From the NCBI GenBank assembly GCA_951406725.2, contig OX597830.1, positions 4,154,001 to 4,218,000 on the forward strand: a DNA stretch of 64,000 bases, in the 5' to 3' direction. Origin of the DNA: Octopus vulgaris (Eukaryota). A program made the translations under genes and the position numbers. This document shows positions 1 to 64,000 of the stretch, piece after piece. The notes beneath the pieces were generated by a model, which ran no database searches, was not told where the DNA came from, and saw nothing but the letters and a program-made list of their open reading frames with translations. Each line of letters opens with the position of its first letter. Position 1 is the first letter of the stretch.

Positions 1-84
1 AACCACATGCTGACACCCTAACCACTAAGCCACGTGCCTCCATGTATATATATAATATGTGTGTGCATGCATGGAAGTGTGTGC

Positions 85-292
85 TTGTGTCTCCTTTTCT
101 TGACCTTGCATAATAGTTATAAATGATCCATATTTTCATATAAGCAATGTTGTTTATTTCCTATCTTCTGCGGAAACATTACGTTGCGGTTAAGGGTTGA
201 CAAAAAGGAAGGCATCTGTTTATAAAACAAAAAATCTACTTCAACATCTGACTCTTGTAAGCATGGAAAATGGATGTTAAAATGATGATGAT
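85..292 (+). mobile_element. Decayed RTE-type 3' tail (LINE end or RTE-dependent SINE)
   Basis: Ends in gcatggaaaatggatgttaaaatgatgatg, matching the RTE 3' termini at 22710-22760 and 61810-61857. Confidence 0.55.
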
Positions 293-1766
293 AACTTGTA
301 CCCATTCTTTGCTCTTTGAGGAAGACTCTCATATCAGGCATGGCAAGCAACCTTTCTCAAGTAGCAGGTCACGTGAGACATGCTCCTCATCAGGTGGGCT
401 GCACTACTAAACGATTTCAAGGTAATTTTTCATTAGTTGTGCCATTCAGAAATTCCTGTGGTCTGCAGTTTGGCCATAACTGCTTTACAAGATTGCACCA
501 CTAGTTAGAAATAGTAGCTAAATATTCCTCACTTATATCCCACCATCTTAGAAAAGAGGGTCACATTGGAAAATATTCTCCATTGTGCAATGTATCAATT
601 TATCTGAGATAATGATAGGATGGTCATGGCTGTAACCTCTTTTTTTATCACATGATCAGTGCTGACCTTGGATTAAACATCAACAACCTTTGCCCATTCA
701 CTACGACCTCTATTTTCATAAAATTGTCCACCTAATGCCCCCCAAAAACAACCCCTCTCAGATCTTCCTACCAAATAACAATCTTCCAGTATACCAAACT
801 GTCTGCCTACAGAGATATTCTATGTTCTACATACACAATATTCTTGGCAGCGAAAGTATTTTGTCTAAGACTCAAACCCAAAACAGACGAATAAGTAAAT
901 AATTCCATCCTGCAAGTTATATCTCCTTCGGTTGTTTGCACAACCAGAACCCACAATACTGCACTAATGAATAATTTAGGTACAAGGTGAACAATTGTTA
1001 TGGAAGGATTCATTTGATACCATTGACCTCAGTACTTGGCTGGTACTTCAGTTTATTGAGGATGAAAGGCACAGTTGACCCAGAAGGGTTTCAAATCAGA
1101 ACATAAAGAGAAATAAATTCCCCAATAAAAACAAAATTTGTTCACACAGCTATAAATGAATACTTCATTTTCAGGAAGTGATTTAGTGAATGTAAAAGGG
1201 TCATAACCCTATGAACATTTTGAGGGTCTCTGCAACTAGTGGGGAAAGGGAAGAAGTTATTCTCAGACAAGAGATCTGGTTTAATGTTTACGTTAAAGTG
1301 TACCCCACTAAAGGAACTCAAGGACCAGTGGTGGTGGTAGGGTAACTGGTTGCTAATACGTCTATCAATGTAACACCTACAAACCCAAAAACATACTTTT
1401 CAGATGTACAGTAACATTACTGCTGTTGCTAACACCACTACTACTGATGCTAACATTAATACAACTAATAATAATAATAGCAACAACAAGTTTGAGAAAA
1501 GTAAAAAGAGAAAAGAATATTGATACATTCTATTTATTTTTCTGTAGCCAAACATTTCCATTTATTTTGTTTTCAAAAAAAATAATAATAATCAGTTTCA
1601 AAACAAACAAAGCAAAACAAATTCTTTATTAGATTTCCATATAAATTTATATTAAATGTGAGAAAGTAATATTCCGTGTAAAGTTTAAAACTTGAGTTTG
1701 ATGTTTTTTGTCAGAAAGAAAAAAATTTCTCATCTTTTACCAGATCACATAATAGATAGATAAATA

Positions 1767-1803
<37 letters not shown>

Positions 1804-2834
1804 CGATATGCTGTGTTTATCTTTACTTCAATGGAACTGTTTTTCTTTTTTTTTAAGTAGACATTATTTATTACTGCCAGTTTATATAATTGTTATAATG
1901 AAATCCTTCCTTATAATCTCACAATAATTGTCTGTTACATTTATTGACCAAGAAACCACCAAGTGCAATTTGATATTTACTATGCACTTTGGCAAATAAA
2001 TTTTGTTAAATTCTTACTGTTTTATTGTTATTTACATAAAGAATAAAACACAACCAAAATAAGAATAATGCTAATAATGAGGAAAACTGATCGTTGTCTA
2101 AGTTTGAATATCTTTTCTTTTCTTCTTTTGTCATCATAAGAAATCTAATCTAAATGATTTTTCAAAGTAACATTATAGTTGCCCCTTATGACACAGATAA
2201 GAAGATTGTAACCCGCTCCACCCTCTGCACCTCCTGCATACACTCACACACTTACACGGCAGCTAAGTAAAAATCAGAATGAAGTACATCAAGAATCTAG
2301 TACAGATGCCGTCCTGTGCAAAGCAAAAGAGCAAAATACATTCATAAAAGCTGGCAGCTTGGTTCAGTCAGAATGACATATATACACGGATCACTTACTA
2401 TCAGCAATCCACAAATCAATAAATATATAAGATTTGTCAACATCCTAAGCTTTTAGATCCTCTAACTCTGTATTATGTGAACTAATATCCTTGTATTTAT
2501 CTGAGTTATGTTAGACAAGTGATTCAATGTGAAGCTAAAACCAGGAAATTTACCATATATTCTTTATATCAGTTAAGATAATGTTCTTACATCAGTCAAA
2601 CTATTTATATTAAAAATGTTCTCTTTCCTTCTCTCAACTGTTTACACATGATTAGTTTACTGTTTAATAACTAATTAATTAATATGTTGATACATCTGGA
2701 CCCCTGACTGTCAACAGGAGCATGGCTGTCTGGGTGGTGGTGGTATTTGCTTCACAACTATGATTTCAGGTTCGCTCCTACTGCATGGCACCTAGATTGA
2801 GGTTCACTCCTACTGTATGTCACCTGGATAAGTG

Positions 2835-3110
2835 TCTGCTGCTGCACTTCCAATATCTTCCACTCTCTTAGCATCTCGTGTGTTCTGCCCCATAAGCCAA
2901 TTACCATAAGTGCAATTGTCAGCTTTGTCTTCCACAATCTTGTCAGCCTCTCTGCTGTTAGGTCCTTATATTTCTTGATTTTCTTAATTTCCTCGGCATC
3001 CCCCCTATTACCATATAGTATGGCAATGTCTAGGATCTTTTTGTCTTTGTTTTTTCAACTATAAAATCATTTCTTCTTTTGCTTTAATCATATGGTTAGT
3101 GTTTAGTATT
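2835..3110 (-). mobile_element. Decayed RLE-type (R4/Dong-like) non-LTR retrotransposon fragment
   Basis: Minus-strand reading gives broken ...DIAI...EEIKKIKKYKDL... motifs like the endonuclease region at 7150-8000. Confidence 0.5.
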
Positions 3111-4202
3111 GTTGTTGATATATTTTGAGATATCTTTCGTAAATAATGTGCATAAAAAAATGAAGACAGCAAATGTTCTGAGTTAAAAATAGTATTTGGA
3201 ATCTTTCAAAAAGAATAGAAAAGTACCCAATGCCCGATGAGTAGCAAGGGGTTGGGGGAGTGGATTTTGTTTCATTATTTTATTTCTATATTTTTCATGC
3301 ATCACCTGTCATGGAAATATATCTTGGGATTGTGATATAGTCTGGAATCTGGTACTAAACTCCGTATCACCTTTCACAGAGATAACGATGTTGGTTTTGT
3401 TGAAAACAGCCATATATAAAGTAATTTTGAGCAGTTTTAATTAAGATATCACTGCAGTGTAATCTGACTGATTGGCTCTTCATTTCTGGCAGCAGATTGC
3501 AGTTGACAAATGAGTTTTCCTCTTGTTCAACCATTCAACTTCTGTTATTGAAGTGTGGTTGAAAAGTTCTAAACGCATCTTCCTGAATCACGTCTTAAAC
3601 CTCAAATTTTAACATTGACATTTACTCTATTAGCTTTCCAGTCCATTCTGTTTTATGTCTGAAATTCATAAACCATAAATGGAAATATAACTGGCCACAG
3701 CTTAGTATTCTTTCTCCTCATAGGCCTCGTCACCATCATTATTGGTATTTCAATATCCATTCTCATTGTGGAATAGTATGAATGGTTAATAATAAGATTC
3801 ACTATTTCCATTTGGTTTTATCTGTTGGAATGAGTGAATATATATTTTCCTTGCATTGAATTAAACACATTTATTTATTCTTTTACTCTGCAGAGAATTA
3901 TAACATCATGAATAGCAGACAAAATTTAAAGTAAGCCACAATGCAATGGTTTGACATCTGTTTAAACAACTATTTCAAATATGTGAGTTGCTGCAATGCT
4001 ATATTTTATATCCACTTAGGGGTCTTCTTGTCCAGTTTAATCTTCCACATGAATGGTGCCTAAAGACATACTTTATTCAATGCCGTTTTACACAAAATTA
4101 TTGCAATTATGGATTATATTATAAACTTTGCTTAAACGGATAAAGTTTTATTTTTAAAATTATAAAATTTCTCTTCTTTATTCATTGTTTACACGAAAAT
4201 AT

Positions 4203-4820
4203 GTGAAGGCAAGTGGTGTAGTGGTTAGGGTGTTTGGCACATGCTTGTAAGGGCATCAGTTTGATTGTCAGCTGTTTATTGTGTCCTTGAGCACGATACT
4301 TTATTTCACATTGCTCCAGTTCACTCAGCTGGCAAAAAATATTTTTAATTTCATCAAGTTTCAGCTCACGAGCTGTGGCCATGCTGGGGCACCGCCATTC
4401 GGTGTTGCTACATGATTTTACTTCACAAATGCTTTTTAGCAATTGACATTTGGTGCATGAGAGAGTTTGATGCAGCTGCCCTCATCTGCACCTCCTGCCG
4501 TGAAGTTGTTTTATCTGGGACATCTGACAGGAAGAGGTCCAGCTTTATTTTGAAGGCATCTGCATCCACCCCATGCAGGTCTCTCAGGTCCTTCGGGAGG
4601 ATATTGAAGAGCTGTGGACCTTTGAAGCCCAGGCTATGTAGGACCTGTACTTCAAAGGGCCAGCCTTGATGCATTCTGTATCATGTTGAATCTCCCTGAG
4701 AAATACATCAACAGTACGTGTGTCCGTGGAGCACGCAGCCACTTGCATGTTAGTGTTTCAAGTGAGCTGTTCTGTTGATTGAATCAACTGGAACACTCGT
4801 TGCCATAACTAAAGGAGTGC
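4203..4820 (+). mobile_element. tRNA-derived SINE (family 3-like head) interrupted by a LINE fragment
   Basis: gtggtgtagtggttagg head and ttgagcacgatactttatttcacattgctccagttcactcagctg core shared with the 13762, 15094 and 15988 copies. Confidence 0.55.
4360..4690 (-). mobile_element. CR1-group LINE ORF2 C-terminal fragment
   Basis: ORF 4423..4674 SLGFKGPQLFNILPKDLRDLHGVDADAFKIKLDLFLSDVPD resembles the CR1-group ORF2 C-terminus (GPxLFNxLP...FKxKLDxFL). Confidence 0.75.
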
Positions 4821-5085
4821 CAGTTGCACAAACTTGCATTATCCTAATTTTATTTGAAAAGAAAATCAATGCATTGGGATCATTAGGACATTGGACAAAA
4901 TGCTTTGTGGTACTGGGTTACAGCTCCTGGCATTTTCATTTTAAATTTCACCGGGATCTACTTTGCCTTCAACCCCTCTAGGGTCAATAAGATACTGGGA
5001 CCGTTGGTATCAACAAACTCCTCCTCTCAAAATTATTATTATTATCATCATCATCATCATCAATATTATTATCCTCATCATCATC

Positions 5086-5310
5086 AAGGCGGCAAATTGG
5101 CAGAATTGCTAGCATACTGGCCAAAACAGTTAGTGGCATTTCCTTCTTTATGTTCTGAGTTCAAATACCACTTCACTTCAATTTACCTTTCACCTTTGGG
5201 GGTTGGGTCGATAAAATAGGTACCAGTTGAAAACGGGGGGGGGGGATCGATGTTATTGACTTACCTCTGCCTCTAAAATAGTTGACCTTTTGTCAAAATT
5301 TGAAAGAATT
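5086..5310 (+). mobile_element. tRNA-derived SINE family 2 (Nin/Deu-domain-like)
   Basis: aaggcggcaaattggcagaa head, gttctgagttcaaat B-box, cctttcacctttggggg...gataaaataggtaccag core. Confidence 0.65.
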
Positions 5311-5939
5311 ATTTATTATCATTACTATTAGTAGTAGTAGAGATGGTGGTGGTGGTGGTGGTGGTAGTATTATCAACAGGCAGAATTGGTAGATTCAAAT
5401 TATTCTTGGATCAAACTTGCTTCTTGTCCTTTTTTTTTTTTTTGTTGATAAAATTAAGAACCAGTCAAATCCAGATTGATTCTTTTATACTTACTGTTTC
5501 CATACGAAATCCTTGTTCTTATTAATTTAAGATACTTCTCCATCTCAATAAACTCCATTGAACAAAACATGAATGTCATTTAACAGAGCAGGATTTAAAA
5601 TGTCCAACGAAGAGAGAAGAACAGTTTCAATAGAGAACTGCACCTTATTTACTCTTGATTTCTAGTTAAAGAGATTCTAATAAATAAATAGCAAAAAAAA
5701 AAAAAGGTAGGCTTCAACGACGCCTTCTTTACATAACTGCCATTAAAGTATTTTTCCGCACAGTTTATCCCAATGACTTGGTTCCCTTTTGCAAAGTGTC
5801 CAAGCATTGTTACCTGAACATGCAATTGTGTCGAGGTAGAACCTGATATCTTTTCTTTCATCGTTGGTATATTTATTAAGAACAAATGTGTACCAAGCTG
5901 TAATGAATTGAAATAATAATAATAATAATAATTATAACA

Positions 5940-6258
5940 TGTGTGTTGAAAAGAATTCTTAGAGGTTTGGATAATTCACCTTTGGAAACGTGGGTGGTTC
6001 ATTCAACATCCTTAAACAATCCTTATTCAGGGACCTTTTGAGTGGGATGGGCTCCTTGACCTGAAGAAATTTCGAACTGGACCCCACCTGCAAGGCCATG
6101 CACTGTTCATCTTGATATGAGATCACCATGCCGCGCACATATGGTTGTGATGCATGTGCTTGATGTACCCTTATCAAACGGGTAGTCATGATGGGTATAC
6201 TGGGCTTCGTATATTTTACCCCAGTGTCACTTTGATGGCATGCACTGCTCTCTCACTC

Positions 6259-6293
<35 letters not shown>

Positions 6294-6310
6294 TAATAAT
6301 AATAATATGT
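5940..6310 (+). mobile_element. Retroposon 3' end with (TAA)n tail
   Basis: Homologous to 36715-37060; ends cactgctctctcactc followed by (aat)n and is flanked by (TAA)n. Confidence 0.65.
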
Positions 6311-7149
6311 CCTGATGCAGTACCAGACAGTGGCTCTCTTGCCTTCTGATCACAACTGAATGGAAGTGCTATCATTGTTTTGTCTTGGTATAAAAGATGG
6401 GCTACAGAAAATATTGGATACAAGTTTACACATCAGGGTTTAAGCTTGAATTTCTTCAATTTTTGAAATTTGAATACAAAAGATATAACTTCGAAAATGG
6501 GAAAATGAGAAAATGTCTTTAATTTTCAGTTATTATTTCTAACATTTTATTATGATAATTATTATCGTCTTTTCTCAGTCAAATGCATGTCTGAGCCCCT
6601 CCCATCGAATTGTAATCTGTCTTTGTAATATCACCTTCATCCGACAATCCTTTTGCAAAAGAAAAGAAATCATTGTTGTCATCGTTATTATTGAAGGTAG
6701 CCTGTTAGCAGAACTATTTGAGCATTGGAAAATGGTTAGTTAGCTTAGCCGTGTTCCATACTAACATGGGTTGGATCGTTTAAAAGAATCTGGCTGGTCC
6801 AAAGACTGTATCATACTCCAATGTCTGCTGTGACTTGGTCTCTACAGCCTGACACCATTCCTAATGCCAACCACTTCACAGTGTGCACTTGGTGGTGCTT
6901 TTTTCATGACACCTGTACTAGTGAGGCTGCCATGCCGCTCACAAGATGACAAACTTAGAGGGAGGTGCCTTTTGCTAGCCGATGACAGGTTACAGTATGA
7001 GGGGGGTTAGGGAGAGCGTAGAGCAGGTTCTTGTTGACAAAGTGCATGGCTGCTCATGTTTTGTAGGGGTGGAAGAGAATTATCATTAGGAACTACAAAA
7101 AGATAGACAGTGGGAATGCTGTGCCCAGATAACAGCATGAGATGAGTAG

Positions 7150-8000
7150 GGGTGGGGAGATTGTTCAAAAGATGTTACATTCTCATTTTATTTGCATACA
7201 TGTTATCTTGAGGTTTGGTGACAACAAATCTCTTCAGATCTCAAAACTCTTCCTTAGGATTCTTGCCCAATACACGATGGTACTTTGTACAGCTCAACAA
7301 TGCATTTTGCAACTCCAGTATCCTTCAGCCCCTTAGGTAGCAGCTTAGGTGTTTTGCTAAGTGCACCAATTACTTCAGGAACAATTTTTACCTTTGTGTT
7401 CTACAGCATTTTCATCTCTCTGGCTAAATCTTATTAATTCTTAATTTTCTCTTTTGCACCCACTCTACTCTCAAATGGAATTGAAATATGAATGATCTTA
7501 CATTGCTTTCTTTTCAAATCCTTTTTGATCAAATCTGGTCTCTTCACTTCAAAACTATTGTCAGTCTCATTGGAGATATCCTACAAAATCTTGTACTTAT
7601 CATCCACCATCTGGCTCCTTCTCATACCACTTTTCCATTCCAATGTGCTCTTTCACTTACATTGTCATACTTGTGCTTACACTCTTTCTCTGATAGCTTA
7701 TTGCATTCGTTTAGAAGATGGTTAGTATTTTCACCCACTTTTCGACAGATTCCCCTTTTGCTCTGTGACTAAGTTTTTTATCAATCTTTGTCCATATCAA
7801 ATTCATTCCAATAGCTCGTTTCTGAGCACCCAAAACCAGACATTCTGTTTTTTGTTTCATGTTTTCAGCTGGCAACCTCAACCAGAGTTCTTTACTTCTA
7901 GCATCCTCCTCAGTTTGTTGCATGAGACATGGGATTCCGCCTCTTTCTATCTATTTGTTCTGTTATTTTTTCTTTTCATAAATTCTCTCACTGTTTCAAT
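7150..8000 (-). mobile_element. R4/Dong-like (RLE endonuclease) LINE, decayed 3' part of ORF
   Basis: ORF 7711..7923 ELWL...KQKTECLVLGAQKRAIGMNLIWTKIDK; downstream ETDNSFEVKRPDLIKKDLKRKQCKIIHISIP...DLAREMK is the RPD..D..P restriction-like endonuclease region with stops. Confidence 0.75.
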
Positions 8001-9175
8001 GACTACTTATACTTTGATAAATGTAATTATTTTGATATCTTAGGATTTACCCCCAATAATTTGGACGATAGAGATTGGTAAAATCAAGCTTCAAATTCAA
8101 AGTGTACTTTATCATTAATTTTAAGTTTGAGAGTCTAATAACTTGTTTTCTTTTAGCTTAGTAATTTCATTGGCAAGTTTTATCAATGATTTTCAATTTG
8201 GAAGAACTGTTTGTTTATTCCAATGTTTTGCATCTGTGTTTGTGAGAAACATAATGACAATTTAATGTAATCAACTAGAAATAAAATTATTTGTAACTCA
8301 TGTACATACAGACAAGTTGTATTCAAATTTTGTTTAACAAAACAACTCAAGGAAAAAGATATATCCATTGCAGTTATCATTTAATAACTTGAAATTTTGA
8401 AATGTAGAAATGAATCCATTATAGAAATTCCAAAGAAAAGAATCCGAAGAAAAGAAAATTTAATAAAAAAATTCAATTTCCTGCTACTTTTTGAAATATC
8501 AACGTTTTTAACATATCTTTCAGAGAGAGAGGGGGAGAGGGAGAGAAGGAAGGGGAAAGAGAGATTGTGAATAAGGAAAAACACATTTTTGGGAATATTT
8601 TTACTTTTTCCCTGTAACTAAAATATATTTGACACATTGCATTTGAAGCATGAAATCTCTGTAATTCAATTTAAATATTTAATGAATACATCCAGTTAAT
8701 GTTACCTGCAATAAGTGCAGCTTGATCAAAGGATATCGTTATGTATATTGAAGGCCTTGTTGTTAGAAATTGTATCAGGAGAGCTTTTGCATACATTGAA
8801 AAAATATCATTGTTAAATTAATAGATGTTTGAAACAGTTTTTGGATTTACTGAAATAACACAATTATAATGCTAAAAACATCACATTCCTCTCAAATAAA
8901 CAATGAATTTGTTGATTGTGATCTTTTTCATATTTTTTTCAAGGGTTTTTTTTTTTAACATGAAGAGAAAATGTTCATTAATAATACCATTTGAATCTAA
9001 ACTGATATCAACCTCATAGTAAATATTGATCTGTTGATTTTTATATACTTAGTGTTATTATTGTTGTTGTTTTACTCTAACTCAGAGTTGATCTAACCAC
9101 AAATCTATGACTCGAAGCCTTGTTCATTTGAGAAAAAGAAAGGCATATGGCATAATGTTGTTCTAAATTTTTTAA

Positions 9176-9380
9176 CCTTTTTGCATTCAGATTATTCTGT
9201 ACAAATGTAATGCTTATTTATTCACATTGTTTTGAATTCATCAAGCATTATCTCACAGCTTTGTAATTTTATTTCTCAAATGATATTGTAGAGTAGATGT
9301 AGGCAGCCAGATCTGACTGGTCCGAGCATAAAGGGAAAAGAATATTTGGGCCAAATATGGCCGGTTTAAATGCTAAAAGA
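9176..9380. mobile_element. piggyBac-like MITE (decayed)
   Basis: ttaa|cctttttgcatt ... aatgctaaaaga|ttga: short TIRs with TTAA-like target sites, about 205 bp. Confidence 0.5.
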
Positions 9381-11651
9381 TTGAAATGACTGCATGGTCC
9401 TGGTAGAAATGTCTTTTAATCAGAGCCAATCTCACCCTAAATAACACCCTTTATTATTTTGTTGCCAAACACTAAACAGACAATAATGGAACTTAGTATA
9501 AACAAATTTATTTTATTAGTAAATGGAACATTGTTCAAAATATTTGTTAAAAGTTTCTTCAAACCTAATTAAAAATTTCAATAGCAATAATGATTGAAGC
9601 AGCTTTTTACATCATCAGGCAAATCCTTAGCATCAAGATTACAGTATGTCACCAACAGGGTGTAAAGCAATACTGAAGATCTTTATGTGGAGTAGTCGCC
9701 AGAAATAACAGCCAAATATCCCTCAAGTCACTCTACTTTTTAAAAAATGGATAAGAGTTTGCATTAAGTAGTCCTGCAAACAAAAGACATCAGTGGTCAT
9801 GGTTGGAACATCTATGATCAGACTGTCAAAACCAGTTTCTCTTTTACCCTCAGCATTATTACAATCATTTTAAAATTCAGTTTTCCATGCTTGCACAGGT
9901 CAGACAGAATTCAGTCAGGTAGGTGTTTTTTGTCCACATGCTCTTCTTCCTACTAGCTCTTACCTATTCCCAAATAAGGTAATATTTCTCCATGTCTGGA
10001 CATGTTTTCACAAAAGACTGAAAACAGTTTTCATCAACTAAATCTACTTACAAGGCCTATTTGACCTGGGGTGGGGGGTACAGTGGAAGATGTTGCTCAG
10101 AGTGTGGAACTGAACTTGAAACCACATAATTGAGAAACAAACATCTAAACTAAACAGCCATGTCTATGATTCACCACCAATCAGATATTTCAAGTTAATA
10201 TCAACTATGTCGTTATAAGCTCTGCTGTATAAATAACTAAACTTATATGAAGCACTGATTAAAAGTTTAATCCAAATTTAATGTAATAGTTTTTTTCTAA
10301 ATATGATTGTCCTCAGATTAATATTATTACAAACATTCTTCAGCTTGACATTTACAATCTAACTAATATGATCCATTTTATGCAAGAAATTAAACATAAA
10401 ATTGCCTAAAATATTCAGAATATAATCTATAAGAAATAAGCAATATTATATAAAATAATAAAAATTATACTTCATACTTAATGTTTAAAATTTCATATCA
10501 CTTCAAGCTATGAGCAGAAACATTTTTCCATCTATCAAGATACATTGATTTCGTTACAAAATCCAAAACACTATTCAATTCATGAATTTTATTCTTTTAG
10601 TTCTTTTTTTTTTAAATTTTGTGAAACTATAACTTTTATTTTATTATAATAACTGAAATAGGTTCTATGTAAAGAGTATTTTTAAAATGATGTTATAGTG
10701 ATAGCAACGATACTTTGATCAAAACGTTCAAGTTTGGTTGGTTACCAAACTTTTAAAATGACATAAAAAGTTGTAATATATTTTCAAATAATATGTTTAA
10801 ACATTTCTATGTTATTGCCACCATTTGAAGGACACTAAACACTCTTTTATATTCCTCTTCATCAACCTCCACCTAAATCAAACACTCTATAAGGTTTGTT
10901 CTTCCTTACATTCTAAAGCTTATAGAATTGAAATGATGTTATTGCAGTTGTCAGGTGGTGAGTTAGCAGAACCATTTGAATGCCAGAAAAATACTTTACA
11001 TTCAGAGTTCAAATTCAACAACAGTCAATTTCATCAGTCATTCTTTCAGGGGTCAATAAAAGATAAGGCAGAGTCAATGATTAGATTTGATGAAATTGAC
11101 CAAACCTGCTCACCTCAAATTTGCTGACCTAAATCAGAAGCTACAATATTAGTTTGTTATGATTTGTTGTTACAAACATTAAAGAAGTAACTTCAACTCA
11201 GTCAAACTGTAAGAAATGGTTTCCAAAATTCTCTTCTGTTCTATTTTATCATCTCAAAAAAAGTGTGTACGATATCAGGTAATGAAGTTGTAGATACATG
11301 ATACCTGGAAAAGATGGTTTCAATAAAAATGAAACAACTCTTATCATAGATCTGCTCAGTAAACAACACCAATATGATCACAATAACATCATGAGAATAT
11401 ACAATGTCAGACATTCTTATTGATTACAAATGAGTTTGTCAATGCCAGAGGATAGAATATTCAGGTACCAAGCACTGAATGAACCCTCATTATTTTAAAC
11501 AGAGATGTTATTTAAAAGGACAGCTTTAATCACTCACAATACATCCATGCTACAAATCTTGGCAAATTAGCAGTAATAGAGTTACTAATGGCACTAGTTT
11601 ATTTATACAGTAATATAGAAATAACATAATACTGTAGTAAAATAGTACATG

Positions 11652-11684
<33 letters not shown>

Positions 11685-11713
11685 CAAAAGAAAAACATGA
11701 TGCAAAGGATTTA

Positions 11714-11801
11714 GTGGTACATATGTTTCTGGCCTTTATTAGACAGTTTATATCAATGCATAATTGATGTAATATGTATGTCAATAGCCTTCTTCAGCCG
11801 T
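11714..11801 (-). ncRNA. Type I hammerhead ribozyme motif (inverted copy)
   Basis: Reverse complement reads cggCTGAAGA-aggc...gcca-GAAAC-atat-GTA-ccac; stem I is weakened relative to the plus copy. Confidence 0.55.
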
Positions 11802-12069
11802 GCACAATTACTACGTCAAGGACATGTATTACATTATAAGTTCGGGCGATTTACGTTGGGGATGCAAATCCTCATAGTCGTGTACAACAGAGCGAGGCAC
11901 CAAAATAAAAACAAACATTCTACATCGAGTGAAAAACGGGATGGACGCTTTGTTTTTGTTTTGGTGCCTCGCTCTGTTGTACACAACTATGAGGATTTGC
12001 ATTCCCAAAGTAAATCGTCTTTTTACCAAACTTATAATGTAATACATGTCCTTGGAGTAGTAATTGTGT

Positions 12070-12157
12070 GTGGCTGAAGAAGGCTACTGACATACATATT
12101 ACATCAATTATGCATTGATATAAACTGTCTAATAAAGGCCAGAAACATATGTACCAC
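12070..12157 (+). ncRNA. Type I hammerhead ribozyme motif with long stem II
   Basis: gtgg-CTGAAGA-[61 nt: ggc/gcc, gaca/tgtc, atcaat/attgat]-GAAAC-atat-GTA-ccac; palindromic stem III acatatgt; predicted cleavage after 12153. Confidence 0.7.
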
Positions 12158-12355
12158 TAAATCCTTTGCATCATGTTTTTATTTTGATAAATATACCCTA
12201 TCACCTACACCACTAACTGGCATATACAAGTGCTTACAATTATCAAGTATTCACCCTGAAATTTTATATATATATATATATATATCTTGGTATAGTAACT
12301 ACTAGCATTGCAATCTTTTTTATGATTAACCCTTGTTTATGAGCATAAATTGACA

Positions 12356-12755
12356 TGTCTGAGTGGCAAGAAGCTTGCTTCCCAACCGCATAGTTCTGTG
12401 TTCAGTCTCACTGTGTGACAGCTTGGGCAATTGTCTTCTATAACCCTGGGCCAACCAGAGCTTTGTGAGTGGATTTCATAGATGGAAACTGAAAGAAGCC
12501 CTTTGTATGTAAATATGTGTGTGTGTATGTGTGTTTGTCTTTATGGGGGTGTTTTTTTCCCACCACCACTTGACGACAGGTATTGGTGTGTTTACATCCC
12601 CATAACTTTGCAGTTTGGCAAAAGACTGATAAAATAAGTGCTAGGCTTTTAAAAAACATAATTTCTGGGGTCAATTCATTCAACTAAAAGTCTTCAAGGT
12701 GGTACTCCAGCATGGCCATTGTCTAATGATTAAAGCAAATAACAGATAAAAGATA
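12356..12755 (+). mobile_element. tRNA-derived SINE family 1 (octopus OK/OR-like)
   Basis: gttctgtgttcagtc B-box, gatggaaactgaaagaagccc core, ggtactccagcatggcc 3' part; homologous to 40418-40835. Confidence 0.75.
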
Positions 12756-13444
12756 ATTGGAGGAAATGTTTTCTGAGATAATAATCCATGTCAGCTTACC
12801 AAATCTCGATGTATCTACAAACCCCTTTGAAGTCTAACTTAGGGGTTTGTGTGAGGGCTCAGAGTCCTAATTCATTTATCTTCTCCTCATTTGCTTTGCA
12901 AACTAAATGCAATCTAATGTTCATATCCAGTTTCATGAGGCATCCACACACACACACACACACACACATTGTCTGTCTGTCTCTCTCTCTCTCTCTTTGT
13001 CTTTCTGATACACATATTCACATGAGCTCATACAAAACAATTTTAATTCATATAAATGATATTCTTAATCCCTAAGGCATGCACAGTGACAGAACTGGCA
13101 GCCAGCGTTCTGACTTTATGGTAACTGAAACACAAATGGAAACAAGAGACATCAACAACAGCAGATGAATACGAAAACACCTGGCACAAGTTGCCTCAGA
13201 GGCCTTACCAATGTTTTGCTTACTGTTCACCTTCTCTCAAAGACTATTGAACTCAAGATGGTCGTTTTGTGACATACTGCAATTACAGTTGTTTGCATCA
13301 TTTACAGCAAAATCAGAAACTATTAGCAGACATATTCTTAACATGTCTAGTTAGGCTCAGGTGCAAAATGTGCTGAGCACTGTTGTGTATGTCTCAGGAG
13401 AATAACTTTTCTCTTTTAGCTGTTAGACAACTATCTATATACAT

Positions 13445-13466
13445 TATACATACATACATACATACA

Positions 13467-13533
<67 letters not shown>
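13445..13533. repeat. (TACA)n-(TA)n compound microsatellite
   Basis: Direct reading. Confidence 0.95.
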
Positions 13534-13542
<9 letters not shown>

Positions 13543-13761
13543 TAAAATTAAAGGTAACTGGACTTCAAGTTACACCTTTCAGCTGGAGAGTGGACGTAAC
13601 TTGAAGAACCAGTCCAGCAGATCTTTACAATAAATTTTACTCCAGTCTTAGCATAGTCACCTCAACAGTAAATACTTAGTTTACCTTACATTGCCTTAAC
13701 ATATCTCTCTCTCCCTCTCCTCCATGTATGTGTGTGTGTGTATACATATATATATACATGT

Positions 13762-14107
13762 GAAGGTGCATGGCTCAATGGTTAGAGCGTCGAGCTTACA
13801 ATCGTGAGGTTGTGAGTTTGAATCCTGGACCAGGCTGCATGTTGTGTTCTTGAGCAAGACACTTTATTTCACAATTTCACATTGCTCCAGTTCATTCAGC
13901 TGTAGAAATGTGTTGCAACTTCACTGGTGCCAAGCTGTATCATGGCCTTTGCCTTTCCCTTGGATGACATCAGTGGTGTGGGGAGGGGAGGCTGGTAAGC
14001 ATGGGTGACAGCTGGTCTCCTATAAACAACCTTGCCCAGACTTGTGCCTCAGAAGGCAACTTTCTAGGTGCAGTCCCATGGTCATTCGTGACCCAAGGGG
14101 GTCTCTG
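13762..14107 (+). mobile_element. tRNA-derived SINE family 3
   Basis: A-box tggctcaatggttagagc, B-box gagtttgaatcc; colinear with the 15094 and 15988 copies. Confidence 0.8.
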
Positions 14108-15093
14108 ATCTATGTGTGTATAAACACAGGTGTTTGTCTAAATATCACTCACTTCAGTTACCATAGTGATGAAATGCATACTCACTATAACATTAGAAGA
14201 AAAGACAAGCGAAGGAAAATGGCAGTTCTGCAGAAAGCCCAGCACAAAACAAAAGCTAACAAGAATGTGAGATAACATTTTATAAAGGCAATATGAAGAA
14301 TTACATAACAAAAGTAAATAAATATGATTAAAATAATCATAAAACTGATTTAAATAAAAAAAACATATATACAAAGGTGTAAATTTTGTAACTATTTTGA
14401 CATAATTATTGGAGTCCAAAGCCCTGAATATGGACAAGATGTAATTAGAGTCTGATGAATTAATTTAGTCTTTTAAAAAATAATTTCCAAATCAAGTTTA
14501 ATTTTTATTCACTTGTATCCATGAAATATTAATTTTATGGAAAAAAGAAATGCTAAAAATCAATAAGAATTATGGTAATATTAAAATTTTAGATTTTCAG
14601 TTAATCTTTGCATTCTTTGAGCATTATGTAAATTTAGTGACAGCAAAACAAAAATGAAATCAAAATAACTTGTTTTTTCATTCAATATTGAAATCTGGGT
14701 AGGTAATGTAATAAACTGGAATAACATGGGAGTGTCTGTGTGTCTGTCTACGTCTATAAAAATGGGGCAAACAGCATTGTTGTGGGCAAGTGTTTTCTAC
14801 TATAACTCCCCCTCACACACACGCCCTCTCCCCTCCCCACCGCAAACCTGATGAGTAGATTTGTCACGTGAGAACTGAAAGAAGATTGTCATATGAGTGT
14901 TCAGTTTATAATTTATTCATATTTCCTTAGTTCCCTTCTGGTTTGTTTTTCTAAATGTTACCAGTGAATTCACACACTAAGTTACAAACCATTTTCAACA
15001 TTTAATACCTCATCTATCTTTGTTGAGAGCAAACTTTTAATACCTCAGATAAATTACATTAAATTTGACAGCCAAACACAGATAATATTCTGG

Positions 15094-15437
15094 TGAAGGC
15101 ACATGGCTCAGTGGTTACAGTGTCAGACTCATGATCAGGAGATAGTAAGTTCAATTCCTGAACTGGGATGTGTGTTGTGTTCTTAAGCAAGACACTTTAT
15201 TTCATGTTGCTCCAGTTCACTCAGCTGTAGAAATGAGTTGAGATGTCACGAGTGCCAAGTTGTGTCAGCTTTTGCCTTTTCCTTGGATAACATCGGTGGC
15301 ATGGAGAGTGGAGGCTGGTATGCATGGGCGACTGTTGGGCTTCCATAAACAACCTTGCCCAGACTTCTGCTGCAGAGAGGAACTTTCTAGGTTCAATCCC
15401 ATGGTCATTAATGACTAAAGGAGGTCTTTACCCCTTA
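15094..15437 (+). mobile_element. tRNA-derived SINE family 3
   Basis: A-box tggctcagtgg, B-box aagttcaattcc; homologous to 13762. Confidence 0.8.
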
Positions 15438-15987
15438 CCCATATCTGCTATGAACCTTTTATCAAGTTTCTTGTTGAATCATTTTTATTTTTACAGTTCA
15501 ACTAGATATTAACAATAGGTTAAGCAGGGGTTTTTGAGAAGCCAGCAGATTTCTAGGTAAAAAGGTAACAAACATCCAGAACAATCAATCATTAGTAAAA
15601 TATTAGAAAATGTGAAAAAATTTCCTGAATTCATCCATGGGAACTGTTACGGAATGCTCAGTCCGCTCTCTAACCTGACTGGAACTATGGCATAACTGTG
15701 ACTGGCTGTTGTATCCTGTCAATGCATTTGTAGACAATCTCTAAATCTTCATTCACTCCATCTTCCCTGGCCTTGATGTTGTTTGCAAAATGAACTTAAA
15801 GATGAAGCAGCACCTCTTGAAACAGATCGATGAAATTCGAATGGAATTGCAAATTGTTTCATGGAAACCTCTGCTATGCTTTTGAGATGTGGAATATAGC
15901 AGTGGGATCACTATGTGAATCCTTAAGGAGTGGTTTTGCTAGGAGTAGTGCCTAAATAAAAGTATTTTAGATACCTAATTTATTAAT

Positions 15988-16335
15988 GAAGGCACATGGC
16001 TCAGTGGTTAGAGCATCGAGCTCACAATCATGAGGTAGTGAGTTCCATTCCCTGGACCGGGCTGTGTGCTGTGTTCTTGAGTAAGACACTTTATCTCATG
16101 TTGCTCCAGTTCACTCATCTGCAGAAACGAGTTGCAAAATCACTGGTGTCTAACCATACCAGCTTTTGCCTTTCCCTTGGATAACATCGGTGGCGTGGAG
16201 AGGGAAGAAGACTGGTTTGCATGGGTGACTGCTGCTCTTCCATAAACAACCTTCCCTGGACTTATGCCTCAGAGGGTAACTTTCTAGGTTCAATTCCATG
16301 GTCATTCATGACTGACAGAGAGTCCTTGTCCTTTA
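15988..16335 (+). mobile_element. tRNA-derived SINE family 3
   Basis: A-box tggctcagtggttagagc, B-box gagttccattcc; homologous to 13762. Confidence 0.8.
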
Positions 16336-17032
16336 CTCTTTTTATTTACTGACGAACTAGCATATTTATTGTTTATGGCCTGTCTGAGAACATTCTGATA
16401 TCACCTGGTACTGACTGATATCAAATGTGACACTCATTACAATGCAGTGGCACTAGCCACTGTATTTCATCTGTTTTTATGTCCCTTAAATGTTGTAAAA
16501 TTCAGGGTACCCACATTACTATGTAGTCCCAATTTATTTTTCATGCCCTAAATCTAACTCAGTAATATCAGACCGTTTCATATCAGTCAACAAACAATTG
16601 TTCTTATATGAAATTCTTTAACAAAGACAATGCCAAACTATGATAACACTTGTTATTGTTACATAGATAATCAGATCAGAACTAGCAGAACAACATGAAG
16701 AGAAAGTTTAAAAGCTATTTTTGCCATTTTAGCTTCCACTAATTACATCATATTAAACAAACAAACATACTATAAGCTAATCTACATAAGCCAAATGTGT
16801 TTCTATGACTGGACATGTGAATCATAAGTTCATACGACCTTTCTGTGTTGAATTATGCACTTCACAAATAATTTCTTGTGAAAATATTTGGTTGTTTATG
16901 ACAAATATTTTATAATAACAGTGATGAAATAAATGGGAAATAATTTGTGAGTTTCATAAACTACAACTTAAAGAAATGAAATATAAAAAATGACACACAT
17001 AAGTTTAATGCATATTCAATCACACGTGCATG

Positions 17033-17064
<32 letters not shown>

Positions 17065-18527
17065 CACATTCATATGTGAATACATACATATTGCTGGAAA
17101 TACATGTTTAAAGTTTTTAGCCATGTTTCATAAACTAAAGTGAAAAAAATCAATGATAATTTTCTAAACATGCCATAAATATCATGTAAATTGCATAAGA
17201 ATATGCCTTAGAACATTAATCATGATTTATTTTGGGAAAAATTGGTTGCAAATATCTTTTAAGTTAAAAATTATTTTCCAAATTTCACTTCTTTTTCACC
17301 TTTGGATTCTTCACTTTAGTTAAATATAGATTTAAAATCTCTGACTTTCTAATTTCTTGCTTCTTTGATATTTATAAATGCAACAGACTATAAAATCAGA
17401 AATTTAAACATTTTCTTTGCATTAATCTGCAAAGCTATTCTATTTTTCTTTACTTTATAATTGGAAGTAAAAAAAAAAAACCCCAACATTTTTCACTCTG
17501 AACAAACTTTTTCGATTATTCACCATGATAAAGTCAGCGTTGCTCCGTAATCTCCGTGGTTCATTAACAAAAAGCCAGAAGTCAAAAATCCTAATATAAT
17601 AATTTTATTTCAATCGTCTGTTGTTTTTTTGTCTTATTCTTTCTTCTCTAATTTATGATACTTTTTTTCTATTATTATTGAATTCCATTTCCTTTTTAGC
17701 AATTGCAGGCAATATTCTGTGTTGATATCTATCTGATTTCAATAAGGAAACAGAAAGAAAATCACTAAATAATGCCCCCAGATTAATATTTATTCTTTCT
17801 CTAGTGTTCTCAATCAATTCACAAATTGCTAAGCTGCTCTTCTTTTATCTCACCTCCAAAGATAACCACAATCAATCCAATACAGCAAACTCAACAATTT
17901 ACTTCATTTCTTCTTTCTTGAAGAAATTAAATTTTTTTATTGTATTTCCATTTTAGTAGAAAAATTACATTTATTAAAATTTTCTTCTTTGTCAAACAAT
18001 AAAATGATCAAAGATGAATAAAAAATATTTGTTTACATCCCCAATAACACTGAATTTCATTCCTAAATGAACTAGTTAATTAATATTTATTAATTACAAT
18101 TAGTTTATAATATTTAAAATGATTCAAATAAAATGATAGTAACCAGATTATTTTTAAATTAAGCTGCCTGTATTGTGGTTGTTATATTGTTTTGCTTTTT
18201 AAGTATTTCAAACTATTTCGAAAGAAATAGCTCAGCTTTGAAAACTGATGAGAGTATTTTTTTGTTTAAATAAAATCTAAAAGATTTAACTTCCACATTT
18301 CTTGAAATGTGTAACTACTCTTCTGTAGTATCCCTGTATAGTTTTGAATATTGTATATACCCTAAAATTTGAACCCATTTAAAAATATATTCCCAGAAAT
18401 TTTCAGATGTTTCTTTTTCCACAAAGATATCAAAAATAATGCCATTACACAAAATTTTATTCTATGCAATGATTTTCAGAAACCAGTCCCCTCAACCTAA
18501 ACCAGTAAGGATTACTGCTCTTATCTT

Positions 18528-19120
18528 TTAATCTTTTACTTGTTTCAGTCATTAGACTGCAGCCATGTGGGGCACCACTTTGGAAAATCTTTTAGTTGAA
18601 TGAATCAGTCCCAGCATTTTATTTTAAGCCTTGTTTTTATTTTATTAGTCTCTTCCCCCAAACTGCTAGGTTATGGGGGATGAAAACACACTGGTTGTGA
18701 AGTGATGTGTGGCGGATAAGCACAGACACAAAGACGCACATACACCTAGATATATATATGATGGGCTTCTTACAGTTTCCGTCCATCAAGTCCACTGAGA
18801 AGGCTTTGGTTGGCTGAGACTATAGTAAAAAACACTTGCTCAAGGGATTGTCATACAAGTAGCATTGTTCCTTTCTTGTCTTCTGTAAAAATACATCTGG
18901 ATTTAGGGAACCTATTACCATCCACAGAAGCATGTTAGAATTAGCGACAGGAAGAGCATCCAGCTGTAGAAAATCTACCTCAACAGATTCTGTCAGATCC
19001 ATGCAAGCATGAAAAAAATGGATTTTTCAAACAGTGGTATTGTTCAGCACCAGAGACAGACAGATCCTGGAACCATGTGGTTGCGAAGGAAGCTTCTTAC
19101 CAAACAGCCATGCCTGTACC
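18528..19120 (-). mobile_element. SINE family 1 interrupted by an insertion of about 210 bp (18850-19061)
   Basis: SINE 3' part at 18528-18848 and head resuming at gatcctggaaccatgtggttg (19063). Confidence 0.7.
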
Positions 19121-20454
19121 TATAATGTCAGATTTGCCAAGAGAAGTCTTGTTGATTAACTAGAACCATTGCCAAAGGGAAAATTTGTTTATCATTTACT
19201 TAATGTTACTGAATTTGAAGAAAGTATCAGCTTCTGTGAGTTTATGCGTTCAGGTATGAAGAAGTCGCCTATCAGATACATTAGGCTGTGTAATATACTT
19301 AAACAATGTGTTAAGAAGAATCTCTTATCTGCAACAATTCCTGGGAACTAATTTTTGGTGCGGCACACTTTTGCTTGAGTAGCATATTGCAATGCATACC
19401 TGCAAGTGACCTCATTCTTCAAATAATGGGCAATTATCTTCAATAATCTGTTTGAGCTGACATTAACACAGTCATTGTGCTCTGATGGATTGTTTCGTTT
19501 GAAAGGCTTTTCTCAAACACTCCTCTGCTCTTAACAATGTTTATCCAATACTTTTAACATCTCACAATAAATGACAAACAACCTTCTTTCTCTCTCTCTC
19601 TTTCACCCCCTCCTCTCTCTCTCTCTCTCTCTCTCACTCTCTTTCACTGACATACACTCACTTACACACACACACACACACGCACACACACAACTCATGA
19701 TGTCTGAAATACTTTCTTTACAGAAGGCCGAGGCAAAATCTGTGTTTAAAGTATCTTGCCAGTTTAAAGTCTGTCTCTGCTGCTGCACAACACTATTTGA
19801 AAAATCCATTTTCCCCATGCTTGCATGGATCTGACAGAATCTGTTGAGGTAGATTTTCTACAGCTGGATGCTCTTCCTGTTGCCAATTCTAAAATGCTTC
19901 TGTGCATGGTAATAGGTTCCCTAAACCCACATCTGTTTTTACAGAAGACAAGAAACGAACGACACTTCTTGTATGACTGACGCTCATTTACAGCTAACAT
20001 GCTATTTCAATACCTAAGAGACACACACACACACAAATGACAGGTTTCTCTCAGTTTCCATTAAATCTATTCACAAAGATTATCCTGGCCTAGGGATGCT
20101 GTGAAAGAAACTTGCCCAAGGCATCAGGCACCGGGGCTGACTGCAAAACTATGTGGTTGAGAAGAAGGAATTCATTGCATTTGAATGGATGCAAAGGTAT
20201 TTTCCCTCTTTTCTTTTTTTTACTGTTAAGTACCCAGTAATGTTGTGCATTAGACCCATTTATCTGCCAGCAAGGGAAACTAAAAGGAAACTGTTATCAA
20301 CTGAATGTTTGGTGAAAAAGCCATGTGATTGGGAGTCCTCTCCCACGGCATGGATGATGTTGGCTGGTGTCCTTTGTTATAGACATGGGTTTACCATTGC
20401 CTTGTGAGCGGAATTTAGTTGACAGAGGGCCATCATATATGTCATATATGTATC

Positions 20455-20808
20455 TTTTAGTCATTAGACCGTGGCCATGCTGGGGCACCACCTTGTAGAA
20501 TTTTAGTCAAATGAATCAACCCCAGGACTGAATTCTTTTTAAGCCTGGTACTTATTCTGTTGGCTCTGGTTGCTGAGATGTTGAGTTATGAGGAGTGTAA
20601 ACACACCAACACTGGTTGTCAAGTGGTGCTGGGGAGGAAGGGAAACACACACACACTTCTATCAGTTTCCTTCTACCAAATCCACTCATAAGTCTTTGGT
20701 TGGCCCGAGGCTATAGTAGAAGCCACATGCCAAAGGTACCACATAGTGCAACTGAACCTGGAACCATGTGGTTGAGGGGCAAACTCCTTACCACACAGCC
20801 ATGCCTGC
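20455..20808 (-). mobile_element. SINE family 1
   Basis: Reverse complement of the family consensus seen at 40418. Confidence 0.75.
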
Positions 20809-20974
20809 ATGTATGTCTGCGGCTGAATCCCTCGTCTCAACATGTGCTTTCTGATTGTAAACAGAAAAACACTGTTCATAGAAATAGCACTGTCTGTTTA
20901 TAATCCTCCACAAAAGCTGTTTGTTGTTTGATAGACTCAAGGAAATACTTCATGGCCTGGAAGCAGCTGAAGGT

Positions 20975-22760
20975 TTGCAAAAGTCCTAATATGTAGGAAG
21001 GCAGGCAAACTACAAATCCCTTCAGGTAGATGGCCCTGCTCAATCTGTAGAAAAGGTGTAGGTAGAAACTCTAGCTAAAACCTAGCTAAAACCAAAGTCC
21101 TAATAAGTAGGAAGGTAAACAAATCACAAACGCCTTCAGGTAGATGGCCCTACTCGATCTGTAGAAAAGGCGTAGGTAGAAACTCTATAAGATGTACCAA
21201 GTGTAAGTTATGGACACATAAGAGGCGCAGCAATGTCAAAGGAAGGCTAACTAAGAAGATAGTTTTTGCATGTGGCAGATGCTCAGGAGCAATAAACACT
21301 GAAAATGTGCAGAGAACAACTTCTGCCACATTCCAGGGAGAAAATCTAGAAGTAGTTGATAGCTTCCATTACCTAAGCGACCAAATCAGTAGCGGAGGAG
21401 GGTGCACTGAAAGTATAGCTGCTAGAATAAGAATGGCCTGGGCAAAGTTCAGAGAGCTCTTACCTCTGCTGGTGACAAAGGGCCTCTCGCTCAGAGTAAA
21501 AGGTAGACTGTATGACGCATGTGTATGAACAGCCATGCTACATGGCAGTGAAACATGGGCCGTGACTGCTGAGGATATGCGTAAGCCTGCAAGGAATGAA
21601 GCCAGCATGCTCCGATGGATGTATAATGTCAGTGTGCATACTTGACAGAGTGTTAGTGCCCTGAGAGAAAGGTTGGACCTAAGAAGCATCAGATGTGGTT
21701 TGCAAGAGAGACAATTGCGCTGGTATGGTCATGTGGCAAGAATGGATGTGGATAGCTGTGTGAAAAAGTGCCACACCCTAGCAGTTGAGGGAACCTGTGA
21801 AAGAGGTAGACCCAGGAAGACCTGGGATGAGGTGGTGAAGCATGACTTTCAAACATTGGGTCTCACCAAGGCAATGACTTGTGACCGGGACCTCTGGAAA
21901 TATGTGCTGCAGAAGACTCGACAAGTGCAAGTGTGACCATAACCTTGTGGCCTATGCTAGGGGTGTAACCAGTCCACTTATAGATGCCTTTTCTTCATTG
22001 GACACTAAACTCTGCTTGTGAAGACCAGTTGAGGCAAGTGAAATCGAAGTCAAAATCAAACTCGGTGACTGGCATCCGTTCCTAGTGGAGCACTAAGAGT
22101 ACCATACGAGTGAGATCGTTGCCTGAGCAACAAACTGGCCTTCGTGCCAGTGGCACGTTAAGCACACCATTCGAGCGTGATCATTACCGCATCGCCTTAC
22201 TAGCACTTGTGCTGGTGGTGAGGACGTCGTCAGTGCCGCTGGACTGGCTCTTGTGCTGGTGGCGAGGACATCGCCAGTGCGGCTGGACTGGCTCCTGTGC
22301 TGGTGGCAAGGACATCGCCAGTGCCGCTGGACTGGCTCCTGTGCAGGTGCGAGGACGTTGCCAGTGCCGCTGGACTGGCTCCTGTGCTGGTGGCGAGGAC
22401 GTCGCCAGTGCCGCTGGACTGGCTCCTGTGCTGGTGGCGAGGACGTCGCCAGTGCCGCTGGACTGGCTCCTGTGCTGGTGGCGAAGACGTTGCCAGTGCT
22501 GCTGGACTGGCTCCTGTGCTGGTGGCATGTAAAAAGTACCACTTGGACGTGGTCATTGCCAGTAACACCAAACTGGCCCTTGTGCCGGTGGCACATAAAA
22601 GCACCCACTACACTCTCAGAGTGGTTGGCATTAGGAAGGGCATCCAGCTGTAGAAACTCTGCCAGAACAGATCGGAATCTGGTTTGCCAAACTTCAGTCA
22701 AATCGTCCAACCCATGCTAGAATGGAAAGCGGACGTTAAATGATGATGATGATGATGATG
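20975..22760 (+). mobile_element. 5'-truncated RTE-clade LINE: ORF 3' end, 3'UTR with minisatellite and (GAT)n tail
   Basis: LEVVDSFHYL...ARIRMAWAKFRELLPLL...LRWYGHVARMD...RGRPRKTW motifs with stops; ends ggaaagcggacgttaaatgatgatgat. Confidence 0.9.
22209..22526 (+). repeat. 44-bp GC-rich minisatellite, about 7.2 copies, in the RTE 3'UTR
   Basis: Unit gtgctggtggcgaggacgtcgccagtgccgctggactggctcct starting at 22209, 22253, 22297, 22341, 22384, 22428 and 22472. Confidence 0.95.
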
Positions 22761-22776
22761 ATTGTTAATGTTATAA

Positions 22777-23192
22777 AGGTGACAAGCTGGCAAAGTCGTT
22801 GGTCAGCCAAACAAAATGTTTAAGTGGCATTTGATCTCTCTTTACATTCTGAGTTCAATTTCCACCTAAGTTAACTTTATCTTTCATCCTTTCAGGGTCA
22901 ATAATCAACTGGCCTCCCCCTACAAAATTTCAGGCCTTGAACCTGTAGTAGAAAGGACTATTATTATGATTTTTTAGGTGATGAGCTAGCAGAGTCATTA
23001 GCACAATGGGCAAAATGCTGAGCAGTATTTCATCCATCTTTACATTCTGAGTTCAAATTCTGCTGAGGTCAGCTTGGCCTTTTATTCTTTCAGGGTCAAT
23101 AAATTAAGTACCAGTGAAACACTGGGGTTGATGCAATTGACTAATACCCTCACCCAAAATTTCAGGCCTTGTGCCTTTAGTAGAAAGGATCA
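22777..23192 (+). mobile_element. Two tandem copies of SINE family 2 (Nin/Deu-like)
   Basis: Two heads (22777, 22976), each with ttctgagttcaa B-box, ctttcagggtcaataa core and aggccttg...agtagaaagga end. Confidence 0.75.
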
Positions 23193-24421
23193 TTATTATT
23201 ATTATTGCTCATGAAATGCTTTGACCATAAAACTTAATTAAAATTTAAGATATTGAAATTAATGTGAATTTAGTGATGACATGGAAAAATGGAAATACAA
23301 TTGGAGAATGTAAATATTTTACTTAATCATATTTTGCAATATGATCCTCTCTGTTACTAAAAGAGGGGACTTTTACTTCTGAAAACTATTATTTACCACA
23401 GCCCATTTTTTGTAATGCCATCGTTAATCACAGCCACTCCTGTACAAGATATTAAGTAATCTAAAAGTCTATTCCATAATGCAAACTGTTGTGTAAATCA
23501 TTGGGTTTATCCTGGTGTTCGATTGTACTATTTTGGATGGGGAAATATGAAAATAATATTCCTTGGCTTTTAATTTTAGTGCAAGAAGCAATTGAATACT
23601 TTGATTTTTTGCCAATGAAAGCAATTAAAATCGAATACGGTTTTGAATTTTAGCAGAAATAATTTGGGCAAAATACTCAGTTTTTCACCTGTTTTTTGAA
23701 TTACAATTAAGTGTGAATATCTGAAATAACTCATGAGATAAGTTTACTATTTCCTCATGGTGCAGCTCTGATTATGTAAAAGAAAACTAATTTGAATAAA
23801 GTATCATTACCAGCCAAGCTAATGACTAATTAATAAGTGTTTTACAAGTATTTTTAACAGTTACATTTTTTAAATACTGAATAGCAAATAAGAATTCGTG
23901 TAACTTTACTTTATTGTGTCTAACATGGAATTTGCTGCATAAATTTTGCCAAGTAGTGTTTTGTCATTTTATTTGAATAATTGTATTTTTATTTTGGACA
24001 CTTAAGTTTAAATTACATTTCTCAGCTATGCAAATGGTTTTCTTCATTTATAAATTTTAATAACCAACGCCACAGTTACTGTTAGTAGCTTTCATAGTTT
24101 ATTTTGATATTTCCTTGGCAAGGAATGTGATATATTTTATATTTCATTCACATTAAAAAAGTTATTGTTTAGCCCCCAGTAAATCTGATTAAGCAGGCCT
24201 GTAATCAATGACATTCTGTGTGGTCTTAGTTGTGTGTAGTGCTTCACTATTTCGTGTGTTCTTATTTTAGATTGTGAGATTTGATGTGAGGAAGATTTGG
24301 CTTCTATTTCTAGCAGGCCGAGTGAGTACATAGAGATTTCCTTGTTATCTTAAGATGGTGAAGAGTTAGAAATGAGAGAAAACTGGACTATATTTTACGA
24401 GTGTTTGAAACATTTATATAT

Positions 24422-24479
<58 letters not shown>

Positions 24480-24480
24480 G

Positions 24481-24643
24481 CAGTTGCAGCAAGGAAGGTG
24501 TTTATAAGCCATTTAAGAAACACACAAAACCGTTAAATTCACTTCAACATTTAAATTTAATTTGTCAAAATATTTTCGTCGCTTTGAGACCGGGACCTGT
24601 TCTCTGACAAAGCTTCATGCTGTTATGCAAGTACATCTCCATA
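24481..24643 (-). mobile_element. (TA)n-flanked insert with an HHR-like motif at 24561-24611
   Basis: Non-microsatellite block between (TA)n runs; minus strand reads tttgtca-gagaacag-gtccc..gcgac-GAAA-atattt-tgacaaa. Confidence 0.4.
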
Positions 24644-25162
24644 ATATATATATACATATATATATATATGTGTGTGTGTATATATACAGAGAATAGACAC
24701 AGGTGTGGCTGTGTGGTAAGAGGCTTGCTTCCCAGGCACATGGTTCCAAGTTCAGTCCCACTCTGTGGCACCTTGGACAGGTGTCTTCTACTATAGCCTC
24801 AGGCTGAACAAATCCTTGAAAGTAGATTTGGTAGATGGAAACTGAAAGAAGCACATCATATGTATGCATGTATGACATTATTCAGCTTCATTTCAAGATT
24901 TCTTGCCAATAGGGAAGGAGCTGGTTTCTAACCTAAATCCAAAGCTCCTTCGTTGGAATTTCAACAACATCAACTGGGTAGTTTTTGTATGTATATATTC
25001 AGTATTTGGTTCAGTGCAGCCATCCAAATCAACTTTCTCCTTTCTGATACTGAGAAGCCTAATTTCTCAAGACTGGTACTTAGGCAGTGAGTTACATATA
25101 CATACGTACGTACACACACATACATACACACACACACACACATATATGTATATATATATATT

Positions 25163-25567
25163 CTTTCATTTGTTTCAGTCATTTGACTGCAGCCATGCTG
25201 GAGCACCGTCATTAGTCAAACAAATCGACCCCAGGACTTACTGATTGTAAGCCTAGTACATATTCTAGCAGTCTCTTTTGCCAAACTGCTAGGTTACAAG
25301 GATGTAAATACAGCATCGGTTGTCAGGTGATGGTGGGGGCTACAAATATGCATGCGCACACACACACACACACAGGCACACAGACACACACACACACAGA
25401 CACATATATAAGACAGGCTTCTTTCAGCTTCCGTCTGCCAAATCCACTCACAGGCTTTGGTCGGCCCGAGACTATATTTGAATACACTTGCCAAGGTGCC
25501 ATGCAGTGGGACTGAACCCGGGACCATGTGGTTGGTAAGCAAGCTACCACACAGCCACTCCTGTGCC
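25163..25567 (-). mobile_element. SINE family 1, near full length
   Basis: Reverse complement of 40418-40835 including the internal (CA)n. Confidence 0.8.
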
Positions 25568-26636
25568 TATACACACACACATATATCATATATATATATA
25601 TATCATATATATATATATATATATATAGACAAAACTAAACCTTTCTTAAAGGAATTTCTCCCATGTTTATTCCCTCGAATTTGGTGCCTGTGTGTATATG
25701 TATTGAAGTAGTTTGACTTTAGAGTCCCTTCACAGTGCGTGACATTACTTATAGTTATAGCCCTTGATATAATAACGTATTTCATATATATAAGGAAAAA
25801 ATTATACACTTTGTATTAATTTTTTCCCTTAATTGGTTTTACATGCTGGCTACTTGATAAAATCTTATATAGATTTTATCCTTATATTTATTATGCATGT
25901 ATATGTATGTATGTACACACACACAGACACACACACACACACACACACATGCATATATAATTATTTCAGTCTTTTCAATTGGATTGGTTCATAACATTTT
26001 TAGAATTGTAAGTTCAGCTCGTTCATTCTTTAATTTTCTTGATAAACACAAATATCGTTCTTAGATTAATTTAAATACTTCAGATTATCCTGTAAAATTA
26101 ATTAATCATAAGTATGAGCATACAAACACAGAAAGACCTTCTTCTACTTACCATGGAACGTAATTTTTAGTTTTGATGCTCCAAATTCTAAGTGTCAAGA
26201 ATGTTTGAGATTTGGTATTTATTTGAAATCAATATATGTTTCTGTTGTGAGAAGAGACACTTATCATTTAATGATCCATATTTAAGGTACTTGACATATT
26301 ATGCACTCCCAGTCTCTCTCTTTCTCTCTCTCTCATACATACATATATACACACACCCACACACATATACGCACATACACAAAAGCGAGCAAAGAAATAA
26401 CTATGAGTGCCCAATGACATGTATTTTGATGCATGCACACATACAGTCATGGCTGTGGGGTAAGAAATCTGCTTTGCAACCATGCAGCTTCAGGTTCGAT
26501 CCCACTGCAAAGAACCTCAAGCAAGTGTTTTCTATCATAACCGTAACCTGACTTAAGTTTTGTGATTGGATTTGGTTGATAGAAATTGAAAGAAGCATGT
26601 ACTACATATATGTGCATGCATGCATGTGTGAGTATA

Positions 26637-26693
<57 letters not shown>

Positions 26694-26743
26694 ATATATA
26701 TATATATATATATATATTTCTCTCCTTGATTTTTTCTGTGTCC

Positions 26744-26779
26744 CTTTCTGTAGAAGAGCGTAGGCTCGAAATGTAAAAG
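26744..26779 (+). ncRNA. Minimal type I hammerhead-like motif (atypical core)
   Basis: cttt-CTGTAGAA-gagc(gtag)gctc-GAAAT-GTA-aaag inside a (TA)n-flanked insert at 26717-26870; no stem III loop. Confidence 0.5.
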
Positions 26780-26939
26780 ACTTTTTCTATTCCTGAGCAT
26801 TATACTAATACATCTGTTTGTTTTGTACACCACCTGTCTTCGTCTTTTGTTTTTTTCATAAACTTTCCCTATATATATTACCAACCATTTTCTTCTCATA
26901 CACACACACACACACATATATATATACATATATATATAT

Positions 26940-27000
<61 letters not shown>

Positions 27001-28928
27001 CATCATCATCATCATCGTAATTTAATGTCCATCCATGTTTCCCCTTGTGGCAGGGATCAGATGGAGTTTATTTGAGGCAGATTTTCCTTCTCTGCTCAGA
27101 ATGACGTTCAATTCCCCAACTCTCAACTGGCTCCAAGCAAAGTAAGATTTCCTCAAAGCCAGAACTTTCCCTGCAGAATAATATGGGAAATGACATCGCT
27201 TGTGCAACAGTGACATTCTTGCACATACACACATTCACACACATACACAAACACACACACACATTCACATTCACACACACAAATACACACTCACATGCTT
27301 GCACAGACTCATTCACAACAAACACATACATGTTGTTCACAAAAGTTTTCAAACAGAAGAACATAAAAAACTTTCATTTCACATTTCAAAAAGACACTCG
27401 GTGAATATTCAAAAGAAAAACAGGCTGTTTGTTGGTTGAGGATTAGAAACGGGTAACTCTGAGTACTGGAAATCTGGATCTTTCAAGTATAATGTATAAA
27501 AAGATGATACTCTGTGTATTGAGTCCTGTAATTTATCACTTCTAGTGAATCAAGACATATGTATGTATGTACATAATTCAAATTTACAGAAAATAAAAGA
27601 TGAAGACAGATGAAGGAACAACAAGCATACATACACTCATACTTAGTGAATGCTTAAAGGAGAATCTAGATAAACCAGGATTTTCAGAAAGAGAAATCAA
27701 TCGGCCGATTCATACATTATATGTGCAATCTGTGACTGAAACAGTAAAAATATGCAAGACTTTTCTCAAGTTCCAAATGTGAATTTGTCTGTGTTAACCA
27801 CATCCAAAAGATGGAGCCTTGTATCTTTGTTGGAAACTGGTTCTTTCCTCAGTGGAACGTTTTGTAATAATTAAAAAAATAGAAGAGACATACATACATG
27901 ATGGGCTTCTTTTAGTTTCCATCTTCCAAATCCATTAACAAGGCTTTCGTCAGCCCAGTGCTGTAGTAGAGGCCACTCACCAAGTGTGTCACATGGTGGG
28001 GGCTGAACCCGAAACCATGAGGTTGGGAAGCAAGCCTCTTTCCACACAGTCACACCTGTGATGTAAAAGGTATTTTTATAATTAACAGGTAGATCCTTCC
28101 ATGTAAATGTTGCCTACTGAGAGGGATAAGTGAACTTCGATAATTAAAGTTGCATAATTGGGAATATGTCATGTCTTATTAGCATAAATTTCATTATCTT
28201 CCTAAATATGAAGCTATGGCATATAATTCCTTGTGTCTTGAAGCAAGAAAAACACCATCAGAGTTAAATGGATCAATACAATGTCTCAAGAGGATTTATT
28301 ATTCGAGTTTTCTGAAAATGGTTGGCACTTATAAATTAGAGGATGCATGTTCACTCTAGATTCTATGAAGAATTTTACTACCAAAATAATGTTCAGTTGT
28401 AATTTATCATTATTGCTTTCTGTTGTTGTTGTTATCTTTTGTTTTGTTCCAGTCATTGGACTGTGGCCATGCTGGGGCACCACTATGGAGGGTTTTAGTT
28501 GAACAGATCGACCTCAGGACTTAAGAGATTTCTGGATTTTTAAAAATAATTCCGGTATTTCTTCTATCAGTCATTTTTACTGAATTAATAAATTACAAAC
28601 CAACATGTCAAAGAGTGAGGAAGGACAAACACTCTCATGCGCACACATGAACACACACATGCACACACACACACACACACAGTTGGCTTCCACACACACA
28701 GTTTCTGTAAACTAAATTCACTCACATAGCATTGTTTGGTCTGGGCTATAGTAGGAGACATTTGCCCAAGGTACTGTGCAGTGGGACTGAACCCAAAACC
28801 ACATGATTGTGAAGCAAGGTTCTTAACCACATGAAAACATAGCATTGAGAGTTAAGGAAATCTAAAAGGAAAATATGTCACTTGCATTTTTTTTTAATGA
28901 TTTGAATCGTTAATCTGTTTTTTTTTAT

Positions 28929-29278
28929 ACAGGCGTGGCTGTGTGGCAAGTAGCTTGCTTACCAGCCACATGGTTCTGAGTTCAGTCCCACTGCATGGCA
29001 CCTTGGACAAGTGTCTTCTGACCAAAGCCTTGTGAGTGGATGTGGTTGACGAAAACTGAAAGAAGCCCATCTTATATATATATGTGTGTTTGTTCCCCCA
29101 CCTTCACTTGACAACCGATGATGGTGTGCTTACGTCCCCATAACTTAGCAGTTTGGCAAAAGAGGCCAATAAAATAAGGACTAGGCTTTCAAAGAATAAA
29201 TCCTAGTGTTGATTTGCTTGACTAAAGGCGGTGCTCCAGCATGGCTACAGTCAAATGACTGATACAAGTAAAAGAATA
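28929..29278 (+). mobile_element. SINE family 1
   Basis: ggcgtggctgtgtggcaag head, ggttctgagttcagtccc B-box, gctccagcatggc 3' end. Further partial copies near 24697, 26450, 27895, 28437, 29845, 45880, 48292, 51410, 53260 and 58200. Confidence 0.8.
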
Positions 29279-30445
29279 TATATGCTAGTGTATTTTATAA
29301 TACATTTATTGATGTGAAGCCAAATGTGATGTTGTCACGTGGTTAGCTAAAGGATGAGGTGAAAAGAGAGAGAAAAGGGTTGTAAGCAGGGAAAAAGGGG
29401 ATTATCATTATGTTATGTGGTTAAATAGTTGAAGGAAGTGAAAGAGAGAGAAAGACAAGTGTTTAGGACAGGAGTGTGTGGTAGAGATGAAAAAAGAGGC
29501 AGAGAGAGAGAGAGAGTGGATTTGACATATCTATTTACATAGATACGTCGATGGACGGAGGATAGAAAGTTGGCTGGCTAGATACATTGATTATTGAATT
29601 GAAGTGAAATGACCATAGTCAGCAAGTAGCAGTCTTCTCCGTGTTCCAGCCCAAACATTGTTGCCATGCTGTGGCACTGCTGTAAGTCTGTTTATATCTT
29701 GTTGTTATAAGGTTTAAATGTTTATCTGTATTGTCTGAGTTGAAAGATTAATGCAGAGACAGAAAGAAAAAAATATGGTAGAAAGATAAGTTGGGGGGCA
29801 GGTGGCAGGTCTATAGATACATCCATATATATAGGTGAGTAATAAAAAGCTTCCTTCCAAACGACATGATTCTTGGTTCATTCCACTACATGCCACCTTT
29901 GGTAAGTGTCTTCTACTATAGCTTTGGGCTGACCAAAGCCTTGTGAGGGGAATTTGGTATTTGGGAACTGAAAGAAACCTGTCGTGTGTGTGTTGGAAGA
30001 GAAATTGACAGGTAAATAGTGGAACTGAAATGAAAAATTAATCTTGATTGGCAAGTAACTTGGGCTGAGCCTTGCTACTAATAAATGTAATGGTGGTGGT
30101 GTCAGTAGAGATGTTGACTAAGGTGGTGGAGGCAGGGCAATGGACAGTGAAGCTTTTTGTTTTGTTTTTACACTTTTATATCACCCATCACTTTACGCAT
30201 GCCCTTAGGTGAATTAATTATTATCTGCTCTGGTCAAAACTTATAAAAACGTAAACAATAACAGATGATACACAAGAGAAACAATGAGAAGGTTTAAGGT
30301 TTAAAAGGGACAGTTTTATAGTTTTCTCAATACATATATAAATATAATACTCAACTTATATATATATATATATATATAGTCTATGGACTTATAACGGTAT
30401 GTAAAACTGAATCAAAAAATCTCTAGTAAGACGTTTTTTATTGAT

Positions 30446-30488
30446 GTACCAAAAAGAGACCCAGAATGGGTCAAAACATTAGTCGTAC
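30446..30488 (+). ncRNA. Degenerate (probably inactive) type I hammerhead relic
   Basis: gtac-caaaaaga-gaccc(agaat)gggtc-aAAAC-atta-GTC-gtac: all three stems present, core mutated. Confidence 0.45.
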
Positions 30489-30525
30489 CTAATAAAATAT
30501 TTTACTCATTCCATCTATTTTATTA

Positions 30526-30567
<42 letters not shown>

Positions 30568-30686
30568 CATTACAGATATAGGGTAAAGAATTATTAATTT
30601 AATAAATTAATAAATTTACCAAGTAGTTTCGGTATGGAAAAGAGCCATATTCGGTAAAAACTTATACAAAAAGTTTTTTATATAAT

Positions 30687-30798
30687 TATAACAATAATTA
30701 AGGGTTTAGCAACAAGTTGCTTCACCACATACCGAAAATTTAGAAATTTTCGGTATGTGGTGAAGCAGCTTGTTGCTAAGCCCTTAATTATTGTTATA
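30687..30798. repeat. Near-perfect palindrome, 55-bp arms, 2-nt loop
   Basis: tataacaataattaagggtttagc...accgaaaattt-ag-aaattttcggt...gcccttaattattgttata; 2 mismatches. Confidence 0.95.
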
Positions 30799-30800
30799 TA

Positions 30801-31050
30801 TATATATAAAATTAGAAAAAAAAACACTTTTTATCAATTCAAAATGAACAATTAAATTACACCATCTAGAAAATTACATATAATAGAAAATTATATACGT
30901 TTTTATTATTATTTCTGCAATTTACTTAATCTTTACATTTTATTGTTATTTTAATTTTAACTTTTCTATTATATGTAATTTTCTAGATGGTGTAATTTAA
31001 TTGTTCATTTTGAATTGATAAAAAGTGTTTTTTTTCTAATTTTATATATA
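30801..31050. repeat. Inverted repeat, arms about 90 bp, spacer about 70 nt
   Basis: 30801-30890 is the reverse complement of 30962-31050. Confidence 0.95.
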
Positions 31051-31477
31051 TATATTATATTGTGTGAAATTTGATTTAGTATTTCTAAATTGAATTTTTT
31101 TTTTCCTTGTAAGTTTGGATTTTATTCCCTCAAATAATAAATGTATATATATACATGTACATATATAAATCAGGAAAAATCAGGAGGTATGTGAGAGGTG
31201 GATATATTTATTTAACCACTTGATATCTATAAGATTATGGCATTATACTCCTCAGAAAGGGATTACTCTGTGGTATGACAGCCGGGTACACCGAAGAAGG
31301 TGTTCATGATAGTCACGGGATTCTAGGGATCCATCTATTACACTGCATATTCATGTATGTGTATGTGTGTACATGTGTATATGTATATATATATATATGT
31401 TTGTGTGTATGTGTGTGTGTATTTTATATGTATATGTATGTATATATATGTGTATATATGAATATGTGTATGAATAT

Positions 31478-32108
31478 ATCATCATTTAACGTCCACTCTC
31501 CATGCTGGCATGGGTTAGATGGTTTGACTGGAGCTGATGAGCTGCACCAGGTTCCAGTCTGATTTGGCATGGTTTCTACAGCTGCATGCCTTTCCTAATG
31601 CCAACCACTCCAGGTGTGCAACAGGTGCTTTTATGTGCCAATGGCACAGGTGTGATTTACGTGGTACCATCAACGACCACAACTACAATGCCCAGGTGTC
31701 ATTTACATGACACCAGCAATGACCACAGCTATGATGCATGGCTGCCATTCACATGATCACCACTACCTTTTCCTTTGGCTTGGCAATTCTTCTCATACTC
31801 AGCATATCGCCAGAAGTCTCAGTCACTTGTCATCCCACCAAGAGACCCAATATCTGAAGATTATGTTCCAACACCTCCTTCCATGTCTTCCTAGGTCTAC
31901 CTCTAGCACAGTTTCCCCCCACAGTTAGAGATTAGCACTTCTTTACACAGCTGTCCTCATCCATCTGTATCACATGACCATACCAACGCAGTTGTCTCTC
32001 TTGTACACCATATCTGATTCTTCTTGTGCCCAGCTTTTCTTTCAAGACACTTACACTCTGTTGTACATGCACACTGACATTGTACATCCAGCAAAACACA
32101 CCAGCTTC
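31478..32108 (-). mobile_element. 5'-truncated RTE LINE
   Basis: catcatttaacgtcc tail at left; 31870-32108 is the reverse of the RCGVQERQLRWYGHV...RGRPRKTW region. Confidence 0.85.
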
Positions 32109-32168
32109 ATATATATATATATATATGCATAAGAATGTGCATTGTCCGTTTAATTAAAAAGTTCTATA

Positions 32169-32256
32169 TGTGGCTGAAGATTGCTCGACATTTTAAAACT
32201 GATGTAATACTTACAGTGTTTAATAAAATAAAGTAGCATGAAACAATTGTATTACA
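32169..32256 (+). ncRNA. Type I hammerhead ribozyme motif with long stem II
   Basis: tgtgg-CTGAAGA-[59 nt: tgct/agca, tgtaa/ttaca]-GAAAC-aatt-GTA-ttaca inside a (TA)n-flanked insert at 32126-32290. Confidence 0.7.
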
Positions 32257-33664
32257 CTACCTTGGCTATCCTTGTTGCCTATTTTGATTATGCATATAAA
32301 TGTATATGCATATATATACATACATGCATATATATATATATATATTACTATTTCAAAACAGGTCAACATTAGATGTCCCAATATGAAGATCTTTTATGTT
32401 CTAGAATTTCTGTGAATGAAGAAAAATTTGTGGTAAACAGAACATATTTGATAGTCATTCTAACAGTATATTGCGAGTCTTCATTAGTCAAGCTATGAAT
32501 ATTATCTCGAGATAAATAATAAAACATTAATAAATTGCTATGTAAGATGTGTTTGTGTTAAACAAAAGGACAGGAGAATAGAGTTTTGAGCGCAATGTAT
32601 CTGAAATCTGATAAAAACCATAAAATCAGACCAATAATGTAAGAGTAATTCATAGAACTCTTCTAGCTTGATAAACGGCAATCGAATAAAGCAGCAAAGT
32701 GCAGGAACTCATAGTCATCAAAACTATAATGAAAAAGTCCAAATAAATTTACAAGTTTGAGCGAATAAATTAAAATAACATAGAAAGAAGAATAAATCTA
32801 TGTAAATGTGTTTGACCTTCCACTATGTTCCCCTCCTCTCTTTCATATTTTTCACTAAATCTTTTTTTCTTTTTTTCACCCTCATCAATTTTCTCTGTCT
32901 GCAGCAAAATTGATAGATATAGTTCATGAGGATGATTTTTTGCATAATAATCTTTAGTTGTATGTCTCCTTGTTTGTTTATTTTATAACTTACAAGACAG
33001 ACACAATATTAAAATCAATTCATTGAAAAAAAAAAAAAAAAATTATTGTTTCTAAATTGATTGAAAGATGAATTCCATTAGAAAAAGAAAATGACAGAAC
33101 ATTATTTCTTTGGTATTGGAAGAAAAGATGAGTGTAACATCTTTTTAGACGGTCTTCATTAGAAGTCTTTCTTGCAGAAAATATTCAATAAATATGAGCT
33201 GATCCTTTCTATAATGGAGAATGATAATATTTTTTCCTGTATTTTGTAGATTGTGAATAATGCAAAATGTATTACTAATAAACACAATTACAAATTACTT
33301 TATATGTTTGTTAATTATTGAATTTCCAGTATCTTTAATTAAATTTCAGTAGGTAGTGTAATGATGAAGCAAAAAGTATAATTCTGTAATGTGAAATGAA
33401 GAATTAGCTAATGTATTTCCATAAAATTCTTTAATTTAAGTCTGTTTTTCAATGTTTCCATGAGCTGGGTGAGACTTCAACATTGCATCTTGGCACTTGT
33501 CAAGGTCTGTCATCATCCTCTTTGTTAGGTTCACCATCCTCAACTCTTCTTCCAATATTTTCTTTCATATTCTTCTTGTGCAGCCAACTCTTATTATTCT
33601 ATGTCTGAAAGAAAGATAATTTTCATATCAGTATATATCATCATCTTAATAATAATAATAATAA

Positions 33665-34142
33665 TCATCATCATCATCATCATTTAGCGTCCGTTTTCCA
33701 TGCTAGCATGGGTTGGACGGTTCAACTGGGGTCTGTGAAGCTGGAAGGCTTCATCAGGCCCAGTCAGATCTGGCAGTGTTTCTACGGCTGGATGCCCTTC
33801 CTAATGCCAACCACTCCGTGAGTGTAGTGGGTGCTTTTTACGTGCCTCCCGCACAGGTGCCAGACAGAGCTGGCAAACGGCCACGAACAGATGGTGCTTT
33901 TACGTGTCACCGGCACGGGGGCCAGGCGAGGCTGGCAACAGACACAAACGGATGGTGCTTTTACGTGCCACCAGCACGGGGGCCAGACAGAGCTGGCAAA
34001 CGGCCACGAGCGGATGGTGCTTTTACGTGTCACCGGCACGGGGGCCAGGCGAGGCTGGCAACGAACACGAATGGATGGTGCTTTTATGTGCCATCAACAC
34101 GGGGGCCAGACAGAGCTGGCAAACGGCCACGAACGGATGGAG
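33665..34142 (-). mobile_element. RTE 3'UTR/tail with an alternating tandem array of about 62 bp
   Basis: (CAT)n-ttagcgtccgttttccatgctagcatggg tail; units at 33831, 33894, 33955, 34017 and 34078. Confidence 0.85.
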
Positions 34143-34144
34143 CC

Positions 34145-35025
34145 ACAAGGCCTCAAATTTGTGGGAAAAGGACTACTTGACTACATTGACCCCAGTGTTT
34201 CACTGGTATTTAATTTATCAACCCTGAAAAGATGAAAGGCAAAGTCGACCTCAGCAAAATTTGAACTCAGAATGTAGTGATGGGCAAAATACTGCTAAGC
34301 ATTTTGCCCAGCATGCTAACAATTCTGCCAGCTTGCTGCCTTAATAATAATAAAAAGAAGAAGAGGAAGAAGGAGGAGGAGGAGGAGGTTGTCAACTTGA
34401 AAACACCTGATTCTTTTAAAACTCTGTCAGAACTGAAATATTACAAATTTAACAGAATCTTAGTTTCCAGAATCTGGTCTTCTTTACCCTCAGTACTCCA
34501 TTGCTAATCATAAATAATATCCATAGTAAAATGCTGTCACTTGTGGTCGTTGGTTGAGACTTGGAACAGCTTGCATAAAACAGGAAGAATAACATAAATT
34601 ATAATACTTTCTAATAAAGGCACAAAGCCTGAAATTTTGGTGGGAGGGACTGGTCGATTACATTGACCCAGTGTTTCATTGGTACTTAATTTATCGACCC
34701 CTGAAGGCAAGTCAACCCTGGTGGAATTTGAACTCAGAACATAGCAATGGGCAAAATACCACTAAGCATTTTGTCCAGCGTGCTAACAATTCTGCATTTT
34801 TCCACTCTAGGGACAATGCCTGAAATTTTGTGGAAGGGGACTAGTTGATTACCTCAACCCCAGTTTTTTATGAGGACTTAATTTATTGATACCAAAAGAA
34901 TGAAAAGCAAATTTGTCCTTAATAGAATTTGAACCCAGAATGTGAAGATGGATGAAATACTGCTAAGCATTTTGCCCATTGTGCTAATGATTCAGCTAGC
35001 TCAATGCTTTGTTGATAATAATATC

Positions 35026-35056
<31 letters not shown>

Positions 35057-35365
35057 TCAATAATATAGGCATAACAACAACATGAACTTCCAACCCTGTT
35101 GTCTCTTGAGGTCTCTGGGTGAGACTTGGAGCCAACTTGTACAAATATAAAGCAAAAGTCAAACATAGAATAATAATAATAATAATAGTAATGGGTTCAA
35201 ATTTTGACACAAGGCCAGTATTCAACTGATACTTATTTTATCAACCCCAAAAGGATAAAAGGTACAGTTGACCTTGGTGGAATTTGAACTCAGATCATAA
35301 AGATTGCTGGAATGCTGTTAAGCATTTTGCCTGGTGTGCAAACGATTCTGCCAGCCTTCTGTCTC
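34145..35365 (-). mobile_element. Cluster of at least four SINE family 2 copies (34145, 34607, 34800, 35195) interleaved with LINE ends
   Basis: Repeated aatttgaactcaga...ctaagcattttg blocks, the reverse of the 22976 copy. Confidence 0.75.
34390..34605 (+). mobile_element. LINE 3'-end fragment (probably RLE type); second copy at 37092-37315, related end at 35085-35185
   Basis: Shared tcaacttgaaaacac...attgctaatcataaataa...gtggtc.ttggtt..gacttggaacagcttg, followed by taa-rich tails. Confidence 0.55.
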
Positions 35366-36390
35366 AGTAATAATAATTTTACTAATGAATAGCTTACTTT
35401 GCTTTCATCTAACTTCTATCTTACAATCAATGAAGAAATAAATTCAATACATATCTGGCAAGTTTCAGTGAGCTCTTTTAATTGAAACAACATGTGCCAT
35501 CATCATCATCATCTGTTTTCCATGCTGGCATGGGTTGGACGATTCGACTGGGGTCTGGGAAGCCAGGAGGCTGCACCAGGCTCCAGTCTACAGCTTGATG
35601 CCCTTCCTAATGCCAAGCACTCTGAGAACATAGTGGGTGCTTTTTTACATGCCACCAGCACAGGGGCCAGAAATCATTGTATAAATTTCATACATAGTAA
35701 AAGGGTTAAATTTGTTCCTTATCATTCAATCAGAAAAGAGTAATGTTGACCTATATTCCTGAATTCCTGTCAACCATGAATTGTAATATTAAAAGATGAC
35801 TTTCTAGAGAAATGTGTTTGTTACTGGCAAATCATTCTCATATTCGAGATAAATATCATTGCTTACACTTCAGCAGGAAAAAAGGCTTTAAATTCAGCTA
35901 GGACAACAATCTTGTACTTGATATTGTTGTGCAAAGTTTAAAGTAGATTGGTTAAATTTAGCGTTAGCATCTGATATTTCTTAGAGTATGAGTTTTGATA
36001 TCATTCTATTCTCTTATATCTCCTTATATTATTCTAATGTACATTAGAAATCAGTCAATCCATGAGAGGAAATTTATAGCTTATTGTTGCCACTAATGAT
36101 ATTTTTAATGTCTGTTTTACAGATATCCGCACATATTTGTGAAATCCGTTAAGCTTACTCTCTCTTTCTGAAATTAGTGCTATCTTCTCTTCTTCCTTTT
36201 ATTTTAAGTTTTGACAACACCTAGAAAAGATTTTCTTTTTATTCTCTTTATTCATTTAGTTCTTATGCCAAACATTCCTTATTCTTCACAAAATACCTAT
36301 AGCTCTTTATAGGTAATGACCAAGAAAAATGTTAACTGTTCTTTTGTGCTGTAATAAAATAATTATATTTTTAAAAATATACTGATAGTA

Positions 36391-36423
<33 letters not shown>

Positions 36424-36597
36424 GTAACCCTTTGTACTATAAGCACAAGGTCTGAAATTTTGTGGGAGGAGAACAGTTGATTACATCATCCCCAGTGCAT
36501 AATGGGGAATTAATTCATCCACATTGAAAGGATGAGAGACAAAGTTGACCTCAGTGAAATTTGCATAATAATAATAATAATAATAATAATAATATTC

Positions 36598-37075
36598 TGC
36601 TCACTATCACAGAATTGCTAGTCAATAGCTTGACTGTCACCAGCTGAGCATGTCCCTTCTTAACTGACAATATATGCTTCTCTGATCATGAGAAGTAGTT
36701 GGGGAGCATCATAGCCATATGTTGAAGGGAGTTCTTTGGGGTTTGAGTAATTCATCTCTAGAAACATGGGTGTTGCGTTCATCATCCTTAAACAATCCTT
36801 ATTCAGAGACCTTTTGAGCAGGATAGGCTACTCAACCTGAAAAAAATTCTAACTAGGCCCCCACCTACCTGAAGGTCATGCACTGTTTATCTTGATATAG
36901 GATCATCATGCCCCGCACATATAGTAGTGGTGCATGTGCCTGGCAGATCCTTATCAGACAAGTAGTCATGGTGGGTATATTGGGCTTTGTATAGCTACAC
37001 TCAGTGTCACTTTGATGACATTCACTGCTCTCTCACTCAATAATAATAATAATAATAATGATGATGATGATAATA
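36598..37075 (+). mobile_element. Retroposon 3' end between (TAA)n runs
   Basis: Longer homolog of 5940-6310. Confidence 0.65.
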
Positions 37076-37595
37076 ATATCATTAAAACATTATCAACTTG
37101 AAAACACTTGTTTCTCTTAAAACTCTGTCAAAACTGAAATATTTCAAATGTAACAGACTCTTTGTTCTCAGATTCTGGCCTTCTTCACGTAAGCTGTATT
37201 ATTGCTAATCATAAATAACGTTCATAGTACAACGTCTGGTTTACTGTTACTCGTGGTCTTTGGTTATGACTTGGAACAGCTTGTATACAACAAAGCAAGA
37301 ATGGTATTAATAATATTAATGAGGATTTCTAGTACTGGCTCAAGGTCACATATTTTGTCCAGTCAATTAAATTGACCTCTAACTTCAATACTTGTCTGAT
37401 ACTAATTTTATTAACCCCAGACGAATAAAAAGCTGGTTTTGTATCCCAAATGTAAAAAGGAACACGTCCAGTTCTTTACAGATTCTACCAGCTTCTTTGA
37501 AATAATTCCATTATTACTATCGTCATCACTGTTGTTGTCATCAAACTGACCATTCTTTGTAGACCAATGGGCAAAATGTCTTGTAAGCGTGTGTG

Positions 37596-37634
<39 letters not shown>

Positions 37635-38289
37635 TTCAAATATTGCCAGCATCAGCAATTTACAATCATTTGTTGTTTTTGTTGCATGAAATGCTAATCA
37701 TTTGGTAATCTGTTGAAGATAATTTCAATAAGTAATTAATTCAAGTTGTTAATTTCTTTGTAGAGTCCCTGTGAGGTGTCTGTTGAGACTTGGTGCGATG
37801 TCTGTTAGGATAGGACATAGTGTGTATTGAAGCACAAAGTGGCATCCACTGGGAAATGACGTGGTGTCTACGGGAACATACTTTTGATCAATTGGAGCAG
37901 AGTTTGGTATATACTGAGTCAAAATAATGAGTTAATGGCAGCACGGGGTTGAGCTTGTTGGAGAACCAAGCATTCTTTATCGAGGCACAGTACGGAATGT
38001 ATTAGAGTATGATGTGGGGATCCATGGTGGCACAGTGTGCAGTTTATTTTGATGTAAAACAAAATATGAGATTTTATTTTCTTCTTTTTAAATAACAATG
38101 AATTGCTTTAGTTATTTAGAAAAAAGCTATATTCAATAAACGTTTCTGAAATGTAACTGCTTTAATATGTTTAATAAGCACAATTATTATAGTATCCGTA
38201 TCCAGGAACAAATAGCATCAGCTGTAACCATACACAAAAGTATAATAATAACAGGATATTAATTTACAATATGTTCCTTACATTTTATC

Positions 38290-38323
38290 ATCATCATCTT
38301 TATTATTATTATTATTATTATTA

Positions 38324-38376
<53 letters not shown>
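38290..38376. repeat. (TAT)n microsatellite
   Basis: Direct reading. Confidence 0.95.
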
Positions 38377-39132
38377 ATATGTATAATAACTATGGCAGTT
38401 ATACATACAGAAAAAAGTGCAATTATCATGACAGCTTGGAAATTAAATAGAGTTAGTTGATAATTCCTTAGCTTTTACAAAACTCTGTAAATTACGATAA
38501 TTAATAGTTACCATATTAAAAAATTATAATAAACAAAACAGAAAATAGTGTATTTTCTATATTTATAAAGACTCATGTTATATGGTATAGTGCGTTAGCA
38601 TATTTCGGATAGGTCTGTGTTTAGTTGAAACCCAATCCAATTACCTTTAGGAATATATTCTTGTATAACCATTCCATTCATTCTCTCTTTCTCATTAATT
38701 ATATTAATTTGCATCTATAGAAGAGAACAAATATTTCCCTTACTGAATAGAATTTAATGAATACCATTAAACTAGGTTTCATTTACTGTGCAGTAATATA
38801 AGCAAGTGAATATCTCTGTGTTGCTGTTTTAATAACAGTGATATAATTCTACGCAAATTCCTGATACAACCACTTCGTTTACCAAGAAATTGTTCCAGAT
38901 TGTGTTTTTTTGTTTGGTTGTTTTTTTTCGTTTTGTTTTTTTTTTCTTGTTTGTTATTGCTGAAAAATGAATATGACATAATTTTAGGAGAAAAGAACAT
39001 GAAGACATGTTGGGTTAGCATCAGAACAGAAAATATGTTTTGTACTTTATTTTATTCAAGAAAGTTTTTGTCTAATTTTATAAGAGCTTAAGCAGAAAGA
39101 AGGAACATTGTAAACAGGTACACAGACAGACG

Positions 39133-39175
<43 letters not shown>

Positions 39176-39742
39176 ATTGTGAACGTATCCTGCCATTTTT
39201 TCTATTTTGTGTTCTTCAACATATATGTGTGTGTGTGTGTGTGTGAGAGAGAGAAAGAGAGAGAGAGACGATGGTAAATATTTCTCACCCTTTCGTCCCC
39301 TTTCTCTTTCTCTGTCTCTCTCTCTGTCTGTGTGTCTGCTTTTACAATGTTAGTTAGATGTGATGTACCATTCCTTACTTTCCACAGCAGAATCATAAAA
39401 ATCCTGAATGCTTTTTATAGAAGAACATTTATTACAGAACTGCAATACGTTATATTTTATAAAGGACACACTTACCAAAACAAATTTCCTATCAATAGAA
39501 GTTTTATTTCATTCTATATGGGCATACATATATCATGCGTGTGTGTGTGTGTGGGTGGGTATGTGAGTGCATGTGTGCGTGTATACAAAGTAATGAGATG
39601 TCAAGTGGTTTGAGATGATAAACAGAATAAATTTACTCTGTCCTGTAAGTATACGGAAGCTCTATGATTATGTGTCTGTCTCCATCTCTCTTGTGTTTCA
39701 CTTCTCTCTTTCAGTCTGCCTGTTTTTCTCTTTATCTAACTC

Positions 39743-39813
<71 letters not shown>

Positions 39814-40207
39814 TGTATTGCATTATGTATGTGTGAGCATGTGTGCATATAAATAGATTGGTTTAGGTATTGCCAGGTTGAATGGTTAAGATGTTCCTTT
39901 CAGCTTCATGACTTCCTGGATTTGATCTTATTGCATGACCTCTTGGACAAGTGACCTTTTCTCTAGCTTTTGTTAGTCCATGTCTTGCGAATGGTATAGG
40001 ATTGATGGGAAATGTGTCAAAGTTCACTGGGTGGCATGAACAAGTAGTTCAAAGTCTAGCCATACCACACTGGATTCTACTGATTCTGCCGGAGAATAAT
40101 ATTAAAGAAATATGGATCTGTCAAATACTCAACCACACTAATGAAAATGGCTGAGAATTCTATAGAGTAAGTTGATGAAGGAATGGAAACTTTATGGTTA
40201 GAAATAA

Positions 40208-40388
40208 TCCTTTCTACTCAAGGCACAAGGCCTGAAATTTGGGGGGAGGGGAACTTAATTTATTGACCCCGAAAGGATGAAAGGCAAAGTTGACTTCAAT
40301 GGAATTTGAACTCAAAACATGAAGATATATGAAATACTGCTAAGCATTTTGCCTGGCGCACTAATGATTCTGCCAGTTTGCTACCTTA
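40208..40388 (-). mobile_element. SINE family 2
   Basis: aggcacaaggcctgaaattt...gaccccgaaaggatgaaaggcaaagt...aatttgaactc. Confidence 0.75.
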
Positions 40389-40417
40389 AATAATAATAAT
40401 AATAATAAAGTGTGTGT

Positions 40418-40835
40418 GCAGGAGTGGTTGTGTGGTAAGTAGCTTGCTTACCAACCATATGGTTCTGAGTTCAGTCCCATTGCGTAGCACTTTGGTCAGG
40501 TGTCTTCTACTATAGCCTTGGGCCAACCAAGGCTTTGTGAGTGAATTTGGTAGACGGAATCTGAAAGAAGCCCGTCATATATATGTATATGTACATATAT
40601 GTGTGTGTGTGTTTGTGTGTCTGTGTTTGTTCCCCCCCCACCCACCCGCAACATTGCTTGACAACTGATGCTGGTATGTTTATGTCCCTGTAACTTAGCA
40701 GTTCGGCAAGAGAGACCTATAGAATAAGTACTAGGCTTACAAAGAATAATTCCTGGGGTCGATTTCCTCGACTAAAGGCAGTGCTCCAGCATGGCCACAG
40801 TCAAATGACTGAAACAATTAAAAGAGTAAAGAGTA
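40418..40835 (+). mobile_element. SINE family 1, best-preserved full-length copy
   Basis: tRNA-like head gcaggagtggttgtgtggtaag...gagttcagtccc, internal (TA/TG)n, 3' aaagagtaaagagta. Confidence 0.85.
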
Positions 40836-41427
40836 TGTAAAGCAAAGCAAAACTAAACTAAACTTTATCAATGATAAATAATGTTTATAATTCAAAATTA
40901 TCAGTTTGTATTTTATTTCAAGCTGATTCCAATCCTCAGAGGTATTATTGTCTATATTTGTTCATGGTTATTACGGCAGCCTGATATTTCCAAAGTCATT
41001 AAAAATTGGCTATTAATCTTTTGACCAGGAAAGTGATATATCAGTACAGATAATTTGCATTTCTGATTGATTTCAAAAGTTTGATTGTTTGAAGTTAGCA
41101 AAAAATATTATTGACATCATATATGTTTGTATTTAATTGTCTGTGCATACACAGACACATCGGTACATATTACGGTAACTCTGCTGCTTCCAAGAGTTTA
41201 AATAATCAGTTTTCTGTTTTATTTTCGTTTTGGTTTAGCAAAGGTTGGAATAATTTTTGTGTTAGTGAGTTTATGGAAATCATACAGGTTGGAGAGGGGG
41301 GTGATTTCAGATGAAATGGCTTTAAAGCAAATATATTTTCGATGACTGGTAAATGAGTGTAATATAAATGTGTGTGTGTGTGTGTGTATGTACTATATGT
41401 ACACAGACATATATATATATCTACATA

Positions 41428-42642
41428 CAGGGCTTGGACAAAATAACGAAATTACCTCATTAACTAAAAGTTCTATTAGTTAATAAATAGTTTGTTCACC
41501 TACGATGTCAATCACAGCTTTAATATGTCAAAGAATTGACTCATCCAGGTTCTGAATGGTTGTTATGGGAATTTGGAGTCATTCATCAAGTAAAACCTGC
41601 TTCAGCTCTTTGATGGAGGGAATCAATTCTTCACTTGCTGCTTCGAAATGTGCAATAAATGTTTGATTATATTGAGATTCAGTGATTGTGGGGGCCAGTC
41701 CTAGAAGTCGACTTCACTTTTGTGCTCTCCATACCGATTTTGAATGACTTTAGCTGTAAGTTATCAATTTGGAAGATTGCACTGCTATCAAGGAACAATT
41801 TTTACTCTAGGTTAGACATGATCTGCAAATATACTCATATAATCTTTGACTCTACCTTACAGAATAATTAAAAGGCCAAGTAAATTCTGTAATATGGCTG
41901 TTCAAATTATCACAGAGCCCCCTTCTGTATTTCACAGTAGGGGCCAAACAGTCAGGGCTGAACACGTCTTTGGGCTGTCTCTAGACATCAACTCACCCAA
42001 AGTGGGGAAAATGGGTGAATGATGATTCATTAGAACAAATGACATTGTGCTTTAGAGTCGTTGATCACTTCTGATAGTCTAGGAACCATTTTTTTCCACT
42101 TATCAACATTTATGATGGACAGAAAAAGTTTAGTGATTGCATCCCTGATTTGGTATCCAGTTTTATGGAGCTCATCATTGACAAAGGGTTTGCAAGGCGT
42201 CAGTTTAGCTCTGCTGTTATTTTTGCTGCAGTTGTTGAACTGTTTCCCAACAAAATACATTTGACTCTCCTGTTGCCCCTCGCTGCAAGCTTTGCCTTTC
42301 ATCCAGACTTATGATTGCCCAGAACTGGTTTTACTTTGATTTTAGAATGCCAACATGATTTCAAAGACTGTACTTTTCAAAACATTAAACAATTCAGCAG
42401 TTTTAATGACTGAAGCTGCAGCATTTCTTGCTCCAGCAATTCGTTCTCTCTGGAAGTCAGATAAGTCATGCATCTTAACTTATTTAAACATAAATATATG
42501 CCAAAAAACAAGAAGAGTCTATATCTTGAAGTACAATACATACATAAGTATACACAAACTAGAACTGTTTTGAATTTGCTATATTACCAAAAGAAAAATA
42601 ATTAATTAAAAATAGTGTTTTCATTAATTTGTCCACCTTCTG
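41428..42642 (-). mobile_element. Full-length decayed Tc1-like DNA transposon
   Basis: TA|cagggcttggacaaaataacgaaa ... tttcattaatttgtccaccttctg|TA: degenerate TIRs with TA target-site duplication. Confidence 0.85.
41481..42473 (-). pseudogene. Tc1-family DDE transposase pseudogene
   Basis: MHDLSDFQRERIAGARNAAASVIKTAELFNV (HTH), VICSNESSF (WSDES), PTVKY (PTVKHGGG), DWPPQSLNLNIIKHL (WPxQSPDLNxIE); frameshifts and stops. Confidence 0.88.
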
Positions 42643-43195
42643 TACACACACACACACACGTATATGTATATATATATATTTATATTAACGTCATGACAGA
42701 ATAGAATATTGAAAAGCTGTAATTTTATTCTGTCCAATGCTGTTATGAGCCCAACTTCATTTGTATGATGTTGAAAATATTCCGTCAAATTATCTCAATA
42801 ATGCTATTTTGAAATTCACAAATGACCCAAGGCTTGACTCCAGAGTCATATACTCTCTACAAAAATCGAACTCACACAACAACATAGTACTCAGCATTTT
42901 TTACTTCAGTGGTTCTGCCTTATTCCAAAAAATGAATGTTGATTCCAAAAAGCGAAACAGACCTCATAACATTCAGGTAGCGCTTACACAAAATTCCTTC
43001 AAGAAATACCCTACAAACTATCAGTTTCCAGACACTTTACAGCAAACAACAACTTCTTTCTAGAATGGACTCTGATATTCTGAGTCATGAAATAAAAAGC
43101 TACCCAAACCTATCTAAATTACACAAAAATATATATCCAGTTTTACATAGTTACAACTGGTATATATATTTGTGTGGAGCATGTAGATATATAAG

Positions 43196-43243
<48 letters not shown>

Positions 43244-43500
43244 CATGTGTGTGTGTTAGTGTGATTCATGAGATAGCAACAATAATTCTTTATTTGCATA
43301 AATAAAATTTATCATGCAAAAACTTGTTGGGTGAAAACATCATCCACATTTCTGGAGCCTTAGTACCACTGATACGTCAAGTATAAAATTTCAGCTGACC
43401 TTGTCAAGTCACTGGATCTTTCCTTACTTTTTTCATGGCATTTGATTTGTTTTGATTTATATGCACAAACATATATAAATATACATACAAACATTACATA

Positions 43501-43532
<32 letters not shown>

Positions 43533-43899
43533 TGTGTGTGTGTCGTTTCTCCTTACTTCCAATCTTGTTTTGCCCCATTTCTATTGTATTATTGTTATGT
43601 ACAACTTTTCTAACATTTCATTGTTTATAATTTGTGAATGCTAATAACGATATTGTTCCTCTGAGGTTTCTTGCCCTAAGCAAAAATGATGTGTCTTTGT
43701 AAAATTTAAAAGAGTTCCAGTGATGTCAATTATTTTCACTGTTTCCTATTCTGAATAAGGTTAAATATAATTCTTCAACCAATATCCAGTTTGTTTGCCT
43801 TCTATACATCTCCATCTATTGTTAGACAAGGTGTTCATTATTTATCTTTACCACTGCCACGTTGTCTAGATGTGTAGCATGCAGCCAATGAAGTTCCTC

Positions 43900-43979
43900 T
43901 CTGTTGTCCAAGTTATCCATGTTTCACATTTTTTTCTGAATTCTCCAAATTGCAAAAATAACTTATGGACACCCTGTAC
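43900..43979. mobile_element. Tc1/mariner terminal fragment
   Basis: Ends aataacttatggacaccctg|ta, a CAGGGTGTCC-type TIR plus TA. Confidence 0.5.
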
Positions 43980-44713
43980 TTCCCATTTTGCTGGTGTTAT
44001 CGGGTGGTTAAAATCTGTGCTGGAGTTCTGTGAAACAAAGTTGCATAGAAACACTGCTAGGGTTGCCCTCATTCCAAATAAGTATCATTTGCAGAGGAAG
44101 GCCACCCACCTTACAGCCCTAAGTATATAAGCCAGGCAACCATACTACCACACACAGAAATTCACATTTATTCATACACACACACACACACACGAAGGAG
44201 TGCTTATATATAAGTGTGTGAACATATACTAATAAATGGGAATTTCTGTGTGTCTGTATAGCTTTCTACATGCATACACACATATTTTATATGCAGTACA
44301 TATATTTATTGTATGTGTGTGTGTGCATGCATCCACACACACACACACACACACACATACATTCATTAATTTAACACAAATTAATGTTTATTTACTTTTC
44401 ATTACTTTCAATTTCCCTCTGATGTGATAATACTTTTTTGGCGATCAACATTCATCTGTGAAGGATGGTATCACAAAGTGCAATTCAATACCATATCCAC
44501 CAACTCCAGAGCTCCCACTGTTGTTGTTTGTTGTTGTTGTACATTCTTAGTAACAAGTAATTAGGATGGTTATCAACTGTTCCCAGCCATAAAGAGCCAT
44601 ATCTGCCAGGATACAGCGCTAACTAATTATTACCAAAAACCCTAGCCATAATAAAATGTTAATGATGTTTTCACCTATTTTTTTCTTCTTCATTAATTTC
44701 TTATCAGCTTCTG

Positions 44714-44727
44714 TTATTATTATTATA

Positions 44728-44765
<38 letters not shown>

Positions 44766-44890
44766 TATTATTATCATTATTATTACTATTATTATTATTA
44801 TTAGTATCATTATTATTACTATTATTATTATTATTATTATCATCATCATCATCATCATCATTATTACTATTATTATTATTATTCATTTTT
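44714..44890. repeat. (TAT/CAT)n compound microsatellite
   Basis: Direct reading; source of the poly-I and poly-N ORFs. Confidence 0.95.
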
Positions 44891-47689
44891 TATTGAGCGA
44901 ATCTAGTCATAAATTAAACATAAAATGCAGCTAGTCAGTGTAAACTGGTTTCACTGATCAAAAACAAAAACAAGACAAAACAAATCACATGCATTGAAAG
45001 TCAAATTTATAGCAAGACTGCTAAAATAATACCCTGGTTAGAAATGTCTGTATTCATACTCCATCATATTAAATTGCAGCATACAAATACACTGCATCAG
45101 TGCACTGTGATACATGCATGTTAATGCAGCATATCTGCACCCACTTGAAAGTGTGCTCAATATACTCGTATTACATGAGTGCAGATTTTTATGCCTGTGC
45201 AGCTTGCTAATTGCTTTAGTAATTTATGTCTAATTAGTTATATCTAAGGAATTCTATCAACTTTGCTACTGCTATTACAATCACTGTTACTGCTGCCACA
45301 TGTATACATACGTTGTCATCATCATCATCATCTTTTTAACGTCTACTTTTCCACGTTTGCATGGGTCAGATGGATTTCTCTATGGCCAGATACCCTTCCT
45401 GTTGCTAACCCTTACCTATTTCCCAGCAACGTAATATGTCCCCGTGAATGGATATGCTTGTATGGAAGGATGGAGGAAATGAAGGCTGCTGTTTGCATGA
45501 TGGTAGTACTTCTTTACAACAGACGTATGATATCAAGATGTGTGATATCAAGACAAACACTCACATATACCTCCTTGCACACACACACACACACACACAT
45601 GCATGCAAACATATATACATATACTTACACACACATGCATATATAAGTTATACATTTGTATAAATATATATGTATTTATCATCATCATCATCATCTGTAG
45701 AAAACAATGATGATGAGATATATATATATCCACACATCATGTCTCTCTCTCCCTTTCTCTCTCTCTCTCTTTCTCTCTCTCTGTATGTCTATATATATAT
45801 ACATATATATATTATGTCTATTTGTCTATATGTATGTGTGTATGCATGCTCACACACATGCATACAAATATGATGTGCATCTTTCAGTTTCCATCTACTA
45901 AATCCACTCACAAGGCATGGGTTACCTTGGGGTATAGTAGAAGACACTTGCCAGAGGAGGCCACAGAATGGAACTGAACCCAAGACCACATGACTGGGAA
46001 GTAACCTTCTTAACCAGTTAGCTATGTCTGTGCTTATCCATACCAACATAATTAATCTGACTGTGCATCACCGCATAAATCAACAGCCAATGATGAAGTG
46101 TGTAAAAGTCTGAACCATTGCAATTGAATTCTAACTAATCTTTTAAATAATGGATGATTGTTGACAAGTTACATCTGGAAACCTTAGGATCTGGTTGTTG
46201 CAGGAGCACAGAAACAGAAATTGACTCCTAATGGTAGGGTTGGGGGTGTATGCTATGTAAACATATCTTGACATGGCATATGACATGTATATTGATGTTT
46301 TACCAAAATTGGAACAAGGCTTGAAACTGGAAATCCTACTACTAGTAATGATTTCAAGGATTCTTTTCTTTTCTGTAATATAAAGGCTGAAACCGAAATT
46401 TCAAAACTGCTGACCTTGAGAATTGCTGGACAGTGGAGTGATTCAGTGTCTGCTGCTGCTGCTGCTGCTACTACTACTACTACTATTTACTACCAACAAT
46501 AGCAACAACGATGAGTTAATGTGGGTGGCCTTTACATGGTCACTCAACCTGCAAGAAAGAGCAACCAATTCTCCTCCCACCCTAATCTTATGTTGCTATC
46601 TTAAAACAGGAAGGCTATATCGATATAATGTTGCCTGGATACACTATTTCCTTGGAATGTCTTTGATCATAAGTCTGCTAACTAAATCAGAGTTTAACAC
46701 CAACATCAACAACATGAATGCTGATATCTTATTTTGGCATACTGCCACAATTTTGTCTGAGAATGGATATAGATGATTGAATATGAAGGCATGAAAGACA
46801 AAGTGAATTGCAACTCACAACAACATTAATGATAATAATAATGATAATATGATGATGATGATGATGATGATGATAACAATAACAACAATAATAATAATAT
46901 GATGATGATGATAATAATAATGGTTACTGATTTAAGCACAAGGCACAATTTTAAGGGGGAGAGCATAATCAATAATAATAATTGTTTCAAATTTTGGATC
47001 AAGGCCAGCAGTTTTGATGGGAGGATGTTAGTCAATACCATTGAAACCAGTACACAACTGGTACTTTATTTCATTGACTCTGAAGTGATGAAGGGTAAAG
47101 TTGACCCAGGCAGAATTTCAAGTCAGAATGCAAGGAACTGAAAGAAACACCACAAGGCATATATTGCAGTGCTATAATGATTTGTTTCAAACTTTGGCGC
47201 AAGGTCAGAAGGAGTGTGTCAGTTACCTCGACCCCAATACTCAACTGGTATTTATTTTATCAACTACCAAAAACAAGAAAGGCAAAGTCAACCTCGGTGG
47301 AATTTGAACTTAGAGCATAAAGGAAGAACACAGCAAAACGTCTCATCCCATACAGTAGCAACTCCGACAGCCCCTGACGATGACGACAATGCTGCTCCTG
47401 CTAAATTGGTGGTGATATTATTAGATTGTATTATTTGGTGTGAGCAGCCATTTGTAGTAACTGAGCATTATTTTAACTATTCCTCATTTTATGAGTATTT
47501 GATGGTCTGGAAATTCTAACTAAATATATATTGCCTGTTAGAATCATCTTTCAATGCAGTAGATTTAATATACTTTAATTTTAAAGGAATTGGGTTGTAT
47601 TGTTCGCCATGAAGTAGCTATTTCATTCTATGATCAGTTTTGATATAACTTAAATGAAACCAAAGTATAATGGCTTCTGATCCTCTGAA

Positions 47690-47900
47690 TTGGCTGATTT
47701 GATGCCACTACCTCTAAGGTAGCCATGACCCACTGATCCTACTTCCCTCTTGTCAAACTTGTTGCATCCTAACTCCTCAGACCCCACACTAACCATATAC
47801 CCAATCCTTTCTCCCCAGAATGTAGACCATCTGGAATTTCCTCTCTCCAAATGTCTTTCTTGCAATCATTGACTTAGAACAGTTTAAACAGAACAAGTAA
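47690..47900 (+). mobile_element. Highly decayed CR1/L2-group LINE 3' fragment
   Basis: cacactaaccatatacccaatcctttctccccagaatgtagaccatctggaatttcctc resembles the RTxxYxxSFFPRxxxLWNxLP ORF2 end. Confidence 0.4.
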
Positions 47901-48886
47901 CATCCTCGTGCTCATTGTTCTGTGAGGCTCTGCAAAAGGTTATGGGCACTGCCCCTTTCTTGAGACTTGGCAACTAACAAAACAGAAAGGAAAAGAGATT
48001 TTTGAGATTTTCAAATAACGATTGACTGGGTGAAATTGAAACCCCTCAAGTAAAACAATTGGCCTTAAGGTTGAAAATACTCAATATTGGCCCTGCATTC
48101 TTTGACCTAATATGGTGACATTTAGTTGTGTATTTTCATGAGTATTAAAAATGAAGCACTGCTTGGTATGCTGATATTCAGAGCACACAAAACCAGAATA
48201 CACACAGACATATATATCTGTGTGTATTTGTGTGTGTGTGTGTGTGTGTGTGTGTGAGTGTGTATGTGTGTGTGTGTGTGTGTGTGTGCATAGGCGGCCA
48301 GTATGGCTGCTTTGTAAGAAGTTTGCTTCTTACTAGTCTCATGGTTCCTGGTTCAGTCCCACTACATAGCAGCTTGGATAAGTGTCTTCTGTGAAAGCCT
48401 CAAACTCTACCAATGGATTTGGTAAAGAGAAACTGCAAGAAGCCCATGTGTGTGAGTGTGTCTTTGTGTCTGTTTGTCCCTCACCACTGCTTGACAGCCA
48501 GTGTTGACAACAGTTCTACAAAAGAGCCTGATAAAATAAGTACCAAGCTGTACACAAAAAGTTTTTAAATACTGGGTTGGATTCTACCAGGTGGTGCTCC
48601 AGAATGGCAACGATCTAATGACTGCAGCCATGCTAGGCTACTGTATGGAATAATTTTATTTAAACAAATTTACATCCAGATAAACAAATAGCAATAGGTG
48701 GGTTGTGGTTCACTGCAACTGTTTCATATGTGTTTTTATTGGTGAACAGAAGTGAGACATCATGCAAAAGAAAACCGTTTATACACATACTTCAGCTTCT
48801 CCAGATCACCTACACACCATTGTAATCAGATGACCCTTGTCATATTTTTGTTTATTCCTATTCTTGTTATTTCTGTAACATCTCAA

Positions 48887-49102
48887 CCCTTTTGTTACCA
48901 ACCTGGCTGAAACCGGCTCTGGCACTGAGTACAAATGTCTTGTTTTCATAATTTTCGAATGAAAATCTTCCACGAAACCTTAGTCACAGTTTATGTTCCT
49001 AATACTAGCTGAATGATAACTAAGTTATTTTACTAAATTCTTTGTTATTTTTAAATTGAAAGAAACACAGAGCACCTCAAAATAAATACAGTAATGAAAG
49101 GG
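48887..49102. mobile_element. piggyBac-like MITE
   Basis: tcaa|cccttttgttac ... gtaatgaaaggg|ttaa: CCC/GGG termini, TTAA-type target site, 216 bp. Confidence 0.7.
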
Positions 49103-50723
49103 TTAAACTGGCCATCACCTTCTAAAGATACCGGATAGTATTATTTTCCTCTCTCCTGTCCAACACACTGTTATTCACCCCTGTACTGACCCGCACCAAC
49201 ACAAAATGACCGCAGAGCAAATCACACTCAATTCTCTCAATACTCCAGTCTAGCTGACCGTCAAAGAATGCCACATTGCTTTTAGCTAGAATCCCACTGA
49301 GCAACGTTTTGGAGAAGTGTCTATTTTAGCTTCAGATTGTGCGAGTGGAATCTGGGAGACAAAAATTGTGCAGTTGTGTGTGTTCGTGTATGCAATTCTG
49401 TGCACCATTGCATTTATATTAGTGAAGGATATAAACAAGATAAAGGAAACAGAGAAAAACCAGGGGTTTGTGAACAAAGGTCATTAGCATTATTTGTTCT
49501 GCATTGAGTTACTGGCACTCCCTCATTGCTCTCACTGTCCAGTCAGTTAGTGATCAGCACTTCTGGAAGAAAATGCAATCCTTGACAGTACAAGACACTG
49601 TGATATAAATTTTAAAATGAAATAAAATTGAAACCATGGCCACCACCACTACTACAACTACTACTGATGTTACTACTCAGGCTTAATAAATAGAAAATTG
49701 AGCATGCACACATATGAAGATACATGCCCCCCCACACACACACAAACATGCATGTAAATTAAAAAGCATATATATATGCACGCACACAGTGCGAGGAGAG
49801 GGAAAAAATGTCAGTTTGGTGATAATCTCATTAAAAATACATGTATGTATCTATGTGATTTGAAAAACATCCTGCTTCAATTGAAATTTGTGTGACAAAA
49901 AGAGAATTTCATATTAAAATTACATTATTCACTTCTCCATTGCTGACACAATGCTGTTAATATGGATTTTCGGTAATCACTTCCTCTCAGAGAATCTCTC
50001 AGAAAATAACTATTTGCATATTGTCATATCCCTTTGTAATTTGAATGTGTGAAGGGAAGTAATACTCATACCAAACATCATAAATAATGGTTTGTTTTGT
50101 TTTGTTTTTTTATTCTTTCCTGGCTATGATATGAGTGTGTAAAGAGATACAAATATTTGCTTACATTCACATAGTCAAATATTCATAAACACACACTCCT
50201 GCTGCTATTTCTATTTATTTATTTATTCATTTACTCATTTACTTATTTATTTATTTTTACTCTTACGTGTACACATAACTTCATATTCACAGATATGGAC
50301 ACATGCTGAGATAAATACATACGCCACATGTACACACATGAGCATGCTCACCCACACACACACACACATGCACACACTCGTACACTGGTACACCCACCTT
50401 CTCTCTCACTCTCTCTTTCTTTCTCCTGGATTTCTTGTACAACCGTATAACCATATCATTTTTCTCTTATCCTGCATCTGACAATAATTCTTCATCTTCT
50501 TTCTGTCTTGTGGAAGCATATTTTAGTGATAACACAAGATTAGCCAGTAATTTGATCTCCTGAAACTGAAGCCAGGCAATATTTCTTATCACTTTTATTG
50601 TAGACCTATCTAGGTAAAACAAAAGCAAAACAACTACAAATAAAACAAAATAAATACATCATAGACAGTAATTTAGAGGTTAATGTAAACCTTTTGAGAA
50701 GCTTTATGGAAGTTACTATCCCA

Positions 50724-50757
50724 TTAGTATTATTAGTATTATTACTATTATTGTTGC

Positions 50758-50811
<54 letters not shown>

Positions 50812-50908
50812 TTATTATTATTACTATTACTATTATTATCATCTTCATTATTATTATTATTATTATCATCATCATTATTGTTATTATTACTACTACTACT
50901 ACTACTAC

Positions 50909-50978
<70 letters not shown>
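50724..50978. repeat. (TAT/TAC/CAT)n compound microsatellite
   Basis: Direct reading. Confidence 0.95.
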
Positions 50979-50979
<1 letters not shown>

Positions 50980-51310
50980 GTTTGGTGTGGGTGTGTGATT
51001 TTTTGTTTTTGTTTTTTGTCGAATTATCACAAGTGGAATCTTAAGCTTAAAGGAGTTTAAAAAGTTGCGTCGCTGCATGTTGTAAAATAGTTTTTTATTA
51101 GTCAAGATAGCGTGTCAAGATTTCTTGCTTTATCATGTGGTTTATTGTTTGACTTAAAAGATTATTTGGTTTTGTTCTTCTTGTTGTATTCATGGGATAA
51201 TGTGTGTTTGTACTAGTTTAATAATGTGAGTAATATCTCTAGTTTTCAAAATCTCTCTCACTATATATATATGTGTGTGTTAGTTTATGTAATACATAAG
51301 TGCTACATAT

Positions 51311-51360
<50 letters not shown>

Positions 51361-51636
51361 TATATATCATAAATATATATATATATATACACACACTTAT
51401 ATATCATAAATGGTGTGTTACGTCCTCGTAACTTAGCAGTTTGGCAAAAGAGACCATTTGAATAAGTACTAGGCTTGCAAGGAATATAGATCTATGATTG
51501 ATTTCTTCAACTAAAACCCTTTAAACTGGTGCCCTAGCATGGCCAAAATCAAATGATTGAAGAAGTAAAAGAATATTATATATATATATGTATATATATA
51601 ATATATACATATATATATATATTATATGTATTGTAT

Positions 51637-51679
<43 letters not shown>

Positions 51680-52251
51680 TTATACCTACATATATAATGT
51701 ATATATGTGTGTGTATATATATATGATGTATTTAATGCAGAAAGTATATATATAATTTATATTTGTGTGTGGGTGCATATGTGTGTCTTAGAATATGCTA
51801 GAATATCTGATGCTCTGATTCATCTACACTTAACAGAATCTATCTATCTACCTACCTACCTACCTACCTACCTTGCCCTCTGTCTATCTATCTCTATCTA
51901 TCTATCTATCTTTCTATCTAATTCTTCAAGACTTTCAAAATATTCTCTCTCTCCTCTCTCTCTTTCTCTCTTTCTCTTTATCAATGTCTTTCTCTCTCTC
52001 TTTCTCTATTTCTCTTTCTCAATGTCTTTTTCTCTATCTTTCCTGCCCACTTCCAGTCTTCCTCCTTCCTTCTTTCTTTTTGTCTTTCTTTCGTTTCTCC
52101 TTTCCTTCTTTCTTTCTTTCTTTCCTTCTTTCTCCTCTTGTGTGCTTTGGCTGTGTTTCAGTTTGCTGTTATGAAACAAAATAAGTTTGTATTTCATGTA
52201 TGTATATTCAAGTGGCTGTGAGAATCCAAAATGAAAATTAGATACCTGTAT

Positions 52252-52296
<45 letters not shown>

Positions 52297-54329
52297 ACAC
52301 TCACACATACTCACACATACACACACATTTATATGCACAAATACATAGACATCCTACACTGCATCCAAAGAATGACTCCTGAATGAAGTTGGCCACCTCC
52401 ACCACCACCACCATCTTCTGCTCTACTTTCCTCTCTCAGCCAGTTCTACAACTGCCATAATGACCTCTGCTCCTGAAAGCTCTTGAATCACCCCCCCTCT
52501 CTACTCAACCCCTTTTCATTCACTCATCACCCATATTGTGTTCATCCCTCCCAACACCACCACCACCATTTAATACCACTCTACCCAATCCTTCCTGCTC
52601 AGACTGACAACCCTCTGGAATAGCATTTTTTTTTTCTGCAGTCATCAACTAGAATAGAAAGGGCAGGGATCAGCCCCTTCTTTTAGACCGAGGGAATAAA
52701 AAGACAAAAAACAAGTCATTTGCATGTGTGCACACACACAACACACACACACACACACATACTCACCCAAATACACCAATACAAACCTACTTAGAAGAAT
52801 CTATCTATCTATCATCATCATTATCGTTTAACGTCCGTTTTTCCATGCTGGCATGGGTTGGACAGTGTGACTGAGGACTGGTAAGCCAGGAGTCTGCACC
52901 AGGTTCCAATCTGATCATGTGTATGCATATGTGCTACATTGTGTGTGTTTTTGTGTGTGTGTGTATGTGTGTGTGTATATATTTTGTCTTATTCATAAGA
53001 AAGCTATTTTCTCTGAAATACTAAAGAAACACATTTCTATAATCCTAGGATATGTTATTTCTGGGTTATATTTGGCACCTTTTTGCATTATTCAACTCTT
53101 TCCTTCCACCATGAACACACACACTCTGTCTGTCTGTCTGTCTGTCTCTTTCTCGCTGTGCACAGCCACACCAACAAACACGCCGAAGCATACAGCAACA
53201 CCCATTCACACACACACACACACACACTCATGAAATGACATATTCATACTATTTTAGTTTTTATTCTACTTCCAGTCATTGGACTATGGCCATGCTGGAG
53301 CATGACCATGAAGGGTTTAGTCAACCAAATGACAACACTAATCAATAATTTGTGCCTGATTCTCATTCTATCCTTCTTTTTTTTTGTTTTGCTGAACCAC
53401 TAAGTTACAAGAATGTAAGCAATCCAACACCAGCTTTCCAGTGGTGAGTAACAAACACAATAACTAACACACACACAGACACACACACACGTGTTCTTTT
53501 GTTGCCTTATCGATTTGCACATTGCAAATACTCAGAGTAGTCACAAATCCATTCGTCTTTGAATAAATAAACTCTACAGCACATATTGAGTACACTTTTC
53601 CTCATTTGTAAAACCATACACATGTTTGTGAGTATACATTTACAGATATGCTTATATATATATATATATATATATATATGCGTACATATATATTTTTGTG
53701 TGTTTGTGTGCATATGTGGTTGTATTTGTGTGTGTGTGTGTGTGTATTTGTAAATTGCCTTCCTGTTTTATCACAAGCTAATGGACAGTTCTAAAATAAA
53801 TATTCTCTAAGTATGGAATGTTAAAATGGTTCCATCTTAAAACAGACACCTAAGAAAACCATTCCATTTCTAATTTATGTTTCTATTCTACAGTCAGAAA
53901 TACACTTCGTTTACATTGCTCACATAAATGCATCCACTTAAAAGTTCTAATTAATTAACTTTTTTTTTATATGTATTTATTTTAAGTATGCCAACGGTGA
54001 TATTAAAAAGGAATTTTATTCGAAATTTAAAAATCAAAAAGAAACCATTTCCTTTACAATATGTAATGAAGTTTATTAAAAAAAATAAATGGAATGAAAT
54101 GATTGAAATATGATATAGAAAAATAATATGCATTATGCTTCCTTATTATATGATTAAATTGAAATTTAATTTAATCCAATTAGACAATGTCATTTGCTGG
54201 ATAAAATGAAATCTAATATCATCTCTAAATTTTCATTGCATTATTTTACCTCTCTTGTTACATTTAGCCACTGACTATGAATTGTGGGTAAATAGAATCT
54301 CATTCTTCAATCCGTACAATCTCTCCCTC

Positions 54330-54381
<52 letters not shown>

Positions 54382-54442
54382 ATGTCTGTCTGTCTGTCTA
54401 TCTATCTCTCTGTCTATCTACCTATCTATCTGTCTATCTATA

Positions 54443-54505
<63 letters not shown>

Positions 54506-54612
54506 ATGTCTGTCTGTCTGTCTATCTCTCTGTCTATCTACATATCTCTCTGTCTATCTATATGTCTGTCTGTCTGTCTATCTATCTCTTTGTCTATCTA
54601 CCTATCTATCTA
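54330..54612. repeat. (TCTA/TCTG)n compound microsatellite with a higher-order period of about 60 bp
   Basis: tatatgtctgtctgtctgtcta recurs four times about 60 bp apart. Confidence 0.9.
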
Positions 54613-55697
54613 TAGATAGATAGATTAACAGCTAAACAGAGATACACACACACACACTCATCTTAAATTAAACCTTTATCAGTGCACTTAAAAGGGAATT
54701 CATAGGACAGATATGAAGAGAACATTTTCAATCACCAATAAACGTGAAGCAAAAATGGTGATGGATATTGAATTCCTCAATGCCTTCTTTTTATGACTAC
54801 ATGAAACTCACACAACTGTAAAAGGATTTCATTAATTTACATTTAAACCTATATAAATTTTTTCCCCTTTTTTATTTTTGTTTTGTAAAATTGAAAATAC
54901 GTTGTGCAAAGGATCTCTTAGAAACTTCAATTCATGGAATTTGACCTGGAAAACAGCCAAAGTTAGTTTGATAAATATCAAATTAATACCATGAAAGATT
55001 TTCATATTAAAACTTCTGATAAATTATTTTATGTCTCAGATATTTAATGGTTAACAGAAATTCGTTTGATGGAATTGGATAATTATTATGAAGAACTAAA
55101 GCTTCATCTGTCTCTCCTCTTGGAATGGAACTTTCCTGTCAGACTATTCTATTGCAGTATGACGTATTATTGAGAATCTTTTCAACTCTCACGCTATCAA
55201 GTGTAATGTGACTTGTGGGATACAATATGTCACACACACACTTGCATACACGCACACTCTCGCTTCATGTGCACATATAATTTGAGTGACTGTTTCCTAT
55301 TATTAAGTCACACACATACATTTCTATGTGAACAACATTATTCTTTAATCTACCTTCAATTCTGCGTATATGCATCATCCACATGCAACATAGACATCTC
55401 ATATTAGACATGCTATTTTTAAGAACTGAAGTGTTGATAACATCTTTCCACTGTTGACATGACAACCAAGATATATTCAACAGGAGAAGAAAAAAACCCA
55501 CAACAACCCACGTCATGATACCTTCTCCTCTTTCAAACTCTTCAAACTTCTTATTCCAAATGCTAGGCCCACACTGTGTCTGAATCAATTCCCATGCTAC
55601 GCACTTCACCCACAACATAGACACCTGTTTATAAATGATGTAATGTTTATCTGTTCATTACAGTTTTTTTTTTTTGCTATTATTATTTAGTCATGTC

Positions 55698-55910
55698 AGG
55701 GCAGCAAGCTGGCTGAACCATTAGCACACCAGGCTTAATGGCATTTCACCTGTCTTTAGGTTCTGAGTTCAAATTCCACCAAAGTTGACCTACCCTTTCA
55801 TCCTTTCAGAGTCAATAAAATAAGTACCAGTTATGCACTGGTGTCGATGTAATCGACTTACCCCTTCCCCTAAAATTTCAGGCCTTGTGCCTATAGTAGA
55901 AAGGATTATT
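55698..55910 (+). mobile_element. SINE family 2 (Nin/Deu-like)
   Basis: gttctgagttcaaattcc B-box, cctttcatcctttcagagtcaataaaataagtaccag core. Confidence 0.8.
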
Positions 55911-56903
55911 TAAATATATCAGCTTTTTTAATGTCCTTCATGTAAACACTTAACAGTATCCAATTAATTTCACAATTATGCAGTTTATTTTCTTTTACAA
56001 TTCTTAGCTTCATTGCACATCATGTCATGCTTGAATGGTTTCAGTACTATACTGGCTTTTCTTTGCAAAGACAGCCTGGGCCCTGCTCCCTTCTTTATTT
56101 TTATTAGTGGTTCTGCATGACCCTCACTTCAGTGGCACAGCACCTTTATAAAAAAAAAAAGAGCATGAGAAGTAGAGAGAGAGAGGGATAATAAAAGAGA
56201 GAGAGAGAAGAATTAACCTCAATACCTGAGAGATACTTTATTTATTAATCCGAGAAGGATGAAACTTGACTTCATCAGGTCTTGAACTTTGGAGAGACAG
56301 AGTTTAGGAAAAACACCACAAGGTATTCTATAAAAGAGTAGTGTCCAAAGTTTGAACTAAACATTATTGGAATGTATTTGAAAGCCAACTTTCTAAACAA
56401 ATGTTAAATGAATTCTATTACATCTTCATCTGACAGAATATCCCAAGAACTGAGGAAGCTGAGTACCAAGTGTATATTCTCACAAATGTCTTATTTGCTT
56501 GAATATAATTCATATTATATGGTGTTTGAATATTCCCAAAAAAATGGGATTGCTTGGATATAATTGATATAAAAAAACAAAACAGTGATGACATCTAAGC
56601 ATTGTTTTCAAATGTGTGGTGTGGGTGTGGGGGGGTGTGTGCATCCTTAAATGCACTTTCAAATGTATGAAAATACATGTATAATTGTGTATGTGGTTGT
56701 ATTTTCATGCATGTATAAATATGCTTATATATATATATATATATGCATATATAGATATGCAGGTATACATATATGTATGTGTGTAGGCATGTACATATAT
56801 CTCTGCATATATGCACATGCATGTGCACGTGTATGTATATATGCACATCTGTGTATGCATGTATATATGTGTGTTCATGTATATATATATGTGTGTGTGT
56901 ATA

Positions 56904-56934
<31 letters not shown>

Positions 56935-58150
56935 AGATATAGATAGATAGATAGATACACGCATGTAGACATATTTACATGTGTAAATGTGTGAAGGAGG
57001 TGATTGTCTAACAACAGTAAAATATATATGTATATATATATGTATGTATGTATGTATATATATATATATATAGACACACACACGTGTGTGCATGCATGTC
57101 TCATAGTAACATATACTTACAAATGTGTGTGTGTGATTGATAGCAGATACAGGCTCTCAGTTTACAAGCAGAGTAGTAGAGTTTAAAGCTTCACTGGATC
57201 TGTCCCACAGAGATTTAGTACCAGAATAATTTAATTTATCAACGCTGCTGCTACCAATGTTGTCTTAGATGTATGTATAAAGTTTATAATGTAATTCACC
57301 TAGCATGGAAAGAGACGAACATAGAACTTATGATGAATGCCTTTTTTTTATATTAATTTATTAATGTTGCCACAGAGTCAAGTAAAATATATATAAGAGG
57401 TCCTGTAACACTAAAATGAATCTATTCATCTGGTAGTGGAGGAAATTTTTTTTTTAAGAAATAGAAACCCATACAACGTGAACTATATATTAGAATATGC
57501 TTATGCATAATATGCTTTTGATTTGTTAAAAACTGGCAAACTAGCTGGCTTTTATGCAAGTTTGTAGCTGGGTGTGGCTGTTCGAGTCTATGCATGAATG
57601 AGCACTAGCTGATAAAAAGAGAAATATATTTATATATGATAGTGTTTATAATCATTTTGTAATCAAAGTTTCACCTAGATGTAAAGGAATTATTGATGCA
57701 TATATAGATAGTCTAGATTATATTTTGGGCCTTCCTTTCACTAATAAAGCACCTTGCTTGGTACAAATTTATCAAAAAGATATTTGGGGAGAATGTTTCT
57801 CAAAATGGAAACGAAGTTAGAGAGAAATGGTTTACTTAAAACTTTGCTAACTGGTTTACGCAAAATGTTCTTTTCTATAGAAAACCTGGAAACACAAAAG
57901 TGAATTTGGTGTTGAATTTGTAGGAATGTTGGAAAATTAAATTATCTCATTAGTCATTGTCTGTCTGCTAGAATACAGTTTGGATAATTTGATGTCAGGA
58001 AGAAATAGCATTAATTACTCATTCTTTGTTAACATCTTTTTTTTATAGAGAATATATATATAGATGCATACATTATATATATAGAAAAATTTCTGTATAT
58101 ATTTATAGATATCTATACGTTATATATGTATATGTGTGTGTGTATATATA

Positions 58151-58182
<32 letters not shown>

Positions 58183-58338
58183 TAAGGTAGATCTTATTCA
58201 GTTATCATCTACCAATTCCATTTTGAAGGCATTGGTCTGTTTGGTGCCATAATAGAACACACTTGCCTTCAGTGGAACATACCTGAAACCAAACCACATG
58301 GCTCTGAAGCAATATTTTTTGCTATATAGGTTTCTCTT

Positions 58339-58393
<55 letters not shown>

Positions 58394-58456
58394 ATATATA
58401 TATATATATATACATGCGTGTGTGTGCGTGCACGCATTCATATGTATGTGTGTGTG

Positions 58457-58705
58457 AGGAACAATAAGCAGGTGTATTAGTTTGATGCTCGAAAAAACTG
58501 GAGGAGTCTTTGACATTTTGAGTCTACTGAAATGTAGAGTAGATAAAACAGCTGACAACTGATGAAGGGTCGTTCTTTATGTTATTTGTCTTGTTTTCTA
58601 TTTTTTCCTTGTTCACAAAAATGTTTGTATTCCATGTTTTCATATTTTGTACTTCGTCTTGTTTTAGTATTTCATTTTGTTTACATTCTGTGATGCCCTG
58701 TACCC
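58457..58705. mobile_element. Microsatellite-embedded composite insert; left part is a minus-strand relative of the 26717-26870 element
   Basis: Reverse of 58457-58527 reads gtagactcaaaatgtcaaag...gagcatcaaactaatacacctgctt versus gtaggctcgaaatgtaaaag...gagcattatactaatacatctgttt at 26760. Confidence 0.55.
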
Positions 58706-58732
58706 ATATATGCATATGTATATACATATATT

Positions 58733-58925
58733 ATCATCATCATCATCGTTTAACGTCCACTTTCCATGCTAGCATGGGTTGGACGATTTTGACAGAGGGC
58801 TGGCGAACCAGATGGTTGCACCAGTCTCCAATCTTGATTTGGCAGAGTTTCTACAGCTGGATGCCTTTCCTAACGCCAACCACTCCGAGAGTGTAGTGGG
58901 TGCTTTTTACATGCCACAGGCACGA
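58733..58925 (-). mobile_element. RTE 3' tail fragment
   Basis: (CAT)n-cgtttaacgtccactttccatgctagcatggg...ctacagctggatgcc; similar tails near 6750, 9880, 27000, 35497, 45315 and 52810. Confidence 0.8.
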
Positions 58926-58934
58926 TATATATAT

Positions 58935-60926
58935 ATGCCACAGACTGTGGATGGTACAAAGTCCCTTCCAGACCTAGAGTTACGTGGTGGTGGTGGAATA
59001 GTACAGTAGACAAAGAAACAGGCCTGGAAAGCCTGGAGGGATGGGGGTAGCAGGGAACTGTACCAGGTAGCCAAAAGGGAGGCTGGGTGGCAGGTATACA
59101 TAGCCAAGGGTGAAGCAGAAAAGAAGAAGTTTGCCAATGTCCAGCGACGTGAGGACCAAAGAATTGAGGTATTTCGGATTGCAAGACAGTGTGTGAGAGA
59201 AAATAGTGATGTTACAGGAGAGAAATGCATCCGCATGGATGATGGTGCACTTGCTTTCAATGTTTCTGAAAAGAAAAAGGCTTGGAGAAGCCATTATGAG
59301 AGACTGCTGAATGTGGAGAATGAATGGGAGGAGGAGAGCCTGCCAAATGTTGACCCAGTAGAGGGACCAGCTATCCAAATAGACAGCTCCCTAGTAGTTA
59401 AGGCAATTAAGGGTATGAAAAGCCCCATGCCCCATGCCCATCAGGAATCACTGCTGAGATGCTTGAAACATCTGGTGGTGTGGGCTATGGCCTAGTCACC
59501 CGCACTGTAAACCAGGTAGTTTATAATGGAGTCATACCCAATGACTGGCGTAGCAGCACCATAGTCAACTGCTACAAGGATAAAGGTGATGCTCTAGATA
59601 GAAATAACTACAGGGGTATTAAACTGTTGGATCAGGCGATGAAGATCACAGAGAGGGTCATAGCCCATCTCATTAGGGAGAGAATTTGCTTAGATGAGAT
59701 GCAGTTCAGTTTTGTGCCAGGTAGGTAGAAGCACCACTGATGCCATATTCCTGGTTCGACAACTGCAGGAGAAATACCTAGCTAAAGATAAACCCCTCTA
59801 CATAGCTTTCGTGGACTTGGAGAAAGCCTTTGACAGGGCCCCTCGAACTCTTTTCTGGTGGGCGATGCGGAAACTGGAGACTGATGAATGGTTAATAAGG
59901 GCTGTACAGGCCCTATACAGAGAGGCTGTCAGCACAGTTAGGATTGACAATGAGTATAGTGAAGAATTCCGGGTAGAAGTAGGTGTCCACCAAGGTTCAG
60001 CCCTCAGTCTCCTTTTATTCATCATAGTCCTCCAGGCAATATCAGAGGAATTCAAGACGTGTTGTCCCTGGGAGCTCCTCTATGCTGATGACTGATGGCT
60101 GTCATAGCAGAATCACTACTGGAACTAGAAAAGAAATTTCGGGTGTGGAAGTAAATGTAGCAAAGACCAAAGTTATAGTAAGCAGAAAGGTGAACTCATC
60201 ACCTCCCCACCCCGGGCAGGTGGCTCTGCTCGATCTGTAGGAAAGGTGTAGGTAGAAAATCCATAAGATGTACCCAGTGTAAGCTATGGACACATAAGAG
60301 GTGCACAAACATCAAAGGAAAATTAACTGATAAGATAGCTTTCACGTGCGGCAGATGCACAGGGGCAATAGACACCACAGATACTCAAAAAACAGATTCC
60401 ATCACACTTCAGGGGAAAAAACTAGAAGTAGTTGATAGTTTCTGCTACCTTGGTGACCAAGTTAGTAGTGGAGGTGGATGTTCAGAGAGTGTCACCACCA
60501 GAATACGAATAGCCTGGGCAAAGTTTCGAAAGCTCCTACCCCTACTGGTGACAAAGGGTCTCTCGCTCAGAGTGAAAGGTAGATTGTGTGATGCATGTGT
60601 GCGCACTGCTATGCTTCACGGTAGTGAAACATGGGCTGTGACTGCAGAGGACATGCATAGACTTGAAAGAAATGAAGCTAGCATGATCTGCTGGATGTGT
60701 AATGCCAGTGTGCACACACGACAGAGTGTAAGCACCCTGAGAGAAATGCTGGATATAAGAAGCATCAGATGTGGTGTGCAAGAGAGACGTTTGTGCTGGT
60801 ATGGTCATGTACTGCAGATGGATGAGGAGAGATGTGTGAAGAAGTGCCACTCCCAAACAGTTGAAGGTATCTGGGGGAGAGGTAGACCCAGGAAAACGGA
60901 TGTTAAACGATGATGATGATGATGAT
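58935..60926 (+). mobile_element. 5'-truncated RTE-clade LINE with reverse transcriptase pseudogene
   Basis: PNDWRSSTIVNCYKDKGDALDRNNYRGIKLL, FVDLEKAFDR, GVHQGSALS, ELLYADD, VDSFCYLG, RGRPRKT; several frameshifts; (GAT)n tail. Confidence 0.95.
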
Positions 60927-61039
60927 ATATGTAAGTATGTACATATATGCATGTATATATGCATATATGCATATTACTTATATATATATTTTTTTTCCTT
61001 CTGTTATTGTTATAGTTGTCTTTGTTGTTTTATTTCGAT

Positions 61040-61107
<68 letters not shown>

Positions 61108-61489
61108 TCAGTGATATTATCATTTTACTCAAGTTGTCTTAAGAGTGAATGATAGTTAAACAATTGGATTACCTAAAAGAATTGAGATAAAAACAATGGT
61201 GGCAACGAAGCAAAGTTATTCAGCATGTTATATATAAAGTATTTACAGCAATCTTCCAACGTTTCTGGAAATAAAGCCATGAATTTAGGCAAAAGTGTCT
61301 TGGTGACAGCTTATAATGAAATCTCATTAATAGAGTGACATGTATATAGGATTATTCTCTAGCATCTTCCTTTTTCAAAGAAACCATTAAATAGCACAAA
61401 CATGTCGACCTGAACCAGAGAGAATAAAAATGAAAGACAGGCAGTTTAATCCACCATATTCATTCAATATCAATGTGAGTTCATGGCTG

Positions 61490-61857
61490 TTTCCTGCACC
61501 AGTTTCACATAGCCCCAGCCCATCCAAAGTACCTTGGATTGCAGAATGACCTGCTGTGCTTACCATGGATCGTAGGGTGACATCAAAATAAGTATCAAAT
61601 GGAAATTGTAGTTGTGATACCTGTGCTGATGGCACGTAAAAAGCACCAACCGATCATGGCTGCTGCCAGCCTCCACTGGCACATAAAAAGCTCCCACTAT
61701 ACTCACAGAGTGGTTGGCGTTAAGAAGGGCGTCCATCTGTAGAAACACTGCCAGATCAGACTGGGCCTGGTGCAGCCTCCTGGCTTCCCAGACCCCGGTT
61801 GAACCATCCAACTCATGCTAGTATGGAAAACGGACAGTAAATGATGATGATGATGAT
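61490..61857 (+). mobile_element. RTE 3'UTR/tail fragment
   Basis: Reverse complement of the 33665-33850 type sequence; ends ggaaaacggacagtaaatgatgatg. Confidence 0.8.
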
Positions 61858-62619
61858 TCAATATCAAACAAGTAGGCAGGAAAAATATTCCTCTATCTTG
61901 TATAATTACTGTCTTTCAGACGTAAATTTCAGAAAATTTTTAATCCAAATGCACTCAAAATAAGCCATCAACAGTGATGTTTGTCACTGGTATCTCATTA
62001 TCCTTTAATAGTCATGAAATAACGAGTAATTCTTATAACTAGGTCACCACAAATTGTGACATTCATTCACAGACTTTATACACAGAAAATGGTAATTGCC
62101 TTGAAAAATTAGTCATCAAACATCAATCAGATGTCATCTAATATTAATCAGAATAAATTAGATCACATAGAAATAACAACAAATCAATTTAAGAACAGAC
62201 ATAACCAGAATATATACACATTTAGAATACTCTAACTCTTCAAAAAAAAACATTGGTATGAGTTTAGTCAAAAATACATAGTTTTAGAAACATAACAAGT
62301 TCACCTACATTATTAATTGGCACCGTTTAGACAAAGCAATATTCTATAAGCAGTCCTATTCATCGTGCAGTTTATATATGCTAAGGAAAAATTTTGATTT
62401 TAAAACACAATGACACTCAATAAACAAATATACTAAATTTATTCTTGCCAACATCGTCTTTGATTCTATATCGGTTTTGTGAAATAACCAGGAACTACTG
62501 CGATTATAGTGATATATAATGTTTTTGTTGTTTTGTTTTATGCCTTAAAGATTACAATAGTGCTAAAGTCATTTCTTTTTAAATTAAGTTTTCTAGTCTT
62601 TCCATAATAACTACATGCA

Positions 62620-62800
62620 ATATATATATATATATATGTATCTATGTGTGTGTGTATATGTTTGTGTGTATGTATGTATGTGTGTGTGTATATGTTTGTG
62701 TGTATGTATGTGTGTGTGTATGTTTGTGTGTATGTATGTGTGTGTATGTATGTATGTGTGTGTATGTATGTATGTATGTATGTATGAATATATGTATGTA
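62620..62800. repeat. (TA/TG/TATG)n compound microsatellite
   Basis: Direct reading. Confidence 0.9.
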
Positions 62801-63252
62801 TTTAAAGTAGATCTTATTTTCTTTGTACATTAGCTTCTTTACAGAAAACAACAAACTCTTTTCAAAACTGAAACACTACTTACTAGTCAGGTAGGGTTTT
62901 AGTAATTAATTATACTTTCATAATATACGAGTAAAAACAAAACTTACCCCGCATTTGCTGATGAGCCATATGATGGTGAAACTTGATGTTGCAAATATAA
63001 AATAACTACACAGCACTTGAAAGACAGGGCATTTTTGTTTTTCTTTATTCTTGCTTCCACTCACACATACACACACAAACTCTATGTTTATGTATGTGTG
63101 TGTGCATGTGTTTGTGTGTGCTGGAGAAAACCATTCCTGTCTATGCAATCAGAGGATGTAACATGATAGTGATGATGGTAAACAAGATATCAAAGATGAA
63201 ACATAGATACATGTGAAGATAGCTTTAATTAAAAATTGTGTGTGTATGTGTC

Positions 63253-63294
<42 letters not shown>

Positions 63295-64000
63295 ACACAG
63301 AGTTTGTCTGTATACTTACATATATTCCAGATTCTAGTTCAATAATTACTGTTGACAGATAACCTCATTATCTTTAATTAGGTTTGTCAACTGTAGCTTA
63401 ATCAGTGCTTCAAGAGCAGGACAGTTATTTTTCACCACACAACACAGTTTTCATTCTTATTCAACAATGACCCATTTTCTTGCATTTAGATTCAGTGTTT
63501 GATTGTTACCTTATCATGAATTCTGAGTTGGGAGTTTCCTTGGGAGTGAGTTGCGTGTTTCCTTTAGTTCCGATATGGTAATATTGGAACTAAAATGTAT
63601 TGACAAAAAAAGGTGTGAATATTGATAGATACTGAAGTCTCTGCGAATTTGCAGATTTCAAACCATAAAATGTAAGAATCTGCTGCCATAGTAACAAAAG
63701 AAACTAAGAGCCAAGATCTTGAGGTCATTTCTAATATGTTTGATGCAGTAATAGTCATAAAATTTCCATTTTCCACTTTTTGGGGTAACAAGATATGGGA
63801 AGGGAAAGCCATCGGTATCTATCAGCAGTCATTAATCAAATAAGGGCTAATGATTATATTTAATCCTTTTTTCACTGTATTGTGTATTTCGTCCTTTTCC
63901 ATCTCATTTTTATTGAACTTCTATAATAATGAGGCTGTATCCTTTAATTTGTTGCTTTCGTATACAAATACTGAGAAGAAAACTTGCATAACAGACATTA

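Follow-up and report, generated by a model that had tools for sequence, protein, structure and literature searches.

Inverted, 5'-truncated PLE copies with one-sided tails are described in PMC8557442, together with the (TA)n-targeting Hydra clade, which has a member in Octopus bimaculoides. According to this source, almost all Hydra families target (TA)n, and Neptune and Naiad elements also favour such sites. Penelope-13_HM is presented there as having an inverted 5'-truncated copy with hammerhead ribozymes (HHRs) on both strands, and the way in which PLEs form inverted structures is listed as an open question. According to our count of the HHR table of the paper, the core and helix II are separated by a U.U mismatch in 14 of 25 Hydra families, loop II has 3-10 nt in all 25 and an A.A mismatch occurs in none of those tabulated. 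The minimal PLE HHRs reported by Cervera and De la Pena (2014, PMC4209133) have a palindromic helix III, are inactive as monomers and weak as dimers, and include dual HHRs on opposite strands located 100-700 bp apart. A PLE protein that cuts AT-rich DNA and extends both strands is reported in PMC11167929, with a protein-dependent HHR and two RT start sites bracketing a tail of 30-40 bp.

As far as the available text of these sources goes, (TA)n targeting, inverted truncated copies, two-strand cleavage and extension and two tail-defining RT start sites are all published (PMC8557442, PMC11167929), and opposite-strand HHR pairs are known as well (PMC4209133). The octopus locus presented here is mainly a clean example, since its layout is known. 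It carries both 3' end classes on opposite arms of one insertion, and two-ended priming can be tested by counting ends in foldbacks genome-wide.

Anatomy of the foldback

The window, i.e., the whole 64,000-nt stretch of Octopus vulgaris DNA that was analysed, is AT-rich (GC 28-45% in 2-kb bins), has dense microsatellites and dispersed repeats and contains RT-bearing LINE-like fragments. The first-pass annotation had proposed in it a foldback with two outward-facing hammerheads, built of arms of about 235 bp around a 33-nt loop, with the right copy running about 75 nt further up to (TA)n. This structure proved to be real, as the arms, the spacer and both HHR motifs were found, and the one-sided extension measured 76 nt. 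The following features were assigned.

11657-11684, no strand: left microsatellite (AT)14, the left half of the target site
11683-11915, minus strand: left arm, putative PLE 3' end, 5'-truncated and without the tail, its terminus 31 nt past the HHR
11714-11801, minus strand: left type I HHR with an intact core and a helix I of 2 bp (11716-11799), predicted cut after 11718
11916-11948, no strand: unpaired spacer of 33 nt
11949-12188, plus strand: right arm, putative PLE 3' end, 5'-truncated, extending to the short terminus, which lies 31 nt past the HHR
12070-12157, plus strand: right type I HHR, predicted cut after 12153
12070-12073 with 12154-12157, plus strand: helix I of the right HHR, 4 bp
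12074-12080, plus strand: core CUGAAGA of the right HHR
12081 with 12141, plus strand: A.A mismatch of the right HHR
12082-12085 with 12137-12140, plus strand: helix II of the right HHR, 4 bp, closing a 51-nt insert
12131-12136, plus strand: AATAAA hexamer, part of the helix II insert, 17 nt before the predicted scissile bond
12142-12145, plus strand: GAAA of the right HHR
12145-12152, plus strand: helix III of the right HHR, an 8-nt palindrome, with a UA cleavage site
12189-12264, plus strand: one-sided extension (putative PLE tail) of 76 nt, its end 107 nt past the HHR
12265-12284, no strand: right microsatellite (TA)10, the right half of the target site

In a global alignment, the left and right arms differed by 12 substitutions and one 7-nt indel; the last two gap columns were end effects and were excluded from this count. 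Because 12 sites and an indel distinguish the arms, an assembly artefact was ruled out as the source of the foldback. The differences comprised 11 events in the inner half and 2 in the outer half (Fisher p = 0.019, a post hoc test), with only 2 differing sites in the outer 115 alignment columns. The 33-nt spacer would be the overhang of the less truncated copy, and either strand could be its origin. A BLAST search of the 64-kb window revealed no second copy of the foldback and no significant match of the tail or the spacer elsewhere.

The string ACCCT occurs twice in the tail. It was also noticed at 30566-30585 and 30778-30795, in both cases 9-17 nt away from (TA)n, and near the end of Hydra-1_Crog. 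Its position near (TA)n may mark an RT start or an endonuclease site, or may be due to chance.

Hammerhead motifs and a solitary relative

Both HHR motifs of the first-pass annotation, at 12070-12157 (+) and 11714-11801 (-), were present. The left one, in which helix I pairs over 2 bp only, is probably impaired. The sequences starting at 12070 and 32169 each contain the CUGANGA, GAAA and UH elements together with helices I-III and end in helix I, as is characteristic of type I HHRs. A descriptor with a helix I of at least 4 bp gave two matches in the window, namely these two sites. The same descriptor, written after the motif had been seen, was applied to 500 dinucleotide-preserving shuffles and gave a mean of 0.004 matches, with one match in 2 of 500 and two matches in 0 of 500.

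Rfam gave no match in the entire window at the gathering threshold. At E<=10, 16 matches were obtained for region 11500-12400 and none of them was a hammerhead; the weak matches to miRNA families were far under the gathering scores, reflected the hairpin only and were rejected. The G10.1-C11.1 pair adjoining the core was absent, and the core was followed by a 1x1 mismatch, A.A in the foldback or U.U in the copy at 32126-32288, and then by helix II.

The latter copy is solitary and provided a diverged relative of the foldback arms.

32126-32288, plus strand: solitary, diverged PLE-like 3' end of about 160 nt, ending 33 nt past the HHR in the common terminal motif
32169-32256, plus strand: third type I HHR, 88 nt, predicted cut after 32251

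It is flanked by (TA)8 (32110-32125) on the left and by a TA-rich tract (32289-32345) on the right, and insertion into (TA)n was found at both loci. The copy borders on a LINE-like repeat fragment whose end is near 32090. In its HHR, helix I has 5 bp including two G-U pairs, the mismatch is U.U and helix II closes an insert of 49 nt. The palindrome is also 8 nt long, its sequence is unlike that of the foldback, and the core is common to both.

In the alignment of the three sequences, 34 of 36 cells were paired, both unpaired cells being located in helix I of the left copy, and slid controls showed 26-50% pairing. Changes on both sides were detected in 2 of 12 pairs, one in helix II and one in the palindrome (helix III). 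The shuffle control for covariation was not significant (60/500), which is expected because only two independent families were compared. An nhmmer search of the window with the three-sequence profile returned the three input sites alone, the next best match having an E value of 1.1.

The three copies have a terminal motif in common, located 31, 31 and 33 nt past the HHR. The left arm had previously been taken for a truncated copy. Since the solitary copy ends 33 nt past its HHR, the terminus of the left arm is the normal one and the tail of the right arm is an addition. The left arm is thus not 3'-truncated and finishes in the terminal motif that also closes the solitary copy at 32288. At 11683, 12188 and 32288, this motif is similar to the final bases of the consensi of Naiad_Obim and Naiad_Ovul.

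Probable relationship to described PLEs

The foldback is best read as two 5'-truncated PLE 3' ends placed head-to-head in (TA)n. Among the traits of PLEs, an HHR in the 3' pLTR with a palindromic helix III was found, as were 5' truncation, an inverted adjacent copy and a tail at one end, the tail being 76 nt long and not 30-40. The earlier preference for a PLE-type inverted insertion over a MITE is supported by the diverged solitary homologue, whose HHR covaries and whose 3' end is the same. Further support comes from the insertion into (TA)n, from the tail on one side only and from end distances as in the Hydra consensi. In 24 published Hydra consensi, some of them marked incomplete, the end lies 26-43 nt past the HHR in 10 and 104-149 nt in 9, and the remaining 5 fall outside both classes (4 between them and 1 beyond). 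Penelope-18_HMa, with its HHR listed at the 5' end, was dropped from this set, and two families had no HHR row. The foldback ends, 31 and 107 nt past the HHR, correspond to both main Hydra end classes, one per arm.

PLEs are recognised by an ORF for a telomerase-like RT and a GIY-YIG endonuclease. No Pfam match was obtained in the four plus-strand frames of the locus that the coding scan covered; such absence is expected for a 5'-truncated remnant. As no ORF evidence was found at the locus, membership in PLEs rests on non-coding features. The same features suggest that the clade is probably Hydra-like, the likely affiliation being one of resemblance, as Hydra proper is recognised by the RT motifs RWK and DKT and by an endonuclease without CCHH. 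A 62-codon open frame running through the HHR and the tail looked by eye faintly like a Hydra N-terminus. It has no Met and no Pfam match, and a search of 1.84 billion proteins returned a single match (E 5e-4) without a passing stretch, to a protein lacking an RT or GIY-YIG domain; it was therefore rejected as a coding remnant.

Motif searches of published PLE consensi, in which FASTA line breaks can hide matches, gave no matching family. Identity with Hydra-1_Obim, Naiad_Obim or Naiad_Ovul was rejected by eye and by motif search of the available consensi. The family pattern had no match in prokaryotic genomes, as expected, and a sigma-70 scan (4 matches versus a background of 5.7) was irrelevant here.

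The likeness to the Hydra clade, as far as that clade is documented in the available text, comprises the (TA)n target, a type I HHR near the 3' end, a 1x1 mismatch between the core and helix II, and ends about 30-40 or 105-150 nt past the HHR; the U.U form of the mismatch is common to the 14 of 25 families and the solitary copy. The octopus motifs differ from it in an insert of 49-51 nt in place of a loop II of 3-10 nt and, in the foldback copies, in the A.A mismatch. The HHR sequence of Hydra-1_Obim is unlike that of the octopus foldback. Penelope-13_HM resembles the foldback in its inverted 5'-truncated copy with HHRs on both strands.

The minimal PLE HHRs (PMC4209133) have in common with the octopus motifs CUGANGA with an extra nucleotide, a short helix I, a palindromic helix III implying dimer cleavage and an occurrence mostly as solitary copies of truncated PLEs, opposite-strand pairs being also known. 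They carry, however, G10.1-C11.1 directly before GAAA and short loops, whereas in the foldback and solitary HHRs this position is occupied by a mismatch or an extra base, and the insert is long. The PAc Poseidon system (PMC11167929) is similar in its AT-rich target, in the cleavage and extension of both strands, in two RT start sites yielding copies with or without a tail and in the protein-assisted HHR. It differs in that its tail is 30-40 bp long and lies within the ORF start, whereas the tail of the foldback has 76 nt and no coding match. A precedent for the long insert is the long loop II (35 and 29 nt) described for two PLE-X families of Selaginella (PMC8557442); PLE-X, in contrast, targets 28S rDNA and occurs in plants. 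A looser precedent is found in some Naiad elements with HHR_half_core, in which the core halves are 35-50 nt apart, and Naiad_Ovul is so marked (PMC8557442); the octopus Naiad consensi also have a similar terminal motif next to (TA)n. Nevertheless, canonical HHR helices are absent from Naiad and all three are present here, and by eye the 3' similarity to Naiad_Obim and Naiad_Ovul is limited to the last few bases.

Predicted folding of the transcripts

The full foldback was predicted to fold at about -381 kcal/mol, and forcing helices I and II within it cost 124.0 kcal/mol on the plus strand and 123.5 kcal/mol on the minus strand. All folding scores are nearest-neighbour energies without tertiary contacts, Mg2+ or protein. 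With outward-facing motifs, transcription of either strand produces the antisense arm first. In the co-transcriptional fold up to position 12160, when the HHR is complete, 200 of 212 right-arm bases were already paired to the left arm. When editing was simulated by converting 20-50% of the adenosines outside the core and helices to G or to an unpairable base, the gap amounted to 49-127 kcal/mol in 24 of 24 cases.

It had been proposed that a transcript could partition between self-cleavage and a long hairpin. Within the limits of nearest-neighbour folding, this idea fails on both thermodynamic and kinetic grounds: the hairpin is favoured by about 124 kcal/mol for both strands, and transcription reaches the antisense arm before the HHR. 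Simulated editing of up to 50% of the adenosines outside the core and helices did not rescue it, the gap staying at least 49 kcal/mol.

For the free right arm, the folding model gave a monomer P(HHR) of about 2e-4. The right-arm dimer with both HHRs formed scored -33.0 kcal/mol versus -35.0 for the free cofold and -29.8 for two monomers; the corresponding values for the solitary family were -23.6, -26.2 and -19.6 kcal/mol. In single-arm transcripts starting from 11810 to 12070, the formation of an alternative 5' hairpin left helices I and II disfavoured by 6.7-13.5 kcal/mol. For a free arm, the HHR fold is thus predicted in the dimer only. If the locus is transcribed, its read-through transcript would be a plausible ADAR or Dicer substrate. 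High hyper-editing and dsRNA potential are reported for octopus in PMC5625713, and Penelope is heavily edited in a lizard according to the same source. Should foldbacks of this kind be common, they would increase the dsRNA load for ADAR and would not serve as ribozyme switches.

Origin of the locus and alternative explanations

The locus is likely a dead by-product of PLE integration by two-ended priming in (TA)n, with the arms joined head-to-head. According to this model, a PLE endonuclease/RT, probably from a Hydra-like family, would cut a (TA)n tract and both DNA ends would prime reverse transcription on the element RNA. The cDNA of the left arm would start at the proximal site, 31 nt past the HHR, and that of the right arm at the distal site, 107 nt past the HHR, thereby including the tail. 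Both cDNAs would stall about 115-155 nt upstream of the HHR and would then be joined head-to-head. In the parent element, the HHR would most likely cleave only as a dimer, via the 8-nt palindromic helix III. Read-through RNA of the locus would zip into a hairpin of about 230 bp; as this would bury the ribozyme, the product would be ordinary repeat-derived dsRNA and not a switch.

A single cDNA that snapped back or switched template on itself would also yield inverted arms, in this case from one RNA and identical at insertion. The spacer is short (33 nt), the outer 115 columns differ at 2 sites only and inverted truncated copies are common in PLEs whatever the mechanism (PMC8557442), all of which agrees with such an origin. 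Neutral ageing predicts, however, an even spread of differences and not 11 inner versus 2 outer events (p = 0.019), and the two distinct 3' end lengths fit two priming events. For the inner-half clustering, two sister templates are a better explanation than a single cDNA that snapped back, although gene conversion could mimic it. We infer that two different template RNAs were used and consider the single-cDNA origin quite improbable. A DNA transposon of the MITE or foldback type, with terminal inverted repeats of about 230 bp, TA-repeat targeting and a PLE end captured once, seems very improbable. The TA on both sides could mask a TA target duplication, the TSD being unreadable because the target is (TA)n, and further (TA)n-flanked foldbacks without an HHR exist at 30674-30811 and 30796-31055. 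Yet the 76-nt extension lies outside the repeat and on the right side only, so that the inverted repeats are not at both termini; moreover, a non-inverted solitary relative has the same terminus and a second foldback copy is absent from the 64 kb.

Even less probable is a view of the arms as non-autonomous non-LTR retrozyme monomers and not as truncated ends of a coding PLE. Such a view would accommodate the lack of an ORF in the plus-strand frames scanned, and animal retrozymes, according to the available text of a preprint (bioRxiv 10.64898/2026.07.22.740005), have type I HHRs, occur as monomers and were proposed to be PLE derivatives. Retrozymes are nonetheless defined by head-to-tail tandem units, a tandem array is absent at both loci, and two end classes together with a tail are characteristic of PLEs. 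The least probable explanation is a selected RNA device whose transcript partitions between self-cleavage and dsRNA processing. Both cores are intact, the HHR-bearing halves of the arms are nearly identical and the hyper-editing and dsRNA potential of octopus are high (PMC5625713), which would suit such a device. Against it stand the predicted advantage of the hairpin (124 kcal/mol) and its co-transcriptional formation, the gap of at least 49 kcal/mol in all 24 editing simulations, the fact that editing also strikes five core adenosines and the 2-bp helix I of the left copy. Two-ended priming on PLE RNA is the preferred reading of the locus.

The long helix II insert

The insert closed by helix II, 51 nt in the foldback and 49 nt in the solitary copy, is weakly structured. 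In isolation, it folded in both families as an imperfect extension of helix II; since 26 and 27 of 200 shuffles folded equally well (z about -1), it is not claimed as a conserved structure. The AATAAA hexamer precedes the predicted cut by 17 nt in the foldback family and by 19 nt in the solitary family. Its background is about 0.07 per stretch of such size and the copies are related, so it is regarded as a lead only.

The insert of about 50 nt, present in both families and missed by Rfam, may be a novelty. As an HHR with such an insert, kept in two diverged families, went unseen by Rfam in this window, the numbers of ribozymes counted in such genomes may be too low. No published description of a long-insert HHR family or subtype was found in the literature on octopus or cephalopod hammerheads and retrotransposons, which was available mostly as abstracts. 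PLE hammerhead variants have reportedly been treated by Lunse et al., and this may bear on the novelty of the long-insert HHR. PLEs constitute 6.83% of the O. vulgaris genome and comprise 190 families according to PMC13282606, the accessible part of which does not mention ribozymes; the long-insert family may already be present, unlabelled, in its repeat library.

It is conceivable, but rather unlikely, that these motifs represent an undescribed functional long-helix-II HHR subtype in cephalopod PLEs, in which the insert of about 50 nt with AAUAAA 17-19 nt before the scissile bond would bring host polyadenylation and dimer-dependent self-cleavage to nearly one 3' site. If true, long-insert motifs would evade Rfam and short-spacer descriptors, and PLE families listed as HHR-less or half-core may have working ribozymes. 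In that case, loci such as the foldback would also document in the genome that priming took place from both ends, at two RT start sites about 75 nt apart.

Other repeats in the window

Two adjacent foldbacks, at 30674-30811 and 30796-31055, lie between TA tracts, and scans found no HHR core in them; they are possibly head-to-head ends of other (TA)n-targeting elements. Visual inspection of 30566-30665 (-), adjoining (TA)17, showed GAAA and two stems, one of 6 bp resembling helix I and a helix II of 5 bp, but no CUGA. This half-hammerhead is perhaps a decayed PLE end.

Degenerate LINE-like ORF fragments are located at 21079-21936 and about 59000-60913, and both look RTE-like. Pfam matches were obtained to RVT_1 at 59694-60092, with an E value of 4e-12, and to a PHD finger at 60194-60910. 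At 18850-19977, two inverted copies of about 210 bp with 90% identity span about 1.1 kb; the pair is not TA-flanked and is a candidate element with terminal inverted repeats. GC-rich tandem arrays with periods of 44 and 61/123 were observed at 22208-22526 and 33830-34140 within a dispersed repeat family.

What the first reader, a model, noticed from the sequence alone, without database searches (positions are those of the whole stretch)
11682..32290. Candidate system: multiple families of (TA)n-targeting, hammerhead-ribozyme-bearing short retroelements
Seen: at least five separate inserts flanked by (TA)n (11682-12265, 24481-24643, 26717-26870, 30379-30532, 32126-32290, plus a fragment at 58457) contain type I hammerhead topology, stem I-CUGANGA-like-stem II-GAAA-short or palindromic stem III-UH-stem I. 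I did not notice such motifs outside (TA)n-flanked blocks, but that was an eye scan. Established: Penelope-like elements (PLEs) and retrozymes carry minimal type I HHRs with palindromic or absent helix III that cleave as dimers, and PLE insertions often have inverted pLTR copies. Inference: this genome hosts a diverse population of self-cleaving, microsatellite-targeting PLE or retrozyme derivatives, including atypical-core variants.
Basis: partly seen in the sequence, partly recalled or inferred. Interest (0 to 1): 0.85.

Follow-up and report, generated by a model that had tools for sequence, protein, structure and literature searches.

The report
Penelope retroelement ends with variant hammerheads
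The inserts are truncated tail ends of several Penelope-like jumping-gene families that land in TA repeats, a known kind of element, but two of the families carry a predicted self-cutting RNA with core letters I did not find reported in nature, and cutting is untested.

Summary
Real and mostly known. All five inserts are members of high-copy repeat families in this 2.8-Gb animal genome and carry type I hammerhead (HHR) topology at family level; two window copies (24481, 30379) are decayed. A relaxed scan found 30 HHRs in 600 kb of evenly chosen genome against 0-2 in shuffles. The families are 5'-truncated 3' ends of Penelope-like elements (PLEs): two alternative 3' ends ('tail'), inverted arms, TA at 235 of 340 3' junctions (background 3.7%), and linked GIY-YIG ORFs (Hydra clade for 11682, 30379 and a sister of 32126; Neptune/Nematis type for 26717; none found for 24481). 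They are not tandem retrozymes. PLE minimal HHRs and (TA)n targeting, including in Octopus, are published. Not found in print: a family-wide G3:C8 core, an A6U core fixed across subfamilies while N7 varies, and a helix II extended to 50-60 nt. The '58457 fragment' is two pieces; one is a truncated copy of a rewired (SGC-like) hammerhead. The scan noted the G3:C8 and rewired forms before on other DNA of this genome. Cleavage is untested; no copy starts at the predicted cut site.

The parts
11657..11684 (.). (TA)n tract at the left junction of insert E1
11676..11915 (-). E1 left arm: inverted, 5'-truncated copy of a Hydra-clade PLE 3' end, short 3' end without tail; HHR at 11714-11801 with stem I weakened to 2 pairs
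11916..12260 (+). E1 right arm: Hydra-clade PLE 3' end with ~66-nt tail; intact canonical type I HHR at 12070-12157 (core CUGAAGA 12074-12080, extended helix II, 8-nt palindromic helix III, predicted cut after 12153)
12265..12285 (.). (TA)n tract at the right junction of E1
24481..24621 (-). E2: PLE-like 3' end without tail; HHR at 24561-24611, family core G3:C8 (GUGAACA); this copy has U4A and a broken stem II. No ORF link found
24622..24643 (+). E2: inverted fragment of the family's tail end, so both outer ends of the insert are element 3' ends facing TA tracts (24415-24479, 24644-24669)
26717..26870 (+). E3: 5'-truncated 3' end of a Neptune/Nematis-type PLE; compact HHR at 26744-26779 with lineage-fixed A6U core (CUGUAGA), extra A at 9/10.1, predicted cut after 26775
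30379..30528 (+). E4: 5'-truncated 3' end of an older, likely Hydra-clade PLE; family core mostly CCGAAGA (U4C); this copy (30446-30488) has lost both core boxes
32127..32291 (+). E5: PLE 3' end without tail; canonical core at 32174-32180, U.U at 10.1/11.1 as in Hydra-clade HHRs, extended helix II, 8-nt palindromic helix III, predicted cut after 32251
58457..58527 (-). 3' half of a diverged E3-lineage HHR end (lacks CUGANGA; GAAA decayed)
58528..58707 (+). 5'-truncated copy of a family whose full copies hold a rewired (SGC-order, pseudoknotted) hammerhead; the window keeps only the GAAA and CUGAUGA blocks

Best explanation
The inserts are 5'-truncated 3' ends of at least five Penelope-like retrotransposon families inserted at TA repeats, each carrying the pseudo-LTR hammerhead, which is predicted to cut only as a dimer or with help from the element's protein. 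Shown: repeat families, HHR topology, two fixed 3' ends per family, inverted arms, TA at the junctions, and GIY-YIG ORFs upstream in longer copies. Inferred from the in vitro work on the anole PLE (PMC11167929): the RT-endonuclease nicks AT-rich DNA on both strands, reverse transcription starts inside the RNA at one of two sites 40-165 nt downstream of the hammerhead, stops early to give 150-600 bp inserts, and priming on the second strand gives the inverted arm. Because most copies run through an intact HHR and none starts at the cut site, the templates were likely uncut or religated at that site. The variant cores (G3:C8, A6U, U4C) likely give slow ribozymes that the element tolerates.
For: High-copy families at 82-98% identity. 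Two 3' end peaks relative to the cut site: E1 +40-44 (30 of 71) and +105-109; E2 +85-94 (17 of 55) and +140-149; E4 +45-54 (11 of 35) and +160-169; E5 +40-44 (29 of 63) and +125-139; E3 one peak at +95 (73 of 116). TA within 12 nt of the 3' end in 235 of 340 copies against 3.7% background; in the unbiased 600 kb, 11 of 20 against 1.9%. E1: a copy of the window's subfamily runs 2.7 kb upstream into a CxCX5C/GIY-YIG endonuclease (L291); 18 of 20 loci picked by that protein have an E1-like HHR end (70-81% identity) downstream, several behind intact 842-aa ORFs, L333 as pLTR-ORF-pLTR. E3: L352 and L358 run contiguously into a GIY-YIG domain (L352 with the CX4CxxC linker; Pfam PF01541 E 8e-4), with open frames up to 1047 aa among its relatives. 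E4: one locus joins it to a Hydra-type EN C-terminus (L298). E5: a sister subfamily lies 2.1 kb behind a Hydra-type EN (L224). Covariation in the E5 group: 23 two-sided changes, 0 of 500 shuffles. Homodimer MFE is the double hammerhead for E1, E4, E5.
Against: No ORF link for E2; for E5 only through a sister subfamily; E4 and the window's own E1 subfamily rest on one degenerate locus each. Covariation in the E3 group is weak (3 two-sided cells, 86 of 500 shuffles reach it). Monomer folding z-scores are mostly unremarkable (9 of 12 above -1.9), and the predicted homodimer is not the double hammerhead for E2 and E3. None of 76 incidental copies starts within 3 nt of the predicted cut site. TA is found at only 41 of 233 5' alignment ends, and at 22 of 55 E2 3' ends.
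Confidence: 0.88

Rival explanations
1. The elements are PLE ends, but the variant hammerheads (A6U in E3, G3:C8 in E2, U4C in E4) no longer cut; the fold survives as a protein-binding or RT-positioning structure, or by descent from a mutated master copy.
For: HHR mutants did not impair insertion in vitro and no RNA-seq ends mapped to the cut site in the anole PLE (PMC11167929). A6C and U4C lower activity (PMC3088659). E2 is a single young family with no sister seen, so its core may be one founder event. No 5' starts at the cut site.
Against: G3:C8 needs two changes that restore the 3-8 pair and partly rescues cleavage (PMC11167929). In the E3 lineage U6 is kept in 56 of 56 pattern-matched CUUU-stem copies while N7 takes A, U, C, G and position 17 takes A or U, and the other core positions stay conserved among copies with 78-90% flank identity.
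Confidence: 0.4
2. The inserts are non-autonomous retrozymes that spread as small circular RNAs.
For: The genome has tandem HHR arrays of about 355-bp period (L231). One E5 sister subfamily is a fixed inverted-arm unit around a non-PLE middle (L340, L371, L372). E2 has no ORF link.
Against: None of the window inserts is a tandem repeat; 5' ends are scattered; E1, E3, E4 extend into endonuclease ORFs.
Confidence: 0.1
3. The TA association comes from microsatellites growing at element ends or from the abundance of TA repeats, not from endonuclease targeting.
For: TA repeats are common (9% of random positions have (TA)6 within 150 nt); 5' junctions show TA less often (41 of 233).
Against: Both alternative 3' ends of each family, with different terminal sequences, abut TA; elements nest in each other's TA tracts (L219); full-length L214 has TA on both sides; (TA)n preference is listed for Hydra and Naiad PLEs, Octopus included (PMC8557442 S1).
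Confidence: 0.12

Closest known systems
Minimal type I hammerheads in pLTRs of metazoan PLEs (Cervera and de la Pena 2014, PMC4209133; text parts 1-2 of 4 read, supplement file 2 searched)
   Same: Type I order, 4-5 bp stem I, extra base between 9 and 10.1, G10.1-C11.1, palindromic helix III, many solo truncated copies, close inverted pairs, natural 3-8 covariation.
   Different: They report U3-A8 and no G3:C8 or A6U in the parts read; helix II 7-8 bp with short loop, against 50-60 nt between the core boxes in E1 and E5.
Hydra-clade PLEs (Craig et al. 2021, PMC8557442; section 11, passages and supplement part 2 read)
   Same: C-terminal EN with CxCX5C linker, CxxC and CxH motifs, DKT motif, no CCHH, (TA)n insertion, HHR with U.U flanking stem II as in E5; an Octopus family is listed.
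   Different: Listed Hydra HHRs have 3-9 nt loop II and elements under 3 kb; here the 3' UTRs reach 1.5-2.7 kb and helix II is long. None of six motif strings from these families was found in their supplement.
Anole Poseidon PLE in vitro system (Frangieh et al. 2024, PMC11167929; parts 1-2 of 4 read)
   Same: Two internal RT start sites giving a tail, both strands nicked in AT-rich DNA, uncut RNA as template; engineered C3G/G8C partly active.
   Different: Tails here are 60-115 nt, not 30-40; G3:C8 is the natural family state in E2.
Metazoan non-LTR retrozymes (bioRxiv 10.64898/2026.07.22.740005, part 1 of 5 read; PMC7229834 seen as search listing only)
   Same: Type I HHR, proposed PLE origin.
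   Different: Retrozymes are tandem, non-coding repeats; the window inserts are solo truncated ends of coding elements.
Type-SGC hammerheads (Eckert et al. 2023, PMC10085705; passages read)
   Same: Block order site-GAAA-CUGANGA in the family of 58528-58707.
   Different: Here the partner of the pre-GAAA strand lies upstream of the cleavage block in three unrelated families, and the host is animal genomic DNA; applies only to the fragment outside the main coordinates.

Membership tests
Penelope-like elements (EN+) | RT plus GIY-YIG endonuclease ORF upstream of the 3' pLTR | tested here: met
   E1, E3, E4 (one locus), E5 sister
Penelope-like elements (EN+) | ORF link for family E2 (24481) | tested here: inconclusive
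   No ORF within 9 kb upstream of 3 longer copies; upstream runs into microsatellite
Penelope-like elements (EN+) | 5' truncation, inverted 5' arm, optional tail (two 3' ends) | tested here: met
   E3 shows one 3' end only
Penelope-like elements (EN+) | pLTR-ORF-pLTR partial tandem in full-length copies | tested here: met
   L333, L335 for the E1 sister subfamily; not seen for E2-E5
Hydra clade | CxCX5C linker, CxxC and CxH in EN, no CCHH, DKT motif, RWK motif | tested here: met
   842-aa ORF of L335 shows DKT, CxCX5C, CxxC, CxH; RWK reads RWA (features). No tree was built.
Neptune or Nematis clade (E3) | CX2-5CxxC linker and CCHH motif, C-terminal EN; clade placement by RT phylogeny | tested here: inconclusive
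   Motifs present; Neptune versus Nematis not separated, no reference tree
Type I hammerhead ribozyme | Three-stem topology with core C3-A9, G12-A14, A15.1-U16.1, H17 | tested here: met
   E1 and E5 canonical core
Type I hammerhead ribozyme | Canonical CUGANGA in E2, E3, E4 | tested here: not met
   G3:C8, U6, mostly C4; topology and other core positions kept
Type I hammerhead ribozyme | Stem covariation | tested here: inconclusive
   Met for the E5 group, one stem II pair between E1 subfamilies, weak for E3, not testable for E2 and E4 (single families)
Type I hammerhead ribozyme | Site-specific self-cleavage | not testable with these tools
   needs transcription assays
Non-LTR retrozyme | Tandem non-coding monomers each with an HHR | tested here: not met
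   no such array at the inserts; coding upstream
Type-SGC hammerhead (58528-58707 family) | Block order S-G-C with stems I, II, III as pseudoknots | tested here: inconclusive
   Order and stems I and III met with covariation; stem II partner lies upstream rather than after CUGANGA; window copy truncated

The most novel reading that the evidence does not exclude
PLE hammerheads in this genome have left the textbook core while staying functional: a natural G3:C8 family, a lineage of tens of thousands of copies with U at the supposedly invariant A6, U4C and U3:A8 families, helix II stretched to 50-60 nt, and a rewired permutation all coexist, because dimerisation and the PLE protein relax the core. 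The genome would be a natural mutagenesis library of some 100,000 hammerheads, and A6U a new natural active core.
Probability: 0.33. Interest if true: 0.66.

Novelty: new variant of a known kind. Interest (0 to 1): 0.43.

Why it matters
The role of the PLE hammerhead is open: it is nearly universal in canonical PLEs, yet slow and dispensable for insertion in vitro. Young, autonomous families that differ in the catalytic core (canonical, G3:C8, A6U, U4C, U3:A8) in one genome, several with intact ORFs, allow a direct test of whether selection acts on cleavage or on the fold. Standard descriptors and Rfam miss these forms, so hammerhead counts in animal genomes are likely underestimates.

Tried and rejected
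Rfam scan: only microsatellite-driven miRNA matches among the 150 rows shown. Strict HHR descriptor: 0 hits, because it disallowed the extra 9/10.1 base and long helix II. Six-frame ORFs of the window: no PLE protein; only LINE-like RT remnants. Pfam GIY-YIG search of the genome gave Neptune-type PLEs with their own U3:A8 or U4C hammerheads, not E1-E5; the E5-like pair in L219 is a separate insert in that element's TA tail, so I rejected it as an ORF link, as I did L040 (E2) and L143 (E5). Naiad origin of E1/E5 (suggested by 'HHR_half_core') was rejected: the linked EN is C-terminal and Hydra-type. A 240-base look downstream of an 826-aa E3-type frame did not hit the HHR, so U6 behind an intact ORF is unverified. 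PDB sequence search with the 842-aa ORF: no match. Literature: searches for hammerhead+A6U, hammerhead+C3G+G8C+natural, G3-C8/C3-G8, octopus+hammerhead+Penelope and core variants since 2017 showed no natural G3:C8 or A6U hammerhead in listings or passages read; Lunse et al. 2017 (about 150,000 PLE-linked variants, recalled) is not held and may contain them, as may supplement file 1 of PMC4209133, which could not be searched.
Full report
Setting. The window is G000:C17:4154001-4218000 of a 2.8-Gb assembly, 28-45% GC and rich in microsatellites. Size, chromosome-scale contigs and an earlier scan note (e1-9566308) point to an octopus; this is inference. The window holds no PLE ORF.

Observation. 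Rfam shows no hammerhead among 150 listed of 169 matches and a strict descriptor finds none. With an extra base allowed beside stem II and up to 110 nt between the core boxes, E1, E3 and E5 are found, plus one probable chance hit. Each insert has at least 40 scored genomic matches out of 494-2025 candidates. Family readings: E1, stem I GYGG/CCRC, core CUGAAGA, 61 nt to GAAA, palindrome ACAUAUGU, cut after A. E2 (minus strand), 7-bp stem I, core GUGAACA in 28 of 30 best loci, 5-bp stem II, palindrome AAUAUU; this is a C3G/G8C swap that keeps the 3-8 pair; the window copy has lost U4 and part of stem II (37 of 41 readable hits in all loci, overlaps not removed). E3, core CUGUAGA (A6U) in 28 of 30 best loci, one CCGUAGA and one CUGAAGA with a mutated stem II. 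E4, an older family (82-89%): by eye about 12 of 30 CCGAAGA, 7 CUGA, 3 CCAAAGA, the pattern expected from CpG decay of a CCG master (U4C); the window copy has lost both boxes. E5, core CUGAAGA, U.U next to stem II, 59 nt to GAAA, palindrome ACAAUUGU.

Chance. In 60 stretches of 10 kb taken at round coordinates, the relaxed scan found 30 motifs, against 1, 0, 2, 0, 1, 1 in six local dinucleotide shuffles. Seven of the 30 are one tandem array. This extrapolates to roughly 100,000-140,000 intact-looking motifs. BLAST of E1-E5 on the same sample gave 20 hits, 13 of them E3-like, i.e. about 60,000 E3-lineage copies.

TA association. 11 of those 20 hits have (TA)4 within 20 nt downstream, against 1.9% of control positions. 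Over all loci held, 235 of 340 copies have TA within 12 nt of the 3' end (E1 53/71, E2 22/55, E3 79/116, E4 26/35, E5 55/63), background 3.7%; 5' alignment ends show TA in 41 of 233, though many of those are inversion junctions or alignment breaks. The bias is strong but not exclusive.

PLE anatomy. Four families have two sharp 3' ends 60-115 nt apart; E3 has one. In the window, E1 is an inverted pair whose left arm lacks and right arm has the tail, and E2 ends in an inverted piece of its own tail. These are the tail and inversion signatures described in PMC8557442 and explained by two internal RT start sites in PMC11167929. Walking upstream: an E1 copy (L291) runs through a 2.7-kb low-complexity UTR into a broken endonuclease with CxCX5C linker. 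That protein has 16,322 candidates; of 20 loci fetched, 18 have an E1-like end downstream (70-81% identity), L334 has it only upstream and L324 not at all; several carry 842-aa open frames, L333 with the HHR on both sides. The protein has the Hydra-clade marks of PMC8557442 section 11 and aligns with a Neptune-type RT from the same genome (E 1e-8). E3 copies L352 and L358 continue into a GIY-YIG domain with CCHH motif, L352 also showing the CX4CxxC linker and RT thumb, contiguous with L341, L351, L369; relatives number 17,143 candidates with frames up to 1047 aa. E4 shares its upstream end with a decayed Hydra-type EN in one locus. An E5 sister subfamily (76-81%) lies behind a Hydra-type EN in L224, and E5's U.U-flanked stem II matches the Hydra HHR table of PMC8557442 S2. 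E2 could not be linked. So the inserts are truncated ends of coding elements, not retrozymes.

Is the fold selected? E5 group (16 sequences): 23 cells with two-sided change, 0 of 500 shuffles, in stems I, II and III; the 'long loop II' is a bulged extension of helix II; relatedness inflates this control. E1: stem II GGCU/AGCC versus GGCC/GGCC between subfamilies with 51 or 61 nt spacing; GUGG/CCAC versus GCGG/CCGC may be CpG decay. E3 group (21 sequences): stems conserved, little covariation (86 of 500). Its interest is position 6: U in 56 of 56 pattern-matched copies with the CUUU stem, A in 12 of 12 with the GUUU stem, while N7 is A, U, C or G in the U6 lineage; in the alignment 17 U, 2 C, 2 A. 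Monomer folding is mostly not better than shuffles. Two-copy folding gives the double hammerhead for E1, E4, E5 but not E2, E3. None of 76 incidental copies starts within 3 nt of the cut site, in line with uncut RNA being the main template in vitro.

The 58457 fragment. 58457-58527 is the minus-strand 3' half of an E3-lineage end. 58528-58707 belongs to another family. I had noted its odd pairings; earlier scan notes led me to read it as a non-circular permutation. My scan then found the order cut site - GAAA - CUGANGA with stems I and III in three sequence-unrelated families, each with the stem II partner upstream; in this family 21 cells covary, 0 of 500 shuffles, three of five stem III pairs. 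The window copy lacks the cut-site block. I did not test the Naiad link those notes claim.

Comparison and novelty. Minimal palindromic HHRs with an extra 9/10.1 base and U3-A8 covariation in PLE pLTRs are in PMC4209133. (TA)n preference of Hydra and Naiad PLEs, with Octopus families, is in PMC8557442. U4C, A6C and U10.1-U11.1 natural variants are in PMC3088659. G3:C8 is known as an engineered partial rescue. I found no natural G3:C8 or A6U in searches, but Lunse et al. 2017 was not available. The scan has already noted G3:C8 elsewhere in this genome. Verdict: a known system; new variants of its ribozyme; cleavage untested. Interest 0.43.

Noticed in passing
window 58528-58707; full copies L304:9234-9343, L344, L260, L277: Rewired SGC-order hammerhead in three unrelated repeat families, stem II partner upstream of the cut-site block, strong stem III covariation; noted before by the scan on other DNA.
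   Followed up: partly
L214 (G000:C6:133342700-133352699); also L211-L218: Young intact Neptune-type PLE with a 479-aa ORF1 overlapping a 781-aa RT-EN frame, pLTR on both sides, TA on both flanks, hammerhead with U3:A8 core; 16 of the 150 scored GIY-YIG matches have the 781-aa frame.
   Followed up: partly
L340, L371, L372: E5 sister subfamily spreads as a fixed unit: two inverted HHR arms around about 650 bp of decayed non-PLE coding-like sequence, same junction in three copies, outer ends with or without tail. A non-autonomous, two-headed PLE derivative.
   Followed up: partly
L231:3082-4512 and opposite strand: Tandem array of about 355-bp units, each with a canonical type I hammerhead: a true non-LTR retrozyme candidate.
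   Followed up: no
L222, L226: Autonomous PLE family with a U4C (CCGAAGA) core 500 nt behind its ORF.
   Followed up: no
L232, L248, L276, L335, L339, L298: Many further hammerheads with 30-76 nt helix II and 8-12 nt palindromic helix III; one lies behind a Hydra-type ORF (L298).
   Followed up: partly
window 30567-31060: TA-flanked nested inverted repeats right after E4; pieces match the 3' region of a PLE in L227 and flanks of other HHR families; no intact core found.
   Followed up: partly
window 18850-19049 and 19778-19977: 200-nt inverted arms, 89% complementary, 728 nt apart.
   Followed up: no
window 21079-21728 and 59010-60913: Decayed LINE-like reverse transcriptase frames (RTE-like by eye).
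   Followed up: no
window 22208-22526, 33830-34140: GC-rich tandem arrays of 44-nt and 61-nt units inside SINE-like repeats.
   Followed up: no
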